Of a stretch of DNA of 64,000 nucleotides, positions 1 to 64,000 are shown piece after piece. The stretch lies in contig JBQTHI010000044.1 in NCBI GenBank assembly GCA_052390035.1, positions 6,797 through 70,796 of the forward strand. The letters are read 5' to 3'. This DNA comes from Actinomycetota bacterium. Lineage in GTDB: Bacteria > Actinomycetota > Acidimicrobiia > Spongiisociales > ZC4RG35. A program made the position numbers and the translations under genes. Positions within the stretch are counted from its first letter, which is position 1, and the number at the start of each line of letters is the position of its first letter. The notes under the pieces were generated by a model that saw only the letters and a list, made by a program, of their open reading frames with translations, had not been told where the DNA came from and made no database searches.

Positions 1-1492
1 GGCCGGCTTTTTTGCTCTCGGGGTGGCCAAAGCGACTGGCAAAGCTGCCGTCGCCATCACCACTTCCGGCACTGCAACCGCCAACCTGTTCCCGGCGGTG
101 GTCGAGGCGGATCAAGTTAACGTCCCTTTGGTCGTCATCACGGCCGATCGACCTCATGAACTGCGCAACACCGGGGCGAATCAGACGATCGACCAGGTCA
201 AGCTGTATGGCGACAAGGTGCGGCTATTCGCCGACCTGCCGGTTGGGTCCGACCGGGCGGGTGAGCCGGGTTTCTGGCGGTCAACCGTCTGCCAACTGCT
301 CGCTGCCGCCGCCGGAGTTCACGGTCGGGGGGGCCCGGTCCACCTGAACGTTTGTTTCGACGAGCCAGTGGTGCCGGTGAGCGATGACGGACGGGTAGCG
401 GTGACGCCCTACTCCACTGACATCGCCGGAAGGTCCGACGGCGCCCCCTGGACGATGATCGAATCGTCTCCCGATGACACCCCCAAATTCAAGGTGGAGG
501 GCCGAGTGCTGGTGGTGGCGGGTGCCGGCACCAGACCCCAGGTCGTAACCGAAGCACTGGCGGCGGGATGTGTGGTCATCGCCGAGGGGCACAGCGGAAC
601 GCGGGTTCCTGGGACGATCAGCACCGCCCACCACCTCCTGGCCTCGTCTGAAGTGGGCAAACGAATGGCCCCCGAGCGGGCGGTGCTGTTGGGCCGGGTC
701 GGGTTGTCACGTAACCTCTCCGCCTTTCTTGGACAGGTGCCAAGCAGGGTTTCGACGGGGGAAGATTGGACGGACCCCGATCGGTCGGCGACGGGGCTGG
801 CCGGCATTGGCGGTTTTGAAGCGATCCAGCCGGATCAGGAGTGGGCACAAGGTTGGGCGGGACTCGAATCGGCCGCCCGCTCAGTCATAGACCGCACACT
901 CGACAGTGACGAGCGTCCGAGTGAGCCCCGGACCGCCCGCGATGTCTACGCGGCGGTTCCCGGGGGGTGCCTACTGGTGGTCGGTTCCTCGATGCCCGTT
1001 CGTGACGTCGATTGGTTTGCTGCCCCCCGGGAACCGGTGACGGTGGTCTCCAACCGGGGAGCGGCGGGTATCGACGGGATCATCGCCTTGGGCATGGGCG
1101 CCGGGACGGGGGCGACGGGGACGGTGGTCTTGGCCGGAGACCTTTCGATCCTCCACGACCAGAACGCCTTCCTGATCGAACCCCGGCCCGACCTGGTTGT
1201 CGTCAACGTCAACAATCAGGGTGGAGGGATATTTGCGTTCCTGCCCCAGGCTGCCTTCCCGGAACATTTCCAGCGGGTCTTCGCTACGCCTCGACCGGTC
1301 AGCTTCCCCGCTCTGTGCTCTGTTTATGGGTTGACCCACCACGCCCTGGGGTCGGCCCCGGACCTGCCGGGTAAGATCGCCGCGGCCATCGCCGCCGGCG
1401 GGAGCCATATGATCGAGGTGCGAACCGACCAGGTGGCCAACGTTGCCCTTCACCGCGAGCTGACCGCGGCGGTGGTGAGCGCTGTCGAATGA
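1..1492 (+). CDS. menD: 2-succinyl-5-enolpyruvyl-6-hydroxy-3-cyclohexene-1-carboxylate synthase (MenD), 5'-truncated at window edge
   Basis: The ORF at 23..1492 is open to the window start. The sequence is TPP-enzyme-like (AVAITTSGTATANL...VVITADRPHELRNTGANQTIDQ). It sits next to menF. Confidence 0.75.
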   Translation, partial: AGFFALGVAKATGKAAVAITTSGTATANLFPAVVEADQVNVPLVVITADRPHELRNTGANQTIDQVKLYGDKVRLFADLPVGSDRAGEPGFWRSTVCQLLAAAAGVHGRGGPVHLNVCFDEPVVPVSDDGRVAVTPYSTDIAGRSDGAPWTMIESSPDDTPKFKVEGRVLVVAGAGTRPQVVTEALAAGCVVIAEGHSGTRVPGTISTAHHLLASSEVGKRMAPERAVLLGRVGLSRNLSAFLGQVPSRVSTGEDWTDPDRSATGLAGIGGFEAIQPDQEWAQGWAGLESAARSVIDRTLDSDERPSEPRTARDVYAAVPGGCLLVVGSSMPVRDVDWFAAPREPVTVVSNRGAAGIDGIIALGMGAGTGATGTVVLAGDLSILHDQNAFLIEPRPDLVVVNVNNQGGGIFAFLPQAAFPEHFQRVFATPRPVSFPALCSVYGLTHHALGSAPDLPGKIAAAIAAGGSHMIEVRTDQVANVALHRELTAAVVSAVE

Positions 1493-1499
1493 CTCCCCT

Positions 1500-2696
1500 T
1501 CAATCCAGGGCCGAGAGCATGGCCGTCAGCTTGAGGCGGGTCTCCTCCAACTCGTCCTCGGGGACCGAGCCCGCCACCAGCCCATTCCCCGCGAAGAGGC
1601 GCGCCCTCGCCCCCGACAACTCCGCACAGCGCAAGGCGATGGCGAACTCTCCATCCCCGGACGGTTCGACCCAACCCACCGGCCCTGCGTACCTGCCTCG
1701 CTCCATTCCTTCCAGTCGGGTGATCAACACGAGCGCCGCCCGAGTGGGAACTCCACCGACGGCCGGCGTCGGGTGGAGTGCATCCACCAGCTCCAGCAGG
1801 TGACGGGGATGACTCAACGTGCCGGAGAAGGGAGTGGCCAAATGCTGGAGGTTGGCCAGTTTGAGCAACTCGGGTTGGTGGGGATGACTCAAATCCGCAG
1901 CAAATGACGAAAGGATGGTCCCGACCTCCTCGGCCGCCAGTCGATGCTCGAGCAGGGTCTTCTCCGAGGTCAGCAGGTTCTTGGCGATAAGGTGATCTTC
2001 CTCGTCGGTAGCACCCCGGGGGGCCGTACCGGCAAGGGTCACCGCCCGCAGGCGCGAGCCCTGCCGGCTGACGAGCAGCTCCGGGGAGGCTCCGACCAGT
2101 CCTTCGATTAGGAAGGTGTAGCAATTGGGGAACCGGTGGTGGAGACGCTCCAACACGCGGTGCGGTTCGAATGGCTGCTTGGACCAGAGGGCGTAGTCAC
2201 GGGCCAGGACCACCTTTTCGACCTCGCCCGCGGCGATGAGCCTCCCAACCTCGGCGACCGCTTCGAGCCAGAGGTGGTCGGGGAGCGACGACCCGGCAAA
2301 TCGCGCCCGATCACCGCTCGCCGCCACACCGGGCGGGGGATGGTCGAGGAACTCAGTGTTAGCTCCGTCAACGGTAACCGTCCACGCCCGATCGCCCCGG
2401 ATGGCCACGACCACCTCCGGGACTAGAAGCACAGATTCGGGAGATTCGGGGTCGAAGGTGAAGCTTCCAAAGGCAATGGGGGCGAGGCCGGCGTCTCCCT
2501 CGAGCCGGTGGCGGTCCGCCCATTCGGCCAGCGAGGCCTGGGCTCGGCGTATTCGGTCAGGTCCGGTGCCGACACCGAGCCGAAGTTTCGTTCCAAACCC
2601 GGCGAAGGTCACGTCGGGTGAGATCCACACCGTGTGGGGCCGATGTGCCAGGAGGTTTAAAGGCAGGCTCTCGAGCGCCTGGACGCTGATGGTCAT
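1500..2696 (-). CDS. menF: isochorismate synthase (chorismate-binding enzyme)
   Basis: 398 aa. The C-terminal region carries the chorismate-binding fold motifs (GTAPRG...ELLKLANLQHL...PTPAVGG...GRYAGPVGW). It is convergent with menD. Confidence 0.75.
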   Translation of the reverse strand: MTISVQALESLPLNLLAHRPHTVWISPDVTFAGFGTKLRLGVGTGPDRIRRAQASLAEWADRHRLEGDAGLAPIAFGSFTFDPESPESVLLVPEVVVAIRGDRAWTVTVDGANTEFLDHPPPGVAASGDRARFAGSSLPDHLWLEAVAEVGRLIAAGEVEKVVLARDYALWSKQPFEPHRVLERLHHRFPNCYTFLIEGLVGASPELLVSRQGSRLRAVTLAGTAPRGATDEEDHLIAKNLLTSEKTLLEHRLAAEEVGTILSSFAADLSHPHQPELLKLANLQHLATPFSGTLSHPRHLLELVDALHPTPAVGGVPTRAALVLITRLEGMERGRYAGPVGWVEPSGDGEFAIALRCAELSGARARLFAGNGLVAGSVPEDELEETRLKLTAMLSALD

Positions 2697-3193
2697 TGCT
2701 GCAACCTTCTCCGGGCCTTCTCGAGCAACAGCGCCCGAAAGTGGTGGTCGACCAGCCGACCGGTGGCGGGCAACATCGTTGTAAAGGCCTCGACCAATCT
2801 CGCTCCGGCATCAGCGTCGGTGGTACCGCTGGCTCCGACCGAGTCTCGGACGAAGCGGGCGAAGACCTCAACGGCCTTGTCAGCCACCGGCTGCATCGCC
2901 GCATCCATTCTCCTCGCCAGGTCCAGCAACTCGCCGAGGGGAAGCCCGACCTCTACCAACGACAGCCCGGCTTTGACCGGCTCGATGTCGGCTGGGTCGA
3001 AAAGCGGCTGCGGTTCGGTCGTCCGCGGTGTCAGAAAGCCTTCACGGATGATGACCTCGAGAAGGGCGGGGGAGAGGCTGGTGGCAGCCGCCAGCTGCTC
3101 CATGGTCAAAAGATCGGTGCGAGCGGGTTGGTCGAGCGCGGTGAGGAGGGCTTGATCCCACGGGTCGAGCAGGTTTCCGTTGTTAGAGGTCAC
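2693..3193 (-). CDS. hypothetical protein with MerR-like HTH segment
   Basis: 166 aa. The LTMEQLAAATSLSPALLEVIIREGFL segment resembles a MerR-type HTH. Its stop overlaps the menF start (ATGA), which suggests translational coupling. Confidence 0.35.
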   Translation of the reverse strand: MTSNNGNLLDPWDQALLTALDQPARTDLLTMEQLAAATSLSPALLEVIIREGFLTPRTTEPQPLFDPADIEPVKAGLSLVEVGLPLGELLDLARRMDAAMQPVADKAVEVFARFVRDSVGASGTTDADAGARLVEAFTTMLPATGRLVDHHFRALLLEKARRRLQQ

Positions 3194-3211
3194 AACCGGC
3201 CGATCACATCG

Positions 3212-4021
3212 TCAGGTTACGGCGGCAACCGTGCCGTTCCACCCGGCGAGCGCTCTCCCACCGATCAGGGACTTCACGGCTTGGCCGGTCCGGTTGGCCG
3301 ATCCGGTCGCTCGAAGTTGGAGGCGGCCTCCTCTTTTCCTCGAGCCGTAGGCGACCTGGCCCGACATCCGCCGGACCCAAATCCGCTCAACCTGGCGCCC
3401 CACGGCCGGCGACGGGTCGACGACTACAACCTGAGCACCGGCTCGCTCGGCGATGAGCGGCTCGAGGAACGGGTAATGGGTGCAGCCGAGGACAAGCGTG
3501 TCGGCACCGGCAGCCAGCACGGGGTCGAGCCGGTCGGCAATCAGATCGGCGGCTTCGGGCCCGCTCACTCGACCCGTTTCAACCAAATCGGCCCAACCGG
3601 GACATGGCTGGGCGAAAACTTCTACTTCACCTCCGAACCGTCCGACCACCGAACCGAACAGCTCTCCCTGAAAGGTGGCGGTGGTGGCGAGCACCCCGAC
3701 CACCCCGCTTCTCGTCAGAGCCGCCGCCGGCTTCAGGGCCGGCTCCATGCCTACGAAAGGAATCCCAGGATGATCGGCGCGGAGCCGGTGCAGGGCCGCG
3801 GCCGACGCGGTGTTGCAGGCAACGACGATCACTTCGGCTCCGGCAGCGAGCAGCCGGTTCACACAACGTTCGGCGAGTTCGGCTACTTCGGCGAGCGAGC
3901 GAGACCCGTAGGGAGCGTTGGCCGTGTCAGCCAGATAGACCAGGTCGGCGGCAGGAAGCCGCCGCCGAACATGCAGGAGGACCGAGAGGCCTCCTACCCC
4001 GGAGTCAAACATGCCGATCAT
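3212..4021 (-). CDS. murI: glutamate racemase
   Basis: Motifs FDSGVGGLSV, VVACNTAS and GCTHYP are present. The start is trimmed to MIGMFDSG; the track ORF extends to 4060. Confidence 0.85.
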   Translation of the reverse strand: MIGMFDSGVGGLSVLLHVRRRLPAADLVYLADTANAPYGSRSLAEVAELAERCVNRLLAAGAEVIVVACNTASAAALHRLRADHPGIPFVGMEPALKPAAALTRSGVVGVLATTATFQGELFGSVVGRFGGEVEVFAQPCPGWADLVETGRVSGPEAADLIADRLDPVLAAGADTLVLGCTHYPFLEPLIAERAGAQVVVVDPSPAVGRQVERIWVRRMSGQVAYGSRKRGGRLQLRATGSANRTGQAVKSLIGGRALAGWNGTVAAVT

Positions 4022-4074
4022 GGCGAGACGCGCCAGGAGTATCGTCGCCCCCCGTCCCAAAGGAGGCTTTGTTC

Positions 4075-4836
4075 ATGGATCTAAACGGGGTGTCTGCCAT
4101 CGTGACCGGGGGAGCCTCCGGCCTAGGCGCAGCCACCGTCAGGCGCTTGGCCAAGGCAGGCGCGACGGTCGTGATCGCAGATTTGCAGGACGAAAAAGGT
4201 GAGGCTCTCGCCGCCGAAGTGGGCGGTGCCTACGTTCATGCCGATGTGACCAACAACGATGAGGTGCAGGCGGCGGTGGAGAGCGCGATGTCATCGGCGC
4301 CGCTGCGAGCGGTGGTCAACTGCGCCGGGATCGGCCCTCCGGCCCGCACCCTCAACCGGGATGGCAGCCCGCACGACATCGGGCACTTCCGCACGGTGAT
4401 CGAAATCAACCTCCTTGGAACCTTCAATGTGATCCGCCTGGCGGCCTCTGCCATGTCCACTGGCGCTGCGCTGGACAACGGGCAGCGAGGAGCGATCGTC
4501 AACACCGCCTCGGTGGCTGCCTTTGACGGCCAGATCGGACAGGCCGCTTATTCGGCGTCCAAAGGCGGCATCGTCGGGATGACCCTTCCGATCGCACGCG
4601 ACCTCTCGGCGGTGGGTATCCGGGTGAACACCATCGCCCCCGGAATCATCGACACCCCGCTTCTGGCGGGGCTGCCCGAACCGGCGCGAATCTCCCTCGG
4701 TGAGCAGGTGCTCTTCCCCAAGCGTCTAGGCCAACCGGAGGAATACGCCGAGCTCGCCTACTTCCTCCTCACCCACGATTACATGAACGCCGAGTCGGTC
4801 CGTATGGACGGGGGCATCCGGATGGGGCCCAAATGA
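4075..4836 (+). CDS. short-chain dehydrogenase/reductase, 3-hydroxyacyl-CoA dehydrogenase type-2-like
   Basis: ATG at 4075 is preceded by an AAAGGAGG RBS. The sequence has TGGASGLG and Y-x3-K (YSASK) motifs. The upstream Arg-rich extension in the track ORF (3604..) is rejected as non-coding. Confidence 0.75.
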   Translation: MDLNGVSAIVTGGASGLGAATVRRLAKAGATVVIADLQDEKGEALAAEVGGAYVHADVTNNDEVQAAVESAMSSAPLRAVVNCAGIGPPARTLNRDGSPHDIGHFRTVIEINLLGTFNVIRLAASAMSTGAALDNGQRGAIVNTASVAAFDGQIGQAAYSASKGGIVGMTLPIARDLSAVGIRVNTIAPGIIDTPLLAGLPEPARISLGEQVLFPKRLGQPEEYAELAYFLLTHDYMNAESVRMDGGIRMGPK

Positions 4837-4840
4837 ACCG

Positions 4841-5266
4841 TTAGGCGACGAGAGCGGCCACCTGGCCCTTGAGGTGAGCAAGGATCGCCCCCATGCCTCT
4901 CAAGCGCTGGGGGGTGACGATCTCTTCGAGTCCCATCTTCATATAGAAGTCGCTGTCGATTGCGAGGATCGCCTCCCTGGCCTCGCCGTCAAGACCGGCG
5001 GTGAGGATGGCGGCGTAGCCGCGAACCGTGGGCGACTCGGGGGGAGCCTCGAAGAAGAGCCTCACGACTCCATTCTCGAGCCGGGTCGCAAGAAAGAAAG
5101 GGGTCTGGCACTCGTGGACCTGTTCCATGTCGGCCCGACTATCGGCGTACTCGGGAGGTAGCTCCGGGAGACGCTTCGCAAAGTCGAGCATGGCCTCCAG
5201 CCTGAACTGTTTGGGTGAAGAGGCGAAGATCTCGACAATCTGGGCGAGTCGTGGGGGCAGCGGCAC
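4841..5266 (-). CDS. sufE: SufE-like sulfur acceptor protein
   Basis: 141 aa. The fold is SufE-like with a conserved Cys in the HECQTPFF context. Confidence 0.65.
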   Translation of the reverse strand: MPLPPRLAQIVEIFASSPKQFRLEAMLDFAKRLPELPPEYADSRADMEQVHECQTPFFLATRLENGVVRLFFEAPPESPTVRGYAAILTAGLDGEAREAILAIDSDFYMKMGLEEIVTPQRLRGMGAILAHLKGQVAALVA

Positions 5267-5337
5267 CAGGCAATTCTAAAGGGCCTCCTGATCATTAGCA
5301 CTACGGTGATAGTGTTAAGAAACCCGAGCGAGGAGCA

Positions 5338-6219
5338 TTGATGTCAGTTGCGATCGATCCCACCTCCAAGTTCGCCACCTACGCCCACCCGAAACGTCTG
5401 GTGTCAACCGGGTGGGTGGCAGAACATCTCGACGATCCGGAAGTGGTGATCGTCGAATCCGACGAAGACGTTTTGCTGTATCACACCGGTCACGTACCAA
5501 ACGCCATCAAAATCGACTGGGTAGCCGACCTCAACGACCCGCTAATCCGTGACTATCTCGACGCCGCGCAGTTTGCCCAGCTTATGGCGAAACATGGGAT
5601 CTCACCGCAGTCAACGGTGGTCTTTTACGGCGACAACTTCAACTGGTGGGCGGCCTACGCCCTGTGGGTGTTTCAACTCTTCGGCCACGCCGACACCCGC
5701 CTCATGGATGGAGGCCGGGCGAAGTGGGTGGCGGAAGGGCGGCCGCTCCCAATCGACACGCCCTCGAAGGGGGAGGTCGCCTATCCGGTCCCTACCCGTC
5801 ACGATCGGCCGATCCGGGCCTTCCTTGCAGACGTCCTGCCCCATTCGAAGGACCGCAAACCGTTGATAGATGTGCGCTCGCCCGAGGAGTTCCGGGGGGA
5901 GCGGCTCCATATGCCCGAGTATCCCAATGAAGGCGCCCTTCGGGGCGGGCACATTCCTTCGGCGAAGAGCGTTCCTTGGAAGAGGGCGGCCAACGATGAC
6001 GGAACCTTCAAGACCGTCGAGGACCTTCGCAGCCTTTACATGGATGAGCTTGGACTCTCGGTCGATGACGACGTGATTGCCTATTGCCGGATCGGGGAGC
6101 GGTCGTCGCATACGTGGTTCGTCCTGACCCACCTGCTCGGGTTCGAAAAGGTGCGCAACTACGACGGCTCGTGGACCGAATACGGCAACGCGGTCCGGGT
6201 TCCTATCGAGCGCCCTTAG
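5338..6219 (+). CDS. thiosulfate/3-mercaptopyruvate sulfurtransferase (tandem rhodanese domains)
   Basis: 293 aa with two rhodanese domains. The active-site loop is CRIGERSS. Confidence 0.8.
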
Positions 6220-7712
6220 GCGCGGCCCGAGGCGCGCGTAGCAAGGGCTAGCCGCTCGATGGCGTCGGTGGGAAGCAGCGACTTTAGGCGCCATGTCCAA
6301 TTGCCTTCTTCCCGACCAGGGGTGTTCATCCGTCCTTCCGATCCGATCCCGAGCAGGTCCTGGACCGGAATAACCGCCGTCGAAGCCGCCGAAGTCAAGA
6401 CCAGCTCGATCAGGTCCCAGTTGATCTCCGACCCACGACTACCCGCCGCCGCCAGCAGACGCCGGCGTCCGCGATCAAGGCGGCGACGATCGTGTCGATC
6501 GTTGATTCCCCAGAACCACCCGACGGCGGTGTCGTTGTCATGGGTTCCGGTATAGGCCACGACATCGGTCGGGTAGTTCTGCGGATGATGTATCGCCGTG
6601 TCGGGTTCCTCATCGAACCCGAACTGGGCGACCCGCATCCCCGGGAAGTGGAATTGACGGCGTAGACGGGTCACCTCGCGGGTGATGACACCGAGGTCTT
6701 CGGCGATGATCGGCATTCGGCCGTTGCCGGTCGAGATCGTTTCGAAGAGGTCGGCGCCAGGTCCTTCCACCCAGTGGCCGTTCACCGCCGTCACCTCATC
6801 GGAAGGAATCTCCCAGTAGGCGGCGAACCCGCGAAAGTGGTCGATCCGCACCAAGTCAAAACGGGCAAAGGCGGCCTGCAAACGCTCGTGCCACCAGCGG
6901 TACCCGTCAATCCGGTGGTTCTCCCAGCGATACAGGGGATTGCCCCAACGCTGACCGGTGGCCGAGAAATAGTCCGGGGGGACGCCGGCAACCACCGTCG
7001 GGCGGCCTCCGGCGTCGAGGTGGAACAGGTCGGGCATGGCCCACACGTCCGCCGAGTCATGGGCGACAAAGATCGGAAGGTCTCCAATCAGCCGGATGCC
7101 TATCGAAGAGCAGTAACGGTGCAGGCCCGCCCACTGCCGGTGGAAGAAATATTGGATCACCCTCTCGACCTCGATTCGGCCGGCCAACCTCTTGATGGCC
7201 CGGTCGAGGGCATCGGGGATGCGGAGCGCCAGGCCCGGGTGCCAGTCCACCCACGGTCTCCCCGAATACGACTGCTTGAGGGCAGCAAAGGTCGCGTAAT
7301 CCTCCAACCAGGTCGTCCGGAGGAACCGGGAATATTCGGGATCGGCCCCGGCCCGCAGAAATCGCCGCGCAGCCAAAATGAGAAGACGCGTCTTGTCAGG
7401 GATGAGGGCGCCATAGTCGACCCGGTCATCAGGAAGCCCGGTCAATGGTTCGATTTCAGACACCCTGAGCAGGCCCAGGTCGACTAGGTCGTCGAGATCG
7501 ATCATCAGCGGGTTGCCGGCGAAGGTCGAGGGCGACTGATAAGGCGAGTCCTGATAGGCGGTTGGTCCGACAGGGAGCATCTGCCAATAGGTTTGCCCCG
7601 ATGCTGCCAGCGACGTCGCGAACCGGCGTGCCGGTTCTCCGATCGTGCCTATACCGGAACCGGCCGGAAGTGAAGTGACATGGGCGAGAACTCCACTGGT
7701 GCGCCGACTCAT
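6216..7712 (-). CDS. malQ: 4-alpha-glucanotransferase (amylomaltase, GH77)
   Basis: The N-terminus [20 protein letters not shown]...[10 protein letters not shown] is typical of MalQ. Confidence 0.85.
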
Positions 7713-7780
7713 GGGTGATGGCTGGGTCGACCGCTCGTCATGGGGTGCGGGAGGCTAACGGAAGCTACGGTTCAAACCTG

Positions 7781-8929
7781 ATGGGTCCACTGTCCGGGGT
7801 GCGAGTGGTCGAACTAGCGGCGATCGGACCAGTCCCCTGGGCGGGAATGGTCCTTTCGGATCTCGGGGCTGAAGTGATCCGGGTCGACCGCACCCGGCCT
7901 GCACCGCTCGACGGCCTATTCCAACCCGACTACTCCCTGCGCGGACGCCGTTCGATCGGTGTCGACTTGCATTTGCCGGAAGGGGTGGAGGTGGTGCTCC
8001 GGCTGGCATCCACGGCCGACATCTTCCTCGAAGGTTTCCGGCCCGGGGTGGTCGAAAGGCTGGGTGTGGGACCCGAGCCCTGTTTGGCTCGACGCCCCTC
8101 GCTCGTGTATGGAAGGATGACCGGATGGGGGCAGACTGGTCCCCGCTCGGGGACCGCCGGCCACGACATCACTTACCTGGCGGTGTCCGGGATTCTCTCG
8201 GCCCTCGGTCCCCCCGATTATCCCCTGGCCCCGATGAACTTGTTGGCCGATTACGGCGGTGGGGGCATGCTGCTTTTGGTGGGAGTGCTCGCCGGCTACA
8301 TCCATGCCGGCGCCAGCGGTCAAGGTCAGGTAGTCGATGCTGCCATGGTGGATGGTGTCTCCCTCCTGTCGACCGTTGTGCGCAGTGCACTGGCCTCCGG
8401 TACCTGGCGGGAACGGCGCCAATCCAACCTCCTTGACGGGGGGTGCCCCTACTACCGTACATATCGCACCGCTGACGACCGGTTTGTCGCGGTCGGCGCT
8501 CTCGAACCCCGTTTCTACGCGGCTCTTCTCGACGGGCTCGGTCTCGATCCGGCGGTCCTTCCCGATCGGGGGGACGTTTCCCGGTGGCCCGAGCTGGCAG
8601 ACCATCTCGGGACCGCCTTCGGGCGGCGAACCCTGAGCCACTGGGCAGCTGTCTTCGCCGACAGCGACGCTTGCGTGGCCCCGGTGCTGTCATTGGGCGA
8701 GGCGGCGGGGGATCCCCACCTCCGCCATCGGCTGACACTCGTCGAAGCCGAAGGAGGATGGCAGCCTGGCCCGGCCCCTCGCTTTCAGAGAACCGCTCTC
8801 GCCCCGCCGGGTCCACCACGTGTTCCGGGAGCCGACAGCACCTCCATTCTCGAGAACCTGGGATATGACGAGTCTGATATCAGTAGGCTCCTGCAAGCGC
8901 AGGTTGTCATTGGAGCACCAAGGGAGTAG
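7781..8929 (+). CDS. mcr: alpha-methylacyl-CoA racemase (family III CoA-transferase)
   Basis: MGPLSGVRVVELAAIGP...RMTGWGQTGP...DAAMVDG...DACVAPVL is collinear with mycobacterial Mcr. The start is trimmed from 7715 to the ATG at 7781. Confidence 0.75.
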   Translation: MGPLSGVRVVELAAIGPVPWAGMVLSDLGAEVIRVDRTRPAPLDGLFQPDYSLRGRRSIGVDLHLPEGVEVVLRLASTADIFLEGFRPGVVERLGVGPEPCLARRPSLVYGRMTGWGQTGPRSGTAGHDITYLAVSGILSALGPPDYPLAPMNLLADYGGGGMLLLVGVLAGYIHAGASGQGQVVDAAMVDGVSLLSTVVRSALASGTWRERRQSNLLDGGCPYYRTYRTADDRFVAVGALEPRFYAALLDGLGLDPAVLPDRGDVSRWPELADHLGTAFGRRTLSHWAAVFADSDACVAPVLSLGEAAGDPHLRHRLTLVEAEGGWQPGPAPRFQRTALAPPGPPRVPGADSTSILENLGYDESDISRLLQAQVVIGAPRE

Positions 8930-8933
8930 TCAG

Positions 8934-10778
8934 ATGGTACCGAAGAACGTCGCCGCCGAGCAGGCCCTTATCGACGCCGAGGTCGCCGGCAAGACCCTGA
9001 TCCAACTGTTCGATCGCAACGCAGTAGAACACGCCGATAAGCCTGCCATTCACTGGCGGGAGGGCGATGTTTGGCGCCATCTGAGCTGGGCGGAATACCG
9101 AAAAGCCGTTCATGAGGCCGCCGCAGGCTTCTTGTCGCTCGGCATTGCGACGGGCGACTTCGTGGCGATCATGGCGGGCAACCGGCCCGAACACGTGGTA
9201 GCCGACCTCGCCGCCATCCACACGGGAGCGGCCGGGGTAACCATCTATTCCACCCTGGCCCAAGGCCAGATCCAGTACGTGGCAGCCAACTGCGCGGCCA
9301 AGGTGGCGGTACTTGAGGACTTGACGTTCATGAAGCGCTGGGAGGCGGTGAAAGCCAACCTTCCCGACCTTCGATACGTGATCCTGATGGAGGGGGCGGA
9401 GAACTACGACACGATGGATTGGGTGCTCTCGTGGGATGAGTTGCTGCGGAGAGGCCGCCAGGCCCTTGAGTCGGATCCGGGCCTCGTCGACCGAGCCGCT
9501 GCGGAGGCACGGTCCGAAGGTCTGGCGACCCTGATCTATACATCCGGCACGACGGGTGTGCCGAAAGGCGTGATGGTCACCCATCGCAACGTGGTGTGGA
9601 CCGCCGAATGTGTGAGCAGGGGGGCGGGGCTGTCTGCCAACCCGCGGATGGTCTCTTATCTACCCCTCGCTCACATCGCCGAGCGGATGTCAACCCACTA
9701 CCTGGGGGTCTATCTGGGTGGTGAGGTCTGGTACTGCGCCGACATCGGATCGGTGCTCGACTATGTCCAAAAGGCGCGTCCCACGATATTCGTGGCGGTT
9801 CCCCGGGTTTGGGAGAAGTTCCACAGCCGGCTCCAGGCGCGGTTTCGTGAAGATCCCAGGCGGGAGAAGCTGATCAAAACGGCGGTGGATCACGGTCAGG
9901 CGATGATCCGCCAGGCGCAATCGGGAAAAGCGACGGGGTTGGTCGATCGGATCAAGCACGGTCTCTTCGAGCGGCTGATCTATTCGAAAATCAGGCACGG
10001 TCTGGGTATGGACGGTCTGGAAATAGCCATCACCGCCGCCGCACCGATCAGCCCCGACTTGATCGTCTTCTTTCGGGGCCTTGGTGTGCCCCTATTCGAG
10101 CTGTACGGGATGAGCGAAACGACCGGTCCGGCTACGAGCAACATACCCGGGGAGGAGCGAATCGGCAGTGTGGGCAAGCCCTTGCCCGGCGTGGAAGTAA
10201 CGCTCGGAGAGGACGGCGAAATCCTGATGAGAGGTGGAGTCATCACCGCCGGCTACTACAAGATGCCAGAAGACACCGCACAAACCTTCGATGCGGCCGG
10301 CTGGGTTCATTCGGGCGATCTCGGCCGGTTCGACGATGACGGATTCCTTCACATCGTCGGTCGGAAAAAGGACATCATCATCAACGCCGCCGGGAAGAAC
10401 ATCGCCCCGGCCAAGCTGGAAACGACGATGAAGAATCATCCGCTCGTCGCCCAGGCGTGCATGGTCGGTGACGGCCGCCAGTTCATGACGATGATCTTCG
10501 CCCTCGACTCCGAGGAGGCGCCCACTTGGGCACGGGACAAGGGCCTTCGGTATGAAGACATGGCCAGCTTCAGCCAGATGCCCGAGGTGCGCGCCGAGTT
10601 GCAGGGGGTGCTCGACACCGCCAATCAGGAAGTGGCCCGGGTCGAGCAAATCAAGAAGTTCGTGATCGTTCCGGACGTATGGACACCTGATAGCGGTGAG
10701 ATCACTCCGTCGCTCAAGCTCAAGCGAAACGTGGTTCTTGACCGTTACTCGGCCGCCGTCGATTCGATGTATTCCTGA
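8934..10778 (+). CDS. fadD: long-chain fatty-acid--CoA ligase (AMP-dependent synthetase)
   Basis: The AMP-binding motif TSGTTGVPKGV is present. ATG at 8934 follows an AAGGGAG RBS and lies 4 nt after the mcr stop. Confidence 0.8.
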   Translation: MVPKNVAAEQALIDAEVAGKTLIQLFDRNAVEHADKPAIHWREGDVWRHLSWAEYRKAVHEAAAGFLSLGIATGDFVAIMAGNRPEHVVADLAAIHTGAAGVTIYSTLAQGQIQYVAANCAAKVAVLEDLTFMKRWEAVKANLPDLRYVILMEGAENYDTMDWVLSWDELLRRGRQALESDPGLVDRAAAEARSEGLATLIYTSGTTGVPKGVMVTHRNVVWTAECVSRGAGLSANPRMVSYLPLAHIAERMSTHYLGVYLGGEVWYCADIGSVLDYVQKARPTIFVAVPRVWEKFHSRLQARFREDPRREKLIKTAVDHGQAMIRQAQSGKATGLVDRIKHGLFERLIYSKIRHGLGMDGLEIAITAAAPISPDLIVFFRGLGVPLFELYGMSETTGPATSNIPGEERIGSVGKPLPGVEVTLGEDGEILMRGGVITAGYYKMPEDTAQTFDAAGWVHSGDLGRFDDDGFLHIVGRKKDIIINAAGKNIAPAKLETTMKNHPLVAQACMVGDGRQFMTMIFALDSEEAPTWARDKGLRYEDMASFSQMPEVRAELQGVLDTANQEVARVEQIKKFVIVPDVWTPDSGEITPSLKLKRNVVLDRYSAAVDSMYS

Positions 10779-10801
10779 GGCTGGCGCTCATCAGGTTGGA
10801 G

Positions 10802-12535
10802 ATGTCACGGTCCTTTGGAGGCCTTAGGGCCACCAGATGGACGGCGAGCACCACATTGCTCATGTCGATTGGTCTGCTCCTGGTGCTCGGGGTGGCCAAA
10901 CCGGCCGTGGCACAGGAGGTCGATCCCTATCAGACCGACCCGCTCGACCTGATCGCCCTCCGCGACGAAACCCGAACATACTCCACAGGGACCGACATAT
11001 GGGAGGTCTGGATTTGCGACGTTCCGGATGGCTCGGTGGCGGTGACTTCCGGCCAGGCTTCAGCCGTCTTCGCCGGGTCGATCACCCCGTATTTTGAAGC
11101 CATCTCCGGCGGCATCTATTCGCCCCGATTCGTGGCGGGCGGCACGGTGACGGCTACGTCACAATCCGGCTGGCCGGCCAATCCATTTCTCACTCAGCCC
11201 GAATGTGAACAGCTGGTGGCCGCCCGGGCGGGAGGAGCGGGGGTGGATGGGGTGATGATCGTCACCGATGCCGCTTACACCGGCGGCTACGCCACCGCCG
11301 GTTTCGCTTGCTTGATCGGCGAGCAATGTCCGGCGTTTTACCCGGGTAACTACCGCCTGGCCGTGTTGGGGGGTGGAGTGGCGGTCCCGCTCGGTGGCCG
11401 CCCGGCGGCCCTTCGGACCGTCGCCCATGAGATCGGACACGCCCTCTTCTGGCCCCACTCGTTCGGTGGTCTGGTCAACTTCGAGAACGGGATCGTGTAT
11501 GAGTACGACAACCCGATGGACGTGATGAGCGGCGGGGAAGGCGAGGTCCTCGACCTGGGTACGGTGGCTATCAACCGCTATGCCGCCGGCTGGATCGGCT
11601 CGGAGGGAGTCATCTTCCACCGTGGTGGTTCTCTCACCTACCACGTCACCGTGGGCTCCGGCATCCAACTGCTGATTCTGCCCACCGAGCAGGTAGGTGT
11701 GTATGAGACCATCGGTGCCAGGCTGCGCTTCGGCTACGACTCGGGGATCCCGGTGGAGGGAGTCGAGGTTTATCACATCGATCAAAGCCCCTCGGTCTGT
11801 GGCTTTCCCGCCGGCCAATGTTTTGGACCGGACCGAAGGACCATACAGGTACCGGCGCTGGCCGAACCCGCCGGGACCGGTCACGTCCACCAGGCCGGCT
11901 CCACCTTCAGCGTCCGTGGGGTGACCATCACCGTCGGCCCTTCAACCGGCACCGGGTTCACCTTGATCGTTACCGGAGATACAGTCGCGGAGCGTTTCGT
12001 CGACGACGACGGAAACATCCACGAAGCCAGCATCGAGGCGATCGCCGATCGAGGCATCACTCGCGGCTGCAACCCGCCGCTGGTCGACCACTTCTGCCCG
12101 GCACAAGATGTGAGCCGGGCCGAGATGGCCGCCTTTTTGATCACTGCGATCGGGGAAACGCCCGCCCCCACCTTTGAGGGCCTCTTTTCCGACGTGCCGG
12201 CGGGCGCTTGGTATACACCTTACGTCGAGCGGCTCCGCCAGCTAGGCATCACCTCCGGGAACGCCGACGGGACCTATGCCCCAAACCGGCAGGTGACACG
12301 GGCCGAGATGGCGGTTTTCCTTGCTCGCGCCTTCGCCCTCCCGATCTCGGCTCCGGGAACGACATTTAGCGACGTGACTTCATCCGATTGGTACGCCGCG
12401 GCGGTCGAGGCGATCCGGGCGGCAGGTATCACCGCCGGGTGTTCGACGAATCCTCCCCGTTACTGCCCGATTCAACCGGTTAAGCGCGACCAGATGGCGA
12501 CCTTTCTCACTCGGGCCTTGCACCTGATCCCGTAG
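10802..12535 (+). CDS. secreted zinc metalloprotease (HExxHxxxxxH) with three C-terminal SLH domains
   Basis: It has a signal peptide, the TVAHEIGHALFWPHSF motif, and three about 55-aa SLH-type repeats (FSDV...W...AEMA.FL.RA). The start is ambiguous: TTG 10796, ATG 10802 or ATG 10862. Confidence 0.7.
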   Translation: MSRSFGGLRATRWTASTTLLMSIGLLLVLGVAKPAVAQEVDPYQTDPLDLIALRDETRTYSTGTDIWEVWICDVPDGSVAVTSGQASAVFAGSITPYFEAISGGIYSPRFVAGGTVTATSQSGWPANPFLTQPECEQLVAARAGGAGVDGVMIVTDAAYTGGYATAGFACLIGEQCPAFYPGNYRLAVLGGGVAVPLGGRPAALRTVAHEIGHALFWPHSFGGLVNFENGIVYEYDNPMDVMSGGEGEVLDLGTVAINRYAAGWIGSEGVIFHRGGSLTYHVTVGSGIQLLILPTEQVGVYETIGARLRFGYDSGIPVEGVEVYHIDQSPSVCGFPAGQCFGPDRRTIQVPALAEPAGTGHVHQAGSTFSVRGVTITVGPSTGTGFTLIVTGDTVAERFVDDDGNIHEASIEAIADRGITRGCNPPLVDHFCPAQDVSRAEMAAFLITAIGETPAPTFEGLFSDVPAGAWYTPYVERLRQLGITSGNADGTYAPNRQVTRAEMAVFLARAFALPISAPGTTFSDVTSSDWYAAAVEAIRAAGITAGCSTNPPRYCPIQPVKRDQMATFLTRALHLIP

Positions 12536-12553
12536 TCGATTGGCCACCACGGG

Positions 12554-12584
12554 GGGCCGGAAGAGCCCGGTTAGCCTCCGGCCC
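12554..12584 (+). terminator. GC-rich hairpin after metalloprotease gene
   Basis: An 8-bp stem GGGCCGGA/TCCGGCCC lies 20 nt after the stop. There is no clear U-tract. Confidence 0.3.
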
Positions 12585-12604
12585 GGTCCGGACAAGGAGA
12601 ACCG

Positions 12605-13513
12605 ATGAGCGACATCACATTCGATGGACGGGTGGCGATCATCACCGGAGCGGGTGGAGGTCTCGGACGCATCTATGCGCTTTCCCTGGCTCGCCGCGGT
12701 GCCCGAGTGGTGATCAACGATCTAGGCGGGTCGGTCGACGGCAGCGGCGCCGACCGACGGGCAGCCGACCGGGTCGCAGAAGAGATCCGAGAGGCGGGCG
12801 GGGAGGCGGTCGCCAACTACGAGTCGGTGGCGTCTCCCGATGGAGGCGAAGCAATAGTCAGGGCCGCTCTCGAGGCTTTTGGCACGGTTGACATTGTGGT
12901 GAGCAACGCTGGGATCCTGCGTGATCGCAGCTTTGCCAACCTGACGGTGGACGATTTGGACGGGGTGGTGTCCACTCACCTCCTCGGAGGGTTCTACGTG
13001 GCTATGCCAGCCTTCAAGGTGATGAAAGAGAAGGGCTATGGCCGATTCGTCTTCGCCTCGTCCAACGCCGGCATATTCGGCAATTTTGGGCAGACCAACT
13101 ATGGGGCGGCCAAGGCCGGATTGGTCGGGCTATCCAACGTACTCGCCATCGAAGGAGCCAAATACGGCATCGCATCCAACGTGATCGCACCGGTGGCCCG
13201 CACCCGGATGACCGAAGAACTCCTGGGACCAATGGCTGACCTCGTCTCGCCGGAACAGGTGGCACCCATGGTTGTCTACCTGTGCTCGGAGGCCAACCCC
13301 TACACCCATGAAATATTCACGGCAGGCGGGGGACGATTTGCAAGGATCTTCATCGGAACCAACCCTGGTTGGTTCGCCGGTCTCCGGACTGTCCCCTCGG
13401 TGGAGGAGGTCGCCGCCCACATCGACGACATTCGCGACCTGGCCCGCTATGAGATTCCGATGAGTTCCAACGAAGAGATCTCCATCATCGGCCGATCGCT
13501 AAGCACCGCCTGA
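12605..13513 (+). CDS. SDR-family 3-hydroxyacyl-CoA dehydrogenase (MFE-2 N-terminal-type)
   Basis: The RBS AAGGAGA precedes the start. Motifs are GAGGGLG and YGAAK. The stop overlaps the next start (TGATG). Confidence 0.75.
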   Translation: MSDITFDGRVAIITGAGGGLGRIYALSLARRGARVVINDLGGSVDGSGADRRAADRVAEEIREAGGEAVANYESVASPDGGEAIVRAALEAFGTVDIVVSNAGILRDRSFANLTVDDLDGVVSTHLLGGFYVAMPAFKVMKEKGYGRFVFASSNAGIFGNFGQTNYGAAKAGLVGLSNVLAIEGAKYGIASNVIAPVARTRMTEELLGPMADLVSPEQVAPMVVYLCSEANPYTHEIFTAGGGRFARIFIGTNPGWFAGLRTVPSVEEVAAHIDDIRDLARYEIPMSSNEEISIIGRSLSTA

Positions 13514-14382
13514 TGCCGATCGATCTTGCCAAGGTGCTCGGGTCCGAACTGCCCGTAGTGACCACCTCCTGGGATCAAGATCGAATCATCCTGTATCACC
13601 TCGGGTTGGGGGCCGGAAACCCTCCTACGGACCCCGACGAGTTGAACTTTTGCTACGAAGGGGCAGGTCTCAAGGTCCTCCCCACCTTCGCCACCATCCC
13701 TGCCATGGCTTCGGTCCTCAACTTTGTCACGCTTCCCGGTGTGGATGTCAACCCGGCTTTGCTCCTCCACGGTGAGCACCAGGTCGAGCTACACCGCACC
13801 ATCCCATTGCAGGCGACCGTAATAAACCGATCCGTGGTCGAAGCCGTATATGACAAGGGCAGCGGGGCGTTGGCGGTCGTGGCGACCACCACCTCCGACA
13901 GCAGCGGGCCGATCTTCACCAACCGGGCAGGATTGTTCCTTCGAGGAGAAGGCGGATTTGGAGGGGAACCCGGCCCGTCTACGCCTCCCGGGCCGCCGGA
14001 TCGGACCCCGGACATCGTCGTCAATTCGACCACGCTTCCCCAACAAGCCCTTATCTATCGATTGAGCGGAGACAAGAACCCCCTTCACGCCGATCCGGCT
14101 TTTGCCGCCATGGGTGGTTTTGGGAGGCCAATCCTCCACGGGCTCTGCTCGTTTGGCGTGATCTGCAAGGCAGCTGTCGGCCGAGCGGCGGGTGGGTCGG
14201 TGGACTCGGTGGTTGGTTTCCGTGGTCGTTTCACCGGCCCAGTGCTGCCCGGGGAGACCATCACCACCTCGATGTGGATCGACGGCCTCACCGTCCACCT
14301 CACCGCTGCGGTCGAAGACCGAGAATCCGTCGTCCTTTCCAATGGGATCATGCAGCTCGGTGAGCGGCGACCGGGCCGATAG
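13513..14382 (+). CDS. MaoC-like double-hotdog enoyl-CoA hydratase 2
   Basis: The hotdog motif NPLHADPAFA...GFGRPILHG is present. It is coupled to the upstream SDR. Confidence 0.75.
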   Translation: MPIDLAKVLGSELPVVTTSWDQDRIILYHLGLGAGNPPTDPDELNFCYEGAGLKVLPTFATIPAMASVLNFVTLPGVDVNPALLLHGEHQVELHRTIPLQATVINRSVVEAVYDKGSGALAVVATTTSDSSGPIFTNRAGLFLRGEGGFGGEPGPSTPPGPPDRTPDIVVNSTTLPQQALIYRLSGDKNPLHADPAFAAMGGFGRPILHGLCSFGVICKAAVGRAAGGSVDSVVGFRGRFTGPVLPGETITTSMWIDGLTVHLTAAVEDRESVVLSNGIMQLGERRPGR

Positions 14383-14393
14383 GCTGATCCGTC

Positions 14394-15617
14394 ATGGAAG
14401 CAACGGAACGTCGCGGCCCCTCCCACGTCGGGCGGTCGACCCAGGAGAAGCTGGTCGATGATGCCATCGACCGACTCCTCGACCAGCATCCACCGGTGAG
14501 CACCACCGAACGCCATTTCTGGGGCGCTCAATTCGACGCCGGGCTCGCCTGGGTCCATTTTCCGGAAGGACACGGCGGGTTGGGCCTGGCCCCGGGCCAC
14601 CAAAGGCATGTCGATGAGCGACTGACGACCGCCGGGGCGAGCAGAACCAACGTGCTGCGCAATGTCATCGGATATGGGATGGGCGGTCCAACGGTGCTGG
14701 CCCACGGCACCGAAGATCAAAAACGGCGCTGGCTTCGCCCGCTCTTTACCGGCGAAGAGATCTGGTGTCAGGGATTCTCTGAGCCGGGAGCCGGTTCAGA
14801 TGTCGCCGGTCTGGCCACCAGAGCCGTACGCGACGGCGACGAGTGGATCATCAACGGCCAGAAGGTGTGGACCACGCTGGCGCATACGGCTCGCTGGGTG
14901 ATGTTGGTGGCGCGGACCGATCCCGACCTTCCTAAACACCAGGGGCTCACCTATTTCGTCGTCGACATGCATCAACCGGGCGTCGAGGTCCGTCCCCTTC
15001 GCCAGATCACCGGCGAAGCCGAGTTCAACGAGATCTACTTCACCGATGCCAGAGCGTCTGACTCGGTCCGGTTAGGGGCGGTCGGCGAAGGATGGCGAGT
15101 TGCCCTCACCACCCTGATGAATGAGCGGGTGGCGATCGGTCTGACTGCCGTTCCGAGGGGTGGCGGGGTGATCGCAGACTCCGTGGCCGTCTGGAAGGAG
15201 AAGGGCCTCATCGACGCCTACGCGCTGGACGAGTTGATGAAACTGTGGGTGGAGGCCGAAGCGGTGCGGTTGACGTCGATGCGGGCGAGCCAACTCCTCC
15301 AGTCAGGAACTCCCGGACCGGAGGGCTCAACCTCGAAGCTGCATTGGGCGGACCTCAACAAGCGGATCACATCCTTCACTGTCGACCTGATGGGGGCGGA
15401 GGGAATGTTGATTCCCGGCGGGTATCCCAATGTCCGCCCCGATGGCGCCGGATCCTCGCGAATGGCCATGCAACGCGGCTTTCTACGGGCGCGGGCCAAC
15501 TCGATCGAAGGGGGCACCTCGGAGATCATGAAGAACATCCTGGGGGAGAGGGTGTTGGGCCTCCCGGGCGAGCCCCGGGTAGACAAAGACCTTCCTTGGA
15601 ACGAGGTTCGTCGCTAG
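14394..15617 (+). CDS. fadE: acyl-CoA dehydrogenase
   Basis: 407 aa with ACAD N-terminal, middle and C-terminal signatures. Confidence 0.8.
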   Translation: MEATERRGPSHVGRSTQEKLVDDAIDRLLDQHPPVSTTERHFWGAQFDAGLAWVHFPEGHGGLGLAPGHQRHVDERLTTAGASRTNVLRNVIGYGMGGPTVLAHGTEDQKRRWLRPLFTGEEIWCQGFSEPGAGSDVAGLATRAVRDGDEWIINGQKVWTTLAHTARWVMLVARTDPDLPKHQGLTYFVVDMHQPGVEVRPLRQITGEAEFNEIYFTDARASDSVRLGAVGEGWRVALTTLMNERVAIGLTAVPRGGGVIADSVAVWKEKGLIDAYALDELMKLWVEAEAVRLTSMRASQLLQSGTPGPEGSTSKLHWADLNKRITSFTVDLMGAEGMLIPGGYPNVRPDGAGSSRMAMQRGFLRARANSIEGGTSEIMKNILGERVLGLPGEPRVDKDLPWNEVRR

Positions 15618-15634
15618 CTCATGCGGTTATGAGC
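15617..15634. terminator. bidirectional hairpin spanning both stop codons of convergent genes
   Basis: The hairpin is GCTCAT-gcggtt-ATGAGC. It overlaps the fadE TAG and the L,D-transpeptidase TGA. Confidence 0.3.
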
Positions 15635-16428
15635 ACTGGGACACCGAGATCGACCATGTCTGCCAAAAGGGCGATCATCTCGTTGTCGACCCTTACACAG
15701 CCGAGCGACACCGCCTGCCCGAGCTTGTGAGGACGGTTGGTGCCGTGGATGCCGATGATTCCATCCCCGCCATTGAATTCGGTGATGGTTTCAGAGCGGG
15801 CCGACAGTCCCAGGGCGAAGGGGCCCCAGGGGCCATCGGCGTCCTTCAACTCGATGACATCGGTGACGTAAAAGAGGCCGGTCGGGGTGGGGTTCGAAGT
15901 TGAACCGACGGCGACGGGAGTCGTAAGAACCTGGCGGCCATCGGCGGCGAATCGGAGGGTGCGGTCGCTCAGATCGACATGGATCTTTTGGTCGACCACC
16001 CGGAGTTCGAACTGCTCGACCCGCGCCCACCCCGTGGCCTGGTTGGGGCGACCGGGAAGAGCCAGCTTTACCCAGCCGTCGATCGGCCCGGCTGCTACCA
16101 AGAAGACGGTAGGGGTTCCAAGGATGGTGGTGGCCTCCACTGTTCGGCCGGGGAGAGGTGCGCCGGGGGCGGGATAGATGGCGACATCCGCCGCTGCCGA
16201 AGCCACCAGACTCTCGTGATCGGCCTGGGATGGCATGACACCGGTGGTAATCGGGTTGGTGGGGGTGGGTAGGGCCGGCTCCGCCGAGATCGGTTCGGCA
16301 AGCCGTGAGTGGGTGGGCACCGGATCGGATTCGGCCGCCTTCTGATCAGTGACCTGAGGCGGTCCGGCCACGCAGGCGGCTAGTAAGACGCCGGTGACCG
16401 CAATTCTCGCCCGGTACACCCCCTCCAA
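15619..16428 (-). CDS. L,D-transpeptidase lipoprotein (YkuD domain)
   Basis: The lipobox is VLLAAC. The catalytic motif IGIHGTN...SLGCVRV is present. Confidence 0.75.
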   Translation of the reverse strand: MEGVYRARIAVTGVLLAACVAGPPQVTDQKAAESDPVPTHSRLAEPISAEPALPTPTNPITTGVMPSQADHESLVASAAADVAIYPAPGAPLPGRTVEATTILGTPTVFLVAAGPIDGWVKLALPGRPNQATGWARVEQFELRVVDQKIHVDLSDRTLRFAADGRQVLTTPVAVGSTSNPTPTGLFYVTDVIELKDADGPWGPFALGLSARSETITEFNGGDGIIGIHGTNRPHKLGQAVSLGCVRVDNEMIALLADMVDLGVPVLITA

Positions 16429-16476
16429 GCTAGCCGCTCCCGTTCTAGCCTCCCGTCATGTCGCTCTCTCCCTGCC

Positions 16477-17457
16477 ATGGTCGATTACGTTGTAACCGGA
16501 CCCCTGCCTGAGGAGGCGATGGCGGCCCTACCCCCCGGAGGGCGTTGGCAAACGCCGGGGCCGATCCCGATGGAACGGGACGATCTGCTCACCCGGATGG
16601 GAACGGCCCGCGGATTGCTCTGCTTTCTCGTGGACCTGATCGATTTGGAACTTCTCGATGCGGCACCAGCACTTGAGGCGATATCCCAGGTTTCGGTGGG
16701 TGTCGACAACATCGATGTGGCGGCGTGTACGGCGCGGGGCATTCCGGTCGGACACACCCCCGACGTCTTGACCGAGACCACCGCCGACACTGCGCTGGCG
16801 CTCCTGCTGGCGGTGATCCGGCGGCTTCCCGAAGGCCAGGCTCTGGTACGCGAGGGAAGATGGGGACGTTGGAGCCTCGACCTGCTGACCGGAAGCGACC
16901 TTCATCACTCAACCGTGGGGATCGTCGGACTGGGGAGGATCGGTTTGGCGGTCGCCTCACGTCTTAGCGGGTTCAGCTGCCGGCTCCTCTACACCGGGCC
17001 TCGCCGTCGGCCGCACCTGGAAGCCGAGTGGCGCATCGGATTTCGTTCCTTGGAGGAGCTCCTAACCGAATCAGATCACGTCATCCTCGCCGCTCCCCTT
17101 AATGAGGAAACCCGCTCGTTGATCGACCGCAGAGCCCTGGCCCTGATGAAGCCCACAGCCACCCTGATCAACATCGCCCGCGGCGGGCTGGTCGACACCG
17201 CCGCTCTGGCTGAGGCCCTGCAGAGTGGCATCATCGCCCGGGCGGGCCTGGACGTGACCGACCCCGAGCCCCTTCCCGCCGACCATCCGCTGGTGGCTTT
17301 GCCGAACTGTCTCATCATCCCCCATCTGGGGTCTGCCAGCGAGAGCACCCGGGCCCAGATGGCAACGCGGGCGGCGTTCAATCTCGCCGCCGGGCTGGAG
17401 GGTCGAAGGATGAGCTGGTGCGTCAATCCGGAGGTCTATGACCAGGTCGGTGACTGA
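16477..17457 (+). CDS. D-isomer-specific 2-hydroxyacid dehydrogenase (glyoxylate/hydroxypyruvate reductase-like)
   Basis: The NAD-binding motif GIVGLGRIGLAVA and the catalytic R/E/H region are present. Confidence 0.75.
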   Translation: MVDYVVTGPLPEEAMAALPPGGRWQTPGPIPMERDDLLTRMGTARGLLCFLVDLIDLELLDAAPALEAISQVSVGVDNIDVAACTARGIPVGHTPDVLTETTADTALALLLAVIRRLPEGQALVREGRWGRWSLDLLTGSDLHHSTVGIVGLGRIGLAVASRLSGFSCRLLYTGPRRRPHLEAEWRIGFRSLEELLTESDHVILAAPLNEETRSLIDRRALALMKPTATLINIARGGLVDTAALAEALQSGIIARAGLDVTDPEPLPADHPLVALPNCLIIPHLGSASESTRAQMATRAAFNLAAGLEGRRMSWCVNPEVYDQVGD

Positions 17458-17483
17458 CAGCTGTAGTGCCGTTTAACCGGCGG

Positions 17484-17918
17484 TTATTCGGGTTGGTCGG
17501 CCCTGCCGCTTGAACTCTTGGCGCCAACTCGATCGGCGAGCGGGGCGAGGGTATGGAGAATCAGGAGGCCTACGCCGGTCGCGGTAATGGCAAGCGCCAG
17601 CAGGCCCAGACCGCTGGCGACCCCAATCGCCGCCACCGTCCACAAGCCGGCCGCGGTGGTAAGACCGCGTACGTGGTCACCCGACCGGAAGATAGCCCCC
17701 GCGCCCAGAAACCCGATGCCGGACACGACCTGGGCGGCGACGCGGGTGGGATCCGTGCCCAGTGCCTCACCGACCATCGCAAAGAGCGCCGAGCCAAGTC
17801 CGACCAGCATGTGCGTCCGCAAACCGGCGCTGCGGTGACGGGCCTCCCGTTCCAGACCGATCAAAGCCGATAGCCCGGCGGCCAGGACCAACAGTCCTAT
17901 CTGACGAATCAGGCTCAT
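17484..17918 (-). CDS. MgtC/SapB family membrane protein
   Basis: 144 aa with 4 TM segments. The N-terminal LIGLERE motif is MgtC-like. Confidence 0.65.
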   Translation of the reverse strand: MSLIRQIGLLVLAAGLSALIGLEREARHRSAGLRTHMLVGLGSALFAMVGEALGTDPTRVAAQVVSGIGFLGAGAIFRSGDHVRGLTTAAGLWTVAAIGVASGLGLLALAITATGVGLLILHTLAPLADRVGAKSSSGRADQPE

Positions 17919-17947
17919 CTGTCCACGCTAACGCGATTGGAGTCGGA

Positions 17948-18652
17948 TCAACGAGGTTGGGGATGATGAAGGCCGAGCAGAACGCCGGCGGCGACTTCGA
18001 TGACGGCGACGTCGGCCGTGAAGGTATTCGACAGGCCTCTGGAGCTACCGGCCGGCAGGGTTTCGCCATCGAGGGGCCAGCGCACCCCATAGGCATTGAC
18101 TCCGGTGGCTCGACCCCCGTAGGGGAGGAGGGTGAGCAGGTCGCCCGGTCGTCCGACAATTTCCCGCCTACCTCTGATCACGTGAGCTTCGGTGGCTCCG
18201 ACCAGCCAGGTGATGGCGTAACGGGCGAACCGGGGGCTGGCGAGAACGGCGGCATTGACGAGGAGGTGATCGAGACGCCCGCCCCCACCGCCGATGACCA
18301 GCACGATGTCCGGTTCCTTTAGGGAGGCGGCGAGGAGAGCAAGCTCGAGATCGGAGCTGTCCTTGTCAGGCGGATGCCGCTCGATGGCGAGCCCGGGGCG
18401 AGCAGATACCAATTCGGAGGGTATCGAGTCGAGATCTCCAACCAGCAGGTCGACGTTTACGCCCATCCGGTCGGCGTGGACGAGCCCGGAGTCGGCTGCG
18501 ATTACAAACGCCGGCTCTTTTGGGAGTGAAAGGGCCGGCGGAGCGTCGCCTCCGGCAAACACCAGCACCACACGGGAGCCCGCGTCGGGTGGGCCGGTTG
18601 CGGTTGCGCCGCTCTCGGTCATATGACGGGCTGGTCGGGTGCCGAATGACAA
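17948..18652 (-). CDS. thiamine pyrophosphokinase
   Basis: The motifs LVGDLDS and GGGGGRLDH are present. The start may be the internal Met at MTESGATA. Confidence 0.6.
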   Translation of the reverse strand: MSFGTRPARHMTESGATATGPPDAGSRVVLVFAGGDAPPALSLPKEPAFVIAADSGLVHADRMGVNVDLLVGDLDSIPSELVSARPGLAIERHPPDKDSSDLELALLAASLKEPDIVLVIGGGGGRLDHLLVNAAVLASPRFARYAITWLVGATEAHVIRGRREIVGRPGDLLTLLPYGGRATGVNAYGVRWPLDGETLPAGSSRGLSNTFTADVAVIEVAAGVLLGLHHPQPR

Positions 18653-18658
18653 AATCGT

Positions 18659-18682
18659 CTTACCCGCGTCAGCGCGGGTAAG
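18659..18682 (-). terminator. intrinsic terminator-like hairpin downstream of S9 peptidase gene
   Basis: A perfect 10-bp stem CTTACCCGCG-tcag-CGCGGGTAAG lies 5 nt after the stop. A U-rich tract (AUUUUGUCAUU) follows on the minus strand. Confidence 0.45.
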
Positions 18683-18686
18683 GCCT

Positions 18687-20654
18687 TTAGTTCAAGTAGA
18701 GGTTGAGCCATTGGAGGACCTGGTCGTACCAATGGAGCGAAGCCTGCGGACTCAGGATCCAGTGGTTCTCATCCGGGTAATAGACCAGCTTGGCGGGTAC
18801 CCCTTTCGCCTTGAGAACCCCGTAAATCTCCAATCCCTGAGTGGCCGGCACGCGATAGTCGCGCTCGCCATGGATCACCAGGGTGGGGGTGCTGTACCCC
18901 GCCGACTGTGACGAGGGGCTGTAGCGCTCGACGGTGGCCCGGTCCTCGAAGATCTCGGCTCCGTAGGCGAGCGGCCGGCCCGAGGTGAGGTCGGAGGCGT
19001 ACATACCCCCAAAATTGGTTACCCCGGCATGGACGATGGCGCATGTATACCGGCCGGTCTGACTCGTCACGAAAGCAGCCAGGTACCCGCCGTATGAGCC
19101 GCCTGCTACCGCCATTCGAGTCTCATCAACCAGCCCCCGGCCGATGAGAAGATCGGTGGCGGCCTCGATATCTCTATACGGCTTATCGCCCCACGCCCCC
19201 TGGATCGAAGCGGTGAAGGCTTGTCCGAAGGAGGTGGATCCGTGAAAGTTGACCATCGCCACCAAATACCCGGCCGCGGCAAATGTGTGGGCGTGCCAGC
19301 GCCATTGCCAACCGTCGGCAGTAATGCCATGCGGACCGCCGTGGATGAGGTGTACGAGGGGTGCTGGCCCCGACTCAGGATGGGGAGGATGCAGCAAGAA
19401 CATCTGGACTGGGGCCTGATCCGCTCCGGTGAAGACAACGTCCTCCACCTCTCCCCATTCGATTCCCTCAAGCAGGGGACGGGCGAAGGAGGTGTAGGGC
19501 TCGATCGACCCGTCATCACCGAGGGTGGCGATCTCGGGAGCCTCACCAAAGCTGTGGTGAGCAAAAGAGACAATCCCCTCCTCGTCCACCACCGGCGAGC
19601 CCAGGGTTCCACCAGTCGTCAGCAAGCTCGGTTGGATGTCGTCCTCGCCAAGCCGGAACAGGCCGGTGCGTCCTCCGTTCTCGGCCAGAAAGATCAATCT
19701 GCCCCGAGGGTCAAAGGTCCAGGAGTCGGCGGAGTGATCCCAGGTTTCCGTGAGAATTCGCTGCAGCCCGCTTTGCCGGTTGTGGATCACCAGACGGACC
19801 CGGTCGCCGTAGAAACCCGGCACAAGCTGCTGGCCGAAGGCGATCTCGGAGCCATCCGGCGAATAGCGGGGACGCCGCGAGTGGGAGGTGGCGTCGGGAG
19901 TCAGCTCCTTCTCGGCGCCCGTTGCCAGATCGAGTTCGAAGACGGAATGGCGGAGTTGGCGGTGGGGTGGGCTCGACGCGTCGGCCGAATACGCCAATCG
20001 GGTCCCGTCCGGGGAGATGTCGAAGTCATCCCAAGGATCGTCGGTATTCGGCCAGGACCACCATCGAACGGAGGTAGGGGTCAGATCTTCGAGCTGGCCA
20101 GAGGCCGGTTCCAAGCGGAATAGATGGGGCACCTCACCGGTGGTGAGCCACGTGTCCCAATACCGGAAGGTGGCGTCCTCGGAAACATGCACCGTGAACT
20201 TTTCCTCGGCACGACGGGAGAGCTCGGCCGCCGTCGCCTCCAAAGTGAGGTGTCCTTTCAGAACGTAGGCCAGGACGATTAGCGCCGATCCATGGGGGGT
20301 CCACCGCGACCCGAGCACACCAAGCGGCAGCGACGTGAGCAGGTTGGGGGTAGGGCTCTCTTCGGTGACGTCGATGAGATAGACCTGCTTTTTTTTCTCA
20401 TCACCTGCTGAGGCGATGAAGGCGAGCTGGCTTCCTCTCACCGTGGGCTTGGCTGCGTCGAGCTCGGGCGGGGTCAAGGGCCGAGACTTGTGATCGGGCT
20501 GGGCCAACCACAATTGTCCGCTACCCCGGTTGGCGGCCACGTCGAAGGTGGTGACGGTCACCACGACGCCACCTCCTCCGGGCAGGGGCACGGGCGATCC
20601 GACTCTCGGCAAGCGCCACAGGTCGGCCGGGGAGATGGGCCGGGTGGTTGACAC
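18687..20654 (-). CDS. S9 family serine peptidase (prolyl oligopeptidase/acylaminoacyl peptidase) with N-terminal beta-propeller
   Basis: The active-site motif GGSYGGYL (GxSxG) is present. The catalytic domain is C-terminal and the N-terminus has PD40/TolB-like repeats. Confidence 0.8.
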   Translation of the reverse strand: MSTTRPISPADLWRLPRVGSPVPLPGGGGVVVTVTTFDVAANRGSGQLWLAQPDHKSRPLTPPELDAAKPTVRGSQLAFIASAGDEKKKQVYLIDVTEESPTPNLLTSLPLGVLGSRWTPHGSALIVLAYVLKGHLTLEATAAELSRRAEEKFTVHVSEDATFRYWDTWLTTGEVPHLFRLEPASGQLEDLTPTSVRWWSWPNTDDPWDDFDISPDGTRLAYSADASSPPHRQLRHSVFELDLATGAEKELTPDATSHSRRPRYSPDGSEIAFGQQLVPGFYGDRVRLVIHNRQSGLQRILTETWDHSADSWTFDPRGRLIFLAENGGRTGLFRLGEDDIQPSLLTTGGTLGSPVVDEEGIVSFAHHSFGEAPEIATLGDDGSIEPYTSFARPLLEGIEWGEVEDVVFTGADQAPVQMFLLHPPHPESGPAPLVHLIHGGPHGITADGWQWRWHAHTFAAAGYLVAMVNFHGSTSFGQAFTASIQGAWGDKPYRDIEAATDLLIGRGLVDETRMAVAGGSYGGYLAAFVTSQTGRYTCAIVHAGVTNFGGMYASDLTSGRPLAYGAEIFEDRATVERYSPSSQSAGYSTPTLVIHGERDYRVPATQGLEIYGVLKAKGVPAKLVYYPDENHWILSPQASLHWYDQVLQWLNLYLN

Positions 20655-20666
20655 TGGGGTGCGACC

Positions 20667-21806
20667 CTAGCCACCCGTCCGGGGAGCCCAGCTGGCAAAC
20701 TCCCCGGCCACCACCGGCTGGCCCCGCGGGCTTCCGACTGTGTACATGATGATGACGCCCCCGCCATCGCGTTCGGCGGGAACGAGGAAGTTCTCGTCAT
20801 CCGGCGACCAGACGGTCAATACCCGGCTGAATTGATCCCAGAATGGGAGGTAGTTCCGCAGCAGGCTCTCGGTGGGTCGGAAAGGTTCATAGTCGGTTTG
20901 AGCACCTTCGTCCCAGACGTGAGGCACAAACATCTGCGCCTCCCGGTCGATGGTTATGAACAGAAGCCGGCGGCGCGTCGGCGACCACTGGAACCCGACC
21001 ACCGGCCCATCGCTGACGGTGACCGGGTCGCCGCCGTCGGCCGAGACGATGCTCAGCCGGGCCGGCGGCTCGGATACGACATCGGTGTAGGCGATCATGC
21101 TCCCGTCACGGGCGGGCGAGAAGAAGCACGGTCCCAGAACCGGTGCCAGGAATTTCGATGCGCCCGAATCGGAGACGATGGCAAGGCCCGGATCGGCCCC
21201 GCCCTGGAGGATCAGGATTCGGCCGTCGGGGAGGAAGGCTGGTGCCTGAAAGGGTCCCGGCACCACATCAATCGCGGTTCGCGCTCCTTCCAGCCCCATG
21301 TAATAAAGGTCAGTCAGGTTGGAATGGACCACGAGGCGCTCGCCATCCGGAGACCAGTCGAGGTAGTAGGGAGTGCCCGCATCGATCAACGCGGTGCTGC
21401 CCTGGGCGACGTCAATGATGCCGAGCGCCACTCCTTCCCCATCCGGCGCGTTGCCGAGATAGGCGATCCGACTGCCATCGGGGTTCCACGAATAGAAGAA
21501 GGGGGCCGTGCCCCCGTCGAGTCGTCGCTGGCTTTCGGCATTCCCCATGGCGATCCTCGAACCCTCGGCGCCGATCTCGGTCCAAACCGCCAGGTCCCCG
21601 TTAGGGGCCCAGATGGCCTGAGTGGTCAGAGTCGACGGATCGGCGATGGCGAGATCGACCCCGGCTCCGGCCGGGTCGACCGCCTTCACCCCGCGTCCTA
21701 CCACCAGAACCGGGGGAAGGGCGGGAGAGGCTGCACAGGAACCGAGCAAAGCTAGGACCGCGGTCAACCGTGACGCCCGATGGCGGCGATTGCTACTCGC
21801 GGACAC
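20667..21806 (-). CDS. TolB-like beta-propeller lipoprotein
   Basis: WD40-like beta-propeller (PD40) repeats are present. The lipobox is ALLGSC. The start is trimmed to a GTG at 21806; the track ORF reaches 21893 and would overlap pfkA. Confidence 0.55.
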   Translation of the reverse strand: MSASSNRRHRASRLTAVLALLGSCAASPALPPVLVVGRGVKAVDPAGAGVDLAIADPSTLTTQAIWAPNGDLAVWTEIGAEGSRIAMGNAESQRRLDGGTAPFFYSWNPDGSRIAYLGNAPDGEGVALGIIDVAQGSTALIDAGTPYYLDWSPDGERLVVHSNLTDLYYMGLEGARTAIDVVPGPFQAPAFLPDGRILILQGGADPGLAIVSDSGASKFLAPVLGPCFFSPARDGSMIAYTDVVSEPPARLSIVSADGGDPVTVSDGPVVGFQWSPTRRRLLFITIDREAQMFVPHVWDEGAQTDYEPFRPTESLLRNYLPFWDQFSRVLTVWSPDDENFLVPAERDGGGVIIMYTVGSPRGQPVVAGEFASWAPRTGG

Positions 21807-21880
21807 GGACTCATGGTACGTCCCGGCGGTTTGGTAACCCGGCCCGATCACATCCGACCTAGCGGCCATTAGCCTCGCAT

Positions 21881-22963
21881 TTGGTGGCTGCACTCGCTGT
21901 CCTCACCTCGGGAGGGGATGCCCCCGGCATGAACCCTGCCATTCGGGCGGTCGCCAAGGTGGCGGCCTCCCGTGGGATCCCGGTATGGGGGGTGGAGATG
22001 GGGTACGAGGGGTTGATCGACGGTCGGTTCCGACCGCTCACCCGCCAGACCTCACGAGGGGCGCTTACCCCCGTGGCCGAGGTGGAGGCGATGGGCAACC
22101 TGGGTGGGACGGTGCTCGGGTCATCGCGCGGATCGCGTTTTCTGACCCTCGAGGGCAGGGCCGAGGCGGTGTCGAAGCTCGAGAAATATTCGATAATGGG
22201 GCTGATCGTGATCGGCGGAAACGGGTCGATGGCCGGCGCTCACGACCTAGCAGGCGAGTGCTCGATAGCGATCGTGGGCATCCCTTCGTCTATCGACAAT
22301 GACATCGGCCTGTCCCGTGAGGCGCTAGGTGTCGATTCAGCGCTGAACACGATCATCGAGGCCTGCGACCGGATTTCCGACACGGCCCGCAGCCACCGGC
22401 GAGCCTTTGTGATCGAGGTGATGGGCCGTCACTCCGGCTATCTCGCCATGGCTTCGGCCGTGGCGGCAGCCGCCGACGGGGTGTTGCTGCCGGAGCAGCG
22501 ACGCAGCCCCGACGAAGTGGTTGAGGCGGTGACCGACTGCATCACCAAGAGCTTCGACCAGGCACGCGACAAGACCCGGGTGCTGATCATCAAGGCGGAG
22601 GGGGTGGGGATACCGACCCATGAGTTGATCGAGCAGGTATCTGCGCGTATCGGTCCAACTGTCGAGTTACGAGGGACAGTTCTCGGCCATTTGGTGCGGG
22701 GTGGCAGTCCCAGTTTCCGTGATCGTTTGCTGGCCGGGAGGTTTGGGCTGGTGGCCGTGGAGGCGGTGATTGCCGGAGTGACCGACCGGATGGTCGGTTG
22801 GAACTTGACCGATCGGGGTGACCCAACCTCCGATAGCTGGATCCGCCTGTTCCCGCTGGCCGATGTGCTGAATGAGACGAAGGCCCTGGTCGACGGTTCG
22901 AGCGAGGTGACCATGGACCGGGTTCGACGAATGGAGGCCATTCAGGGTGTTCTGGCTCTCTAA
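21881..22963 (+). CDS. pfkA: 6-phosphofructokinase (PfkA family)
   Basis: The N-terminus VAALAVLTSGGDAPGMN and the SSIDNDI and MGR motifs are present. The start is TTG 21881 or GTG 21884. The canonical GGDGS motif reads GGNGS here. Confidence 0.8.
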   Translation: MVAALAVLTSGGDAPGMNPAIRAVAKVAASRGIPVWGVEMGYEGLIDGRFRPLTRQTSRGALTPVAEVEAMGNLGGTVLGSSRGSRFLTLEGRAEAVSKLEKYSIMGLIVIGGNGSMAGAHDLAGECSIAIVGIPSSIDNDIGLSREALGVDSALNTIIEACDRISDTARSHRRAFVIEVMGRHSGYLAMASAVAAAADGVLLPEQRRSPDEVVEAVTDCITKSFDQARDKTRVLIIKAEGVGIPTHELIEQVSARIGPTVELRGTVLGHLVRGGSPSFRDRLLAGRFGLVAVEAVIAGVTDRMVGWNLTDRGDPTSDSWIRLFPLADVLNETKALVDGSSEVTMDRVRRMEAIQGVLAL

Positions 22964-24183
22964 TTGAGAACGACCTCAAGCATGGCCTCAGCGGTGCGCA
23001 GGGAGTCCACCACTGTCGGCGGGGCCTCACCCGAGCCAAAAATGAATCCGAGGTAACGATCGGCGTCGGGGACAGGTCGTAGCTCGCTTCCCGGTGATGC
23101 TGTGATCTCGACCGAGTCGACCCCCGGCACCGCCAGCGCCCGGTCGATCCCCACTACCTCCTTGAGCGTTCCTGCTCTTCGAATCGGGAGCATCATCACT
23201 CCACTGGCTTTGGGACTCCTTCGGATCGGGGCACCGATGGGATGGGAACGCCCGACCGCGTGCCGGAGGATCAGCGACTCCAATGAGGTGCCGAGGAGCC
23301 CGAAGCGAAGCGCCCTTCCGCAGAGACCGCCGATCGATCGGGCCGCCACCTCGACCACCCTCACGCGCCCGTCGGTGATCCGCAGCTCGATGTGGACAGG
23401 ACCTTCGGTGAGGCCCACGGCCGACGTGGCCAGGCCGGCGACCCGCTCGACTTCCTCCAGGATCTCGGGGTGAAGGGATGATGGGGTGACATAGATCGCC
23501 TCTTCGAAGTAGGGGCCGTCGAGTGGGTCGGGCTTATCGAAGACGGCCAGCGTCTCGAGATGCCCTCTTCGCAGCATGCCCTCCAGCGTCACCTCCGGGC
23601 CGGGCATGAACGCTTCGATCAATACCGGCTCGCCCGGGCTGCGACCAGCTACCGCATTGATCCGCCGAACCCGCTCGAGTACCGGTTCGAGCCCTTCGGC
23701 ATTGTCAACCTTGATCACTCCCCGGCTCCCGGAAAGGGAGAGGGGCTTGGCCACCAGCGGGTACCCCACCACCTCAGCCAGCGGTGCTGCATCGTCGGTC
23801 CCTCCGACCAACCGGAAGGTGGGCTGGGGAACCTCGACCGCCTCGAGGGCCCGTCGGAGAGCAACCTTGTTGCGGGTGGCAGCCGCCGCCGACGGGGGGT
23901 TGTGCGCCAACCCCAGGCGCTCGGCGGCGAGGGCGGCCAACACCACTCCGGCGTCATCAACAGGAACGATGGCGTCGATTGGTGTTCGGGCGGCGAAATT
24001 CACAATTGTCTCGGCCGCCGCCTCCGGTCGAGCGCAGTCGATGCGAATGAACTTGCCTGTCTCGGTGAGCGGCAGCTCCTCCTCGGCTGCGACCACCACT
24101 TCAATGCCGAGGCCTGAGGCGGCATCGAGGAAGTCGCTGACCCGATAACTGGAGGTGGGGAGGATTAGGAGCACCCGGGGCAT
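22960..24183 (-). CDS. ATP-grasp domain ligase (function unknown)
   Basis: 407 aa. The fold is ATP-grasp (GYPLVAKP...EAFMPG...IELR). It overlaps the pfkA stop by 4 nt. Confidence 0.55.
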   Translation of the reverse strand: MPRVLLILPTSSYRVSDFLDAASGLGIEVVVAAEEELPLTETGKFIRIDCARPEAAAETIVNFAARTPIDAIVPVDDAGVVLAALAAERLGLAHNPPSAAAATRNKVALRRALEAVEVPQPTFRLVGGTDDAAPLAEVVGYPLVAKPLSLSGSRGVIKVDNAEGLEPVLERVRRINAVAGRSPGEPVLIEAFMPGPEVTLEGMLRRGHLETLAVFDKPDPLDGPYFEEAIYVTPSSLHPEILEEVERVAGLATSAVGLTEGPVHIELRITDGRVRVVEVAARSIGGLCGRALRFGLLGTSLESLILRHAVGRSHPIGAPIRRSPKASGVMMLPIRRAGTLKEVVGIDRALAVPGVDSVEITASPGSELRPVPDADRYLGFIFGSGEAPPTVVDSLRTAEAMLEVVLN

Positions 24184-24242
24184 GAATCGAATCGCCAGAA
24201 GTCATCGGCCAGTAAAACAGGTTTAGTCACTAGGCTTGGAGG

Positions 24243-24854
24243 GTGACCGAAAGCGTGCTCACCGTCGGCACAGAGGCCCTGGAGATGATCATCGGCCTCC
24301 GCGATCAGGAACCCTCGGACGAGGGGGAGATCGGGCTGCTGGTTGAAATAACCGGCCTCCACCACGGCCAATTCAGCTATGACCTGGCTTTTGTACCTGT
24401 TCAGGACGCCGGCCGCGATCACCACATTGAGCGCCACGGAGAGTTGACGGTGATCATTCCGAATGAGAGCGTCGGAAACCTCACCGGTGCCAGCGTCAAA
24501 CTCAACGACGAAGGCCTGACGATCGACAACCCCAACTCGCCGAGCCCCGCCATGGCTGCCCACAAGGGCAGCCTGGAGGGTCCCCTGGCCGACCAGATCA
24601 CCCAGGTTCTCCATGAAGATGTGAACCCCAAGATCGCCATGCACGGCGGTCGGGCGGAGTTGGTTTCGGTGGATGGCACCGTCGCCTATCTGAAGATGGG
24701 CGGTGGCTGCCAGGGATGTGGCATGGCACAGGTAACGCTCAAACAAGGCATCGAGCGGATCCTGATGGAGTCGATTCCCGAAATCACCGAGGTCATCGAT
24801 GTCACCGACCACGCCTCGGGTACAGATCCTTATTACCAGCGATCGAAGAAGTAG
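24243..24854 (+). CDS. nfuA: Fe-S cluster carrier NfuA-like (degenerate A-type carrier domain fused to Nfu domain)
   Basis: The C-terminal Nfu domain has the GGGCQGCGMA CxxC motif. The start is GTG 24243 or, better spaced from the GGAGGG RBS, GTG 24255. Confidence 0.65.
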   Translation: MTESVLTVGTEALEMIIGLRDQEPSDEGEIGLLVEITGLHHGQFSYDLAFVPVQDAGRDHHIERHGELTVIIPNESVGNLTGASVKLNDEGLTIDNPNSPSPAMAAHKGSLEGPLADQITQVLHEDVNPKIAMHGGRAELVSVDGTVAYLKMGGGCQGCGMAQVTLKQGIERILMESIPEITEVIDVTDHASGTDPYYQRSKK

Positions 24855-24897
24855 CGCCGAACGGAGTCCCCGGGGACAGGCGGATAGCCTGATCAGG

Positions 24898-27030
24898 ATG
24901 GAACCTGTCCGCCGATGGCGGCGTCTGAGTCGTATGCGTCGCATGGTGTTGTTGGCCGCCGTCTCTCTCCTGACCCTGGCGGCTATTCCGTTGGCACAGG
25001 CCCAGGTAGCGCAGGCCCAACCTCCGGTTCGGATGGAGGCCAAGGTCGGGTTGGCCGGTTATGTGCAGATACAGCGGCCGGTGGAAGTGGCGGTAACCAT
25101 CGAAGCCGACGTTCTCTTTGCCGGATGGCTCGAGGCCAGGACCGGCGACACGGTGGTCAGGGTGGCGGTCGAAGTTCCCGCCGGGGGAGCGAAGACTTAC
25201 GACCTCCGCCTTCCGCCGCCGGTCGGTTCGGTATCGACCCGACTGCGCCTCTTTGATAGGAACGGCTCGGGTCGAGATGGTTCAGGCCCCCTGGCAACCA
25301 CCAACCTTCAGCTCAGAACCGTCGACGGTGAGACCCTGGTGGCAGTGGTGGGGCGGGACGAGCTCGTCAAGACCATCGACAGCGCCGAGGTGGCAGTCAC
25401 TGGTGACCCAGTCGTGGCCGCCGCCATCGACTTGGCTCGCCTCGAGACTGGAGTGGAGCCCGCCAACTATCTGGTGTTAGATCAGCCAGGTGAACTCCCC
25501 GAACCGGTGGTGTTGTGGCTCGACCGAGGAGGACGACTGGTCATCGATCGCCAAGACTCGGGTTCTTTGGGGCTGGCGTTCGGTCGGGTAATTCCTGATG
25601 GCGAGAGGTCCCTCTTGTCATACGGACAAGGCTGGGTGATTGCCGTCCCCGACATCGGCGCACTTGATGTGGTCGGGTGGTCCCAGGTGCTGGTGCCGAC
25701 TCCGATCCAGCTGGCACCCCGCGATGTCTGGCAAAGCCCTGAGCTCCAATTGATGCAGTCGGCAACGAGCGGCGGCGACCAGCGGGTCCCCTCGTTGCCG
25801 TGGTTGCTCGGTGCTCTGGTTGGCTACGCCATCCTGGTCGGCCCCGTCAACTTCCTGATCTTGCGGCGCCTCGGTCGTCGAGAGCTGGCCTGGGTCACGG
25901 TCCCGGCTCTGTCGCTCTTGGCTGTGGTCGGGTTTTGGCTGGCGGGACGTCAGCGGCTCGAGGAGACGATCATCAATCATGCGAGCCTCGTCATATCCGC
26001 CCCGGACCGGAGCGAAGGTCGGACCGCCCTGGTATTAGCGACCGGCTCCGGGGGCGAACGAACGGTGGCCGTACCCGCTGACTGGGAGGCCTACCCGGCG
26101 TCGGTGACGATCGATGGAGGCATGCCGGTGGCATCGGCGTTGGCTGAGTCCGTTGCTCCGGGCGAATTCCGATTCACGCTTGAACAACTCGGATCGGCCG
26201 GCGTGCAGAGTTGGTGGCAGAGCGCAGCGTTTGACCTTCCTCAAGTCCTGCCCTCCGCCTCGGACAATCGGCTAAAGATCGACGTCAACAACCAAACGCC
26301 CCATGAATTTTGGGCATGGGGACTGGTGGGCCGGGGACGGGTCACGGTCGCCCCCCAGGCCCTGGCGCCCGGTGAGGCGGGTGGCGTGTCGGTGTTACCC
26401 GGTCAAAGTGGCGCCAACGAGTTCGGGTCGGTCGGCGACGCCGTCATCAATAGCCGCAATTTGTGGAACGACCCGTTCATTTGGAACAAACTTGGTGCTC
26501 TCTCCTACGCGGCTTCCTCGCTCCTAGCCCAATACGACAGCTACTTCTTCGGTTACACCGACCAGATGTCGGTTTCCGTGATTGTCGATGGGCGCGAGGT
26601 AAAGGCGCCCGGGTCGACTCTCGTGCTGATACCGGTCGACGCCGGCGCCATCTTCGGCTCCCAGGCAGGCAGCGTCACCGCCCACTTAATCAGCACCGGT
26701 GACGCCAGTTGGGTCGACATCGGACCCGGTTATCTGTCGGTTTCAACCCAGCAGATGACTATCGGTTGGGAGGTGCCCCAGGACATTGCGACCGACCCCA
26801 CCCTGGCCGTGTCAAACATGTTCGGCGAGATCCCGCGAGTGCTCGAGGCTTACAATTGGGACGCCGACGCTTATGAGGAGGTCCTCGGGGGCCAGTCCCT
26901 CGACCTCGGCTTGTACCGAAGCCCAGTCGGCCAGGTGCTGGTACGGGCCAGCGCCGGCGACGGCGACGTTGAGGGCCAGTTCATCGAGCAGGCTATGTCA
27001 CCCTACGGCTTCAGTCTGGTCTGGCCGTGA
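24898..27030 (+). CDS. large exported/membrane protein of unknown function (first gene of ABC-2/MoxR operon)
   Basis: ATG 24898 gives a signal peptide (MEPVRRWRRLSRMRRMVLLAAVSLLTLAAIPLAQA). There are two predicted internal TM helices. The stop overlaps the next start (GTGA). Confidence 0.5.
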   Translation: MEPVRRWRRLSRMRRMVLLAAVSLLTLAAIPLAQAQVAQAQPPVRMEAKVGLAGYVQIQRPVEVAVTIEADVLFAGWLEARTGDTVVRVAVEVPAGGAKTYDLRLPPPVGSVSTRLRLFDRNGSGRDGSGPLATTNLQLRTVDGETLVAVVGRDELVKTIDSAEVAVTGDPVVAAAIDLARLETGVEPANYLVLDQPGELPEPVVLWLDRGGRLVIDRQDSGSLGLAFGRVIPDGERSLLSYGQGWVIAVPDIGALDVVGWSQVLVPTPIQLAPRDVWQSPELQLMQSATSGGDQRVPSLPWLLGALVGYAILVGPVNFLILRRLGRRELAWVTVPALSLLAVVGFWLAGRQRLEETIINHASLVISAPDRSEGRTALVLATGSGGERTVAVPADWEAYPASVTIDGGMPVASALAESVAPGEFRFTLEQLGSAGVQSWWQSAAFDLPQVLPSASDNRLKIDVNNQTPHEFWAWGLVGRGRVTVAPQALAPGEAGGVSVLPGQSGANEFGSVGDAVINSRNLWNDPFIWNKLGALSYAASSLLAQYDSYFFGYTDQMSVSVIVDGREVKAPGSTLVLIPVDAGAIFGSQAGSVTAHLISTGDASWVDIGPGYLSVSTQQMTIGWEVPQDIATDPTLAVSNMFGEIPRVLEAYNWDADAYEEVLGGQSLDLGLYRSPVGQVLVRASAGDGDVEGQFIEQAMSPYGFSLVWP

Positions 27031-27968
27031 GCATCGCCACTCTGCAGGGGGTCGAGAAACGTTATGGGCCGGTCCATGCACTGGCTGGGGTCGATCTGGA
27101 GGTGCCCGAAGGATCGGTCTTTGGGTTGATCGGACCCAATGGAGCAGGCAAGACCACCTCGATGTTGCTGATCAGCACCCTCCTATCTCGGGATGCAGGA
27201 GACATGCAGGTATTGGGGGTCGACCCGCAGATTGACCCCCGCGGAGTGCGCCGCCAACTCGGTTACATGCCCGACTTCTTCGGTTTCTACGACCATCTGA
27301 CGGTGGTCGAATATCTCGACTTCTTCGGCGCGGCCTCCGGGGTGCCGGCCGCCAAACGCCCGGCGGTCATAGCCGACTTGCTCAGTCTTGTCGATCTCGA
27401 CGACCGGGCCGGTGCCGACGTCAACAGTTTGTCCCGAGGAATGAAACAACGCCTGTCACTCGCCCGAGCACTGGTCCACGACCCAGCACTGTTGGTTCTC
27501 GATGAGCCCGCTTCGGGCCTCGATCCCCGCGCCAGGGTCCACCTGCGGGAGTTGATCGCCGAGCTCTCCCGGATAGGAAAAACGGTGGTCATCTCCTCAC
27601 ATATCCTCTCCGAGCTGGAAGGCATCTGCACTCACATGGCGGTGGTCGACCAGGGCAAAGTCAAAGCGCAGGGAAACATCGACGAAATCCGTCGCACGAT
27701 GACAGCCAGCCGTCGGATCTCGGCACGGGTTCCCGACGAGCAGGTCGACGGGACCGCCGAGCTGATCGGGGGTCAGCCGTCAGTGAGCGAGGTCGAGGTG
27801 GAGCGGGGTTTGGTGCGCTTCGTCTTGTCCGGCGACGAGTCCGACTCGGCTCGCCTGCTGGCCGTGGTGGTCGCCGGCGGATGGAGGGTCGCCGATTGGC
27901 GCATGGAGGTAGCCGGTCTCGAGGAGCTCTTTTTGCAAATCACCTCCGAAGAGAGTCCCTCCTCATGA
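27027..27968 (+). CDS. ABC transporter ATP-binding protein
   Basis: Walker A GPNGAGKTT, the signature LSRGMKQRLSLARAL and Walker B LLVLDEP are present. Confidence 0.85.
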   Translation: MSIATLQGVEKRYGPVHALAGVDLEVPEGSVFGLIGPNGAGKTTSMLLISTLLSRDAGDMQVLGVDPQIDPRGVRRQLGYMPDFFGFYDHLTVVEYLDFFGAASGVPAAKRPAVIADLLSLVDLDDRAGADVNSLSRGMKQRLSLARALVHDPALLVLDEPASGLDPRARVHLRELIAELSRIGKTVVISSHILSELEGICTHMAVVDQGKVKAQGNIDEIRRTMTASRRISARVPDEQVDGTAELIGGQPSVSEVEVERGLVRFVLSGDESDSARLLAVVVAGGWRVADWRMEVAGLEELFLQITSEESPSS

Positions 27969-28981
27969 TGAATCCGGTCTTGAGGCGGGAACTACTCGAA
28001 CGATTCCGGACCCGCCGGGCCGCCTGGTTCATGTTCGCTTGGACCCTTGGCATCGGTCTGGTGGGGTACGTCACCTACCTGGTCAGCCAACAGTTTGCCA
28101 ACGGCAACTTTGGGATGGGCCGTCTGATCGCCACCGGGTTCATGGGCCGTTTCTTGTTCCAGGGGATGATGATGCTGATGATGAGCGCCGTGATCATGGT
28201 GGTCCCTGGAGTCACGGCCCTGGCCATCGTTTCGGAAAGAGAAAGACAGACCCTTCCGCTGCTCCAGGTCACTCAGCTCTCCAATTACCAGCTGGTGCTG
28301 GGCAAGCTGAGCTCGTCGATGTCCTATTTCCTGCTGTTGCTTTTGGCGGTCGCCCCGGTGATGGCACTGCCGCTGTTGTTTGGGGGGATGAGCTTGCTTG
28401 ATGTGTTGGCGGCCCTGGCCATCATGGTGGCGACGGCGGTCATGCTCGGGAGCGTGGCCTTGGCGATCTCCTCGCGGGCAAAGTCAAGTCGTGGAGCCGT
28501 AGCCGGGAGTTATGGCTTCGCTTTCATCATCGCCTTCTTCACGATCGCCGTGCTGCTCGCCGAGTTTCTGATCGTGCGGCCGGCTGGCGGGGCGCTGGTG
28601 CCACCCCGAGGCCGCGAGGTGTACAGCTCGTGGCTGAACCCCTACGTCGCCATGGTTGATGCCGTCGAGGCGCCCCTGGCGGTGAGCACTGCGTTTCTTC
28701 CCACCCCTTTTGCCCCGATCGACGCCCTGCTCTATGCCCGCCAGGGAGTATCCGGGGGGTTCGGGTTCGGAGGGTTCTTCGGAGGTGAGATCGGCGGCAA
28801 TTTGATAGTCGATGACTCGGGCCGGCAATTGATCCGCATGCGGCGAGGGCCAGTTTGGCTGCGCACTCTGATCATCTACGCGGCCATCAGTGCGTTGGCA
28901 TTGATGCGCGCCGCTCGGGTGTTGCGGGCGCCGGCTACGGCCGCGTTCCGTCTGCGGAGGAGCCGAAGTGTGGCGGCCTGA
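27965..28981 (+). CDS. ABC-2 family permease (NosY/COG1277-like)
   Basis: The start overlaps the upstream stop (ATGATG). It has 6 TM segments and the SERERQTLPLL motif typical of ABC-2 'multi-copper enzyme maturation' permeases. Confidence 0.7.
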   Translation: MMNPVLRRELLERFRTRRAAWFMFAWTLGIGLVGYVTYLVSQQFANGNFGMGRLIATGFMGRFLFQGMMMLMMSAVIMVVPGVTALAIVSERERQTLPLLQVTQLSNYQLVLGKLSSSMSYFLLLLLAVAPVMALPLLFGGMSLLDVLAALAIMVATAVMLGSVALAISSRAKSSRGAVAGSYGFAFIIAFFTIAVLLAEFLIVRPAGGALVPPRGREVYSSWLNPYVAMVDAVEAPLAVSTAFLPTPFAPIDALLYARQGVSGGFGFGGFFGGEIGGNLIVDDSGRQLIRMRRGPVWLRTLIIYAAISALALMRAARVLRAPATAAFRLRRSRSVAA

Positions 28982-30566
28982 ACCGGGCCTTCCGCCGACC
29001 GTGGCGGATCTGATCCGCGCCGCTCGGGCGCGCATGACCTGGTCTGGCTTGGCTCTTCGAGCCGTCACGTTGGTTGGGGTGGCGGCGGCCCTGGCTGCCG
29101 TCCTGGTAGCGGTTGGCCGTTTGGTGGCCCTGCCGTGGACCGAACCGGTTGCAGCCGGGCTCATTGGGGCCGGGGCGATGGCGGCGGTGCTAACGGGTCT
29201 TTTCCGGCCGGTTTCCCCCCAGGCGGCGGCGCTGGCCGTAGATCGTCGCCTGGGCGGATTTGACCGGATTTCGACGGCGCTCGAGCTGTCGAGCGGCGGT
29301 CCGAGCGGAGATCCCGAGGCTCGCCAGGTGGAGGCCGCCCGGGTGTGGGCGCAGAACCGAAGCGTGGCCTCCCTCGGTCGCCTATTTCCCCGCGGGTGGT
29401 TGCCGCGTCTGTCGGTGGGTGCGGTGGCTGCAACCCTCTTGCTGGCCCTGGTGCCTGCGGCCACCGACGTCTTGCTGGCCCGACATCGCGCCGAGCAACA
29501 GCTGATCGAGGAGGAGATCGAGCGGCTTACCGAGCACGCAGAAGAGGCTCCTCCCGAGGTCGCCGAGATGCTCGAACGACTGATCGAGGAGCTGGCCCGG
29601 GCAGAGAGCCTCGACCAGGCCATCTCCTCGCTGGGCGAGGCACGACAACAACTGGCCGAGCTGGCCGACCCGGCCGAGCTGGCTGCCCGCACCGCCTTGG
29701 CCGGCCTGGAACAGCGCCTCGAACAGAACCCGATCGCCGAGGGCGGCTCGGCCTCCGAACAACTGCGAGAACTCGCCCGACAGCTGAACGCGACCTCCCC
29801 GGAGGCAATGGCGGCCGCCGCCGCCGAATTGGCGGCTCGCGCCGGTGACCTGGCTGGTGTGGACCAGGAGCTATCCGATGCCCTGGCTGTAGCCGCTGCC
29901 GCTCTCGAACAGGCCGCTCTCGATCCTGGCGCGCTTGGAACCGCCGCTGTGGCTTTGGGTGAGGCGGCGTCTCAGCTTGATCGAGCGAACGCCGAGGCGG
30001 CCGAGGCAGCGGCCAGGGCTGACGTGCAGGCTCAGGTGAGAGACGCTCAGGCTCGCCTGGCCCAAGCGCGCGACGCCGGGACGGGACAAGCAACCGGAGA
30101 AGGTCAGGGTCAAGGGCAAGGCCAGGGTCAAGGGCAAGGTCAGGGCCAGGGGCAGGGCCAGGGGCAAGGCCAGGGGCAAGGGACTGGTGCAGGGGGCGGT
30201 GGAGGTGGGCAGGGCGCCGGTGGATCGAGCGGAAGCGGCGGCACCCAGGGTGGGACCGGTTCGGGAAGCGTCGGTCACGGCACCGGTGATCACGATCCGG
30301 TGCTCGATCCAGCTCGCAGTCAGATCTTCGACCCAGTTGAACATGGCCTCGGCGACGAGGTCAGGGTTGACCTCGGCCCGGGCAACACTCCCGGCGAGCC
30401 GACCGGCAGCACCAGCGGGCAGGGGGTCGAAAACTTGCCTCTCACCGGCTACGCCGACCGATTCACCCAATACCGCCAGGCGGCGTTGGATTCGCTCGAT
30501 CGTCTGGTTATCCCCACCGACCTCCAGGATCTTGTCCGCCGATATTTCACCGAGTTGGAGCCCTAG
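28968..30566 (+). CDS. membrane-anchored coiled-coil protein with (GQ)13 / Gly-rich low-complexity region
   Basis: GTG 28968 follows a GGAGG RBS. The protein has N-terminal TM helices, a long Ala/Glu/Leu-rich coiled coil, (GQ)13, a Gly-rich segment and a conserved-looking C-terminal 60 aa. Confidence 0.55.
   Translation: MWRPEPGLPPTVADLIRAARARMTWSGLALRAVTLVGVAAALAAVLVAVGRLVALPWTEPVAAGLIGAGAMAAVLTGLFRPVSPQAAALAVDRRLGGFDRISTALELSSGGPSGDPEARQVEAARVWAQNRSVASLGRLFPRGWLPRLSVGAVAATLLLALVPAATDVLLARHRAEQQLIEEEIERLTEHAEEAPPEVAEMLERLIEELARAESLDQAISSLGEARQQLAELADPAELAARTALAGLEQRLEQNPIAEGGSASEQLRELARQLNATSPEAMAAAAAELAARAGDLAGVDQELSDALAVAAAALEQAALDPGALGTAAVALGEAASQLDRANAEAAEAAARADVQAQVRDAQARLAQARDAGTGQATGEGQGQGQGQGQGQGQGQGQGQGQGQGQGTGAGGGGGGQGAGGSSGSGGTQGGTGSGSVGHGTGDHDPVLDPARSQIFDPVEHGLGDEVRVDLGPGNTPGEPTGSTSGQGVENLPLTGYADRFTQYRQAALDSLDRLVIPTDLQDLVRRYFTELEP
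30102..30179 (+). repeat. in-frame hexanucleotide repeat (GGNCAR)x13 encoding (Gly-Gln)13
   Basis: Read directly: ggtcagggtcaagggcaaggccagggtcaagggcaagg... Confidence 0.85.
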
Positions 30567-30622
30567 ACCCAGATGAGTAGACCCAGATGAGTAGACCCGA
30601 ATGAGTACACCCAGATGAATTC
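30567..30622 (+). repeat. four tandem copies of a 14-bp repeat (ACCCAGATGAGTAG) bridging the upstream stop codon and the moxR start codon
   Basis: Copies sit at 30567, 30581, 30595 (ACCCGAATGAGTAC) and 30609 (ACCCAGATGAATTC). The moxR ATG (30615) lies inside copy 4. Each copy carries an ATG. Confidence 0.8.
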
Positions 30623-31583
30623 ACCAGAGGAGTTCGCCCGTTCTCTCAACGCCGCTCGGGCCGAGATCGGCAAAGTCATCGTCGGCCAGAAGGATCTCGT
30701 CGACACCGTTCTCACCGCCGCGTTGTGCGAAGGCCATGTCCTACTGGAAGGTGTGCCTGGCCTCGGGAAGACCAAACTCCTGGCGACGCTGGGCCGAGTT
30801 TTGGACGTCGAGTTCGGGCGGGTTCAATTCACCCCTGATCTCATGCCTGCCGACATCCTCGGCACCAAGGTTTTGACCGGAAACGACTTCAAGTTCCACG
30901 AAGGTCCGATCTTTGCCAACCTGGTGTTGGCCGACGAAATCAATCGGGCAACTCCCAAGACCCAGTCGGCCCTGCTCGAAGCAATGCAGGAGCGGAGAGT
31001 GACCCTGGGAGGGGAGACCCACGCTCTCCCCCGACCCTTCCTGGTGATGGCGACTCAGAATCCGATCGAGCAGGAAGGCACCTACCCACTCCCCGAGGCT
31101 CAACTCGACCGGTTCCTTTTCAAGGCGCTCGTGAGCTTCCCGCCAGCCGACGACGTGGTTGAGATTCTCCGCCGCACCACCGCCGGCCACGAAGCCCAAC
31201 CCGATCCGGTGATCGATGGGGCAGCGATCATCGCCATGTCGGAGTTCGTGAGGAGCCTCCCCGCCGGGACCCACCTACTTGCCTACGCCGCCACCCTGGT
31301 CGAGGCAACCCACCCGGAAAGTGCCAAGGCTCCGGAAATGGTGCGGCGTTATGTCAGGTTCGGCGCCAGCCCCCGCGGCGCCCAGGCATTGGTCATGGGC
31401 GGGAAGGCCTTCGCCTTGATCGACGGCCGGCCCAACCTCGCCGCCGAAGACATATGGCGGGTGGCCCCGATGGCGCTCCGGCATCGACTGGTGCTCGGCT
31501 ACGAGGCGCTCGCCGACGGGATCAAAGCCGACGAGATCGTCACCGAGGTCCTCGGCGCTTATCCCGCTCCGATTGCCCGTTAG
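30615..31583 (+). CDS. MoxR-family AAA+ ATPase
   Basis: Walker A GVPGLGKT, Walker B LADEINRA and the MoxR N-terminal EIGKVIVGQ motif are present. Confidence 0.85.
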   Translation: MNSPEEFARSLNAARAEIGKVIVGQKDLVDTVLTAALCEGHVLLEGVPGLGKTKLLATLGRVLDVEFGRVQFTPDLMPADILGTKVLTGNDFKFHEGPIFANLVLADEINRATPKTQSALLEAMQERRVTLGGETHALPRPFLVMATQNPIEQEGTYPLPEAQLDRFLFKALVSFPPADDVVEILRRTTAGHEAQPDPVIDGAAIIAMSEFVRSLPAGTHLLAYAATLVEATHPESAKAPEMVRRYVRFGASPRGAQALVMGGKAFALIDGRPNLAAEDIWRVAPMALRHRLVLGYEALADGIKADEIVTEVLGAYPAPIAR

Positions 31584-32453
31584 ATGCTGCTCTCGGCGGA
31601 GTTACGGGGCCGTCTGGAGCGCCTCTCGATCACCACCCGCCGACGGGTCATAGCCCAGTGGGCCGGTCGGCACTCCTCCCGGCACAAAGGCGAGAGCCTT
31701 GACTTCGCCGACTCTCGGGCATATGTGCCCGGTGATGACTTCCGGAGGATCGACCACAACCTCTGGGCCAGGCTCGGCGTTCTTCTGGTTCGTCAATACC
31801 AGGCCGAGGAGGAGCTACCGCTTCGTCTGGTGATCGACACCTCGACCTCAATGGCGTTCTATCGCAAGCTCGAAACAGCCCGCACCCTGTCCGCCATGAT
31901 CGTGTACCTGGGTCTGGCCGGGGGGGACAGGGTCCAGTTGTTCGCCGTGCCAGGGCCCGACGATCTCGCCATGGAGGCGGGCCCGAGTGGCCGCCACCTT
32001 TCCCGCTGGCCGCAACTGGAAGCATGGATCGAGGGCCGCTCACCAACCGGGTCCGGCCCGATGGCGCCGTCTTTGCGACGGCTTGCGGGTGAAGGTCCCA
32101 ACCGCGGCTCGATAGTGCTCGTCTCCGATCTCCTGACCGCCGATTGGCAGCCGGCGCTCGACGGTCTGGGCCTTGGCACCGGAGGAGTGGTGCTCCATGT
32201 CCTCGGCGAAGAGGAAATCGACCCTTCGATTGCAGGCGATGTCCGTCTGGCCGATTCGGAGACCGGATCCGAGTTGGCGGTGTCCACCTCCGAAGAGGCG
32301 ATGCGACGTTATAGAACAGCGTTGGAGCAGTTCGCCTCCGAGGCTGGCCAACGCGCCAAGCGAGCCGGGCTTGATTACGTGTTGGTGCCGGCCCGAGATG
32401 ACGCTCCCGAGCAGGTGCTGGCCGCGCTCGCCCGAAGCGAGGCGGTGGCATGA
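31584..32453 (+). CDS. DUF58 domain protein (MoxR partner)
   Basis: The ATG abuts the moxR TAG. The motif DFADSRAYVPGDDFRRIDHN is typical of DUF58. Confidence 0.75.
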   Translation: MLLSAELRGRLERLSITTRRRVIAQWAGRHSSRHKGESLDFADSRAYVPGDDFRRIDHNLWARLGVLLVRQYQAEEELPLRLVIDTSTSMAFYRKLETARTLSAMIVYLGLAGGDRVQLFAVPGPDDLAMEAGPSGRHLSRWPQLEAWIEGRSPTGSGPMAPSLRRLAGEGPNRGSIVLVSDLLTADWQPALDGLGLGTGGVVLHVLGEEEIDPSIAGDVRLADSETGSELAVSTSEEAMRRYRTALEQFASEAGQRAKRAGLDYVLVPARDDAPEQVLAALARSEAVA

Positions 32454-32469
32454 CTCGGCGGCTCGGGCT

Positions 32470-34278
32470 GTGAGCTTCCTCATACCCACCGCCTTGGGTC
32501 TGGCGGCTCTGGCCGGGCCCCTCATCGTCCTATACATGCTCCGATCCCGACGACCACGCATCGAAGTGGCAAGCACCATGTTGTGGGAGAAGGTCGAGGT
32601 CCCGGTGTCCTCGGCCGTCCCGTGGCAAAAGCTGAAAATGACACCGCTTCTCATTCTCCAGCTGTTGGTGCTCGCCGGTTTCGTGCTCACCCTGGCCCGG
32701 CCGTTCTACACCCAGGCGACATTGCTCGGCCCCCACACCGTGTTTGTGTTCGACACCTCGGGCTCGATGGCGATGGCCGATCGCCTGGAAAAAGCTGTAT
32801 CCAACTCCCGCCGGCTGCTCACCGACCTCTCTTCTGACAACCAGGTATCGATCATCAACGCCGGGCCGGTGCCGAGAGTGTTGGTCGCTTTCGCCCGTGA
32901 CCCCGAACTGGTCGAAACCGGCCTCGACTCCCTCGTGCCAACCGGCGGGCGTGCTGACCTGTCGGGTGCCATCCGCCTCGCCCGCGGTCTGGCCACCCCC
33001 GACCACCCCACCAACATCCTCATCTTCTCCGATGGGGGCGACGCCGTGCTTCCCGAAGAGCCCGTGGTGGGGGCCGAGCTGATCCTCTTTGACGACTTCG
33101 GCCCAAATCTGGCGATCACCTCCTGGTCGCTGGAACCGTCGACCGAAGGTACCACCAGGGCCTTTCTGCAAGTCGCCAATTTCTCGACCGAAGAGCGCAC
33201 CGTCAGGGCGGAGGTAGCCGTCAACGGCCTGGCCGCCGGTCTGCTTGATCTGGACGTACCCGCTCAGGGGAACGCTCGGCGGACCACCCCGATCGACGCC
33301 GGTGCCGGGGACGTGGTTTCGGTCTCGCTGGTCGGCAACGAGGATTCCCTTCCGCTTGATGATCGGGCCGATCTGTTGGTGGGTGGCGGACCGGATCGGG
33401 AGGTGACATTGAGCGGTGAGGGATCACCGTTCCTCGAAGCATTGATCGATGCAGTTCCCGGATTCTCGACGAATACCGCCAACGACGGTGGCGACCTTCA
33501 GGTCATCGATCGCGGGGATCAATATGACATCGACCGGCCAACCTGGCTCATTGCCCCGACCACCCCCCCTGAGGGGGTCACCTTGATTGAATTCGTTCGG
33601 AACACGGCGGTGACCTATCAGCGGCCCGGTGAGCCGATTCTCGATTCGGTCGACCTATCACAGATGGCTGTGGCAGAGGCTCAGGTGGTGGATGCCCCCC
33701 GCTGGCTGACTCTGGTCAGGGCGGGCGAAGTGCCCCTGATCCTGCTGGGGGAGGTGAGCGGACACCGCGTGGCGTATTTCACTTTTGATCTGACTCATTC
33801 CAACCTGCCCATCCAAATCGGGTTTCCGATTTTGGGCGCTCGTCTGCTCGATTGGCTGGCAGGCGGTAGTGCAGGAGCCGTCCTAACCGAACCTGCCGGC
33901 AGCCCGATCCAGTTGACCGCCGCCCCCGGCTCCACCATTTTCGTAACCACGCCCAACGGGGAGCGCAGACAACTCGCCGAGGGCGCTACGTCATTTGTGG
34001 ATACGGGAGCACCCGGCGTCTATCGAGTGGCATCAGTTGACGCCGACGGCGCCGTAAGTGAAGGTCCCTCCGCGGTGCGCACCTTCGTCGCTGAAGAATC
34101 GGCGGGAAGCTCCCGGCTGATCACCACCACCGGAGCCGCCACCGAGACCGAAGAGCCATCGGTGCTGATCAGGGAGTGGGCTCCTTGGGTCATTTCCGTG
34201 GTGGTGGTGTTGATGGCCATCGAGTGGTGGGTTGGCCACCAGCGGCCCTTCTTACCTCGCCGGCGGGTCACCGCATGA
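32470..34278 (+). CDS. BatA-like membrane protein with vWA domain
   Basis: GTG 32470 gives MSFLIPTALGLAALAGPLIVLYMLRSRRP (aerotolerance-regulator N-terminal TM). The vWA MIDAS-like motif is VFDTSGSM. A C-terminal TM is present. Confidence 0.65.
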   Translation: MSFLIPTALGLAALAGPLIVLYMLRSRRPRIEVASTMLWEKVEVPVSSAVPWQKLKMTPLLILQLLVLAGFVLTLARPFYTQATLLGPHTVFVFDTSGSMAMADRLEKAVSNSRRLLTDLSSDNQVSIINAGPVPRVLVAFARDPELVETGLDSLVPTGGRADLSGAIRLARGLATPDHPTNILIFSDGGDAVLPEEPVVGAELILFDDFGPNLAITSWSLEPSTEGTTRAFLQVANFSTEERTVRAEVAVNGLAAGLLDLDVPAQGNARRTTPIDAGAGDVVSVSLVGNEDSLPLDDRADLLVGGGPDREVTLSGEGSPFLEALIDAVPGFSTNTANDGGDLQVIDRGDQYDIDRPTWLIAPTTPPEGVTLIEFVRNTAVTYQRPGEPILDSVDLSQMAVAEAQVVDAPRWLTLVRAGEVPLILLGEVSGHRVAYFTFDLTHSNLPIQIGFPILGARLLDWLAGGSAGAVLTEPAGSPIQLTAAPGSTIFVTTPNGERRQLAEGATSFVDTGAPGVYRVASVDADGAVSEGPSAVRTFVAEESAGSSRLITTTGAATETEEPSVLIREWAPWVISVVVVLMAIEWWVGHQRPFLPRRRVTA

Positions 34279-36974
34279 GGTTCGCCCATCCCTGGTGGTT
34301 GGTGGCCATACCCCCCGTTCTGGGGCTGACCTGGCTAGTCGCCCGGCGCGGGGGACGAGCGGTTTCACGGCGTCAACATCGGTGGGCGCTCGGGATTCGC
34401 CTTGGCGGGTTGCTGCTCTTGGTCACTGCCGCCGCCCAACCGATCGTCACCAGATCGGTGGACGATCGTGCGGTCCTGTTTCTGCTTGATCGGTCTGCTT
34501 CGGTATCGGATTCGGCCCGCGCCGCGCAGGAGGCTTTCCTGAGTGCGGCGCTGGCCGAAGGCAGAGCCGATGGGCGGACCGCGGTGGCGGTGTTTGGCCG
34601 CGACAGTCGACTCGACTCGGCGTTCACCGTTGACAGGTCCGGAGGCCCGATCAGGACGATCCCTGACGACTCGGCGACCGACATCGCTTCGGCCCTGCAA
34701 GCCGCCGCTTCGTTGATGCCCTCGGAGGGTTCACGGCGCATCGTCCTCCTCACCGATCTGGTCCCCACTACGGGCGACGTCGGCCCGGCGATCCGTCAGC
34801 TGGCAGAACAAGGCGTGGCGGTGGATGTCGTCGAGCTGGCGTCCGCTCGAACCCCCGATGCCCTGGTCGAATCGGTGATCCTGCCTCCAGCAGTGCGCGA
34901 GGGTGACACCGTGCCGGTTACGGCGGTGATTCGCTCCAATCAGGCAGGGTCGGCCGTGGTGGCGGTGAGATCCGGCGATGGTGACGAGCAGCGGATTCCC
35001 GTCCAGGTGGTGGCTGGGCGCAACGAGGTATCGCTCGAAGTCAACGCGGTGGGAGTCGGGTTCCTCCCGGTTTCGATCCAGGTCGAAACGGAGTTCGATA
35101 CGAGACCGGAGAACAATCGGGCGGAGGGGATCACCCGAATTCTCGGCCCTGCCCGAGTGGCGGTGGTGGAGGGAGTCGCCGGAGAGGCCGAGGCGCTGGG
35201 TGAGGCGCTCGTCGCCGGAGGAATCGAGGCCGACCTTCGGCGTTCGATCCCCACGGAGGGGGAGCTGCTCAGCTATGACGCGGTCGTCCTGGTGAATGTC
35301 GATCAGCCGGGACTGGTGGAATCGGAGAACCTCTCGGCGTTTGTTGAAGATCTCGGGCGTGGACTGGTGGTTGTTGGTGGCGACCGGGCTTTTGGGCTTG
35401 GTGACTACCACGAGACGCCGCTTGAGGCGGTGCTTCCCGTGAGTTCGAATCCGGACGACCTGGTGAGGCGTCAGCCGGTGGCGGAGGTGCTGGTCATCGA
35501 CTCCTCCGGGTCGATGGGTGCCTGTCACTGCAACATGGGCCAGGCCGCCGAAGGTGGGGTGGTGAAAACCGATATCGCCAAGGCCGGAGCGGAGCTCGCC
35601 ATCAACGCCCTCACCGACGATGATCGGGTTGGTGTGCTGGCGTTCTCATCAGGCACGGACTGGGTGATTCCCCTGGCGCCCCGCTCAACCATCACCGACC
35701 CGGCGGGGGCTCTCGGGGTGATCACTCCCAATGGTGACACCGAGATCTCCAACGCCCTTGAGGTGGCGCTTGACGAGCTGGCCGGCGCTCCCGAGCAGCT
35801 CCGCCACATCGTCCTCTTTACCGACGGGTGGGATCCGAGCGATGCTGCCCTATTGCCAATGGCGCGGGAAATCGCCGATGCCGGAGTGACTCTTTCGGTG
35901 TTGGGCACCGGGGAGGGTCCGGGCACGACTCTGAGCCGGATGGCCGAGCTGGGCGGCGGACGTTTTTACGCCGGCACGGACCTGGAGGCGGTTCCGGAGG
36001 TCTTCGTCGAGGAGACTTTGATCGTTGCCCGCAATCTGGCCGTCGAGGGGACCTTCTTTCCGATCCTCGCTGCCCCATCTCCCGTCACCCAGGATCTGAC
36101 CGCCTCCCCACCCCTGCTCGGTTATGTGCTGACCAAGGCCAAAGGAAGTGCTTCGCTCCTGATGGAGATCGGGCAGGCCGACCCGCTTCTTGCCACCTGG
36201 CAGCGCGGGCTGGGGCGGGCCACCGTCTGGACGTCGGATGCCACCGTCCGGTGGTCGAGCCAGTGGGTGGACTGGGAGGAGTATGCGGACTTCTGGGGTC
36301 GTTTGGTAAGAGACGTGTTGCCAGCGGGGCGGGAGAATCCGCCAGCCGTTCACGTCGAAGACGGCCGGCTGGTCATTTCCTACCAACAGCAGGGCACCGA
36401 CCTCGACGCCTCCGCCTCGGCCCGGGTTCGCCGGCCCGACGGCGAGGTAATCGAAGTCCCCATGGACCGGGTGAGCGGCTCCGATTTCTCCGCCCGGGTA
36501 GCCCTGGGCCCGGCCGGCGCCTATTGGGTCGCCGTCACCGTTGACAATCCCGATGGCTCGCAGATTGTTTCCGGAGCAGGGGCAGTTTCCGCCTATGAAG
36601 AGGAGTTCGCCTTCCGCGAGCCGGATCCGGCGTTGGGGGCCGCCATCACGACGATCACCGGCGGGAGGCTCAACCCCGGACCAGCAACCGTGTTCGATCC
36701 GGCCCCCGTGCGGGGACGGGCCGAAGTTTCCTTCTGGCCGTGGTTGGCCGCCGCCGCTCTGGCTCTCTTCCTCCTCGACGTGGCCTTGAGCCGGCTGCTG
36801 CTCGGGGAGGGTGACGCCCAGGCCTGGCGGGAAGGGCTGACTTCAACCGGCCGTGGCAGGGAGAGGCGGCGGGTGGCGCGGGCAGTTGAAGAGGCCACGA
36901 CCAGTCGGGAGGCACCGCCGGTTCTCTCCGACTCGGAGACCCTCGAACGCCTGATGCGCCGTAAACGACGATGA
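34275..36974 (+). CDS. large membrane protein with two vWA domains and a class-I glutamine-amidotransferase-like domain
   Basis: The ATG overlaps the upstream stop (ATGA). There are two DxSxS-type vWA motifs (LLDRSASVSD; VIDSSGSMG), a GATase1-like segment, and a C-terminal TM plus Arg-rich tail. Confidence 0.6.
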   Translation: MRFAHPWWLVAIPPVLGLTWLVARRGGRAVSRRQHRWALGIRLGGLLLLVTAAAQPIVTRSVDDRAVLFLLDRSASVSDSARAAQEAFLSAALAEGRADGRTAVAVFGRDSRLDSAFTVDRSGGPIRTIPDDSATDIASALQAAASLMPSEGSRRIVLLTDLVPTTGDVGPAIRQLAEQGVAVDVVELASARTPDALVESVILPPAVREGDTVPVTAVIRSNQAGSAVVAVRSGDGDEQRIPVQVVAGRNEVSLEVNAVGVGFLPVSIQVETEFDTRPENNRAEGITRILGPARVAVVEGVAGEAEALGEALVAGGIEADLRRSIPTEGELLSYDAVVLVNVDQPGLVESENLSAFVEDLGRGLVVVGGDRAFGLGDYHETPLEAVLPVSSNPDDLVRRQPVAEVLVIDSSGSMGACHCNMGQAAEGGVVKTDIAKAGAELAINALTDDDRVGVLAFSSGTDWVIPLAPRSTITDPAGALGVITPNGDTEISNALEVALDELAGAPEQLRHIVLFTDGWDPSDAALLPMAREIADAGVTLSVLGTGEGPGTTLSRMAELGGGRFYAGTDLEAVPEVFVEETLIVARNLAVEGTFFPILAAPSPVTQDLTASPPLLGYVLTKAKGSASLLMEIGQADPLLATWQRGLGRATVWTSDATVRWSSQWVDWEEYADFWGRLVRDVLPAGRENPPAVHVEDGRLVISYQQQGTDLDASASARVRRPDGEVIEVPMDRVSGSDFSARVALGPAGAYWVAVTVDNPDGSQIVSGAGAVSAYEEEFAFREPDPALGAAITTITGGRLNPGPATVFDPAPVRGRAEVSFWPWLAAAALALFLLDVALSRLLLGEGDAQAWREGLTSTGRGRERRRVARAVEEATTSREAPPVLSDSETLERLMRRKRR

Positions 36975-37011
36975 CCGTGTCCGAGCGAGAGGGCGGTTAC
37001 CTACCATCCGC

Positions 37012-38112
37012 ATGGTGACCGCAAAGCGACGTCAGGCTGAGAAGCCCCCCGCGTGGCTCTCCCGGGCTGTGATAATCGTCGTCGGGATCCTGGCACTGGC
37101 GGCGGCGGCGGGCTTGGTCCTTTATCGCATCCGCGGGCTGTTCTATATGCTTTTCCTCGCCACCTTCGTGGCAATTGCTCTTGAACCGGCCGTGCAGCGA
37201 CTCGTCAGGCGTGGGTGGAAGCGTTCCCGGGCAACCCAGCTCGTCTTTTTTGTCGCCGCCCTGCTTTTCGCCGGGTTCCTGGTTGCCCTCATCCCGGTGT
37301 TCGTTGCCCAGGCGGCCCGTCTCATCGAGACCGTGCCGCTTTATCTCGAAGACCTACAGCAGCTTGCCTCCACCTACTTTCAAATCGAGCTGGTCGATCC
37401 GGACATCACCGGACAATTCGAGGACCTGGGAGGCCTTTTGCGCCAATATGCCTCGGAGGTGGCGGGAGGAATCTTCGCCATCGGCAACACCGTCTTCGGT
37501 GCCGTCTTCCAATTGGTCACCGTGACCCTGTTCGCCTACTACCTGGTCGCTGTAGGTCCGACCTGGAGACGGGCGCTCTTGTCAACCCTGCCGCCCGAGC
37601 GTCAGCGCGAGGCGCTCAACATCTGGGAGGTATCGGTCGCCAAGACCGGGGGATACGTCTATTCGCGCCTGGTGCTGGCCGTCGTTGCCGGGATATTCAC
37701 CTTCCTGGTGCTGATCATCCTGCGGGTCCCGTCGGCCGCCGCCCTGGCCGTATGGATGGGGGTGCTCTCCCAGTTCGTTCCGGTCATCGGTACCTACGTC
37801 GGGCTCGTATTGCCGGGTCTGGCTGCCCTGGCCTTAAGTCCTCTCACGGCGCTGTGGGTCATTGTTGCCTTGGTCGGCTACCAGCAGATAGAAAACTATC
37901 TGATCGCCCCCAGGGTTACCGCCCGTACGATGGCGATGCACCCGGCGGTCACCATCGGAGCTCTGATCGCTGGAGCGAGCCTCCTCGGGGCGATGGGAGC
38001 GGTGCTGGCCCTCCCCGTGGCGGCGACCATCCAGGCATTGATCTCGACAACACTCCAGCGCCATACCCTGGTGGACTCGCCCTACCTCGAGGATCTGGTT
38101 GAGCGGGTTTGA
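37012..38112 (+). CDS. AI-2E family transporter (PerM/UPF0118)
   Basis: 8 TM segments. The YQQIENYLIAPRV motif is present. Confidence 0.8.
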   Translation: MVTAKRRQAEKPPAWLSRAVIIVVGILALAAAAGLVLYRIRGLFYMLFLATFVAIALEPAVQRLVRRGWKRSRATQLVFFVAALLFAGFLVALIPVFVAQAARLIETVPLYLEDLQQLASTYFQIELVDPDITGQFEDLGGLLRQYASEVAGGIFAIGNTVFGAVFQLVTVTLFAYYLVAVGPTWRRALLSTLPPERQREALNIWEVSVAKTGGYVYSRLVLAVVAGIFTFLVLIILRVPSAAALAVWMGVLSQFVPVIGTYVGLVLPGLAALALSPLTALWVIVALVGYQQIENYLIAPRVTARTMAMHPAVTIGALIAGASLLGAMGAVLALPVAATIQALISTTLQRHTLVDSPYLEDLVERV

Positions 38113-38181
38113 AGTTCCACTAACTGTTGGACCTGCAAGAAGCGGTAGCTCGTCGGGGGCCCGGTTTAGCATGATCAGCCG

Positions 38182-39018
38182 ATGTCGACCCACGTCGAAG
38201 AAAGACGCCGTCTCAGCGCCTGGCCTTTGATCGTCAACTCGATCTTCGCCTCCACGTTTGGCATCTTCATGGCGATGTTGATCGACTCACTGGGCCGGGC
38301 CATCCTCGCTCTCGTGCTCGAGCAGGGTCCGGTCGTCTTTCACGACCGGGTGGAGCTCGCCGGTGACAACCCCGTGACCCTGGCGGGTGGCGCCATAGCT
38401 GCCCTCGTTGCCGGAGGCCTTTTCCTCGCCGTATATCCGGGCAGTACCCGCCACGACGCCTCTCGTCTGGCGGTGCTTTGGCTGATCCTGCATTGCCTGC
38501 GGCAGGGATTTGTCCCCCTGGCCCTCGCGGCGGTTGACGCCGATTCCGATGTTGCAGTTGCCCTCGCCACCTTCGAGCTCCCCTCGGGAATCAATACCGT
38601 GGTGGGGGCGGCCGGAGCGATCGGCCTGCTGCTGGTCTCGCTGGCTGCCGCCCCGGCATTTCTTGCTTTTTCCACCACCCGGCGGGAGATCAGCACCCCA
38701 ACCCGGCGGGTTGCCTACGTCGCCAGGATCGGCCTCCTCCCCGGCCTGGTCAGCGGATTGCTGGCCGCGGTTGGATTCTTCGTCTTGAATTCGGACAGCG
38801 GCCTGGTCACAACTTTGCCCTTCTTTGGCGCTTTCACCATCGCCACCCTCCTCGCCGCTCCGGGAACGCGTACCGTCCAAGCGGATCAGAGCGCCACCAC
38901 CCAGAAGTTCTCGTGGGGACTCTTGCTCGCGGTGGCAGTCATCTTCTCGCTCTTCTATTACGCCCTGGCGCGAGGCATCCCGATCCCCCCCGACCCGGAC
39001 GGCTTCTTCGCGACATGA
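38182..39018 (+). CDS. hypothetical polytopic membrane protein
   Basis: 278 aa with about 7 hydrophobic helices and no recognisable motif. It is the first gene of a tightly spaced six-gene plus-strand run. Confidence 0.45.
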   Translation: MSTHVEERRRLSAWPLIVNSIFASTFGIFMAMLIDSLGRAILALVLEQGPVVFHDRVELAGDNPVTLAGGAIAALVAGGLFLAVYPGSTRHDASRLAVLWLILHCLRQGFVPLALAAVDADSDVAVALATFELPSGINTVVGAAGAIGLLLVSLAAAPAFLAFSTTRREISTPTRRVAYVARIGLLPGLVSGLLAAVGFFVLNSDSGLVTTLPFFGAFTIATLLAAPGTRTVQADQSATTQKFSWGLLLAVAVIFSLFYYALARGIPIPPDPDGFFAT

Positions 39019-39043
39019 CCGCTTCCTGTTGATCCAGCCGCGG

Positions 39044-39553
39044 ATGATTGGGGCCGCCGTCCTCACCATCTCCGATGGCGTCGCCGCCGGTGAGCGACAG
39101 GACATCTCGGGAGACTTGCTGGCGGGTCTGCTCCAAGCCGATGGTTTTGAAGTCGTCCAACGGAGGATCGTTGCCGACGACCGCCGCCTGATAGCTGCCG
39201 GCTTGACGGAGCTTTGTGGTCAAGCTCGCCTCGTGGTGACCACCGGTGGCACCGGCCTCGGCCCCCGCGACGTCACGCCCGAAGCAACCCGTGACGTGAT
39301 TGATCGGGAGGCTCCCGGGATCGCCCAGCTAATGATGGCGGCGGGACTGGCCGCCACTCCCTTGGCTTCGCTCTCCCGGGCGGTGGTGGGCACCCTGGGC
39401 GAGGCTCTGGTCGTGAACCTCCCCGGTAACCCACGAGCCGTGGAAGAAGCGCTGGCGGCGATCGCCCCGGTCCTCCGTCACGCCCTCGACCTGATCGCCG
39501 GTGATACGGCGCACGGACCGCAAACCCAGGGTTCCAGCCAACGATATCGTTAG
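39044..39553 (+). CDS. mog: molybdopterin adenylyltransferase / molybdenum cofactor biosynthesis protein MogA/MoaB
   Basis: The motifs TGGTGLGPRDVTPEA and GNP are present. The start is trimmed to ATG 39044. Confidence 0.7.
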   Translation: MIGAAVLTISDGVAAGERQDISGDLLAGLLQADGFEVVQRRIVADDRRLIAAGLTELCGQARLVVTTGGTGLGPRDVTPEATRDVIDREAPGIAQLMMAAGLAATPLASLSRAVVGTLGEALVVNLPGNPRAVEEALAAIAPVLRHALDLIAGDTAHGPQTQGSSQRYR

Positions 39554-39597
39554 TTGCAGCCCCGAGAATGGGACGGCCATACAGCTAGCCTGCCGTC

Positions 39598-40650
39598 GTG
39601 GCCGCCGACGATCCGCAGATCTTTGCTGCCATCTCTGACTGGACCGATCGGGGGGTGGCCTTTGCCCTGGCTACGGTGATCGGGGTGCGCGGCTCCACGT
39701 ACCGAGGCCTGGCCGCTCGCCAGCTGATGGCAGCCGACGGCACCTCGGTAGGTACCGTTTCGGGTGGCTGCCTTGATCAGGATCTGACCCTCGTTGTTGG
39801 GAAGGTGTTGGCGACCGGCCAGCCGACCAAGATCGAGTTCGACCTCACCGCCGACGACGAAGCAGTGTGGGGGTGGGGCATCGGTTGCAACGGCGCCACC
39901 GAACTGCTGGTCGAACCGGCCGACGGTGCCCGTCGGCTCGTCGAGGCCGTGGAGTCTCATCCCGCCGCCGTCCTCCACGTCTTAAGCGGGGAACACCTTG
40001 GTGAACATTGGTCGCTACCGGCCGCCGATCCCGCCTGGGGTGAGCTGGTGGCGGCGGCCCACGCCGACGGACGGAACCGACGGGTCACCATCGACGAGGT
40101 CGACTACCTCCTAGAGATCGTCGCCCGCAAGCCCCGACTGGTCGTCTGCGGCGCTGGTCATGACGCCGTGCCGCTGGTGAGCCTCGGCTCCGAGCTTGGA
40201 TTCGAGGTGACGGTGGTCGACGACCGTCGCGCCTTCCTGACGCGGGAGCGATTTCCACACGCCGCCGCGCTGGTCCATTGCGCTCCCTCCGAGCTGGCCG
40301 CCCACGTCCCCATCGACCCGGCTACCTCGGTGGTGGTCATGTCCCACAACTATGTGCGGGATGTCGACTTCATCGGTTCGCTGCTTGGACGGCGGGCGGG
40401 ATACATAGGCTGCCTGGGCCCTGGAGAGAGACTCGAGCGGATATTGAAGGACCTCGAAGCATCGGCTCGGGTGATATCCCCCGAAGATCGCCAACACCTC
40501 CATGGTCCCGCCGGGCTCGACCTCGGCGCCGACGGCCCGGTGGAGATCGCCTGGTCGGTGCTCTCCGAGATCCTCGCGGTTCGCCGGCACAGGCAAGGCG
40601 GTTTTCTGGTCGACAAGAAAGGGCCTGCCGGCCTGAGGCGGATACCGTAA
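39598..40650 (+). CDS. xdhC: XdhC/CoxI family molybdoenzyme maturation factor
   Basis: The architecture is XdhC N-terminal domain plus Rossmann domain (LVVCGAGHDAVPL). Confidence 0.7.
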   Translation: MAADDPQIFAAISDWTDRGVAFALATVIGVRGSTYRGLAARQLMAADGTSVGTVSGGCLDQDLTLVVGKVLATGQPTKIEFDLTADDEAVWGWGIGCNGATELLVEPADGARRLVEAVESHPAAVLHVLSGEHLGEHWSLPAADPAWGELVAAAHADGRNRRVTIDEVDYLLEIVARKPRLVVCGAGHDAVPLVSLGSELGFEVTVVDDRRAFLTRERFPHAAALVHCAPSELAAHVPIDPATSVVVMSHNYVRDVDFIGSLLGRRAGYIGCLGPGERLERILKDLEASARVISPEDRQHLHGPAGLDLGADGPVEIAWSVLSEILAVRRHRQGGFLVDKKGPAGLRRIP

Positions 40651-40664
40651 CCAGAGGAGGCACG

Positions 40665-41216
40665 GTGGAAATTTCAGAGGAGTTCGAGGTGGCTCGGACC
40701 GTCGCGGCGGTATGGGACATCTTTCAGGACGTACCGGCGGTCGCTCAATGCCTCCCCGGTGCAACCCTCACCGAGGACAAAGGTGGCAATGTCTACGCCG
40801 GCAATGTTTCGGTCAAACTCGGGCCGATAGCCACCACCTTCGAAGGAGAGGCGGTCATCACGCCCGATGAGGCCAGCCGCCGGGCTTTGATAGATGGCAA
40901 GGGGGTTGATCGGCGCGGCGGTAGCCGAGGGCAGGTGAAGGTCACCTATGTGTTGACCCCCACCGACGGCGGAGGGACGAAGGTGGCGATCCGCGCGGAC
41001 GTCACCATCGCCGGGCCGGCGGCACAGTTCGGACGCACCGGTCTCATACAGGAGATGAGCCGGCGGCTAATCGCCGACTTTGTGAGCTGTCTGGAGGCCA
41101 AACTGGCGGCACCGACTGAGGACGCGGCCGCGGCCATCAAAGCCGAACTCAGGCCTCTGCGGCTCTTTTGGGCAAGTCTGCTGGCCTGGTTGAAGAGGCT
41201 CTTCGCCCGCAGATGA
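40665..41216 (+). CDS. coxG: CoxG-like SRPBCC protein (carbon monoxide dehydrogenase subunit G family)
   Basis: GTG 40665 follows a GGAGG RBS. The fold is SRPBCC/CoxG. The stop overlaps the next start (ATGA). Confidence 0.65.
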   Translation: MEISEEFEVARTVAAVWDIFQDVPAVAQCLPGATLTEDKGGNVYAGNVSVKLGPIATTFEGEAVITPDEASRRALIDGKGVDRRGGSRGQVKVTYVLTPTDGGGTKVAIRADVTIAGPAAQFGRTGLIQEMSRRLIADFVSCLEAKLAAPTEDAAAAIKAELRPLRLFWASLLAWLKRLFARR

Positions 41217-43186
41217 GGTCGCTCTTCGGCTGGCTGAGCGGCCATTGGCCGCCCCGCAGTTCGGTGTTGACTCTGCTCTTGTTGATGGCGGCCTGCGCCG
41301 GCGTGGGTGAACCGCCGCCCGAGTCGGCGGGCAATCGAACGGTCGTCGAGATGTTCGACAACACGTTCTCCTCATCAGAGATCCATATAAAGGTTGGGTC
41401 CGAACTGAGCTTCGTGGGTGCCGGGCGCAACCCACACAACGCGGTGGCGTCAGACGGCTCGTGGACGACCGAGTCGGTGTTTGGCTCCCTTGAGCAGCTG
41501 GCCGGGGAGGAGGCGGTCCTTTCCTTTGAGCGCCCTGGCGAATACGTGTTCTTTTGCACCTTTCATGGGACGGCCGAAGGGGTCGGGATGGCGGCCCGGC
41601 TGGTGGTCGGAGATGCCGGCGCTTCGCCCGCCGCCCAAGGGGTGTCTGATACCAAGGCTCCCGCCCAATGGTCGGGCAACACGCTTCGGGTGCCGGAAGA
41701 CCAGCCGACGATCCAGCAAGCCGTTGACATGGCACTACCAGGCGACCTGGTCCTCATCGGGGCCGGGCTATATCAAGAGGCGATCGAAGTGAACACGCCC
41801 GGTCTGGTCATCCGGGGAGTCGACCGCAATCGGGTAGTGATCGACGCCGGTAATCGAGCCGAGAACGTGATCGATGTCTACAGCGACGGAGTAGCCGTTG
41901 AGAACCTCACCGTCAAAAACGGCATCGCCAACGGCGTCTACTGGGGAGCGGTGAGAGGATACCGGGCTTCGTATGTCACCGCCATCGACAACGGCGACTA
42001 CGGAATTTACGCGTTCGACTCGTCGGATGGGCTCTTCGAATATTCCTACGCCTCGGGTTCACCCGACTCGGGTTTCTATATCGGCCAGTGCGATCCTTGC
42101 CAAGCGGTGATTGATCACGTCGTCTCCGAATGGAATGGGTTGGGCTACTCGGGCACCAATGCCTCCGGTGAGCTTTACATCATCAACAGCGTCTGGCGCT
42201 ACAACGCCGCCGGCATCGTCCCCAACACCCTCGACTCCGAGCTCCTCCCCCCGTTTCACGACGTCACCATCGCCGGGAATGTCATCCACGACAACAGCAA
42301 CCGGAAGGCTCCCGTCAAGTCTGCTCCGTGGTCGGGTTTGGGCAACGGGATCATTCTCGCCGGAGGAAACAGCTCGACCGTGATTCGCAATCTGGTCTTC
42401 AACCATGAGGTCAACGGGATCGCCGTCACTCCCAACCTCGATCGCAACTTCTGGCGGAGCGCCCACAACCGGATCGAAGGCAACGTCGTCGAGGGTTCGG
42501 GCCGCGCCGACCTGGCCCTCGCCGGGCCGGCCGGGCCAGGCAACTGCTTCACCGGGAATCGGGCGACATCTTCCTTCCCGGTAGGTCTTCAGGCTTTCGC
42601 CACCTGCGACGGGGTGCGGCTGCCCGTCCTCTATGAACTGGCCGGGTCGACCGAACAGCTTGGCCGCGTCATGGAGAACGGTCTCGGGCTTCGACCGGAT
42701 AATCCGGTTGGATCCGCCCCCAAGCCCGGACCTCAGGAGAACATGCCGGGCGGGGCCGATGCGCCGGTGAACCCGGCAGTAGACGTTTTCGAAAGCCATC
42801 CGGTAGATCTGGGGGGGATTGTGGTCCCGGAGATGCCCGAAAGACTCACCATCGACCAACCGAAAGGAATCACGGTGTTCGGGATGTTGCTTGGCTCGGT
42901 GACGTCGGTGTTCTTCGGCCTCTATGCCTACTTCTTGCCGTTTGTCCTCTGTGCGGCGTGGGTCACCATCGCCCTCTGGGACCTAGCAAGAAGTGGCCGC
43001 CGGCCAGCCGCCGCCATCGCATGGTCGGCGGCGATCCTTCTGATCCCCTTCGTCGGGGTGATCCTCTATTACATCCTGGGCCGCTCCGCCATCCCTCGAT
43101 GGCAGCGGACGGTGCTGCTCGCCGGCGGTATCGGGGCGTACTTGGTGATCCTCGCCGTTGGAGCTCTCATCGGTGGCGTCGTCTAG
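41213..43186 (+). CDS. lipoprotein with N-terminal cupredoxin domain, NosD-like right-handed parallel beta-helix (CASH) repeats and C-terminal double-TM anchor
   Basis: The lipobox is LLMAAC. Type-1 Cu ligand spacing is H...C-x2-H-x7-M (NPHNAV...FFCTFHGTAEGVGM). Repeated NGI/NxV beta-helix units resemble NosD. Two C-terminal TM helices are present. Confidence 0.65.
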   Translation: MRSLFGWLSGHWPPRSSVLTLLLLMAACAGVGEPPPESAGNRTVVEMFDNTFSSSEIHIKVGSELSFVGAGRNPHNAVASDGSWTTESVFGSLEQLAGEEAVLSFERPGEYVFFCTFHGTAEGVGMAARLVVGDAGASPAAQGVSDTKAPAQWSGNTLRVPEDQPTIQQAVDMALPGDLVLIGAGLYQEAIEVNTPGLVIRGVDRNRVVIDAGNRAENVIDVYSDGVAVENLTVKNGIANGVYWGAVRGYRASYVTAIDNGDYGIYAFDSSDGLFEYSYASGSPDSGFYIGQCDPCQAVIDHVVSEWNGLGYSGTNASGELYIINSVWRYNAAGIVPNTLDSELLPPFHDVTIAGNVIHDNSNRKAPVKSAPWSGLGNGIILAGGNSSTVIRNLVFNHEVNGIAVTPNLDRNFWRSAHNRIEGNVVEGSGRADLALAGPAGPGNCFTGNRATSSFPVGLQAFATCDGVRLPVLYELAGSTEQLGRVMENGLGLRPDNPVGSAPKPGPQENMPGGADAPVNPAVDVFESHPVDLGGIVVPEMPERLTIDQPKGITVFGMLLGSVTSVFFGLYAYFLPFVLCAAWVTIALWDLARSGRRPAAAIAWSAAILLIPFVGVILYYILGRSAIPRWQRTVLLAGGIGAYLVILAVGALIGGVV

Positions 43187-43210
43187 GGATAGGATTCGCC
43201 ACGGAGGTAG

Positions 43211-44425
43211 GTGTTGGCGAAGACCCAAATCAAGGCCCAGGCGAAGCTGGCAATAGAACCGGCGGAAGCCTTTCGCATGTTCACGAACTCGACCGCGGTG
43301 AGGGAGTGGCTGGCTGATGCCGCCATAATCGCCCCCAAACCGGGGGGGAGGGTGTTTCTCGGCTGGAACGACGGTTATCAGACGGCCGGGAACTTCAACC
43401 GATGGAATCCCCCGACGGCGCTCGGTTTCAGCTGGCGTGGGCCGGATGAGAAGCAGACCATCGTCAAAGTTGGCTTCGAAGCTGCCCCCGATGGCGGCAC
43501 TCTGGTTCGGGTCCGTCACACTGGCTTCGCCACCGGCAAGAGAGGAAGGTCGACCCGGCGGGCGCTGCAGTCGGCGTGGGAACGATCGCTCGAGAACCTG
43601 GCGTCCGTCGTGGGGAGCGGAGAAGATCTCCGGTTTACTCGCCGGCCGATGCTCGGGGTATTCGTCGATGACGTCGTGCGGGGAGACGGTGGCCGATCCA
43701 TTGGAGTCCGCCTGGGTGGGGTGGTCGAGGGAATGGGTGCAGCCGGTGCCGGTCTTCGCGGGGGCGATGTTGTCACCGCTCTGGGCGGAACGAAGATCGG
43801 TTCGTTCTCCGATCTGACGGCGGCCCTCACCCCTCATCGGGCCGGTGACACGGTCGAGGTGGCCTTGCTCCGCGACGGTCAGGACCAGCGGGTCGCCATG
43901 ACGCTTTCGGGTCGTCCAATTGGCGATCTCAAGACAACCGCTTCCGACTTGACTGCCCAGGTGGCGGATATGTCTCGACATTTCGGCGACTCCCTCGATG
44001 AAGTGCTGGCGGGGGTCACCAACGAAGAAGCCGAGTTTCGGCCCGGTGCGGGGGAGTGGTCGGTCAAAGAGGTGATGGCTCATCTGATCGACGGCGAGGG
44101 AGATCAGCACTCCTACCTGGCTGAGGCCTTCGAAGGTGGCGAGCGATATCACGACCTGGTTCTCGGCAACTCGCACTGGCGGACGGCGGTCACCGCGGCG
44201 TCTTACCCGGACCCGGCGACGATGCTGGCAAGCTACCGACGGTTGATGGCGCAGACCGTTGAGCTGCTGCGGGCAATGCCGGAGGATCTGGAGCACCGGC
44301 GAGGGACCTTTTGGCGCTTCGCCTTCGGCTTCGCCGACGGCGAATCGCATCACAACCAGCATGTCGATCAGATTCGAGCCGCGCTCGAGGCCGCCCGCAG
44401 GGGATCTAACCCTGAACAGGGGTAG
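43211..44425 (+). CDS. three-domain fusion: SRPBCC (AHSA1-like) - PDZ - DinB/YfiT-like
   Basis: The N-terminus is an Aha1-like SRPBCC fold. The mid-section is PDZ-like (GVRLGGVVEGMGAAGAGLRGGDVVTALGG). The C-terminal DinB_2-like His motifs are HLIDGE...HHNQH. Confidence 0.55.
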   Translation: MLAKTQIKAQAKLAIEPAEAFRMFTNSTAVREWLADAAIIAPKPGGRVFLGWNDGYQTAGNFNRWNPPTALGFSWRGPDEKQTIVKVGFEAAPDGGTLVRVRHTGFATGKRGRSTRRALQSAWERSLENLASVVGSGEDLRFTRRPMLGVFVDDVVRGDGGRSIGVRLGGVVEGMGAAGAGLRGGDVVTALGGTKIGSFSDLTAALTPHRAGDTVEVALLRDGQDQRVAMTLSGRPIGDLKTTASDLTAQVADMSRHFGDSLDEVLAGVTNEEAEFRPGAGEWSVKEVMAHLIDGEGDQHSYLAEAFEGGERYHDLVLGNSHWRTAVTAASYPDPATMLASYRRLMAQTVELLRAMPEDLEHRRGTFWRFAFGFADGESHHNQHVDQIRAALEAARRGSNPEQG

Positions 44426-45209
44426 TGGGGCGAGGATCCGGGAGGGGGGCCGGTTTGCGCCTCATCGCCGGATGAGGCAGCGGTCTGGGTCGCTCGAGCT
44501 GGGTGACGAGGAGCTTGTACACTTTTGGCCCGATCATCTCGGTCAGCTCCTCTCGCAGCGCCCGGTAAACCGGCTCACCCCCGACAAAGGCGAGCGGGCT
44601 GTCGGTGCACCACCAGGAGAACTCGTCGCCACCATCCCCCCAGTCGCGGCGTTTCCATTCGCGGACGGTGGCCGTCGTATGACCGGCGCCGTCGCTCTCC
44701 TCCTCGAGGCGTAGCGGCAGCTGCCAGCAAACGTTGGGTTTCCAATCCAGGGGTCGCTCACCAGCCTGGAGGGCACCGAGGTGGAGAGCGCAGCCGGCTC
44801 CGGCGGCAAAACCCGGCCGGTTGAGGAATATGCAAGCGTCGTCGACCAGGCGGCTCGTCGTTTCTTCTCCTCGCTTGCGCCACACCCGCTCACCGGCCTT
44901 TTTGCGGAACTGCCAGTTGGTGTCGTCCAGACGTTGTGCATGTGCTTCAACCCGGGCAACATCTTGCTCGTCGGTGAACCATGCCCCCATCGAACAGCAG
45001 CCCTGCTGGAGCTCGGGTGTCGGCGTTGTGTAGATCCCCAGACACCCCCGGCCGAATATGCACATCCAAGATGAACGGAGGAATGTGGCGTCGAACATCC
45101 ATGTTTTGTTCCGATCGGGATCACTGAATGAGATGAAGTCATGAACGTCGGCGGGGGACCGCATGCGAGGAAGATCGTAGGCCCGACGCGCCACGCAACT
45201 GGTGGCCAA
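44406..45209 (-). CDS. hypothetical Cys-rich protein
   Basis: 267 aa with 9 Cys in short-spaced groups (CIFGRGC, GCCSMG, DDACIF, GCALH), which suggests a metal or Fe-S site. It lies immediately downstream of the HD-GYP gene on the same strand. Confidence 0.4.
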   Translation of the reverse strand: MATSCVARRAYDLPRMRSPADVHDFISFSDPDRNKTWMFDATFLRSSWMCIFGRGCLGIYTTPTPELQQGCCSMGAWFTDEQDVARVEAHAQRLDDTNWQFRKKAGERVWRKRGEETTSRLVDDACIFLNRPGFAAGAGCALHLGALQAGERPLDWKPNVCWQLPLRLEEESDGAGHTTATVREWKRRDWGDGGDEFSWWCTDSPLAFVGGEPVYRALREELTEMIGPKVYKLLVTQLERPRPLPHPAMRRKPAPLPDPRPTTPVQG

Positions 45210-45220
45210 TGAGCATGGGC

Positions 45221-46870
45221 CTAGTTGACGGTGACCGACACCACCGCCGTGTCACATGCCCCGTCGACGTCACAAACCTGATATGTGAAATTGACCATTC
45301 CGGAGAAGTTGGGAGGGGCGGAATAACGGATTCGGCCGTTACCGAAGACGACCGCCGATCCGACCGAGGGGGCATCCACAATTGACAGCGAGCTAGCGAC
45401 GATTGGCCCCGAGTCGTTTGCCAATACGCCGATGTTGACCTTCTCGTTCGGTCGGGTGAAGGCTGAGTCGTCCAAGGCCGCCAGTGTGCCGGGGATGGTG
45501 GTGGTCGTGGTGGTGGTGGTGGTGGGCAGGGTCGTGGTGGTGGTGGTGGTGGTCGTTGAGGTGAGGGGTCCGCTGGTGGTCGTGGTGGGCCCCGCCGGGA
45601 GCGTCGTGCTTGCGCTGGTAGTGGTGGATGAGGTCGGCGTTGGCGTCGCCGGTCCCGAGCCGGTCGGTACTTCCGAGAGCCCCGTTCCTCCCGGCCTCCC
45701 GCCCGCACTCGCCGTGGGTTGTCCCTCGGCGAGTTGTTCGATTCGGGCGCGGACCGGTTGGTGGACGAGGTCAATTGCCGGGAGGAGGTTGGCGGAGCCG
45801 GCGGTGGCGGTGATGAGGCCGGCGGCGATCACCGTCGCCACATCGCGACCGAGGACCTCCAATGGACGGAGCAGAGGAAGATCGGCGAGGGCGGCCAGCG
45901 GTCCGGTCGACCACCGCAACCGCCCGAGGGCGATGTTCATGAGGGCGCGGACGACTCGTGGGTCGAATTGTGCGCCGGCGTGGCGGGCCACTTCGGCGCG
46001 AGCATCGGCGTGACTCATCTTGGTTTTGTACGAACGGCCGGTGACCATCACGTCATAGGCATCGGCCACCGCAACGATGCGGGCTCCAAGGGCAATGTCT
46101 TCGCCGGCAAGGCCGTGGGGGTAGCCGGAGCCGTCCCACCTTTCGTGGTGATGTTCGATGGTGGTCGCCCACGGTCCGAGCCAGCCCACGATCGGAGCGA
46201 TGAGGCGCATCCCCTCGAGGGGATGGCGATGAATCTGCTTCCACTCCTCGGCGTCGAGGGAGGATGGCTTGTTGAGGATCTCGGCCGGCACCTCCAGCTT
46301 GCCGATGTCGTGAAGTAAAGCTGCCCAGCGCAGTCGATCGCGAGCCTCGTCTCCGAGTCTCATCTCCTCCGCCAGCAGATCGGTGTAGGCGCGGGTTCTC
46401 TCCGAGTGTCCCCGGGTCCGACGGTCGTGCTGGGAGAGGGAGGCGGCGAGAGTGAGGATCAGCTCGGCGGCTTCGGCGATGTCCTGCTTACCAGCGGCGG
46501 TGGCCGCCTCCAGTCGAGCCCGAAGCTGGTTGACGCCGCCGGCGCGATGGGCGACACGGTAGCGGGGGGGAGCCTTGTCGGGAAACGCCAAGGTCAGCTT
46601 CAAAAGGGCGGACAGCGGTATGAGGCGCCTGGTGAACGTTTCGGTGATGTGGGCGGCGAGGCCGGCCGTGGCGATGACCACCGTCCACCACAGCACGATG
46701 GCCATCGGCTCCTGGGGCGATTCCATGAGGCTCGCCGCGACACCACCGGCGAAATACCCGGCGACGATCGGGATGGCAAACGCCGCCAGCCGCACCACCG
46801 TGGCGATTCCCCGACGAGAGCGCCATTGGTGGGCGGATCGCTCCTTTGACCGCGGCCTACGACCCTTCAC
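45221..46870 (-). CDS. membrane HD-GYP phosphodiesterase with C-terminal Thr/Pro-rich linker and Ig-like (VCBS/cadherin-like) domain
   Basis: The start is GTG. Two N-terminal TM helices precede the HD (HDIGK) and GYP (HHERWDGSGYPHGL) motifs. A third hydrophobic helix follows, then a poly-Thr linker and the C-terminal NFTYQVCDVDGACDTAVVSVTV motif. Confidence 0.7.
   Translation of the reverse strand: MKGRRPRSKERSAHQWRSRRGIATVVRLAAFAIPIVAGYFAGGVAASLMESPQEPMAIVLWWTVVIATAGLAAHITETFTRRLIPLSALLKLTLAFPDKAPPRYRVAHRAGGVNQLRARLEAATAAGKQDIAEAAELILTLAASLSQHDRRTRGHSERTRAYTDLLAEEMRLGDEARDRLRWAALLHDIGKLEVPAEILNKPSSLDAEEWKQIHRHPLEGMRLIAPIVGWLGPWATTIEHHHERWDGSGYPHGLAGEDIALGARIVAVADAYDVMVTGRSYKTKMSHADARAEVARHAGAQFDPRVVRALMNIALGRLRWSTGPLAALADLPLLRPLEVLGRDVATVIAAGLITATAGSANLLPAIDLVHQPVRARIEQLAEGQPTASAGGRPGGTGLSEVPTGSGPATPTPTSSTTTSASTTLPAGPTTTTSGPLTSTTTTTTTTTLPTTTTTTTTTIPGTLAALDDSAFTRPNEKVNIGVLANDSGPIVASSLSIVDAPSVGSAVVFGNGRIRYSAPPNFSGMVNFTYQVCDVDGACDTAVVSVTVN
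45495..45640. repeat. (GGT/ACC)n-rich trinucleotide repeat tract encoding the poly-Thr linker
   Basis: The plus strand reads ggtggtggtcgtggtggtggtggtgg... Confidence 0.7.
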
Positions 46871-46896
46871 CTCAGGGGAGTTATCGGGCGTTTGCT

Positions 46897-46916
46897 GGTA
46901 GCTGTTGAGCGCTACC
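46897..46916 (-). terminator. hairpin downstream of aceE
   Basis: GGTAGC-tgttgagc-GCTACC lies about 30 nt past the aceE stop. There is no U-tract. Confidence 0.25.
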
Positions 46917-46948
46917 CCGTCGGCCAGTCGAGTCGTCAGGCCGAGTCG

Positions 46949-49681
46949 TTAGGGCCCGGTAAGTGGGTTCATGGCCTCCGGGTCGACGTCGTAGCGGGCG
47001 ATGGCGTCGTCAACTGCTTCGTGCCCAATCCGCCCTTCGCGGACCAGCGCCGCCAATGTCGCCACGATCACATGGCCGGAGTCGGTTTCGAAGAACCGTC
47101 TTAGCCTGGTCCGGCTGTCCGAGCGGCCAAACCCGTCGGTGCCGAGGATGGTAAACGAGCGGGGAATGAATCTTCCGACCTGGTCGGGGACCGCCTTCAT
47201 GAAATCGCTCACTGCGACGATGGGCCCCTCCGTTCCGGCGAGGGCCGAAGTCACGAAAGGGGTGCGGGTCGGCTCGCCGGGATGAAGCCGGTTCCATCGC
47301 TCCACTTCAAGTGCCTCGTTCCTCAGTTTTTGGTAAGAGGTAACCGACCACAGCTCGGCGCCCACCCGGTAATGGTCGGCCAGGTCGACTTGCGCCTTGC
47401 GGGCCGCCAGATTGGCCGTGCCTGAGAAGAGGATGGTGGCCCGTGCAGCGACGCCCGCCGGAGCCGGGCTCCACCGGTAAAGGCCACCGATGATTCCCTC
47501 TGGGGAACCGTCGGGTCGCGCCGGTTGTGGATAGGTCTCGTTGTAGAGGGTGATGTAAAAGAAGCGGTCTTCCGGTTCTGACCCGTACATCCGATAGATG
47601 CCGTGTTCGATGATCGTCCCCACCTCATAAGCGAACGCCGGGTCATAGCTCTCGCAGGCCGGGTTGGTGCTTGCCAGCAGCAAGCTGTGCCCGTCCTGGT
47701 GCTGAAGACCCTCGCCGGCGAGGGTCGTGCGGCCGGCGGTAGCGCCCAACAAGAATCCGCGTGCTCGGGCGTCCCCAGCTCCCCACAGGAGGTCGCCGAT
47801 CCGTTGAAACCCGAACATGGAATAGAGAATGAAGAACGGCACCATCGGGACGCCGCGTGTGGCGTATGAGGTAGCCGCCGCGATCCAGCTTGCCATCGAG
47901 CCGGCCTCGGTTATTCCCTCCTCCAGGATCTGTCCGTCTTGCGCCTCGACATAAGAAAGAAGCAGCTTCGCATCGACCGGCTCGTAAAGTTGGCCCTCGG
48001 AGGCATAGATCTTCAGCTCGCGGAACAGTGCATCCATGCCGAAGGTGCGTGCCTCGTCGGGCACAATTGGGACTACCCGTGGTCCAAAACCCTCGGTGCG
48101 GGCCAGGTTCCGAAGCAGACGAGTGAAGGCGGTGGTGGTAGACGCCTCAGCTTTGCCGGATCCGGCATATATCTCGGCGAATGCTTCCGGCCCAGGCAGG
48201 GTCAACGTCGAACGCACCGTCGTTACTCGGGCGGGAAGGTACCCGTTGAGCACCTTGCGTCGTTCATGCAGATATTGGTGCTCCGGGGAACCTTCCATGG
48301 GACGGAGATATGGGGGGTCGGCGTCGCCTTCCAGCGCCTCGTCGGGGATGTCCTCTTGAAGACTCAGACGATCACGGAGCACCTTGAGTTGGGCATTGGT
48401 GAGTTCTTTGATTTGATGGGTGGCGTTACGTCCCTCGACATCAGGGCCCAGTGTCCATCCCTTTATCGTCTTGGCCAGGATGACGACGGGGGCGCCGGTC
48501 AGTTCTGTTGCGAGTTGGTAAGAGCTGAAGATCTTCTTGTAGTCCAGCCCTCCTCGGCGTAGGGCCCATATCTCGTCATCGGACATGCCCGTCACGAGAG
48601 CAAGGGCCCTCGGGTCCTTGCCAAAAAAACGTTCGCGGACAAAGGCACCGTTCTCGGCCTTGTATCTCTGATATTCACCGTCAAGCGTCTCGTTCATCAC
48701 CTGGACTAGGGCGCCTTCATGATCGGCGGCGAGCAGCGGATCCCAGCCGCTCCCCCAGATGGTCTTGATGACGTGCCATCCGGCTCCCCTGAACACCGAC
48801 TCCAACTCCTGGATGATCTTCCCGTTTCCTCGTACCGGCCCGTCGAGGCGTTGGAGGTTGCAGTTGATCACCCAGATGAGGTTGTCGAGCTTCTCCCTGC
48901 TGGCAAGATGGATCGAGCCAAGGGTCTCCGGCTCGTCCACCTCCCCATCGCCGACAAAACACCAAATCTTTGACTCGGAGGTGTCATCGAGCCCGCGATG
49001 GTGGAGGTAACGGTTGAAACGGGCGTGATAGATCGAGTTGATGGGCCCGAGCCCCATCGAAACGGTCGGGAATTCCCAGAACTCCGGCATGAGCCGCGGG
49101 TGGGGATATGACGAGAGGCCGTGTCCTCCGATCTCGAATCGAAAGTGATCGAGGTGTTCTTCATCCAGCCTGCCTTCGAGAAACGCCCTCGCATAAATCC
49201 CCGGAGCGGCGTGGCCCTGGAAATATATGTGGTCACCGGGACTCCCATTGGCCTTGCCCCGGAAGAAATGGTTGAAACCGACCTCGTACAGGGTTGCCGT
49301 CGAGGCGAAGGTGGACAGGTGTCCGCCGATTCCCTTCTCCCGGTGATTGGCCTTGATCACCATGACCGCCGCGTTCCATCGAATGAAGCGGCGGATTCTC
49401 CGCTCCAGATGCTCGTCTCCGGGGAAAGGGGGCTCGTCTTCCGGCGGGATGGTGTTGACGTACGGGGTGGTGGTGGTAGGCGGTACGCCGATGTTGGCGA
49501 GATGGGCGCGTTCTAGTAGGCGGGCGAGCAGAAAACGCGCCCGGACCGGTCCGTGCAAGGAAACGACCTGATCGAGGGAGTCGAGCCATTCCTGGGTCTC
49601 GGTCGGGTCGGCGTCGTAGAGCTGGTCGATGAAGTCGTCGCCGAGCGTTCTGGCGACCTGACCCGGATCAGCTTCTCTCAC
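46949..49681 (-). CDS. aceE: pyruvate dehydrogenase E1 component (homodimeric AceE type)
   Basis: 910 aa. The AceE N-terminus LDSLDQVV...ARFLLARLLERA, the TPP-binding region and the transketolase-like domains are present. Confidence 0.9.
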   Translation of the reverse strand: MREADPGQVARTLGDDFIDQLYDADPTETQEWLDSLDQVVSLHGPVRARFLLARLLERAHLANIGVPPTTTTPYVNTIPPEDEPPFPGDEHLERRIRRFIRWNAAVMVIKANHREKGIGGHLSTFASTATLYEVGFNHFFRGKANGSPGDHIYFQGHAAPGIYARAFLEGRLDEEHLDHFRFEIGGHGLSSYPHPRLMPEFWEFPTVSMGLGPINSIYHARFNRYLHHRGLDDTSESKIWCFVGDGEVDEPETLGSIHLASREKLDNLIWVINCNLQRLDGPVRGNGKIIQELESVFRGAGWHVIKTIWGSGWDPLLAADHEGALVQVMNETLDGEYQRYKAENGAFVRERFFGKDPRALALVTGMSDDEIWALRRGGLDYKKIFSSYQLATELTGAPVVILAKTIKGWTLGPDVEGRNATHQIKELTNAQLKVLRDRLSLQEDIPDEALEGDADPPYLRPMEGSPEHQYLHERRKVLNGYLPARVTTVRSTLTLPGPEAFAEIYAGSGKAEASTTTAFTRLLRNLARTEGFGPRVVPIVPDEARTFGMDALFRELKIYASEGQLYEPVDAKLLLSYVEAQDGQILEEGITEAGSMASWIAAATSYATRGVPMVPFFILYSMFGFQRIGDLLWGAGDARARGFLLGATAGRTTLAGEGLQHQDGHSLLLASTNPACESYDPAFAYEVGTIIEHGIYRMYGSEPEDRFFYITLYNETYPQPARPDGSPEGIIGGLYRWSPAPAGVAARATILFSGTANLAARKAQVDLADHYRVGAELWSVTSYQKLRNEALEVERWNRLHPGEPTRTPFVTSALAGTEGPIVAVSDFMKAVPDQVGRFIPRSFTILGTDGFGRSDSRTRLRRFFETDSGHVIVATLAALVREGRIGHEAVDDAIARYDVDPEAMNPLTGP

Positions 49682-49780
49682 ATTCCCAAACCTACTGCAC
49701 CAAAGGGGCTATCCGACCGGTGGACAGGATCGGTTCTCGGCACCTGCCGATTGTGCCGGTGCCGAGCTAGCTTCCTCCTG

Positions 49781-50269
49781 GTGACCTCGGCCTACGAGTT
49801 CTCCGCCATTGACATCGATGGGAAAGAGCGTCAACTCTCCGAATTCGAGGGACGTCCGCTCCTGATCGTCAACGTCGCCTCACACTGCGGCTTCACCCCC
49901 CAGTACCGGGGGCTCGAAGAGATGTGGCGCCACTTCGGACCCGACCGCCTGGTGGTCCTGGGATTTCCATCGGACCAGTTCAACCAGGAGCCCGGTGACG
50001 AGGAGGAGATTAAGAACTTCTGCTCGTTGAAATACGACGTCACCTTTCCGCTGTTCGCCAAGATCGATGTGAACGGGGATGCCGCTCACCCGCTCTGGGA
50101 ATGGCTCCGGTCGGAACGCCCCGGGATCTTCAGCGGCAACATCAGGTGGAACTTCACCAAGTTCCTCATCGACCAAGACGGTCAAGTGGTGCATCGTTAC
50201 CGGCCGACCGACACCCCTGAGAGGATCAGCCGAGATGTGGCGGTGATGATCGAGTCAAACGGCGGCTGA
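49781..50269 (+). CDS. glutathione peroxidase (Cys-type)
   Basis: The start is GTG 49781. The motifs NVASHCGFTPQY, FPSDQF and WNFTKFL are present. There is no in-frame TGA. Confidence 0.8.
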   Translation: MTSAYEFSAIDIDGKERQLSEFEGRPLLIVNVASHCGFTPQYRGLEEMWRHFGPDRLVVLGFPSDQFNQEPGDEEEIKNFCSLKYDVTFPLFAKIDVNGDAAHPLWEWLRSERPGIFSGNIRWNFTKFLIDQDGQVVHRYRPTDTPERISRDVAVMIESNGG

Positions 50270-51139
50270 GCCTGTTGGGGGGGCCGACAACCACCTGCTG
50301 TAGGCGGCCTCCACATCGGCCGGGGCCTCGAGCTGTGGACAGTGTCCGACTCCCGGCATTATCACCAACTCCCAGTCGGGACGAAGAGATGAGAGCCACT
50401 CCACTCCCGAGCCGGCGATAACCCGGTCCTCGCTCCCCTGAATTATCAGGGTCGGAGCCTTGATCTTGCCAACCATTGCTTCATAACGGGATCGATGGAC
50501 CAACCACGAACCGCTGGAGCGGCCCGACTTGACCATGGCGTCGATCGCCCAAGGTTGGTGGCGCCGAGTCGTGGTGAGGTCCAATGAAGGCCCGAAGACC
50601 TCCCGCGGCACCCGATCTGGTCGATGGCACACGACGGCGAGGGTGTCGAGAAGCTGCCGTTGGGGGGTGGTGCTCCGCCAGTATTTCCTGACGAACGCCG
50701 GCCCGAGGACCGGTAGGCCTTGGATCATCAAACGTCTTGCGGTCATCCGATCGATCCGGGGATCGTCAATTCGAGGTGGGCTGGCCGGGCCGAGCAGCAC
50801 CAGGCGCTCGACCAGATGGGGCTGATCGGCAGCAATCAACATCGCCACAAGCGCTCCGAGGGAGTTTCCGAATAGGACCGCCGGTGCTCCCAGAGCTTCG
50901 ATCAGCTCCGACATGACCCGGGCGTGGGAAGCGACGGTAAAAGAGCCGTGCGGGGGGGTGTATCCAAATCCGGGCAGGTCAGGGGCGTACAGATGTCCAT
51001 GGTGGGCAAGTCCCGAAACCGGCATCCAGTTGAGATGAGCCCCCCCCAAGCCGTGGAGGGCGATGATGGGCTCGCCGGTTCCCCCATAGTCGTGGACGTA
51101 AACGGGTCCGGTGGGCACCGAGACGAACCTGCCTGGCAT
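50255..51139 (-). CDS. alpha/beta hydrolase
   Basis: The nucleophile elbow is GNSLG and the oxyanion region is HGLGG. The start is trimmed to MPGRFVSV. Confidence 0.65.
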   Translation of the reverse strand: MPGRFVSVPTGPVYVHDYGGTGEPIIALHGLGGAHLNWMPVSGLAHHGHLYAPDLPGFGYTPPHGSFTVASHARVMSELIEALGAPAVLFGNSLGALVAMLIAADQPHLVERLVLLGPASPPRIDDPRIDRMTARRLMIQGLPVLGPAFVRKYWRSTTPQRQLLDTLAVVCHRPDRVPREVFGPSLDLTTTRRHQPWAIDAMVKSGRSSGSWLVHRSRYEAMVGKIKAPTLIIQGSEDRVIAGSGVEWLSSLRPDWELVIMPGVGHCPQLEAPADVEAAYSRWLSAPPTGSAAV

Positions 51140-51187
51140 ACTCACCAAGTTAGCCCCTACAGAGGTATTCGCCCTTAGGATCACCTT

Positions 51188-52546
51188 GTGCGAGTTCTCC
51201 TGGCTTCGACCTACGAGCTTGGCCATCAGCCGCTACATGTGGCTTCGCCGGCGGCTCGGCTGCTGGCCGAGGGACACGAGGTGCGCTGTGTCGATCTGGC
51301 AGTCGAACCCTGGCCGGATGACCAGCTCAATTGGGCCGAAGGGGTCGCTTTCTCGGTGCCGATGCACACCGCCATGCGCCTGGCCGTCCTTTCCGCCCGA
51401 CGGATCCGAGATGCCCACTCCGAGCTGCCGATTGCCTTCTACGGGCTGTACGCCGCGGTGGGGGCAGACCGTTCCGTCGCGGAGTTGGCCGACCAGCGGA
51501 TCGTCGGTGAATACGAAGACGAACTGGCGCGCTGGTGCCTCGATGGAAATGGCACCACCAGGATCAAGGTCGACCTCGGTCGCAAACAATTCGCCCCGCC
51601 CGCCCGCCACCTCCTGCCACCACTGAACAGATACGCCAAGCTCCGCTACCTCGGGGAGGAGCGCCTCGCCGGTTACGTCGAAGCCAGCCATGGCTGCCGC
51701 CACCGCTGCCGGCACTGTCCAATTCCGGCGGTCTACGACGGCCGGTTTCGAGTTACCGGGCTCGACACGGTACTCGCCGACATCGGTCAACTGGTGGGGA
51801 TGGGAGCCCGGCATATCAGCTTCGGGGATCCCGACTTTCTCAACGCACCCCGCTACGCCCTCGATGTGTTGACCGCGTCCAATCGGTCATACCCCGATCT
51901 GACCTTCGATCTAACGGTCAAGGTCGAACACCTCCTCGAACATGCCGATCTGCTCGACACGATTGCGGGCTGCAACGTGGTTTTCCTCGTCTCGGCGTTC
52001 GAGACGACCAACGACCACGTACTGGGCTTGCTCGACAAGGGCCACACGGCTTCGGACATGTCGAATGCGGCCAGGCTCGTCCGCGCCCATGGCTTGGGCC
52101 TACGTCCCTCGTGGCTGCCGTTCACCCCTTGGACCCGTTCCGGCGATCTGGCCGAGATCTTTGCCTTTCTCCGCGACCACGACCTGTTGAAGACCGTCGA
52201 CCCGGTTCAGCTGAGCATCAGGTTGCTGGTGCCCGACGGTTCGCTCCTGCTCGACCTTCCTGACATGGGGGCCTATCTGAAAGAGTACGACCCCGAAGGC
52301 CTGACCTACCGGTGGCGGGCCGCCGATCCGGCCGTCGACCTGCTCCAGAGGAAACTGGCGAAACTTGCCGAGGACGGTGCCAGTGGCGCCTCGGTGCTGC
52401 AGGCAATGTGGGATCTGGTGATGGGGGCGGAGTCGATGCCCGTGTGGGTGGATGGAGACGGTCCAGGCCTCACCGAATCCTGGTTTTGTTGCGCCGAACC
52501 AACCGGTCGCCAGCTCAGCGCCGTAGGAGACCGCCGGAGCGCCTGA
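51188..52546 (+). CDS. CCAEP-tail radical SAM protein with N-terminal B12-binding-like domain
   Basis: The start is GTG. The N-terminus is Rossmann/B12-binding-like. The radical SAM motif CRHRCRHC (CxxxCxxC) is present. The C-terminus ends ...ESWFCCAEPTGRQ. Confidence 0.75.
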   Translation: MRVLLASTYELGHQPLHVASPAARLLAEGHEVRCVDLAVEPWPDDQLNWAEGVAFSVPMHTAMRLAVLSARRIRDAHSELPIAFYGLYAAVGADRSVAELADQRIVGEYEDELARWCLDGNGTTRIKVDLGRKQFAPPARHLLPPLNRYAKLRYLGEERLAGYVEASHGCRHRCRHCPIPAVYDGRFRVTGLDTVLADIGQLVGMGARHISFGDPDFLNAPRYALDVLTASNRSYPDLTFDLTVKVEHLLEHADLLDTIAGCNVVFLVSAFETTNDHVLGLLDKGHTASDMSNAARLVRAHGLGLRPSWLPFTPWTRSGDLAEIFAFLRDHDLLKTVDPVQLSIRLLVPDGSLLLDLPDMGAYLKEYDPEGLTYRWRAADPAVDLLQRKLAKLAEDGASGASVLQAMWDLVMGAESMPVWVDGDGPGLTESWFCCAEPTGRQLSAVGDRRSA

Positions 52547-52611
52547 CAGAGCACGGAGTGCCCATCGGCGGGGTGGCCTATTAAGTCATCGAAAACGAAC
52601 AAGGAGAAATC

Positions 52612-53550
52612 GTGAACGTTCTCGAAGCCCGAGGTCTCGAGAAGCGCTTCGGGAAGATCAAGGCGGTCAACGGGGTCAGCTTCTCGATCGCCCCAGGCGA
52701 AACCTACGGCTTGTTGGGCCCGAACGGAGCCGGCAAGACCACGTCGATCTCGATCGTCGCCGGACTACTCGAAGCCGACGCCGGCGAGGTGCTGGTTCAG
52801 GGTGAGGTGATGACCCCCCGGGCCGTGGCGCCCAAGGCCAAGCTGGGCCTGGTACCCCAAGACCTGGCTATCTACCCCGATCTAACCGCCCGGGAGAACC
52901 TGTTGTTCTTTGGGCGGCTCTACGGAATGCCGAGTCAGCGCCTGAAGGCGCGGGTAGGGGAGGTCCTTCAAGTGGTCGGTCTTGGCGAAAGGGCCGACGA
53001 TCCCACCAAAGAGTTCTCCGGGGGGATGAAGCGGCGGCTGAACATCGGGATAGGGCTTCTTCACTCACCCGATCTGCTGATTCTCGACGAGCCCACCGTC
53101 GGAGTCGACCCACAATCCCGCAACACCATCCTCGAATCCGTCGAGCAGCTCTCCTCGGCAGGTCTGGCGGTTCTCTACACCACTCACTACATGGAAGAGG
53201 CCGAACGCCTCTGCGATCGGGTGGGAATCATCGATCAGGGGGAGATCAAGGCCGAAGGCACCCGCCGAGACCTCATCCAACTCGTCGGCGAGAAGGACCG
53301 GGTAAAGATCACAGGCAGCGGATCCCTGCATGAAATCGCCGGGAAACTGGCCGGCCTGACCGGCGTAGAGGAGGCAGTTGTAAATGACGCCGGAATCGAC
53401 CTGCTGGTCGAGGATGCCGGGGTGCTCCTGGCCAGCCTGCTCGAGGCAGCCTCCGCCGGTGGCATGAGGGTTGCCGGGGTCGAGGTAGTGCAGCCCAACC
53501 TGGAAGCGGTCTTCCTCCATCTCACCGGGAAGGCGTTGAGAGACGTATGA
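52612..53550 (+). CDS. ABC transporter ATP-binding protein (ABC-2/DrrA-like)
   Basis: The RBS AAGGAGA precedes the start. Motifs are GPNGAGKTT, FSGGMKRRLNIGIGL and LLILDEPTVG. Confidence 0.85.
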   Translation: MNVLEARGLEKRFGKIKAVNGVSFSIAPGETYGLLGPNGAGKTTSISIVAGLLEADAGEVLVQGEVMTPRAVAPKAKLGLVPQDLAIYPDLTARENLLFFGRLYGMPSQRLKARVGEVLQVVGLGERADDPTKEFSGGMKRRLNIGIGLLHSPDLLILDEPTVGVDPQSRNTILESVEQLSSAGLAVLYTTHYMEEAERLCDRVGIIDQGEIKAEGTRRDLIQLVGEKDRVKITGSGSLHEIAGKLAGLTGVEEAVVNDAGIDLLVEDAGVLLASLLEAASAGGMRVAGVEVVQPNLEAVFLHLTGKALRDV

Positions 53551-54710
53551 GGAACCTGTTCGCCATCGCCGGCAAAGATCTCAAGTTGAGGATCCGGGAT
53601 CGCTCCCTGTTGATTGTTGCAGTATTGGCTCCGCTGGTCCTGGCGTTCATATTCAACGCCGTCTTTGGGTCGGCGCTACAAGGTGGCGTCAGCTTTGAGC
53701 CCAAGTTCGGGATCGTCCAAAACGCCTCGCCTCGGACCTCCGCCATCCTCCAACAGATCTCCACAGGGATTGGCGGGGCATGGGAGGTGTTCGGTTCACG
53801 CCAAGAGGCCGAAGAGGCAATCGACGCAGGCCAAATCGACGCCGTCTTTGTCGTGGGCGAAGGCCTCGATGGAGCGATCGACCAGGGTCGGGGAGGAACG
53901 CTCGAAGTGATCGGCAACGTGGATTCGGAAACCGCCACCGAGGTGGCGACCTCGATCGCCAAAGGTTACGGGCAAAGCGTTGGGGAGATTCAACTGTCGA
54001 TTGCCGCCGCCCTGACCGCGGGCGGCCATCCGGCGCAGGTCATCCCCGCCGCCACCGATGAAGGAGTCACGTCGACCGCTTTGGTTGGAGAGGTGAAAGC
54101 CGAGGTCCGCCAGCTCGACGCCACCACATCGACGGTGGCGGCGATGGCTGTTTTCTTCCTCATGTTCACCTCCCAAGTCGGATTCCTGAGCCTGCTCGAG
54201 GAACGCCGCGACGGCACCCTCGCCCGAATCCTGTCTTCCCCAACGCGACCTTGGCAGGTTGTGGCGGCCAAGAGCCTGGTGTCGGTCCTGCTGGGCCTGG
54301 CTTCGCTCTTCGTAGTGATGGTGGTCGGGCGGTTCTTGATGGGTGCGCAGTGGGGCAACCCGGCGGGCGTCGCCCTGCTGGTGGTGGCTGCGGTGGCGGC
54401 AGCCTCGGGTATCTCTGCACTGACCACGGGATTGGCCTCGACTCCGGAAGCAGCCGGAAACATCCAGGGCATCGTTGGCACCGTCCTTGGACTTCTGGGC
54501 GGGGTCTTCTTTCCGATAGGTGAAGAGGGCGGGCTTCTGTCCAGAATCAGCGGCCTTACCCCTCATCACTGGTTCATGAGAGGGCTGGCCGACCTTGCCG
54601 ATGGTCAGGGAGCCTCGGCGGCGGCTCCGGCCGCTTTGCCCCTTTTGGTCATCGCGGCAATAACCGCATTGGCGGCGGCCCTGTTTATCAGAAGGCAGGT
54701 CGCTCGATGA
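53547..54710 (+). CDS. ABC-2 family permease
   Basis: It has an N-terminal TM, a large extracytoplasmic loop and a C-terminal 5-TM bundle. The 4-nt overlaps on both sides suggest coupling. Confidence 0.7.
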   Translation: MRNLFAIAGKDLKLRIRDRSLLIVAVLAPLVLAFIFNAVFGSALQGGVSFEPKFGIVQNASPRTSAILQQISTGIGGAWEVFGSRQEAEEAIDAGQIDAVFVVGEGLDGAIDQGRGGTLEVIGNVDSETATEVATSIAKGYGQSVGEIQLSIAAALTAGGHPAQVIPAATDEGVTSTALVGEVKAEVRQLDATTSTVAAMAVFFLMFTSQVGFLSLLEERRDGTLARILSSPTRPWQVVAAKSLVSVLLGLASLFVVMVVGRFLMGAQWGNPAGVALLVVAAVAAASGISALTTGLASTPEAAGNIQGIVGTVLGLLGGVFFPIGEEGGLLSRISGLTPHHWFMRGLADLADGQGASAAAPAALPLLVIAAITALAAALFIRRQVAR

Positions 54711-55870
54711 AGGTGCTCGTCATCGCCGGGACCAATCTCAAACGCCTGTTTCGGGACCGGTCGTCGATCTTCTTCATCTTCGTGTTTCCGCTCGCCCTGG
54801 TCTTGCTCATCGGGCTTCAGTTCGGAGGTGGCTTCCGGCCTCAGATAGGCGTGTTGGAGGCGGCTCCCGGTAGCGGGTCGGCCCGGGTGGTCGACTCGTT
54901 AAGAGCGGAGGACGGCCTCGAAGTCGTCACCTTCCCCGACGAGGAAGCCCAGATCTCGGCGGTCGAGACCGGTACGATCGAGGCGGCGGTCATCCTCCCG
55001 TCCGGCTTCGACCAGGCGATCGCCTCCGGTGAGAAGGTTCAGGTGGGTTTTGTCGCCCACCAGAGCGGTGTTGGGCCAAGCCTTCGACCGGTTGTTGCCG
55101 AGGCGGTCCGGACGGGCCTTCTACCCGTCACCGCCGCCCGTTTCGTTGCCGACCAGGGCCTCGCTGGGTTCGACGCCGCTCTGGCCACCGCCAGCCGGAT
55201 CGAGCCGAGCCTCGAGCGGATCGAAGTGACCACCCGCACAATCGGCGAATCGGTGTTTCCTCCCACCCTGGGACGCTATGACTTGGGCGCCTCCAGTCAA
55301 CTGATCCTGTTCATGTTCGTCACCGCCCTTTCAGGCGGGGCGGTCCTGATTCAGACTCGCCAACTTGGGTTGTCGAGGCGAATGTTGTCGACCCCGACGC
55401 CGGTCGGGACGGTGCTGGGTGGAGAAGCTTTGGGCCGTTTCGCCGTAGTGGTGGTGCAAGGTTTGTACATCATGATCGGAACCTGGCTGCTCTTCGGGGT
55501 TAACTGGGGAAGCCTCCCCGGGGCGCTTGGGTTGATCTCGGTCTTCGCAGTGGTCGGAGCGGGGGCGGCGATGCTGATCGGGACGCTATTTCGTAACGCC
55601 GAGCAGGCGGGAGGGGTAGCGGTGATGGTAGGTCTCGGTCTTGCCGCCCTCGGCGGATGCATGTTCCCCCTCCAGCTGTTCCCGCCGGCGATGAAGCGCA
55701 TCGCCCATTTCACTCCCCACGCGTGGGCCCTTGACGGGTTCACCGAGCTGGTTCAGCGAGGTGGCGGGCTGTTCGACATTCTCCCCCAATTGGGCGTGCT
55801 GGCAGGGTTTGCCATGACACTTCTCGCCCTCGCTTCGTGGCGGCTGCGGGTGGCGATCACGACATCGTGA
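54707..55870 (+). CDS. ABC-2 family permease (second subunit)
   Basis: It is paralogous in layout to the preceding permease. Confidence 0.7.
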   Translation: MKVLVIAGTNLKRLFRDRSSIFFIFVFPLALVLLIGLQFGGGFRPQIGVLEAAPGSGSARVVDSLRAEDGLEVVTFPDEEAQISAVETGTIEAAVILPSGFDQAIASGEKVQVGFVAHQSGVGPSLRPVVAEAVRTGLLPVTAARFVADQGLAGFDAALATASRIEPSLERIEVTTRTIGESVFPPTLGRYDLGASSQLILFMFVTALSGGAVLIQTRQLGLSRRMLSTPTPVGTVLGGEALGRFAVVVVQGLYIMIGTWLLFGVNWGSLPGALGLISVFAVVGAGAAMLIGTLFRNAEQAGGVAVMVGLGLAALGGCMFPLQLFPPAMKRIAHFTPHAWALDGFTELVQRGGGLFDILPQLGVLAGFAMTLLALASWRLRVAITTS

Positions 55871-55936
55871 CGTAACGCCCACTGTCATTGAGCGACCTTC
55901 CCTATAGGGAATCAGTCAAGGTAAGGGAGGTACGGG

Positions 55937-56362
55937 ATGCGGAGGATCGTGTTGTTCTTGTTGGCGGCCTCATTGGTGATGGCGGCAAACCCGGCGCTGG
56001 CCGGCGGGAGGCCGCTTTCGACCAGTCTGACCGGAGCGACCGAAGTGCCCGGGCCGGGGGACGCAGACGGATCGGGTGAAGCCGACCTTTGGCTGAACCA
56101 GGGTCTGGAGGAGATCTGCTTCAACGTTCAGGTCAGAAACATCGCCGCCGCTACCGCCGCCCACATTCACCGGGGCGGAGTCGGAGTGGCCGGTCCGGTT
56201 GTGGTGGGATTGACCATGATCGATGGCGACACCTTCGGCGGCTGTGTAACCGTCGACCCGGTGCTGATCAAGGAGATCCGCCAACATCCGGATCGTTTCT
56301 ACGTCAACGTCCACAATGCCGCCTTCCCGGGAGGAGCTGTTAGAGGCCAACTCTCCAAGTAG
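55937..56362 (+). CDS. secreted CHRD-domain protein
   Basis: The RBS AAGGGAGG and a signal peptide are present. CHRD motifs are TGATEVPGPGD, AAHIHRGG, FYVNVHN and FPGGAVRGQL. Confidence 0.65.
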   Translation: MRRIVLFLLAASLVMAANPALAGGRPLSTSLTGATEVPGPGDADGSGEADLWLNQGLEEICFNVQVRNIAAATAAHIHRGGVGVAGPVVVGLTMIDGDTFGGCVTVDPVLIKEIRQHPDRFYVNVHNAAFPGGAVRGQLSK

Positions 56363-56385
56363 GCGGCTGCCCACCAAGCAACTGC

Positions 56386-56736
56386 CTACTCGACGTAAAC
56401 GGTGCCCCGCTTGGTCGTTACCTTTCCCCGGCCAAGCGGGAACACCCGGGTTAGCGCCTTATACGAGAAGCCAAGACCAGGGATCTTGGCGAAGATCCCT
56501 TGCGGCCCGCGAACCATGCGACCGGTGCTGACGTCGTACTTCGATTGATGCCACGGACAGACGAGACAACCGTCTGCGTCGATCGTACCGGCCGCCAAGT
56601 CGGCGTATAGGTGGCGGCATCGTCTGGTCACGGCAAACAGCTCACCTCGGGAGTTGCCTACCGCGTACCGATCGGCACCGGTCACAGTCCCCGGCGGCAA
56701 TTCGGAAACCGGACACACCTTGATCGCCTCTGTCAT
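56386..56736 (-). CDS. Rieske [2Fe-2S] domain protein
   Basis: The motifs CRHLYADL...CPWH (CxH...CxxH) are present. Confidence 0.7.
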   Translation of the reverse strand: MTEAIKVCPVSELPPGTVTGADRYAVGNSRGELFAVTRRCRHLYADLAAGTIDADGCLVCPWHQSKYDVSTGRMVRGPQGIFAKIPGLGFSYKALTRVFPLGRGKVTTKRGTVYVE

Positions 56737-56868
56737 GGCCCGACACTACACCCCGCTCTTTCAGAACCGGAGCCACGGGCTACCGTGCAAACGAGAGCGT
56801 GATATCGGTTGGGCACCGGCCGTCGGGCGATGCCACAATTCGCCAGATGATGAACTCTCGGAGCCGTG

Positions 56869-57261
56869 ATGACCGTTGACGCCGCGAGCCTGCAGGTGGT
56901 GCCCGTGCTCGCCGGGTTGGACGATGACACGACCAGTTATCTGGTTGGGCACATGCAGGAGGTGACCGTTCCGGTCGGTGGTCACCTCGTCAAGGCCGGT
57001 GATTTTGCCTATCGGTTTTTTGCCATTCTCGAGGGAAGCGCGGTGGTCGAGCGCGATGGCTCGTCAGTGGCGACGCTCGAAACGGGCGACGTCTTTGGGG
57101 AGATGGCCCTGCTCGACGACATTCGTCGCAACGCCGACGTGGTCGCCAGCTCGTGGATGCGGGTAGCCGCTTTGATGTCGTGGGACTTTCGCGACGCTAT
57201 GGACCGGTTTGCAGAGTTCCGTCGGCGAATCGACGCCCTGGTGGCTGAGCGGACCCGTTAA
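56869..57261 (+). CDS. stand-alone cyclic-nucleotide-binding (cNMP) domain protein
   Basis: The motifs GDVFGEMALLD...RNADVVA are present. ATG 56869 follows GGAG. Confidence 0.6.
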   Translation: MTVDAASLQVVPVLAGLDDDTTSYLVGHMQEVTVPVGGHLVKAGDFAYRFFAILEGSAVVERDGSSVATLETGDVFGEMALLDDIRRNADVVASSWMRVAALMSWDFRDAMDRFAEFRRRIDALVAERTR

Positions 57262-59546
57262 ACGTAGCGGAGAGCCGATCGGTCGACCCGGCCCGACTCG
57301 AGAGCGCTCCGGATTTCGTCGGCGAAAGCTGTGCGGGCGTGCTGGGTTTCGGCTTGCGAGTCGAGCACGCCGCGGTTGGCGGCGAGCGCCAAACAATGCC
57401 GAAACACCACCGCCGAGACACTGTCGGCCGACACCAGACCTTTGAGCCGGTACTCCTCGCCCCTCTTCATGCACTCGGCCACCACTGCCTTCTCTTCGAC
57501 CGGGTCACCGGGTCGCAGAGCGGCAAGATGATCGGCGACAACCAGGTACGACTCGAGCAACGGAACCACAGCCCATTGGGCGACGCGGTAGCCCAGGTGG
57601 GAGAGCACCGCCGCCGCTGTCATCTGCTCCCAGCCGGGGACGGTCCGATCGAGGTCGGCTCGCACCACTTCCCTCCATGCTTCCTTTTCCGGGAAGAAGA
57701 ACTCGAATTTCATGAGGTCACGCACGGCGGCCACCCGTTCGAAGAGTTCCGCCTCGTAATCCCCCGCTAATCCGGGTCCCAGCCCGGTCAAGGCCAGCTC
57801 GGCCACGGCGCGGGGGACGAAATGGTGGACAACCACATTCCTGTAGTAGGAGGCTCTTAGCGCCTGCTCTGGGTTTAGGTAGAACACTTCTTCCGTCCCC
57901 TGGAAGACAGACACGTTGCCATGTTCCCCCAATAGGGTCAGGACCCGTCGCACTTCGCCAGGCTTGGACAGCGACAATGGCTCGGTGGTTGGAAGCCGGT
58001 GAGCCTCAATGAACGAGTCGAGTTCCGTACAGACTTCTACCAATTCGCCGAGAGTGCGCGCTCGGCCCCCCGCGTCCAGCAAGGCGATCGAGACAACCGA
58101 CGCCGGCGTTATCTGGGTAACGGCCGAAGTCCGGTACATGACCTCGAAGGCCAGTTTGGCCAGATCCATCGAACCTTCGCCGAAGTCGGTGCCCGCCATC
58201 GTCTTGGCCACCGACACCGGCTCTGCAAAGCGGATATGGATCTTGCCGTAACGACGCCGCAACGACCTGATGAAGGACAGCGCCCACCCGAGGGACTCGC
58301 TTTGCTTTCCGCCTCCGCGGGCTTCGGTGGCGTAGGAGGTGAGGTCCTGGATTTGGTCGTAGACGATCGAGGTGGGGATGAGCATCAGGTCGTCAGCCTT
58401 GCCCCGGCGCCAGGAGTCGACGGCATATGCGAGCAGTCCGAGTCGGGGGGGGAGAAGCTTTCCGGTACGAGATCGACCACCCTCCAGGTACCACTCCAGC
58501 GGGAAACGATTCTCGACCAGATAGTCGAGGTAGCCCCGGAGCACGAACCTATAGAGTTCGTTTCCTTTGAAGGTCCGTCGGATGAAAAAGACGCCGGTGC
58601 CACGCACCAGCGGGCCCACCGGGAAAAAGTTCATGTTGATACCGCCCGCGGTGTGGTTGGGAGGCAGGTCGTTTTCCCATTTCAGGAACTGGAGGGCGAG
58701 ACGGTCGAGGTTTGAGCGGTGGGAGGGAAGGAACACCAGCGGTACTTCGAGGCCCAGGGCGCTTAGCTCGGCCGCCTGCTGCCTGTCGTATTCGATTCCT
58801 CCATAACCTTGACGGATGATCCAGTGAATCAAGTTGGCTATCAGGTCGATCACAAACGGGCTGTGATTGGCCGCCATCTCCCGGAGGTAATGACGGGCGC
58901 GGGCCAAAGCGACCTTTTCATCCAATCCCCGCAGGGCGCCGAACCGGGTCGCTCCCTCGCCGAAGCTCGCCCGCGACCAGATCTCCTGATGGACAAAACG
59001 GGGAACCTTGTAACGGTTGCCGCGCAGCACCCGCTCGGCTTTCTCCAAAGCGAGCCACGCTCGACGGGTGGCGAACTCGGCAAGCGAGCTCACCTCGACG
59101 GCGGCGTGGTGATCGTCGACCAGGCGTGAGGCCTCCGCCCCCGGACCGGTGATGATGGTCACCCGATCGGGCCATCTCGCCAATATCACCCTTTGGCGCA
59201 GAGCGTCCGGATCGCGGGGGTCACCCAGCTTGAGGACGTCCCACCAGGAAACCGCCCGGCCGCCACCGCGGGCATGGGGGGACCACGCCACACGGATGGG
59301 AAATACAAACGGATTGTCGCCGGCCTTGAGGCGCCGCTCCAACCCGGGATCGGTCCAAACGGGTTTGCGTCGTCGGGAGGGGGCAAGGCGGAACGTAACA
59401 ACTTCGACTGCGGTCGGCAGGTGCCGCTCCACCCAAGCGCCCAACATCTCGGCCTCAATTCGGCTCGAGGCGTCAAGCAGAACCACGACCGGCCCGGATC
59501 GGGGGGCGTCGGCCGGCCAGCCCGCTTCCTCTACCTTGGTGGTCAC
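57258..59546 (-). CDS. plsB: glycerol-3-phosphate acyltransferase PlsB
   Basis: About 760 aa. The H(x4)D acyltransferase motif LPSHRSNLD is present. The start is trimmed to GTG 59546; the track ATG at 59624 would overlap dtd. Confidence 0.7.
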   Translation of the reverse strand: MTTKVEEAGWPADAPRSGPVVVLLDASSRIEAEMLGAWVERHLPTAVEVVTFRLAPSRRRKPVWTDPGLERRLKAGDNPFVFPIRVAWSPHARGGGRAVSWWDVLKLGDPRDPDALRQRVILARWPDRVTIITGPGAEASRLVDDHHAAVEVSSLAEFATRRAWLALEKAERVLRGNRYKVPRFVHQEIWSRASFGEGATRFGALRGLDEKVALARARHYLREMAANHSPFVIDLIANLIHWIIRQGYGGIEYDRQQAAELSALGLEVPLVFLPSHRSNLDRLALQFLKWENDLPPNHTAGGINMNFFPVGPLVRGTGVFFIRRTFKGNELYRFVLRGYLDYLVENRFPLEWYLEGGRSRTGKLLPPRLGLLAYAVDSWRRGKADDLMLIPTSIVYDQIQDLTSYATEARGGGKQSESLGWALSFIRSLRRRYGKIHIRFAEPVSVAKTMAGTDFGEGSMDLAKLAFEVMYRTSAVTQITPASVVSIALLDAGGRARTLGELVEVCTELDSFIEAHRLPTTEPLSLSKPGEVRRVLTLLGEHGNVSVFQGTEEVFYLNPEQALRASYYRNVVVHHFVPRAVAELALTGLGPGLAGDYEAELFERVAAVRDLMKFEFFFPEKEAWREVVRADLDRTVPGWEQMTAAAVLSHLGYRVAQWAVVPLLESYLVVADHLAALRPGDPVEEKAVVAECMKRGEEYRLKGLVSADSVSAVVFRHCLALAANRGVLDSQAETQHARTAFADEIRSALESGRVDRSALRYV

Positions 59547-59590
59547 TTGCCGATCATACGGACACAACCGCCCGATGCTTAGATCGCCCG

Positions 59591-60046
59591 GTGAGAGCAG
59601 TCGTGCAGCGGGTGAGCCGGGCATCGGTAACGGTCGACGGCGAGGTCGTCGGTACGATCGGAAACGGTCTCCTGGTCCTCGTCGGTGTGACCCACCAAGA
59701 CACCGACGCTGATGCTGTCACCCTCGCCGACAAGCTGGTCGCTTTGCGGATCTTTCGAGACGATGACGACCGCATGAATCGGTCGGTGACTGAGGAAAAA
59801 GGTGGAGTGCTGATCATCAGCCAGTTCACGTTGTATGGGACGGTTCGCGGCGGACGGCGCCCCTCTTTCGTCGAGGCTGCCCCACCCCCGCAGGCCGAGC
59901 CGCTGGTCGGGCTGGTGGCGGCCCGGATCGCCCAGGCCAACATCGAAGTCGCCACCGGGCGGTTTGGAGCGATGATGATGGTTGAGCTGATCAACGACGG
60001 CCCGGTGACGCTGGTCATCGAAACGAGCGGCGGCTCGGTGGTCTGA
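59591..60046 (+). CDS. dtd: D-aminoacyl-tRNA deacylase
   Basis: MRAVVQRVSRASVTV...GLLVLVGV...SQFTL is collinear with Dtd. The start is GTG. Confidence 0.8.
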   Translation: MRAVVQRVSRASVTVDGEVVGTIGNGLLVLVGVTHQDTDADAVTLADKLVALRIFRDDDDRMNRSVTEEKGGVLIISQFTLYGTVRGGRRPSFVEAAPPPQAEPLVGLVAARIAQANIEVATGRFGAMMMVELINDGPVTLVIETSGGSVV

Positions 60047-60644
60047 GGACGTGCTCGACGGTCATCGGATTTTGGGCATCTCGCCATGCCTTGGGGATCA
60101 GGAGCACCGCCACTCCTAACCCCAACCAGAGGAGACCCGGCCCGGCAGTAAGACCCCAACCGGTCGGCCATCCCTGGTCGGCCCACATCCACCCGGCCGC
60201 CAAATAGAAAGTAATCGTGACGATCGTGGCGATGCCGCTTCGGCGGGTGATGATCAGCGTCCCCGCCAGTACCAACAGGACGGGGACGATGACCGTTGGC
60301 CAAGCGGCGAGTGTGACCCCGGCGGTGATCCCCAGGCCTTTGCCACCACGACGCCGGAGGAACGGGTTGTAGATGTTGCCTGCAATCGCCCCGATGCCCG
60401 CCGCCACCATCGCCGGGTCCCCGCCAGCCAGGCCGCCCAGCCAAGCAGCGATCGCCCCTTTATTCATCTCCACCGCCAACACTGCCGCCGCCAGGCGCGG
60501 GCCCCCCAGGCGCAGAGCGTTATTCGCTCCGGGGTTTCGGCTTCCTTCTGCGCGAAGATCGACTCCCCGCCTTCGTGCCAAGAAATCGGCGGTCGGAATG
60601 CCGCCCCAAAGATACCCGACGAGGGCGGCGAGCAGCGAAGTCAT
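60015..60644 (-). CDS. plsY: glycerol-3-phosphate acyltransferase PlsY
   Basis: The motif GSRNPGANN and 5 TM helices are present. The start overlaps the helicase stop (ATGA). Confidence 0.8.
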   Translation of the reverse strand: MTSLLAALVGYLWGGIPTADFLARRRGVDLRAEGSRNPGANNALRLGGPRLAAAVLAVEMNKGAIAAWLGGLAGGDPAMVAAGIGAIAGNIYNPFLRRRGGKGLGITAGVTLAAWPTVIVPVLLVLAGTLIITRRSGIATIVTITFYLAAGWMWADQGWPTGWGLTAGPGLLWLGLGVAVLLIPKAWRDAQNPMTVEHVLRPPSRRSFR

Positions 60645-63600
60645 CGGAGAGAAGCCTGGCCTTCCGGGCAGAACGTTAGGAAGTCACAGCCTGCGCACAG
60701 GGGGGATGGTCGGGGGTGATAGTCCTCATCGGCGATCGCGTCGGCCAAAGCGGATAGCCGCGACCGGGCCCTTCGCAGCCACTCCCCGTCGACAACTTCG
60801 CTTACCTCTTCCAAACCTGATGAGAGGTACGCGAAGGTGGCCGTCATCGAGGTGGGGATGGAGGGTGCCAGGGCACCCGTGTCGGCTGCGACTGCATAGG
60901 CCTCGAGCTGAACCTTGCTCGACGGGTCGTCGGGACGCCGTCCCGACTTGAAGTCGACGATCTCCCAGTGGCCAGGCTTCGGCTCATAGACCGCATCGAC
61001 CCTCCCCTTGATCCGAAGCGAGCCGAGGCCCAACTCGAAGGGTTGCTCGACCAAGAGTGGATGGGCTCCGGCAAAACGGCTGCTCTTGAATGCTCCTAAC
61101 GGATCCGTCTTCGACCAACCGGCGCCGCCGTCGGCCAGCGATGCCTCGTCTACCGCCACAGGCGCGTCGTAGAGGCCATCGATGAGATCGGTAATGGGAA
61201 GCTGGCGGCGATTGTGCAGTTCGATCAGGCGGTGGATCTCGGTCCCTCGCCGGGCGGCAGGGTTGGGACGCCGGGGCAGCCGCTCGACCTCAGACCAGAA
61301 GAATCGTTTCGGGCATTGGGCATATGTGACCATTCCGGTAACCGAAGTTTGGATGCCGGTCGGAGAGACGGTGGCGGCCGGTTCAGGCAGGTCGAAGAGC
61401 ATCCCTTGGAAGCGTTGGAGGTGTTGTTGGTATGGTCGGTCGATGTCAAGTTCGGCGGCCTGCCCCGCCGCCCATCCGTGGTGGTCCATTTCGTGGCGGA
61501 CTGCACCCGTCCAGCCCTGGGGGAAGTGGGGATCGGGGGCTTGGGGATCGGGCTCAAAGCGGAGTAACAGGGGAGCGGGAGGAGGCTCTTTGGCTGGTCT
61601 CGATTCGACCCTGGTCTGCGGTTGCTGGCTCACTATCTCCCAGAGCCGGCTTGGGCCGACCGGTCTTTTCCTGGGGATCGGGTGTCCGTACCACGAAGCA
61701 CCGCTGACGAAAAGGCGCTGTTTGGCGCGCGTCACGGCGACGTAGGCGATCCTCCATTCTTGCCGCTCCTGAACCGCCGAAAGCAGCCGGTCGGCGGTAG
61801 CCGGATCGATCCCCTGGTGGAGTGGAGGCAGCCACTCACGGTCGACTCGGTATTCGTACGGGAGATACTTGGCCACTTTGTAGGGGTTCTCTTTGGGCAT
61901 GCCGCCGCTTGGAAAATTGTGGTGGTAGCAAGCGGGGAGAAAGACGACTTCCCACTCGAGGCCTTTGGCCCGGTGGACAGTCACCAGCGTCACCGCGTTC
62001 TCTCCCGAGAGTCTGGCGGTGTCCAGCTCCTCGGTTTGGTCGCGCTCCATTAGATCCAAATACGACACGAAGGCCCCGAGCGACGGCCGGCCTTCGAGCG
62101 GACTCCACTCTTCGGTAAGGTCGAGAAACCGATAAAGATTTAGCCGGGCGGTGAGCTGGCCACTATCGGGCAACGCGGCGAGGTCGTTCCAAGCTCCGGT
62201 CCGATCGAGAATTTGGCGGCATAGCTCGACCAAGGAGACCCCCTGTGCCGCGGCCAGCAAGTGGCGGTAGTGCTCGCCAAAACGCCTCATCGCTCCCTCG
62301 GCCTCCGCCCGAAGTCCGTTGAGCTCGTCGATGTGCTCAATGGCTTCAACCAGACTAAAAACCCGTACAGGGTCATGCTCGAGTGGCTCGGACGCGGAGT
62401 TGTCGGCAGCCCTGACCCAGTCGGCGAGTTTGACCACATCACCTATGCCGAGGCGGAATCGACTTCCCATGAGAAGGCGGTAAAGGGCAGGCCCGTCGCT
62501 CGGGTTATGGAGAATGCGGAGCCAGCAACGCAGGTCGGCGACCTCGGGCACCGCCAGCAGGCCACCGAGGTTGGCCACTTCGACGGGGATATCGGCCGCC
62601 CGGAGGGCGTCGTGGACGAGGATCATGTCCTTGTTCTTGCGAAACAGGATCGCCATCTCACGCCATTGATGTTGATCAGACAGGATGGAGATCTGGCGTG
62701 CTATCCACTCGGCCTCGACGACGGCGTCGGGGTGCCAGGCAGCCACCACCTCCCCGCCGATCCGGTGGTCGAGCGGCTTCAGCCTCCACTCCACTGACCC
62801 AGCTTCGCCTTTGATCCGGTTGGCCAGATCGATGATGTTCGGGAGTGAACGCCGATTTTGGCTGAGGGGAAGGGTGGGCGCCTCCCGGCCGTCGGCGGCG
62901 GGAAACTGATCGGGGAAACGTTCGAAGTTGGACGGTGAGGCCCCCCGCCATTCGTAGATGGTCTGGTCGGCATCCCCCACTGCGGTCACGGGAAATCCCG
63001 CCCCGAAGAGCGCTTGGATCAGTCGGCGCTGGGCGGGGTTGGTGTCCTGATATTCGTCGAGCATCACCGCCCGATAGCGGGACCTGATCTCCCGGGCGAC
63101 GTCTGGATGAGATGTCACCAATCTATGAGCGAAGACGATCAGGTCGCTGTAGTCGACCACTCCCAGCCTGCGCTTTTCGGCGTCGTAGTGCGCCAACGCC
63201 ACCAGGAGATCCGCTCTCGCCACCCACGGATCGTCCGGGGCGTGGACCGGTATGGTCACCTGTTCGGGACTGAGCAGATGGTCCCCCAGCGCCGACCCGA
63301 GCCGGCGTATGTCCTCGACGATAAAAGGGTTGGCGACATTGAGGTGGGGGAGCGGTACCGCTGCGACCACCTCGAACAGGAGCTGGCGGGAGTATGTCGG
63401 GGTGATGAGCAGGGCGTCCCTCTCTATCCCGACGAGGGCGCCGAACTCGCGCAATATTTGTGCGGCGAACCCGTGATAGGTATGGACTTCAACCTCCCGG
63501 CCCGGGTCGGTGGCCAGCTCTTTCCCCATTAGACGTGCCAGCTCCTGTCGGATCCGGTCGGCTAACTCAGCCGCCGCCTTGTTGGTGAAGGTGATTCCGA

Positions 63601-63811
63601 GAACCTGTTCGGGCGCGATGTCATGGTTGGCAATCAGGTGGGCGACACGTAAGGCCACGGTGGTCGTCTTCCCGGTTCCGGCGCCGGCCGACACTCGTAA
63701 CGGCATGAGACCGGCGGTGATGATCTCCTCTTGCTCGGCGGTAGGGACGATCACGAGACGAAAGCTTCCCTTCCCTCGGGCCATGCCGGACAGCAAAGAC
63801 GCACCGGACAA
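60641..63811 (-). CDS. UvrD-family ATP-dependent helicase fused to C-terminal RecB-like nuclease (AdnB/AddA-like)
   Basis: Walker A is AGAGTGKTT. UvrD helicase motifs run throughout. The C-terminal PD-(D/E)XK nuclease region ends with CAGCDFLTFC (CxxCx5C). The start is TTG 63811 or ATG 63784. Confidence 0.75.
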   Translation of the reverse strand: MSGASLLSGMARGKGSFRLVIVPTAEQEEIITAGLMPLRVSAGAGTGKTTTVALRVAHLIANHDIAPEQVLGITFTNKAAAELADRIRQELARLMGKELATDPGREVEVHTYHGFAAQILREFGALVGIERDALLITPTYSRQLLFEVVAAVPLPHLNVANPFIVEDIRRLGSALGDHLLSPEQVTIPVHAPDDPWVARADLLVALAHYDAEKRRLGVVDYSDLIVFAHRLVTSHPDVAREIRSRYRAVMLDEYQDTNPAQRRLIQALFGAGFPVTAVGDADQTIYEWRGASPSNFERFPDQFPAADGREAPTLPLSQNRRSLPNIIDLANRIKGEAGSVEWRLKPLDHRIGGEVVAAWHPDAVVEAEWIARQISILSDQHQWREMAILFRKNKDMILVHDALRAADIPVEVANLGGLLAVPEVADLRCWLRILHNPSDGPALYRLLMGSRFRLGIGDVVKLADWVRAADNSASEPLEHDPVRVFSLVEAIEHIDELNGLRAEAEGAMRRFGEHYRHLLAAAQGVSLVELCRQILDRTGAWNDLAALPDSGQLTARLNLYRFLDLTEEWSPLEGRPSLGAFVSYLDLMERDQTEELDTARLSGENAVTLVTVHRAKGLEWEVVFLPACYHHNFPSGGMPKENPYKVAKYLPYEYRVDREWLPPLHQGIDPATADRLLSAVQERQEWRIAYVAVTRAKQRLFVSGASWYGHPIPRKRPVGPSRLWEIVSQQPQTRVESRPAKEPPPAPLLLRFEPDPQAPDPHFPQGWTGAVRHEMDHHGWAAGQAAELDIDRPYQQHLQRFQGMLFDLPEPAATVSPTGIQTSVTGMVTYAQCPKRFFWSEVERLPRRPNPAARRGTEIHRLIELHNRRQLPITDLIDGLYDAPVAVDEASLADGGAGWSKTDPLGAFKSSRFAGAHPLLVEQPFELGLGSLRIKGRVDAVYEPKPGHWEIVDFKSGRRPDDPSSKVQLEAYAVAADTGALAPSIPTSMTATFAYLSSGLEEVSEVVDGEWLRRARSRLSALADAIADEDYHPRPSPLCAGCDFLTFCPEGQASLR

Positions 63812-64000
63812 CGGTCACAGTGGGGTCCGGGAGTAGCGTCCCACCTCTCGGCCGTGATTCGACGCCCCACTACGACCATTCGCCGCTCGACGTCGGCGAC
63901 CTGGTCCATGTCGAACTGCGAGACCGTCCTTCTGGCCAGCGGGTACCACAGCTCGGCGGCGCTTACCCAGCCCCACGAGCTGACCTCATGATCGTGGCGA
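63751..64000 (-). CDS. 3' end of upstream helicase-nuclease partner (AdnA-like), gene start outside window
   Basis: An open minus-strand frame runs from the window edge. A hand translation ends ...GPHCDRCPVRLCCPAW..., a CxxCx5C cluster like the one at the C-terminus of the neighbouring helicase-nuclease. The exact stop is uncertain by about 1 nt (see noticed_but_rejected). Confidence 0.3.
   Translation of the reverse strand, partial: RHDHEVSSWGWVSAAELWYPLARRTVSQFDMDQVADVERRMVVVGRRITAERWDATPGPHCDRCPVRLCCPAWPEGREAFVS

Follow-up and report, generated by a model that had tools for sequence, protein, structure and literature searches.

An operon-like cluster of eight genes in an Acidimicrobiia MAG joins the genes of an ABC-2 transporter and two unnamed membrane proteins (G1-G4, the ABC half) to those of a MoxR-DUF58-vWA module (G5-G8, the MoxR half), and Acidimicrobiia, Chloroflexota, Dormibacterota and Bacillota all have loci with this gene order, G1-ABC-ABC2-G4-MoxR-DUF58-BatA/vWA-vWA2/GATase. 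Because this order is kept in at least four phyla, the cluster probably encodes one uncharacterised cell-envelope machine and is not a chance neighbourhood. Our literature search returned no description of a MoxR system with an ABC-2 transporter, nor of this cluster, and searches on DUF7408, DUF7407, DUF1355, COG5426, MoxR with NosY and MoxR with GldG likewise gave no account of it. An earlier sequence-only reading of the same DNA, which knew of no MoxR system of this kind, therefore agrees with the literature we searched.

The window, by which we mean the whole stretch of 64,000 nucleotides that was analysed, carries the cluster at positions 24898-36974 of the plus strand. All eight same-strand open reading frames named by the sequence-only reading are present in the window DNA, and Pfam searches of the eight proteins upheld each of its domain assignments. 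Composition is uniform over the whole window, and Rfam and tRNA scans of it found no RNA genes. The features are:

24898..27030, plus strand: G1, 710 aa, apparently a divergent member of a DUF7408-containing family
27027..27968, plus strand: G2, ABC ATPase, 313 aa, C-terminal domain a weak match to DrrA1-3_C
27965..28981, plus strand: G3, ABC-2 permease, 338 aa, six transmembrane (TM) segments, ERERQT motif
28968..30566, plus strand: G4, coiled-coil membrane protein, 532 aa, three TM segments
30564..30618, no strand: 14-nt tandem repeat TAGACCCAGATGAG, 3.9 copies (TRF), at the G4 stop and G5 start
30615..31583, plus strand: G5, MoxR-type AAA+ ATPase, 322 aa, AAA_3 class
31584..32453, plus strand: G6, DUF58 protein, 289 aa, MIDAS-like motif DTSTS
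32454..32473, no strand: 20-nt insertion CTCGGCGGCTCGGGCTGTGA, after the ancestral ATGA overlap
32470..34278, plus strand: G7, BatA/vWA protein, 602 aa, MIDAS DTSGS
34275..36974, plus strand: G8, double-vWA/GATase1-like protein, 899 aa

Overlaps of 4 nt join G1 to G2 (GTGA), G2 to G3 (ATGATGA) and G7 to G8 (ATGA), G3 and G4 overlap by 14 nt, and the DUF58 gene directly abuts its neighbour, starting on the base after the MoxR stop codon (TAGATG). The window has two gaps, a 48-nt spacer between G4 and G5 that is made of the 3.9 copies of the 14-nt repeat, and one between G6 and G7, where the GTG start of G7 at 32470 lies 16 nt past the G6 stop. The stop/start overlaps GTGA, ATGATG and TAGATG were thus correctly read from the sequence at the outset, but the ATGA at 32450-32453 proved, in a frame check, to be out of the G7 reading frame. 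The 20-nt insertion supplies G7 with a new in-frame GTG start (the relatives L013 and L088 have GGCATGAGCTTCCTG), and residues 1-78 counted from this GTG align with positions 1-77 of the BatA profile. At the G4/G5 junction four relatives (L007, L008, L088 and L003) have a 4-nt overlap, GAGCCATGA. The median junction in relatives, G4/MoxR and DUF58/G7 included, is -4 nt, with ATGA overlaps at G4/MoxR in 23 of 42 loci and at DUF58/G7 in 35 of 51. Judged by these alignments, the window's two gaps are small lineage-specific insertions. A terminator scan found no terminator-like site in the G4/G5 gap, the site count being that expected from shuffled sequence, and a σ70-type promoter scan, which is uninformative for promoters in a high-GC actinobacterium like the host, returned 0 sites.

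The sequence-only reading had treated the ABC-2 and MoxR halves as one unit and had made that claim depend on synteny in relatives. The synteny is clear: the two halves are collinear in dozens of genomes from at least four phyla, mostly joined by overlaps and with no terminator-like site between G4 and MoxR. Among the 80 best relatives of the permease G3, scored for each gene at evaluable loci only, G1 lies upstream of the permease in 66 of 68 loci and MoxR downstream of it in 54 of 58, and DUF58 (51 of 56), G7 (44 of 46) and G8 (40 of 46) are kept as well. The same eight-gene order is found even where G1 identity is only 31-35%; it is also present in one Chloroflexia MAG, and on a chromosome of 4.3 Mb, where a DUF1657 gene lies close by. 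In an Anaerolineae locus a second pair of ABC ATPase and ABC-2 permease genes stands between MoxR and DUF58, and in a Symbiobacteriaceae locus the G1-ABC-ABC2 triad is tandemly duplicated. The Trueperaceae locus L047 consists of a permease fragment at a contig end, without G1 or G2 upstream, on a contig that may be chimeric or mis-binned.

Three loci from Clostridia/Lachnospiraceae keep G1-ABC-ABC2-G4-G7-G8, with MoxR and DUF58 absent from the cluster. It follows that the vWA proteins go together with the ABC half, and the AAA+ part may be loosely coupled to the rest or not needed at all. When MoxR is taken as the starting point, the ABC half turns up in only a few of 80 relatives, which makes it a minority add-on to a common MoxR-DUF58-BatA-vWA/GATase module. 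Most MoxR relatives examined have a DUF58 match immediately downstream, and the four-gene MoxR-DUF58-(BatA)-G8-like module occurs alone in many metagenomic loci.

G2 and G3 provide the ABC_tran ATPase and the separate ABC2_membrane-family permease of an ABC-2 transporter. G2 matches ABC_tran in Pfam (1e-26, 94.5 bits) and shows Walker A, signature and Walker B motifs. In NCBIfam it scores best against DrrA (218 bits, cut-off 312) and next best against GldA_ABC_ATP (196.8 bits, cut-off 402.6); it falls below the cut-off of every equivalog model, and NosF is absent among the 25 best matches shown. G3 matches ABC2_membrane_2 in Pfam (3e-7, 30.2 bits) above the cut-off of 27.2, and hydropathy indicates six hydrophobic segments with a 91-aa loop between TM5 and TM6. 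The SERERQTL motif noticed in G3 by the sequence-only reading is there, and its ERERxT core is conserved in four aligned orthologues (alignment A1). G3 matches no NCBIfam model (E<=0.01), and a PDB search as permissive as E<=1 returned no chain for it, and so no solved ABC-2 permease by sequence.

Neither of the other two proteins of this half, G1 and G4, has a family match in Pfam. G1 had been described as an exported protein with no recognisable domain; the lack of a Pfam match agrees with this, but the protein has an N-terminal signal/anchor segment plus a central TM hairpin (about residues 297-348). The signal/anchor segment is followed by a β-sandwich and a ThuA/DUF4350-like α/β ectodomain, and the hairpin by a C-terminal multi-β-sandwich ectodomain. 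In a confident structural model G1 is a membrane protein whose ectodomains include β-sandwiches, with a ThuA/GldG/DUF4350-like α/β domain in addition. The DUF4350 profile that connects G1 to GldG scores 20.9 bits, below cut-off, a link at the level of fold and weak profile, and the G1 profile has no meaningful match among PDB sequences. Sequence comparison points to homology between G1 and DUF7408 proteins, even though the window's G1 itself has no Pfam match, and its family comprises about 5000 clusters at 50% identity. We also considered G1, G7 and G8 as paralogues and rejected the idea, G1 and G8 having no homology by hhalign except for a weak β-sandwich stretch. G4, by its alignments, is a member of an unannotated coiled-coil family: all 36 of 36 homologues are labelled 'hypothetical', none has a Pfam domain, and its profile finds no relative among PDB sequences. 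It has a conserved cytoplasmic loop (D92-R94-L95-G96...S102-T103-E106; alignment A2), an acidic extracytoplasmic coiled coil beyond the TM segments, then a (GQ)n/Gly-rich spacer, and a conserved C-terminal motif, YR..A...LD...IP......VR.YF..L.

In the MoxR half, G5 is of the AAA_3 or MoxR-proper type, with an adjoining DUF58 partner. It matches AAA_3 (3.7e-63, 211.7 bits, cut-off 27) and AAA_lid_2 (7e-17, 61.3 bits) in Pfam, has intact Walker A/B motifs, readable as GVPGLGKT and LADEINR, and is 60-85% identical in orthologous clusters. G6 matches DUF58 (PF01882; 1.2e-28, 100.2 bits against a cut-off of 23.4) and has no TM segment by hydropathy, and so is probably cytoplasmic. G7 begins with a BatA-type double-TM N-terminus (residues 1-78; 2e-11, 44.6 bits, cut-off 25.9), followed by a vWA domain (VWA_2, 1.8e-12, 48.3 bits), about 330 aa more of ectodomain, a C-terminal TM segment and a short basic tail. 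After the vWA domain, its orthologue in L077 has DUF7407 and that in L086 a weak DUF7408 match. G8 had been read as two vWA domains combined with a glutamine-amidotransferase-like fold, and Pfam indeed finds two VWA stretches and GATase1_like (PF07090; 5e-14, 52.9 bits against a cut-off of 27). The protein runs from two TM segments through vWA1 (DRSAS), a β-sandwich, a GATase1-like α/β domain that vWA2 (DSSGS) splits in two and a further β-sandwich to a C-terminal TM segment and a basic tail, ending ...SETLxRLMRRKRR, whose conservation (alignment A4) bears out its earlier description as Arg-rich. An AF2 model of G8 (pLDDT 79, pTM 0.48) gave Foldseek matches to extracellular vWA proteins, including BatB 3ibs and 4jdu.

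The topology of these proteins was derived from the positive-inside rule and from one homologue, the BatA-like protein BB0173, whose vWA domain has been mapped by experiment to the periplasm (PMC5700661). On this basis we infer an extracytoplasmic position for the large acidic domains of G1, G4, G7 and G8 and a cytoplasmic one for the ABC ATPase, MoxR and DUF58. The proteins on the cytoplasmic, ATPase side would then reach the others only through loops and tails that are short and basic, namely the BatA loop, the conserved G4 loop and the RRKRR tail of G8.

With somewhat more confidence than doubt, we favour the view that the eight genes encode one membrane-embedded two-ATPase envelope complex, a Bat/Cmd-like MoxR-DUF58-vWA system with its own ABC-2 module, acquired in certain lineages (Acidimicrobiia, Chloroflexota, Dormibacterota and some Bacillota), and that the complex would serve envelope assembly or remodelling. 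G2 and G3 would form an ABC-2 dimer and work with a dedicated extracytoplasmic partner, G1, and the G4 stalk, in the manner of NosFY-NosD or GldAF-GldG. The dimer would export a lipid- or glycan-like envelope component or pass ATP-driven movement to the ectodomains. A MoxR hexamer, with DUF58 as a cytoplasmic vWA-type adaptor, would assemble, activate or recycle G7 and G8, whose MIDAS sites would bind an extracytoplasmic ligand, for example a wall or surface-layer component. In sum, the complex would assemble or maintain an envelope or surface structure; it would not insert a metal cofactor into one particular enzyme. Two published cases, the predicted archaeal DUF4350/MoxR/vWA complex and the Rhizobium cmdA-D operon, both described below, are precedents for this view. 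The cluster may also be a machine that exports or assembles some client and, since the conserved unit holds no obvious client, the cluster's own extracytoplasmic proteins may be what gets assembled. We put forward more tentatively, as a suggestion that may well prove wrong, that the cluster is a trans-envelope machine not recognised before and widespread in Actinomycetota, Chloroflexota, Dormibacterota and Bacillota, a new secretion or surface-assembly system of single-membrane bacteria in which ABC-2 and MoxR motors act on the same extracytoplasmic vWA, GldG-like and coiled-coil proteins.

Related to this view is the possibility, which we think unlikely, that the cluster is a protein secretion or surface-translocation apparatus of single-membrane bacteria whose two motors export or move surface proteins or polymers encoded elsewhere. 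Its analogues would be GldAFG, the transporter associated with gliding, and the predicted archaeal system. The GldG/DUF4350-like fold in G1 and the GATase1_like domain in G8, the rank of GldA as second-best NCBIfam model of G2, the membrane-bound or extracytoplasmic nature of most components, the thousands of clusters in the G1 family and the published prediction of an archaeal DUF4350/MoxR/vWA analogue (Makarova et al., PMC5898192) are all consistent with it. It overlaps heavily with the explanation that we prefer, the main difference being the external cargo, and Pfam finds no cargo gene and no pilin-like, secretin-like or translocon-like component in the cluster. Moreover, the usual substrates of ABC-2 exporters are lipids or glycans and not folded proteins, and we know of no gliding in the lineages that carry the cluster, except in some Chloroflexia.

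Metal-cofactor maturation, with the ABC-2 pair in the role of NosFY and MoxR/vWA in that of CoxD/CoxE or NorQ/NorD, so that a specific redox enzyme receives Cu, Mo or Fe, is quite improbable. It takes its appeal from the ERERQT motif of G3, which falls in a broad ABC-2 group that includes NosY, from characterised MoxR-class ATPases that insert metals (NorQ/NorD, as far as the material consulted describes them) and from the surroundings of the cluster: the window has a NifU-like gene 43 nt upstream and, downstream, an XdhC/CoxI gene (39598-40650) and a cupredoxin plus NosD-like β-helix protein (41168-43186), and the relative L088 has MoCF_biosynth, XdhC and COXG downstream. The surroundings are not conserved, however. 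L088 and L089 lack the NosD-like gene, which has no tblastn match in any of 89 loci, XdhC occurs in 1 of 89 loci, and the NifU adjacency is confined to Acidimicrobiia/Actinomycetota; we therefore rejected these three genes as conserved partners, the NosD-like/cupredoxin and XdhC genes not being kept as neighbours outside the closest relatives. No conserved candidate client enzyme lies by the cluster in Chloroflexota, Dormibacterota or Bacillota. G5 is AAA_3 (MoxR-proper) with DUF58/BatA partners and is not of the CoxD/NorQ type. The sequence-only hint that G3 belongs to a 'multi-copper-enzyme maturation' NosY group found no support either, as G3 matches no NCBIfam model or solved permease, G2 lies under every equivalog cut-off, and none of our results ties ERERxT to NosY.

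That two independent systems, an ABC-2 exporter with its accessories and a Bat-like MoxR module, are merely neighbours, co-transcribed for convenience, would fit the many MoxR-DUF58-(BatA)-G8-like loci, the majority, that lack the ABC half, a Chloroflexota locus (L064) with the ABC half and no MoxR half within about 8 kb, and the three Clostridia/Lachnospiraceae loci without MoxR and DUF58. We nevertheless regard it as very improbable given the four-phylum collinearity with G1 identity down to about 25%, the ATGA overlap at the G4/MoxR boundary in more than half of the loci scored, the interleaving of ABC genes inside the MoxR half in L068 and the persistence of G7 and G8 with the ABC half where MoxR is missing. 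An anti-phage or conflict system of the MoxR-vWA type, suggested by a secondary match of G5 to bpMoxR (2e-11) and by the MoxR-vWA ternary conflict systems outlined in the part of the literature consulted (PMC7159879), is scarcely credible, because the AAA_3 match of G5 is far stronger, PADLOC gives no match for G1 or G3-G8 and only generic ABC-ATPase similarity, Pfam finds no β-propeller or effector domain in the eight proteins, and the cluster is stably placed in the chromosome, surrounded by housekeeping genes, with synteny that extends over the class and a uniform composition of the window.

If the trans-envelope machine suggested more tentatively above is real, it would give MoxR-DUF58-BatA (Bat/Cmd) systems their first defined structural context and a testable role. 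MoxR-DUF58-vWA ("Bat", "Cmd") operons are present in a large fraction of bacteria; to our knowledge they have, after 25 years, no agreed function, and only vague links to aerotolerance and envelope integrity. The variant described here physically couples the MoxR module with an ABC-2 transporter and with two large families of unnamed membrane proteins, and gives the orphan Pfam families DUF7407 and DUF7408 a context. It leads to a definite hypothesis, that of a complex for envelope assembly or mechanotransduction with its working parts outside the membrane, and it names the components to be used in structure prediction and pull-downs. Which parts belong together is shown by natural deletion variants, namely Clostridia loci that lack MoxR/DUF58 and the many bacteria in which the ABC half is missing.

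Among known systems, actinobacterial MoxR-DUF58 clusters with transglutaminase-like and FN3 proteins, such as the PFNA cluster of Bifidobacterium, as far as the sources consulted describe them, resemble ours in having MoxR and DUF58 beside membrane or surface β-sandwich proteins in Actinomycetota; they differ in their Ser/Thr kinase, FN3 protein and transglutaminase and, in those sources, lack an ABC-2 transporter, a BatA-type protein and a GATase1_like double-vWA protein. NosDFY (N2O-reductase maturation) and GldAFG (Bacteroidota gliding) share with the cluster an ABC ATPase and ABC-2 permease beside a large extracytoplasmic accessory, and cryo-EM work on NosDFY reportedly presents such ABC-2 transporters as mechanotransducers. 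GldA is among the best models of G2, and G1 and G8 have GldG-like or class-I-GATase-like folds; even so, neither G1 nor G8 matches GldG or ABC_transp_aux, and G2 stays under the GldA equivalog threshold. Specific NosY/NosF similarity is likewise missing, NosD, NosL and NosZ are not conserved with the cluster (the cupredoxin/NosD-like gene found 4 kb downstream is peculiar to this window), and both systems belong to other lineages and another envelope type. Archaeal arCOG01314 (DUF4350, GldG-like) with MoxR and vWA has been predicted to form a secretion or membrane-remodelling complex (Makarova, Galperin and Koonin 2015, PMC5898192), but its listed components include no ABC transporter, whereas the cluster has a true ABC-2 ATPase and permease, and G1 has a central TM hairpin in place of a single C-terminal anchor. 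The cmdA-cmdD operon of Rhizobium leguminosarum (RL3499-RL3502) is described, in the portion of the source consulted, as a broadly conserved MoxR/DUF58/vWA-membrane-protein operon whose mutants have cell-envelope and morphology defects (PMC5700661), and that portion reports no ABC-2 transporter or G1/G4-type gene. The Bat loci of Bacteroides, Leptospira and Borrelia (MoxR-DUF58-BatA-BatB-BatC-BatD-BatE) differ in their hosts, those of the cluster found here being Actinomycetota, Chloroflexota, Dormibacterota and Bacillota and not Bacteroidota or spirochaetes. The cluster also adds an ABC-2 transporter, G1 and G4, its G8 is a double-vWA protein with a GATase1-like domain, and its eight proteins and immediate neighbours include no TPR (BatC, BatE), SH3 or BatD family. 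Yet Bat loci and the cluster alike have an AAA_3 MoxR followed by DUF58 and then membrane proteins with the BatA double-TM N-terminus and vWA/MIDAS, an arrangement seen in G7. In BB0173, too, the vWA domain faces outwards, and a vWA domain of G8 can be superposed both on BatB 3ibs and on 4jdu, a protein of B. fragilis.

The window belongs to an Acidimicrobiia/Actinomycetota metagenome-assembled genome. Its interval 24898-36974 (the composition of the window is uniform, G+C ~64%) is filled by eight plus-strand ORFs (G1-G8, 5' to 3'), as a sequence-only reading had proposed, and searches of Pfam and NCBIfam recovered all of the domains that this reading had named. G1 and G4 gave no family match in these databases even at E<=10.

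Domain content of the cluster genes
G2, plus strand: ABC_tran (ABC ATPase)
G3, plus strand: ABC2_membrane_2 (ABC-2 permease), SERERQTL motif present
G5, plus strand: AAA_3 and AAA_lid_2 (MoxR)
G6, plus strand: DUF58
G7, plus strand: BatA N-terminus and VWA_2
G8, plus strand: GATase1_like and two vWA stretches

MIDAS-type motifs of the form DxSxS are readable in G6 (DTSTS), in G7 (DTSGS) and in both vWA domains of G8 (DRSAS and DSSGS, one per domain).

Junctions between successive genes (nt; negative values are overlaps)
G1/G2: -4, GTGA
G2/G3: -4, ATGA inside ATGATGA
G3/G4: -14
G4/G5: +48
G5/G6: 0, TAGATG
G6/G7: +16
G7/G8: -4, ATGA

Two of these junctions are gapped. At G6/G7, an ATGA that had been noted at 32450 does exist but is not in the G7 frame. 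The same junction in relatives is GGCATGAGCTTCCTG, encoding M-S-F-L, and at 32450-32473 of the window the ancestral DUF58/BatA ATGA is followed by a 20-nt insertion ending in GTGA, leaving the old ATG out of frame; the insertion supplies a new in-frame GTG, and G7 therefore starts at 32470. Residues 1-78 counted from this start align with positions 1-77 of the BatA profile. The 48-nt spacer at G4/G5 lies within a tandem repeat (30564-30618; 3.9 copies of the 14-nt unit TAGACCCAGATGAG) that duplicates the stop/start junction, every copy having TAG and ATG, and we found no terminator-like site at this gap. This repeat could reflect replication slippage, an assembly artefact or altered translational coupling; the 20-nt insertion at G6/G7 is a second small-insertion change to a junction within the same operon. 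The G4/moxR junction in relatives is ...GAGCCATGA..., a simple ATGA with a 4-nt overlap. Across the relatives' loci the median junction, from estimated lengths, is -4 nt at G1/G2, G2/G3, G4/G5, G6/G7 and G7/G8, with exactly -4 nt at G4/G5 in 23 of 42 loci and at G6/G7 in 35 of 51. Because relatives overlap at both G4/G5 and G6/G7, the two gaps in the window are recent, lineage-specific changes to a gene string whose ancestral form overlapped throughout.

The linkage of the eight genes proposed in the sequence-only reading is borne out by synteny, with gene order kept in relatives: all eight genes occur in unchanged order at loci where G1 identity is 35% and 31%, and the entire set is also found on a 4.3-Mb chromosome, where a DUF1657 gene lies close by. 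The corresponding series in a Chloroflexia MAG contains inserted DinB_2 and GAF histidine kinase genes, and its G1 counterpart carries DUF7408. Searching a single genome from each GTDB species with a G3-type permease alignment, we kept the best 80 of at least 512 relatives and located the eight proteins at these loci by tblastn, restricting counts to loci with sufficient flank. G1 lies upstream of the permease at 66 of 68 evaluable loci; downstream are MoxR (54/58), DUF58 (51/56), G7 (44/46) and G8 (40/46), the missing partners mostly being at loci whose inserted genes displace G8 past the fetched flank. Carriers among these best 80 belong to the Acidimicrobiia and other Actinomycetota, Chloroflexota (Chloroflexia, Anaerolineae, Ardenticatenales), Dormibacterota, Symbiobacteriaceae and Clostridia. 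A Trueperaceae MAG has a permease fragment at a contig end (60% identity to G3), with no G1 or G2 match in the 10 kb upstream; either the genes are arranged differently there or the contig is chimeric or mis-binned. Taken together, gene order and junctions show a conserved unit of eight genes, predicted to be translationally coupled; four of the products are large membrane proteins and two are ATPases.

G1 has ~100 close homologues, every one annotated as hypothetical, and a profile search of 1.84 billion representatives returned 4957 clusters at E<=1e-3 and 365 at E<=1e-30. Its AlphaFold2 model (61-sequence alignment) is confident (pLDDT 90.6, pTM 0.86) and comprises an N-terminal hydrophobic helix, a β-sandwich (44-138), an α/β domain (146-264), a pair of long TM helices (301-354) and, at 357-709, several β-sandwich domains interrupted by a short helical insert. 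The G1 profile aligns end to end with the Chloroflexia protein (probability 99.7), and the α/β domain of Chloroflexia and Bacillota orthologues scores 28.7 bits with DUF7408, above threshold, and 20.9 bits with DUF4350, below it. DUF4350 has been tied by HHpred to GldG, which serves the ABC-2 transporter of gliding as its accessory subunit (Makarova et al., PMC5898192); the fold and the sub-threshold profile point to a putative link between G1 and GldG. The 36 homologues of G4 are likewise all hypothetical and have no Pfam domain; conserved in G4 are three TM segments with the TM2-TM3 loop, a long acidic coiled coil, a (GQ)n/Gly-rich spacer and a C-terminal YR...LD...IP...VR.YF..L. The spacer is encoded by tandem repeats of period 6, 12 and 18 nt (30100-30210). 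Since the GQ run is kept in the aligned Acidimicrobiia orthologues, being degenerate in Chloroflexia, it is a functional low-complexity linker rather than noise. The G8 model (pLDDT 79, pTM 0.48) has two TM helices, vWA1, a β-sandwich, an α/β domain into which vWA2 is inserted, a further β-sandwich, a TM helix and a basic helical tail, and its vWA domains resemble those of extracellular vWA proteins, BatB included.

By hydropathy and charge counts, G1, G4, G7 and G8 each combine acidic large domains with TM segments whose short loops and tails are Arg/Lys-rich; no hydrophobic segment occurs in G2, G5 or G6. By the positive-inside rule we infer that the large domains of all four proteins lie outside the membrane, which leaves the BatA loop, the loop between TM2 and TM3 of G4 and the C-terminal tails as the sole parts predicted to face the cytoplasm. 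The tail of G8 is conserved (...SETLxRLMRRKRR). The predicted vWA placement matches that in BB0173, a BatA-like protein for which topology mapping put the vWA domain in the periplasm (PMC5700661).

On balance we lean towards one envelope-associated complex that assembles or maintains an extracytoplasmic structure. ABC-2 pairs can have a dedicated extracytoplasmic protein, as NosFY has NosD and GldAF has GldG. Here G2 and G3 would form an ABC-2 dimer with G1, probably together with G4, as such a partner; MoxR would assemble or remodel G7 and G8 by way of the loops and tails that these membrane vWA proteins expose to the cytoplasm, DUF58 acting as its cytoplasmic vWA-type adaptor, and the extracytoplasmic MIDAS sites would bind an envelope ligand. 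The role of such a complex might be substrate export or mechanotransmission, neither of which we favour. We consider it unlikely that the cluster is a system dedicated to secreting an external cargo or translocating it at the surface, a reading that follows a prediction for archaeal DUF4350, MoxR and vWA proteins.

A metal-cofactor maturation system is quite improbable, its one line of support being window-specific neighbours, namely the NifU, XdhC and NosD-like cupredoxin genes.

Genes flanking the cluster
22960-24183, minus strand: upstream, divergent ATP-grasp L-amino-acid-ligase-like gene (ATP-grasp_4 and LAL_C2)
24243-24854, plus strand: NifU-like gene (NifU domain, residues 119-185), 43 nt upstream of G1
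37012-40650, plus strand: AI-2E family transporter, 278-aa multi-TM protein (no Pfam family), XdhC/CoxI
41168-43186, plus strand: 672-aa protein, 4 kb downstream of the cluster, with cupredoxin/plastocyanin-like, NosD-like right-handed β-helix and C-terminal PLDc_N parts

Conservation of the NifU, XdhC and NosD-like cupredoxin genes stops at the Acidimicrobiia or even at the closest relatives. NifU adjoins G1 at ~25 Acidimicrobiia/Actinomycetota loci and at none in Chloroflexota, Dormibacterota or Bacillota, and may be a ninth operon member in one lineage or only local synteny; the position of the ATP-grasp gene is conserved at 22 Acidimicrobiia/Actinomycetota loci. The AI-2E-to-XdhC stretch forms a small neighbourhood for molybdenum-cofactor maturation whose conservation is limited to the closest relatives; the series recurs in the relative L088 (12744-16841) with MoCF_biosynth and COXG. 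The architecture of the 672-aa protein is unusual, and no counterpart was found at the corresponding position in L088 and L089. G3 and G2, moreover, were negative in all available NosY/NosF-type tests, and the earlier hint of a NosY-like, multi-copper role is not supported.

That the ABC half (G1-G4) and the MoxR half (G5-G8) are mere neighbours is very improbable. An Anaerolineae locus (L068) has an extra ABC ATPase and ABC-2 permease pair between MoxR and DUF58, a Symbiobacteriaceae locus carries a tandem duplication of the G1-ABC-ABC2 triad, and three Clostridia/Lachnospiraceae loci, among them L077 of the Lachnospiraceae isolate B68, have G1-ABC-ABC2-G4-(small ORF)-G7-G8 without MoxR or DUF58. 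Thus G1 travels with the transporter and both vWA proteins with the ABC half; the genes of the AAA+ pair lie in cis in most cases, though not in all. Extra ORFs without Pfam families, which may be lineage-specific components, lie within the cluster in Lachnospiraceae (169 aa, L077 12423-12932), in L086 (131 aa, 14504-14899) and in L068 (210 aa, 12891-13523; 869 aa, 17238-19847). In the reverse test, at 80 metagenomic loci with MoxR relatives (46-64% identity), ABC-2, G1 and G4 genes lie upstream of MoxR at only three (L091, L096, L097), with G4 only at L092; of the loci whose upstream sequence reaches at least 6 kb, ~25 have none of them, and the MoxR-DUF58-(BatA)-G8-like module stands alone at many of the 80. 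The four-gene module is therefore common, and the ABC-2 half is an addition made to it in a minority of cases and not a general MoxR trait. A defence system is barely credible, PADLOC having been negative.

G5-G8 (MoxR-DUF58-BatA-vWA) belong to the Bat/Cmd class of MoxR systems and work like them, although neither the TPR components nor BatD of the Bacteroides Bat operon are present here. The transporter is of the ABC-2 type but is not an equivalog of NosFY or GldAF. Closest among published ideas is the archaeal set of DUF4350, MoxR and vWA proteins, predicted to form a 'secretion or membrane-remodelling complex' (PMC5898192), which lacks the ABC transporter present in this cluster. The full-text literature searched contained no account of a MoxR and ABC-2 cluster, DUF7407, DUF7408 or DUF1355. 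In four phyla, then, the cluster is conserved as a Bat-like system into which an ABC-2 module is built, along with two protein families that lack annotation.

Follow-up and report, generated by a model that had tools for sequence, protein, structure and literature searches.

The roles of CoxD, CoxE, CoxF, and CoxG are known from work on Mo-Cu CO dehydrogenase, and CoxG and XdhC are specialized accessory families rather than general Moco biosynthesis genes (PMC4240915). The original bat operon is that of Bacteroides fragilis; in Leptospira, bat genes cluster with moxR, and Bat homologs are found across the spirochetes (PMC3557215). The window analyzed here, a 64-kb stretch of DNA from an Acidimicrobiia MAG, contains genes that recall both of these systems. 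The initial annotation proposed to assign them to a single pathway for the maturation of a Mo-Cu or copper center, with MoxR and the vWA proteins in the role of CoxD and CoxE, and an ABC-2 pair with a beta-helix protein in the role of NosFY and NosD. Comparison with related loci (labeled by L numbers) supported the link of the right half to Mo-Cu enzymes but neither the single island nor the analogy to NosDFY; the former was rejected in favor of neighboring operons. The region is likely to represent a Bat-type MoxR/vWA/ABC-2 envelope operon next to leftover accessory genes of a Mo-Cu CO dehydrogenase.

Gene Content of the Window

Gene content, overlaps between genes, synteny statistics, and family membership or its absence are shown by the sequences, and the biochemical roles given below are all inferred. 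Pfam searches recovered every domain listed in the initial annotation, all on the plus strand (Table 1). From 24243 to 44425, all genes are co-directional, with gaps of at most 70 nt, and a terminator-like site was detected in none of the intergenic gaps of this interval, hence also not between the units, so that co-transcription of all three units is possible. The genes can be viewed as three co-directional units that adjoin one another on a chromosome backbone conserved in one Acidimicrobiia lineage. This backbone includes NifU upstream and, downstream, PDH E1, an alpha/beta hydrolase, a radical SAM protein, an ABC gene with two ABC-2 genes, and GPAT.

None of the coxM, coxS, coxL, coxD, coxE, and coxF genes is present in the 64-kb window. 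Searches for CoxM, CoxS, CoxL, CoxE, and the multicopper oxidase gave no match in it at an E value of ≤0.1, and the search for CoxD returned only generic AAA+ similarity at the MoxR gene (E = 0.004). The description of the region as "orphan" was thus apt, as a Mo-hydroxylase subunit, CoxD/CoxE, and a multicopper oxidase are all absent from the 64 kb.

Table 1. Genes of the three units and the gene that follows them (window coordinates)
Product	Coordinates	Strand	Basis
743-aa membrane protein, first gene of left array	24799..27030	+	Signal anchor and two central TM helices (TM scan)
ABC transporter ATPase, DrrA/GldA-like type	27027..27968	+	Pfam ABC_tran, E = 1.1e-26
ABC-2 permease, six TM helices (TM scan)	27965..28981	+	Pfam ABC2_membrane_2, 35.6 bits
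532-aa membrane protein, Ala/Glu-rich coiled coil and (GQ)n run	28968..30566	+	Sequence, TM scan
MoxR AAA+ ATPase, AAA_3 subtype	30615..31583	+	Pfam AAA_3, 211.7 bits, and AAA_lid_2
DUF58 protein	31584..32453	+	Pfam DUF58, 100.2 bits
BatA-type membrane protein, N-terminal double-TM BatA domain and VWA domain	32470..34278	+	Pfam BatA, VWA_2; TM scan
899-aa protein, two VWA domains and GATase1-like domain, last of left array	34275..36974	+	Pfam VWA_2, VWA, VWA_3, GATase1_like
AI-2E family transporter, spacer gene between units	37012..38112	+	Pfam AI-2E_transport, 191 bits
278-aa 7-TM protein, first gene of right operon	38182..39018	+	Kept upstream of MogA in 41/60 loci
MogA/MoaB-family molybdopterin-binding protein	39044..39553	+	Pfam MoCF_biosynth, 112.9 bits
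XdhC-family Moco chaperone	39598..40650	+	Pfam XdhC_CoxI and XdhC_C
CoxG-family SRPBCC protein	40665..41216	+	Pfam COXG, 71.3 bits
Cupredoxin/beta-helix lipoprotein	41213..43186	+	Pfam Copper-bind, Beta_helix, NosD, PLDc_N
AHSA1, PDZ, and DinB fusion protein	43211..44425	+	Pfam; occupies the slot of most relatives' multicopper oxidase

The Left Array

The left unit (24799 to 36974) begins upstream of position 27027, from which it was initially delimited, and consists of eight genes with stop/start overlaps, in the order shown in Table 1. The 743-aa membrane protein, whose true start is probably near 24934, had no match in Pfam, NCBIfam, or PADLOC searches; a counterpart of 674 to 704 aa is found at the same position in L167, L168, L169, L171, and L172. 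The stop of its gene overlaps the start of the ABC ATPase gene at 27027. In NCBIfam, this ATPase matches drrA (218 bits) and GldA (197 bits) best, in each case under the cutoff, and the best 25 of its 189 matched families include no Nos-specific model. The ATG of the ABC-2 permease overlaps the stop of the ATPase (ATGA); this permease had no match in NCBIfam and hence none to NosY. The 532-aa coiled-coil protein has no family match in Pfam or NCBIfam; five other genomes encode a counterpart of 456 to 544 aa in this place. The DUF58 gene begins on the very next base after the MoxR stop, and the BatA-type gene starts with GTG and overlaps at its stop the ATG of the 899-aa double-vWA gene. The product of the latter has 534 homologs; the best 120 of these are all at least 54% identical to it, and their named sources are all Acidimicrobiia, Actinomycetota, or soil metagenomes.

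The AAA_3 subtype of MoxR is that of Bat-type operons, where DUF58 is its usual partner. The MoxR/vWA loci of Borrelia and Riemerella have also been the subject of papers. Spirochetes and Bacteroides with Bat-type loci are not known to have a Mo-Cu CO dehydrogenase. CoxD and CoxE belong to the AAA_5 and VWA_CoxE families, respectively, whereas the window encodes an AAA_3 MoxR with BatA/DUF58-type partners, and its BatA-type protein has no Pfam match to VWA_CoxE. In BLASTP comparisons, MoxR was only 25% identical to CoxD of O. carboxidovorans over 170 aa (E = 7.6e-4), and the vWA-type proteins showed nothing significant against CoxE (E ≥ 0.01). Of the 80 coxL-anchored loci, 18 to 19 encode genuine CoxD (50 to 55% identity) and CoxE; the window and the beta-helix loci encode neither. 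Because the family types differ and the lineage has true orthologs, a reading of MoxR and the vWA proteins as CoxD/CoxE equivalents is not supported.

The left unit probably forms a translationally coupled Bat-type envelope operon. Its cytoplasmic MoxR ATPase, with the DUF58 partner, would presumably act on the MIDAS sites of the two membrane-anchored vWA proteins, remodeling or loading them. The vWA genes are accompanied by those for a DrrA/GldA-like ABC-2 exporter and for two large membrane proteins. We do not infer a connection of this operon to Mo or Cu; as far as synteny goes, MoxR and the vWA proteins could still serve a Mo or Cu enzyme in trans.

The Right Operon

The right unit (38182 to 43186) comprises five genes with ATGA overlaps and short gaps throughout. 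The 278-aa 7-TM protein, originally taken for a separator between two operons, is the conserved first gene of this one (41 of 60 related loci). It has no family match in Pfam or NCBIfam, and its 76 homologs carry no informative name, most being unnamed or "hypothetical" and three having generic JGI labels. Its predicted structure is confident (pLDDT, 81.9), with no match in the PDB at an E value of <0.1. MogA, with an ATG start, scores 114 against NCBIfam TIGR00177 (cutoff, 85.35). XdhC falls under the NCBIfam equivalog cutoffs and is about equally distant from CoxF (25% identity, E = 9e-18) and CoxI (25%, E = 1.4e-15). The CoxG gene has a GTG start and the ribosome-binding site GAGGAGG. In 40 to 41 of 60 loci, the MogA, CoxG, and 7-TM genes occur in linkage with the beta-helix gene.

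In the lipoprotein, a type 1 copper cupredoxin domain is joined to a right-handed beta-helix, and the C terminus forms a four-TM anchor of which PLDc_N is part. The start codon of its gene shares an ATGA with the CoxG stop codon, and a stop/start overlap of CoxG with the cupredoxin or beta-helix gene is also seen in L001 and L004. The lipobox Cys43 is invariant in the alignment, and all 13 aligned sequences that have the cupredoxin domain retain the Cu ligands H90, C130, H133, and M141. In 37 of 52 species loci, the beta-helix gene is followed by one for a two-domain multicopper oxidase; in the clade closest to the window, this is so in 0 of 5. The fusion protein found in its slot here has no homolog in the 86 related loci and is probably outside the system.

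The labels "NosD-like" and "NosF/NosY-like" proved weak. The beta-helix protein scores 25.9 bits against the Pfam NosD model (cutoff, 23.6) but only 36.6 against that of NCBIfam (cutoff, 300), and the ABC-2 permease has no match to NosY. The ABC pair lies ~12 kb and nine genes away from the beta-helix gene. A search of the 86 related loci turned up no ABC-2 permease of the window type, and their only matches to the ABC ATPase are distant (25 to 39% identity) and mostly 6.7 to 11 kb downstream. The comparison with NosDFY is accordingly not supported.

cox Genes in Related Loci

The proposed tie of the MogA-XdhC-CoxG operon to Mo-Cu CO dehydrogenase was borne out. In L015, L092/93, and L095/96, orthologs of these genes (54 to 68% identity) flank coxM-coxS-coxL and a CoxF-like XdhC gene, and coxL has the form I loop AYRCSFR. 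The gene order is memb-MogA-CoxM-CoxS-CoxL-CoxF/YHS-XdhC-CoxG-beta-helix-MCO in L015, MogA-CoxD-CoxE-CoxM-S-L-CoxF-XdhC in L092, and MogA-XdhC-CoxM-S-L-CoxF-CoxG-beta-helix in L095. Thus, the coxMSL-coxF cassette occupies two different positions in one frame. XdhC orthologs flank coxMSL in all three of these loci, and CoxG orthologs (65% identity) come after coxL-coxF in L015, L095, and L147. CoxD-CoxE lie inside the bracket, adjoining MogA, in L092; neither is encoded in the available sequence of L015 and L095. The cox genes within the frame come from only about four independent contigs.

We infer from family knowledge that MogA would adenylate molybdopterin, XdhC would hold sulfurated Moco and insert it into an apoenzyme of the xanthine oxidase family, and CoxG would tether this client enzyme to the membrane. 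The right unit is probably the accessory part of a form I (Mo-Cu) CO dehydrogenase locus. The co-translated lipoprotein would work on the outside of the membrane. Most relatives pair it with the Tat-exported two-domain multicopper oxidase, which this lineage seems to have lost at this site. As coxMSL and the copper insertion genes coxD, coxE, and coxF, which lie in the same frame in relatives, are missing here, the gene for the client enzyme might lie in another part of the genome, or else this locus might be a relic left after a deletion.

In some 30 species of Acidimicrobiia (50 to 61% identity), the order memb-MogA-CoxG-cupredoxin/beta-helix-MCO is kept with no XdhC or cox gene within 10 kb. 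Its presence in this form in more distant members of the class (52 to 60% identity) suggests that this core may be older than CO dehydrogenase and not depend on it. The five genes could then constitute a self-contained, previously undescribed system to which XdhC and the cox genes were recruited later, one in which a molybdopterin-binding protein in the cytoplasm would be coupled with copper proteins on the other side of the membrane. Such a system, for which we know of no biochemical precedent, is consistent with the CoxG overlaps described above, with the two positions of the cox cassette, which resemble recruitment rather than inheritance, and with a confidently modeled 7-TM protein that has no structural relative. 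However, all five-gene loci come from one class, and their order may be inherited synteny. Beyond Acidimicrobiia (40 to 50% identity; e.g., L003 and L005), the oxidase accompanies the beta-helix gene in 4 of 8 loci, but MogA or CoxG does so in 0 of 8. Further, L169 retains MogA-XdhC-CoxG, and L101 has coxL-coxF-CoxG, both without the beta-helix gene. We consider a self-contained core unlikely.

It is also improbable that there is no functional tie beyond each small operon, i.e., that housekeeping Moco genes merely sit beside an unrelated copper lipoprotein and the cox insertions are incidental. The whole stretch does lie within the conserved NifU-to-GPAT backbone, and what fills the slot varies greatly: the XdhC, CoxG, beta-helix, oxidase, and cox genes each come and go among relatives. 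Against this, complete cox sets are nested between the MogA, XdhC, and CoxG orthologs in three different arrangements, CoxG and XdhC are not housekeeping families (PMC4240915), and CoxG is coupled to the beta-helix gene through ATGA.

Linkage of the Two Operons

The earlier claim that these genes co-occur more often than expected by chance was assessed by comparison with relatives, not by a formal probability. Among the 46 species-level loci with enough upstream DNA, only 8 have the left array and the beta-helix gene within 10 kb of each other, all of them the window's closest relatives, with beta-helix proteins at least 63% identical to that of the window. The array is identical in makeup in L167, L168, L169, L171, and L172, whereas the genes downstream of it differ: in L168 and L172 they are unrelated, and in L167 and L171 the array lies 8 to 10 kb off, with unrelated and partly opposite-strand genes in between. 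Opposite-strand genes also separate the two units in L004 and L095; in the window and L001, the units are adjacent and co-directional. Two observations had been named beforehand as contrary to a single island: a MoxR module of the common Bat type, which was found, and a lack of any linkage in relatives, which was not, as the units are linked, though in close relatives only.

A single pathway formed by both operons, while consistent with their co-directional adjacency in the window, L001, and the 8 closest-clade species loci, the vWA gene ~3.6 kb upstream of the cox-containing right operon in L095, the room left for a substitute by the lack of CoxD/CoxE in L015 and L095, and the uninterrupted run of genes with no terminator-like site, is largely refuted by synteny (no left array within 10 kb in 38 of 46 species loci) and family typing and is very improbable, all the more so as Bat-type loci occur in spirochetes and Bacteroides (PMC3557215).

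The AI-2E transporter between the neighboring Bat-type and CO dehydrogenase accessory operons is a variable spacer gene. Of the 8 species-level loci carrying the left array, 6 have it, as do L001 and L169. A UDG gene takes its slot in L004, L167, L168, and L171, and in L095 the slot holds an unassigned stretch together with genes for an ABC ATPase and a 4HBT thioesterase, both on the minus strand.

Gene content and organization of the region

The region, from an Acidimicrobiia (Actinomycetota) metagenome-assembled genome, consists of a Bat-type MoxR-vWA operon with an added ABC-2 exporter and, adjoining it, a cox-type accessory operon that lacks its enzyme and is coupled in translation to an as yet uncharacterised copper lipoprotein. 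The left array encodes, in this order, a ~700-aa protein, an ABC ATPase, an ABC-2 permease, a ~500-aa protein, MoxR, a DUF58 protein, BatA and a vWA/GATase1-like protein. The right operon encodes a 7-TM protein, MogA, XdhC, CoxG and a cupredoxin/beta-helix lipoprotein (hereafter, the beta-helix protein). Pfam searches confirm all the domains listed in the initial annotation, every one on the plus strand. The left unit, which that annotation began at 27027, starts instead at 24799 and includes two large family-less membrane proteins. The AI-2E transporter gene is indeed a spacer, as had been proposed, but the "one membrane protein" assigned the same role (38182-39018) is a member of the right operon.

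Most genes of the region are joined by an ATGA overlap or a gap of at most 70 nt (with start codons adjusted after inspection of the sequence). A run of 16 consecutive plus-strand genes has gaps no longer than this and many ATGA overlaps. A scan for sigma-70-like promoters across 24243-44425 found none, and the terminator-like sites on the coding (plus) strand are all intragenic, with none between genes, so that the boundaries of the transcription units cannot be read from the window sequence. Mo-hydroxylase subunits, CoxD/CoxE and a multicopper oxidase are not found elsewhere in the 64 kb.

Features of the region and of two related loci (window positions unless a locus is named)
Feature	Position	Strand	Remark
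ATP-grasp ligase gene	22960-24183	-	Upstream of the NifU-domain gene, in the window and in L167
Run of 16 consecutive genes	24243-44425	+	
NifU-domain gene	24243-24854	+	Directly 5' of the left array, in the window and in 4 of 5 other genomes
Left array	24799-36974	+	Eight genes
532-aa array protein	28968-30566	+	No family match
AI-2E transporter	37012-38112	+	Spacer gene
Right operon	38182-43186	+	
7-TM protein	38182-39018	+	First gene of the right operon
AHSA1/SRPBCC-PDZ-DinB/mycothiol-transferase-like fusion	43211-44425	+	In the oxidase slot, 24 nt past the beta-helix gene
HD_5 + Big_9 protein	45221-46870	-	Downstream backbone
PDH E1	46949-49681	-	Downstream backbone
Radical SAM protein	51188-52546		Downstream backbone
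ABC ATPase and two ABC-2 permeases	52612-55870		Downstream backbone
GPAT	57258-59624	-	Downstream backbone
CoxF orthologue	L015, 5949-6830		Directly after coxL
Multicopper oxidase gene	L004, 11660-12691		Example from the loci L002-L005 and L015-L086; directly downstream of the beta-helix gene

The left array is a Bat-type operon

Bat loci have been described in spirochaetes and Bacteroides; in Leptospira, the bat genes are clustered with moxR, and Bat homologues are found across the spirochaetes (PMC3557215). The left array has the corresponding gene content, with a MoxR protein of the AAA_3 subtype (211.7 bits), a DUF58 protein (100.2 bits) and a BatA protein (BatA, 42.7 bits; VWA_2, 47.9 bits) encoded by adjacent or overlapping genes. 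It shares with the Bat operons of Bacteroidetes and Spirochaetes the succession of AAA_3 MoxR, DUF58, a BatA protein with a double TM and a VWA domain, and a second VWA protein. In contrast to those operons, it is preceded by coupled genes for an ABC ATPase, an ABC-2 permease and two family-less membrane proteins, and its second vWA protein, of 899 aa, combines two VWA domains with a GATase1-like domain. Since there is no further gene inside the eight-gene array, it also has no separate BatC/BatD/BatE-type genes. Genes of that type are TPR-containing. Among the genomes examined, the exact eight-gene form is found only in Acidimicrobiia.

The initial annotation had invoked CoxD and CoxE as background for the MoxR and vWA proteins, and here the subfamily types differ: AAA_3, BatA and DUF58 in the window as against AAA_5 and VWA_CoxE in the references, which were taken from the cox cluster of Oligotropha carboxidovorans pHCG3. 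The reference CoxD matches AAA_5 with 49.5 bits and AAA_3 with 25.8 bits, under the Pfam cut-off, and the window MoxR is 25% identical to it over 170 aa (BLASTP, E = 7.6e-4). With this subtype, such weak similarity and no coxL or coxE neighbor (its gene is flanked by those for a coiled-coil membrane protein and the DUF58 protein), the window MoxR cannot be regarded as CoxD. The vWA proteins are likewise rejected as CoxE for want of the VWA_CoxE domain (PF05762): the reference CoxE matches it with 287.9 bits, and the window vWA and DUF58 proteins give no match at E ≤ 0.01, their best BLASTP hit to CoxE having E = 0.01. Genuine CoxD (50 to 55% identity) and CoxE are encoded in 18 to 19 of 80 coxL-anchored loci and in none of the beta-helix loci, nor in the window. 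A MoxR-vWA pair beside XdhC and CoxG should not be annotated as CoxD/CoxE; typing by subfamily separates the two pairs cleanly.

The left array shows no membership of the anti-phage MoxR-vWA conflict systems: only the ABC ATPase matches PADLOC, through generic ATPase models, the MoxR, DUF58 and vWA proteins match none of its defense models, and the array lies in conserved backbone, not in a variable island.

The 532-aa array protein has N-terminal TM helices and a long Ala/Glu-rich coiled coil, as well as a perfect (Gly-Gln)n repeat of ~18 units, after which comes a Gly/Ser-rich stretch; its counterparts in other genomes are 456 to 544 aa long. Exact-sequence look-up returned no record for the window MoxR or for protein P0001.

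The right operon matches the frame of form-I cox clusters in relatives

XdhC proteins stabilize and insert sulfurated Moco, and CoxG, which is dispensable for cluster assembly, brings the enzyme to the membrane (PMC4240915; PMC2997495). In the window, a MogA/MoaB-family domain is predicted by TIGR00177 (114 bits; cut-off, 85.35) and MoCF_biosynth (112.9 bits). The CoxG protein matches Pfam COXG (PF06240) with 71.3 bits (cut-off, 22.2) and is 25% identical to CoxG of O. carboxidovorans (E = 3.9e-6); orthologues with 62 to 66% identity are found 3' of coxL-coxF in relatives (L015, L095/96, L101 and L147). The window XdhC carries both XdhC Pfam domains, as do the XdhC/PaoD-type Moco insertion chaperones that serve xanthine-oxidase-family enzymes, from which chaperones it differs in having no client enzyme gene nearby. 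Its best NCBIfam match, "XdhC family aldehyde oxidoreductase maturation factor," reaches 149 bits, far below the cut-off of 350, and the protein is therefore no equivalog of any named XdhC. It does not qualify as CoxF either, being about as close to CoxF (25% identity, E = 9e-18) as to CoxI (25%, E = 1.4e-15), and a CoxF orthologue is encoded by a separate gene in L015.

In the window, MogA and XdhC are separated by 44 nt and XdhC and CoxG by 14 nt. In L015, whose beta-helix protein is 67% identical to that of the window, genes for CoxM, CoxS, CoxL and a CoxF orthologue fill the MogA-XdhC gap, and CoxG, the beta-helix gene and a multicopper oxidase lie to the right of XdhC. The L015 CoxL has the form-I signature AYRCSFR, in a loop identical to that of O. 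carboxidovorans CoxL, and 54% overall identity to the latter; no CoxL with this loop is found in the window. A metagenome scan with the L015 CoxL yielded 80 loci, and three arrangements occur in the same frame. Besides that of L015, these are MogA (60% identical to that of the window), CoxD, CoxE, CoxM, CoxS, CoxL, CoxF and XdhC (62%) in L092/93, and MogA, XdhC (56%), CoxM, CoxS, CoxL, CoxF, CoxG (65%) and the beta-helix protein (68%) in L095/96. The cox cassette thus occupies two different positions of the MogA/XdhC/CoxG frame. The window MogA, XdhC and CoxG are thus orthologues of genes by which entire form-I cox sets are framed.

The proposed Mo-Cu link stands for the right operon, though indirectly, through the loci of its relatives; from the window itself the copper-insertion genes are missing. 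No coxM, coxS, coxL, coxD, coxE or coxF and no cox remnant is found there, and the absent genes include exactly the copper-insertion-specific coxD, coxE and coxF. Compared with the cox cluster of Oligotropha (Afipia) carboxidovorans OM5 (pHCG3; coxMSLDEFG...I), the window shares CoxG-family and XdhC-family (CoxF/CoxI) proteins and lacks all of coxM, coxS, coxL, coxD, coxE and coxF. Its relatives additionally encode CoxD, at about 54% identity, and CoxE. The gene order is different, MogA and a 7-TM gene are additional, and coxG is coupled in translation to the gene for the cupredoxin/beta-helix lipoprotein. The locus forms a variable slot, entered and left by cox structural genes and copper-insertion genes alike, and could serve to trace how atmospheric CO oxidation was gained and lost in a soil lineage of high abundance. 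In metagenome surveys of Acidimicrobiia, a MogA-XdhC-CoxG set that lacks coxMSL should not be taken as evidence for CO oxidation.

The CoxF orthologue of L015 is 37% identical to O. carboxidovorans CoxF (E = 5.6e-45). CoxF of this lineage has a C-terminal YHS-like tail (DPVCGM...FC..SC), which scores 29.4 bits with Pfam YHS, just under the cut-off of 30.3. The gene is found in L015 and in 71 of 80 coxL loci (L087-L166; ~2.35 to 2.45 kb past the coxL start), and 41 of 57 complete copies have a C[GA]M motif. The reference O. carboxidovorans CoxF, in contrast, gives no YHS match, and the tail is a feature of this actinobacterial form-I lineage. A built-in domain of predicted metal-binding character would fit the copper-delivery role proposed for CoxF. 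A literature search for YHS-tailed CoxF found no paper, and the protein may merit its own study.

The two units are adjacent in one clade

A scan with one genome for each species, anchored on aligned beta-helix protein sequences, gave 80 loci, in which homologues of every window protein were located by tblastn. The initial annotation had proposed that the two units form a single island, which the relatives do not support. Where 9.9 kb or more of upstream sequence is available (46 loci), only 8 loci carry the BatA/vWA genes; in all 8 the beta-helix protein is at least 63% identical to that of the window, and none of the 36 loci with an identity below 61% has these genes.

With the large vWA protein as a second anchor, five other genomes were examined (L167, L168, L169, L171 and L172). 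The eight-gene array is identical in order in all five, and what follows it varies. In L169, it is followed by the AI-2E, 7-TM, MogA, XdhC and CoxG genes, without the beta-helix gene. In L167 and L171, a UDG gene and then 8 to 10 kb with genes for LacI, sugar-ABC and oxidoreductase proteins, part of them on the opposite strand, precede the 7-TM gene and MogA. In L168 and L172, unrelated or mobile-element genes follow, and no MogA, XdhC, CoxG or beta-helix gene is found within 10 kb downstream. The array thus occurs independently of Mo-Cu or Nos genes, and a MoxR module of the common Bat type is one half of what the initial annotation had named as telling against its proposal. Opposite-strand genes also separate the left array from the right operon in L004 and L095; in L095/96, they lie in the interval after the vWA gene, which ends ~3.6 kb upstream. 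The two units are thus joined in the close clade and unlinked or far apart elsewhere. Given this varying downstream content and the opposite-strand genes between the units, their adjacency is backbone synteny in one clade and not conserved functional linkage. Most of the downstream genes listed in the table recur beside the locus in L001, L002, L004 and L169, which marks the region as chromosomal backbone, not a mobile island.

On the 5' side, the NifU open reading frame overlaps the first array gene, in its longest reading, by 56 nt.

The beta-helix lipoprotein and its oxidase partner

In the beta-helix protein, the lipobox cysteine is invariant and the cupredoxin domain retains its His-Cys-His-Met ligands; a right-handed beta-helix with a conserved CxxC motif (C308 and C311) is followed by four C-terminal TM helices, an anchor that includes PLDc_N. 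In some loci, the cupredoxin is encoded by a gene separate from that of the beta-helix protein. More than 4,000 homologues are found. In a plasmid collection, the protein has partial matches only, in haloarchaea and Streptomyces, with surrounding annotation that is uninformative or missing.

An analogy with NosDFY, which matures N2O reductase, had been drawn from the presence of an extra-membrane beta-helix protein, an ABC ATPase and an ABC-2 permease of PF12679, and these components are shared. The analogy does not extend further. The NCBIfam NosD model (TIGR04247) is matched at positions 1-67 only and with 36.6 bits (cut-off, 300), and the Pfam NosD match is marginal (25.9 versus 23.6). The beta-helix domain alone finds nothing at E ≤ 10 among PDB sequences, NosD included; a whole-protein sequence profile matches the PDB through the cupredoxin domain alone, and fold searches return a generic right-handed beta-helix. 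The ABC pair is not specific to Nos either: the best NCBIfam matches of the ATPase are drrA and GldA, both below cut-off, the permease matches no NCBIfam model, and only the broad Pfam family PF12679 is shared with NosF/NosY. In contrast to NosDFY, the pair lies ~12 kb upstream in another operon. The window-type permease is found in none of 86 related loci, where matches to the ATPase are distant and mostly 6.7 to 11 kb downstream, and the window has no nosZ, nosL or N2O reductase.

A further difference from NosDFY is the recurrent partner of the beta-helix gene, a Tat-signal two-domain multicopper oxidase encoded directly 3' of it in 37 of 52 species loci. The partner oxidase is not NirK (83.5 versus a cut-off of 296), its best PDB match being the two-domain oxidase 3gdc. 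The lipoprotein-oxidase pair spans Acidimicrobiia, Nitriliruptoria, Chloroflexota, Caldilineaceae and others; a literature search for it found no paper, and so widespread a pair may merit its own study. The oxidase is absent from the clade of the window. L169 has MogA-XdhC-CoxG but no beta-helix gene, and most coxL loci lack that gene as well.

The oxidase slot of the window encodes an unrelated and unusual three-domain fusion protein, which has no homologue in the 86 related loci.

The core operon and the 7-TM protein

In wider Acidimicrobiia (50 to 61% identity), the order 7-TM gene, MogA, CoxG, cupredoxin/beta-helix and oxidase is found where neither XdhC nor cox genes lie close by, and this core operon may predate the CO dehydrogenase at the locus. 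The core might, on a reading that we consider improbable, represent an undescribed link between a cytoplasmic protein that binds molybdopterin and extra-membrane copper chemistry, with form-I cox cassettes recruited time and again for its supply of their Mo-Cu site. Its role could then be, for instance, copper acquisition or a redox route, and the window would show the core without its oxidase and without an enzyme.

The 7-TM family is confined to Acidimicrobiia, always encoded directly upstream of MogA; none of its 76 homologues is informatively named. AlphaFold models it with high confidence (pLDDT, 81.9; pTM, 0.82), and a Foldseek search of the PDB with this model returned nothing at E < 0.1. 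Residues S20, P50, W100 and R176 are invariant in an alignment of 16 sequences, and conservation is 90% or higher for D35, H104 and R107-Q108 in one of 41.

Follow-up and report, generated by a model that had tools for sequence, protein, structure and literature searches.

A 14-bp tandem array between an upstream gene and moxR in an actinobacterial operon: a probable local expansion of the moxR start and a possible relay of ATGA-linked mini-ORFs

Overview

Two co-oriented genes of an operon in the window (by which we mean the whole 64-kb stretch of DNA that was analyzed), encoding a 532-aa protein and the ATPase MoxR, are separated by four head-to-tail copies of a 14-bp unit. We found that this array is most likely a tandem expansion, by replication slippage, of the first 14 nt of moxR, and that it is specific to the lineage of the window; in these two points taken together, origin and lineage specificity, our confidence is high. 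As every copy carries an ATGA and the period of 14 equals 3 × 5 − 1, the spacer forms a chain of three overlapping 5-codon ORFs that leads to the moxR start. The explanation that we prefer, by a modest balance of probability, is that a local slippage expansion was tolerated because this relay geometry keeps moxR translationally coupled to the gene upstream. Judged from the geometry, the chances that ribosomes actually use the relay are about even. In the core of the same operon, spacers longer than 10 nt are bridged by ORFs across the clade.

Results

The array and the operon around it

Re-reading of the sequence bore out the preliminary description of four head-to-tail 14-bp copies at 30567–30622, with the moxR ATG (30615–30617) lying inside copy 4 and the ATGs of copies 1 and 4 standing 42 nt apart and in frame (Table 1). 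Copies 1 and 2 are perfect, as had been described. The ‘2–3 substitutions’ given for the other two had to be corrected, as copies 3 and 4 have three changes apiece relative to the perfect 14-mer, leaving copies 1 and 2 as the only identical pair. The array is 56 bp long, and the gap between the upstream stop codon and the moxR ATG is 48 nt. Tandem Repeats Finder (TRF) reported it with a score of 89, a period of 14, 3.9 copies and 87% matches; a second row carried the array to 30633 with 4.9 copies, taking in the degenerate fifth copy. Read from 5′ to 3′, the ends of the units form a gradient: TAG, TAG, TAG, TAC, TTC, TTC. At the composition of the window (G+C ∼64%), ∼0.0007 perfect adjacent 14-mer pairs are expected by chance per 64 kb, and none of 100 window shuffles equalled the observed number of near-matches to the unit. 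Therefore, we concluded that the 14-bp repeat is beyond chance.

Table 1. Features of the array, its flanking genes and the ORF-bridged spacers of the operon family (window positions unless a related locus is named)
Feature	Position	Strand	Description
Upstream gene	28968..30566	+	532-aa membrane/coiled-coil protein, (GQ)n tract, ends ...YFTELEP-TAG
Upstream-gene stop TAG	30564..30566	+	sits where relatives have the ATGA overlap; GAGCC-CTAG here, GAGCC-ATGA in relatives
Repeat copy 1	30567-30580	+	ACCCAGATGAGTAG
Repeat copy 2	30581-30594	+	ACCCAGATGAGTAG, identical to copy 1
Repeat copy 3	30595-30608	+	ACCCGAATGAGTAC, 3 substitutions
Repeat copy 4	30609-30622	+	ACCCAGATGAATTC, 3 substitutions; holds the moxR start codon
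Degenerate fifth copy, 13 nt	30623-30635	+	ACC-AGAGGAGTTC, within moxR
Mini-ORF 1	30573..30590	+	MSRPR*; ATG 6 nt past the upstream TAG; TGA overlaps the ATG of mini-ORF 2
Mini-ORF 2	30587..30604	+	MSRPE*; ATGA overlap at either end
Mini-ORF 3	30601..30618	+	MSTPR*; TGA 30616-30618 overlaps the moxR ATG 30615-30617
moxR	30615..31583	+	322-aa AAA_3 / MoxR ATPase; Pfam AAA_3 E=3.7e-63
DUF58/BatA spacer, window, 16 nt	32450-32473		ATGA, 7-codon ORF MTRRLGL, GTGA
moxR/DUF58 spacer, L081, 43 nt	L081 3463-3512		15-codon ORF, ATGA ... TGATG
DUF58/BatA spacer, L081, 103 nt	L081 4376-4486		36-codon ORF, ATGAGC at either end
DUF58/BatA spacer, L082, 145 nt	L082 2144-2296		50-codon ORF, 4-nt overlap at either end
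DUF58/BatA spacer, L100-L103, 133 nt	L100 8833-8973		46-codon ORF, 4-nt overlap at either end
moxR/DUF58 spacer, L089, 15 nt			TGATG, MPR, then +4

The preliminary description had also stated that no comparable repeat occurs elsewhere in the window. This held for the 14-mer motif and failed for tandem repeats at large, two others being present at 30100–30182 and 45496–45588, both of them coding. The former is a hexanucleotide repeat that yields the (GQ)n tract of the 532-aa upstream protein, and its length varies across the clade (by TRF, 13.8 units in the window, 24.0 in L081, 19.8 in L083, 21.0 in L085 and 18.5 in L086). The latter, (TGG)n with ∼30 units, encodes the poly-Thr linker of a minus-strand gene (45221–46870), whose 549-aa translation contains the HD-GYP-like motif HHERWDGSGYP.

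The co-directional block runs in the order 743-aa membrane protein, ABC ATPase, ABC-2 permease, 532-aa protein, MoxR, DUF58, BatA/VWA and VWA/GATase1-like. Its remaining junctions are GTGA (−4), ATGA (−4), −14, TAG-ATG (0) and ATGA (−4), plus one 16-nt spacer, so that the 48-nt array is the single large gap in the block. Both genes flanking the array are intact and of full length relative to their orthologs. The 532-aa protein gave no Pfam match; its C-terminal 100 aa are 71–79% identical to those of its orthologs, which share the terminal YFTELEP.

We also searched the region for signals. The promoter/terminator scan of 29800–31000 returned no promoter-like site and one weak terminator-like site, which lies within moxR on the other strand and is no better than chance. 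No Rfam family matched 30000–31200 at a permissive threshold, the predicted RNA fold of 30520–30680 was no more stable than those of shuffled sequences (z = +0.87), and neither inverted repeats nor dyad symmetry were found in 30400–30800. The sequence preceding the ATG at 30615, GAGTACACCCAG, has no recognizable Shine-Dalgarno motif.

The orthologous junction in relatives

Orthologous operons were recovered via the closest MoxR proteins, together with a metagenome scan using the conserved C-terminus of the upstream protein. The relatives examined (L081–L092 and L096–L103, plus one place that has gene coordinates but no DNA) amount to ∼14 distinct sequences. MoxR of the window is 83–86% identical to the proteins of these operons and 84–87% identical to its best homologs, and those of the best homologs that bear a taxon name are labelled Acidimicrobiia. 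The exact window MoxR is absent from the record, the best homolog in the collections being 87% identical.

We observed that in all ∼14 distinct relatives the upstream gene ends in ...YFTELEP and its TGA overlaps the moxR ATG in a 4-nt ATGA, the junction reading ...GAGTTGGA(A/G)CC-ATGA-.... The invariance of this junction implies selection on coupling. The 14-mer unit is absent from the 103 fetched loci, orthologous operons included, and a 24-mer spanning two copies had no match in the metagenome collection. According to the preliminary description, an invariant copy number together with lack of the repeat at orthologous loci would speak for a recent, neutral duplication; the second half of this holds, the repeat being missing from every orthologous locus examined. 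As the relatives are only 67–77% identical to the window in moxR at the nucleotide level, the array can be dated only as younger than that split.

The moxR start itself also differs. The window protein begins MNSPEEF and its close orthologs M(T/N/S)PEEF. None of the 120 best MoxR homologs starts with MNSPEEF; the close ones of similar length among them begin M(T/N/S/K)P(E/D/Q)...F.

Origin of the unit

In L085, L088, L098 and L099, the 14 nt that follow the ATGA are ACCCAGAAGAGTTC, codons 2–6 of MNPEEF. Without gaps, this 14-mer matches window copies 1–4 at 11, 11, 10 and 12 of 14 positions, respectively; at least 10 matching positions are reached by 28 of the ∼64,000 14-mers of the window. 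The relatives align as GAGCC ATGA ACCCAGAAGAGTTC GCC and the window as GAGCC CTAG (unit × 4) ACC-AGAGGAGTTC GCC, where the fifth copy represents the native moxR codons for (S)PEEF minus one C. This fifth copy is the presumed source copy. As the unit matches the 14-mer that follows the ATGA in orthologs, we concluded that the array was built locally from the moxR start.

A path from the ancestral junction can be proposed, in which the order of the mutational steps is what we infer from the present sequence. In the ancestor, the upstream stop and the moxR start would have been fused as ATGA, a 4-nt overlap coupling translation by termination-reinitiation. The expansion would have pushed the upstream gene and moxR 48 nt apart, and the old ATGA would have become CTAG, whose stop leaves the ELEP end of the upstream protein unchanged. 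An A-to-T change (AGAAGAG to AGATGAG) probably created the ATGA inside the unit, the moxR start would have moved into the last full copy (copy 4), and a 1-nt deletion in the fifth copy would have put the copy 4 ATG in frame. The moxR start now reads ATG AAT TCA followed by the native CCA GAG GAG TTC, and the extra residue of MNSPEEF is there because the 1-nt deletion in the fifth copy restored the frame. The identity of the two 5′ copies indicates that the last duplication took place at the 5′ end. Against such an expansion path, several mutations are needed, and the step orders that we tried pass through a frameshifted intermediate. We also considered a self-healing path, in which duplication of TGAACCCAGAAGAG gives a GTGA junction and leaves MoxR unchanged; the unit boundaries fit the ACCC...TTC register better, and this path was set aside.

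A chain of mini-ORFs leading to the moxR start

The suggestion that the array could encode reiterated mini-ORFs was well founded. The preliminary description had each ATG followed within 2–5 codons by a stop, which we could sharpen: the first three ATGs each open a 5-codon ORF whose TGA overlaps the next ATG, the last of them ending on the moxR start. Thus, −4 overlaps join mini-ORFs 1/2, 2/3 and 3/moxR, and the junction with the upstream gene is at +6, which places three of the four junctions at −4.

In E. coli, reinitiation falls steeply with spacing, with 80–100% lost at +38 nt and variable outcomes already at +2 (PMC10666635). Given this steep drop, a plain 48-nt spacer should uncouple moxR. 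A downstream gene can receive its ribosomes from short ORFs coupled at −4, mycobacterial interspersed repetitive units (MIRUs) being a natural case (review PMC12548453). In the present array, a ribosome ending the upstream gene at the TAG could restart 6 nt downstream at the first ATG and could then pass along the three ATGA junctions until it reaches the moxR ATG. The array would in this way keep moxR coupled to its upstream partner, probably at lower efficiency than the ancestral overlap, and it is by such retained coupling that, in our proposal, the insertion came to be tolerated.

Two features of the chain temper this proposal. The relay property follows automatically from an ATGA-bearing unit with a period of 2 mod 3, which has a prior chance of ∼1 in 3. 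The ATGA is intact in all four copies, and the probability that the six substitutions missed those positions by chance is p = 0.13, which is not significant. It also tells against a relay that the first hop is at +6 nt rather than an overlap and that four serial reinitiations could be very inefficient. In its favor, with RNA structure, an Rfam family and promoter-like sites all lacking in the scans above, no other obvious route for the expression of moxR presents itself.

ORF-bridged spacers across the operon family

We compared the remaining spacers of the operon in the window and its relatives. In the core block, from the 532-aa gene through moxR, DUF58 and BatA to the VWA gene, every spacer longer than 10 nt is ORF-bridged, both in the window and in the relatives (Table 1). 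Counting the homologous inserts of L082 and L100–L103 as one case, there are six independent bridged spacers. The window BatA start, a GTG at 32470, was set by alignment to the MSFLIP... starts of its orthologs. The 46-aa ORF of the L100–L103 spacer is listed in the source’s own gene calls. The frame relation is kept in both the L082 and the L100 insert, in spite of their unequal lengths (50 versus 46 codons). At the moxR/DUF58 junction, the spacing in the window and most relatives is 0 to +4 nt.

Several side observations were made on these spacers. The DUF58/BatA junction is a direct −4 overlap in several relatives. The 103-nt spacer of L081 contains two heptamer arrays, GCGTTTT × 4.6 (4383–4414, perfect) and ACGCACC × 4.6 (4448–4479), and looks like an insertion that duplicated the junction. 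The L082 and L100–L103 inserts (∼140 nt) are G-rich in the 5′ arm and C-rich in the 3′ arm, with a GC hairpin in the middle, and look MITE/MIRU-like.

For a background, we used loci from other phyla obtained by a MoxR genome-collection scan, in which the matches listed are dominated by the conserved MATQNPIE and the best is 60% identical. Bridging was seen in 6/6 spacers of the clade versus 2/34 moxR/DUF58 spacers of the other phyla among the matches listed (Fisher’s exact p = 7e-6), where gene starts in the distant loci were assigned by homology only and the less certain start-codon calls of the background would lower its bridged fraction. One background locus, L042 (uncultured bacterium), has a 127-nt moxR/DUF58 spacer that contains a 44-codon ORF with −4 overlaps at both ends; it is the sole strict bridged case of that set among the matches listed. 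Under a generous null, in which every insert duplicates an NTGA junction and its length is random, the per-case chances of the right length class without an in-frame stop are 0.33, 0.32, 0.245, 0.144 and 0.11, with a product of ∼4e-4.

At the edge of the cluster, the junction between the VWA gene and the next gene is bridged in the window and L098 and is without a bridge in L096 and L097. The window spacer at this place, between the VWA and AI-2E-transporter genes (37 nt; 36971–37018), holds a 15-codon ORF, MTVSEREGGYLPSAW, with −4 overlaps at both ends, and a similar 15-codon bridging ORF, MTRDYWERGDRHLAW, follows the VWA gene in L098 (13336–13388). Outside the gene cluster, crude GC3-based gene calls gave one weak case (TTG start, +4) in 10 co-directional spacers of the window; hence the bridging rule looks cluster-specific rather than genome-wide.

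Alternative explanations

The main rival to a relay is that the array is a neutral or slightly harmful slippage scar, moxR being initiated independently and Shine-Dalgarno-poor on an unstructured, relatively A-rich stretch, with the mini-ORFs as a by-product. We regard this as possible though rather doubtful. It agrees with the finding of the repeat in one lineage only, and the lack of significant RNA structure means that the moxR ATG may be accessible; the relay geometry, moreover, comes automatically with an ATGA unit of period 14, and the conservation of ATGA among the copies is not significant. However, an independent start would have to do without a recognizable Shine-Dalgarno motif ahead of the ATG, a neutral model does not predict the bridged spacers of the core operon (6/6 versus 2/34 among the matches listed; joint null ∼4e-4), and the invariance of the ancestral junction in the relatives implies selection on coupling. 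That the array was made spuriously by assembly or sequencing is scarcely credible: the copies are diverged rather than identical, the 56 bp fit within a read, the genes on either side are intact, and an artefact would not come with a fifth copy whose loss of 1 nt puts moxR exactly back in frame. A reiterated, iteron-like site at which a moxR regulator, protein or small RNA, would bind, an idea raised in the preliminary description, is very improbable too. Four direct repeats directly upstream of, and overlapping, a start codon would suit such a site; yet no further motif copy with ≤2 mismatches occurs in the 64 kb, the motif is absent from the 103 related loci and the metagenome collection, there is neither dyad symmetry nor an Rfam match, a period of 14 bp does not keep phase with the turns of the DNA helix, the place is intercistronic in a tight operon, and the moxR coding sequence is clearly where the unit comes from. 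A search for a regulon motif left six further window matches, each with three mismatches; the chance average, counting all matches, is 3.4, and this candidate was dropped.

The preliminary description had further proposed that slipped-strand changes of copy number might make moxR expression phase-variable. This ON/OFF switching found no support: as the moxR start codon lies in the last copy, gain or loss of 14-nt units cannot shift its frame, and the array and its surroundings contain no promoter-like site whose spacing such changes could alter. It is also opposed by the state of the copies, only two of which are identical and the others 3/14 diverged, unlike homogenized, fast-slipping arrays. 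Any copy number of at least one leaves the mini-ORF chain intact; the array could at most serve as a dial of MoxR output. A heritable dial of this kind seems to us improbable; in it, the count of 14-nt steps would vary by slippage, and MoxR output would be adjusted against that of the upstream protein or, in the extreme case, shut off. Two adjacent perfect copies (28 bp) offer a substrate for slippage, the senX3-regX3 intergenic MIRU array, an analogous case with 77-bp units, has two versus three copies among BCG strains (PMC9392950), and each added reinitiation step should cost efficiency (PMC10666635). Against this stand the indifference of both the moxR frame and the promoter spacing to copy number, which leaves no ON/OFF logic, the divergence of copies 3 and 4, which shows that the array is not quickly homogenized, and a size (14 nt × 4 copies) far from that of typical contingency loci; the collections searched contained no second sequence of the same species that would show variation. 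A stronger form of the relay proposal is that the relay was selected, the number of steps setting the MoxR-to-partner ratio and being retunable by slippage, as one example of a broader rule for this Acidimicrobiia operon. We think this unlikely, and hold the same view of the rule that it invokes, namely that insertions at stop/start overlaps survive only as ORFs overlapped at both ends, perhaps beyond mycobacteria.

Discussion

The reading that we favor remains that of a local slippage expansion whose geometry maintained the coupling of moxR. Whether post-termination ribosomes cross spacers is still disputed in the literature, and the locus provides a natural test case, where a strictly conserved ATGA overlap has been replaced by a 48-nt spacer of three minimal ATGA-linked ORFs. 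If the relay works, it would show that an insertion at a stop/start overlap need not cost an operon the stoichiometric coupling of partner proteins, and the MIRU principle would extend to another actinobacterial class, with a far smaller unit of purely local origin. If not, we are dealing with an ordinary slippage scar confined to one lineage. The locus also documents a start codon reborn inside a duplicated copy of the 5′ end of its own gene.

Compared with contingency loci, the array shares a tandem repeat at the 5′ end of a gene and two perfect units that are able to slip. It departs from them in that its copy number alters neither reading frame nor promoter spacing and in that it is neither long nor homogeneous, with two of its four 14-nt copies identical (TRF, 87% matches).

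The likeness to MIRUs (Supply et al. 1997, as described in PMC12548453 and PMC3184786) is closer. In both, tandem repeats stand between two cistrons of an actinobacterial operon, here the co-oriented 532-aa gene and moxR; the units carry ORFs coupled at −4 to the neighboring start or stop, here at three junctions out of four; the units have lengths of 2 mod 3 (77 bp in senX3-regX3, PMC9392950; 14 bp here); and homologous loci without the insert exist in relatives (PMC3184786). MIRU units, however, measure ∼40–100 bp (PMC3184786) and belong to a dispersed, possibly mobile family of 40–50 copies, whereas the 14-bp array was made locally from codons of the downstream gene and has no other copy in the 64-kb window, the 103 related loci or the metagenome contigs. 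It also has no terminal or internal inverted repeats, and its first junction is at +6 rather than an overlap. In our analysis, the array would not be a member of the MIRU family and would be MIRU-like in its working, if it works at all.

The ATGA and TGATG stop/start pairs that act by termination-reinitiation (Huber et al. 2019, PMC6728339; 2023, PMC10666635) correspond to the ancestral junction found in all relatives, and ATGA overlaps of this type make up all the junctions within the array. Unlike such overlapping pairs, which all the relatives have, the window genes stand 48 nt apart, and their coupling, if kept, would run via three 5-codon ORFs after a first restart at +6 nt. A last parallel is provided by upstream ORFs that deliver ribosomes and by synthetic bicistronic designs (PMC12548453). 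The present array has three such ORFs in series, made by duplication, and unlike bicistronic designs, which have their own Shine-Dalgarno site, its mini-ORFs would be fed by the ribosome that terminates on the upstream gene.
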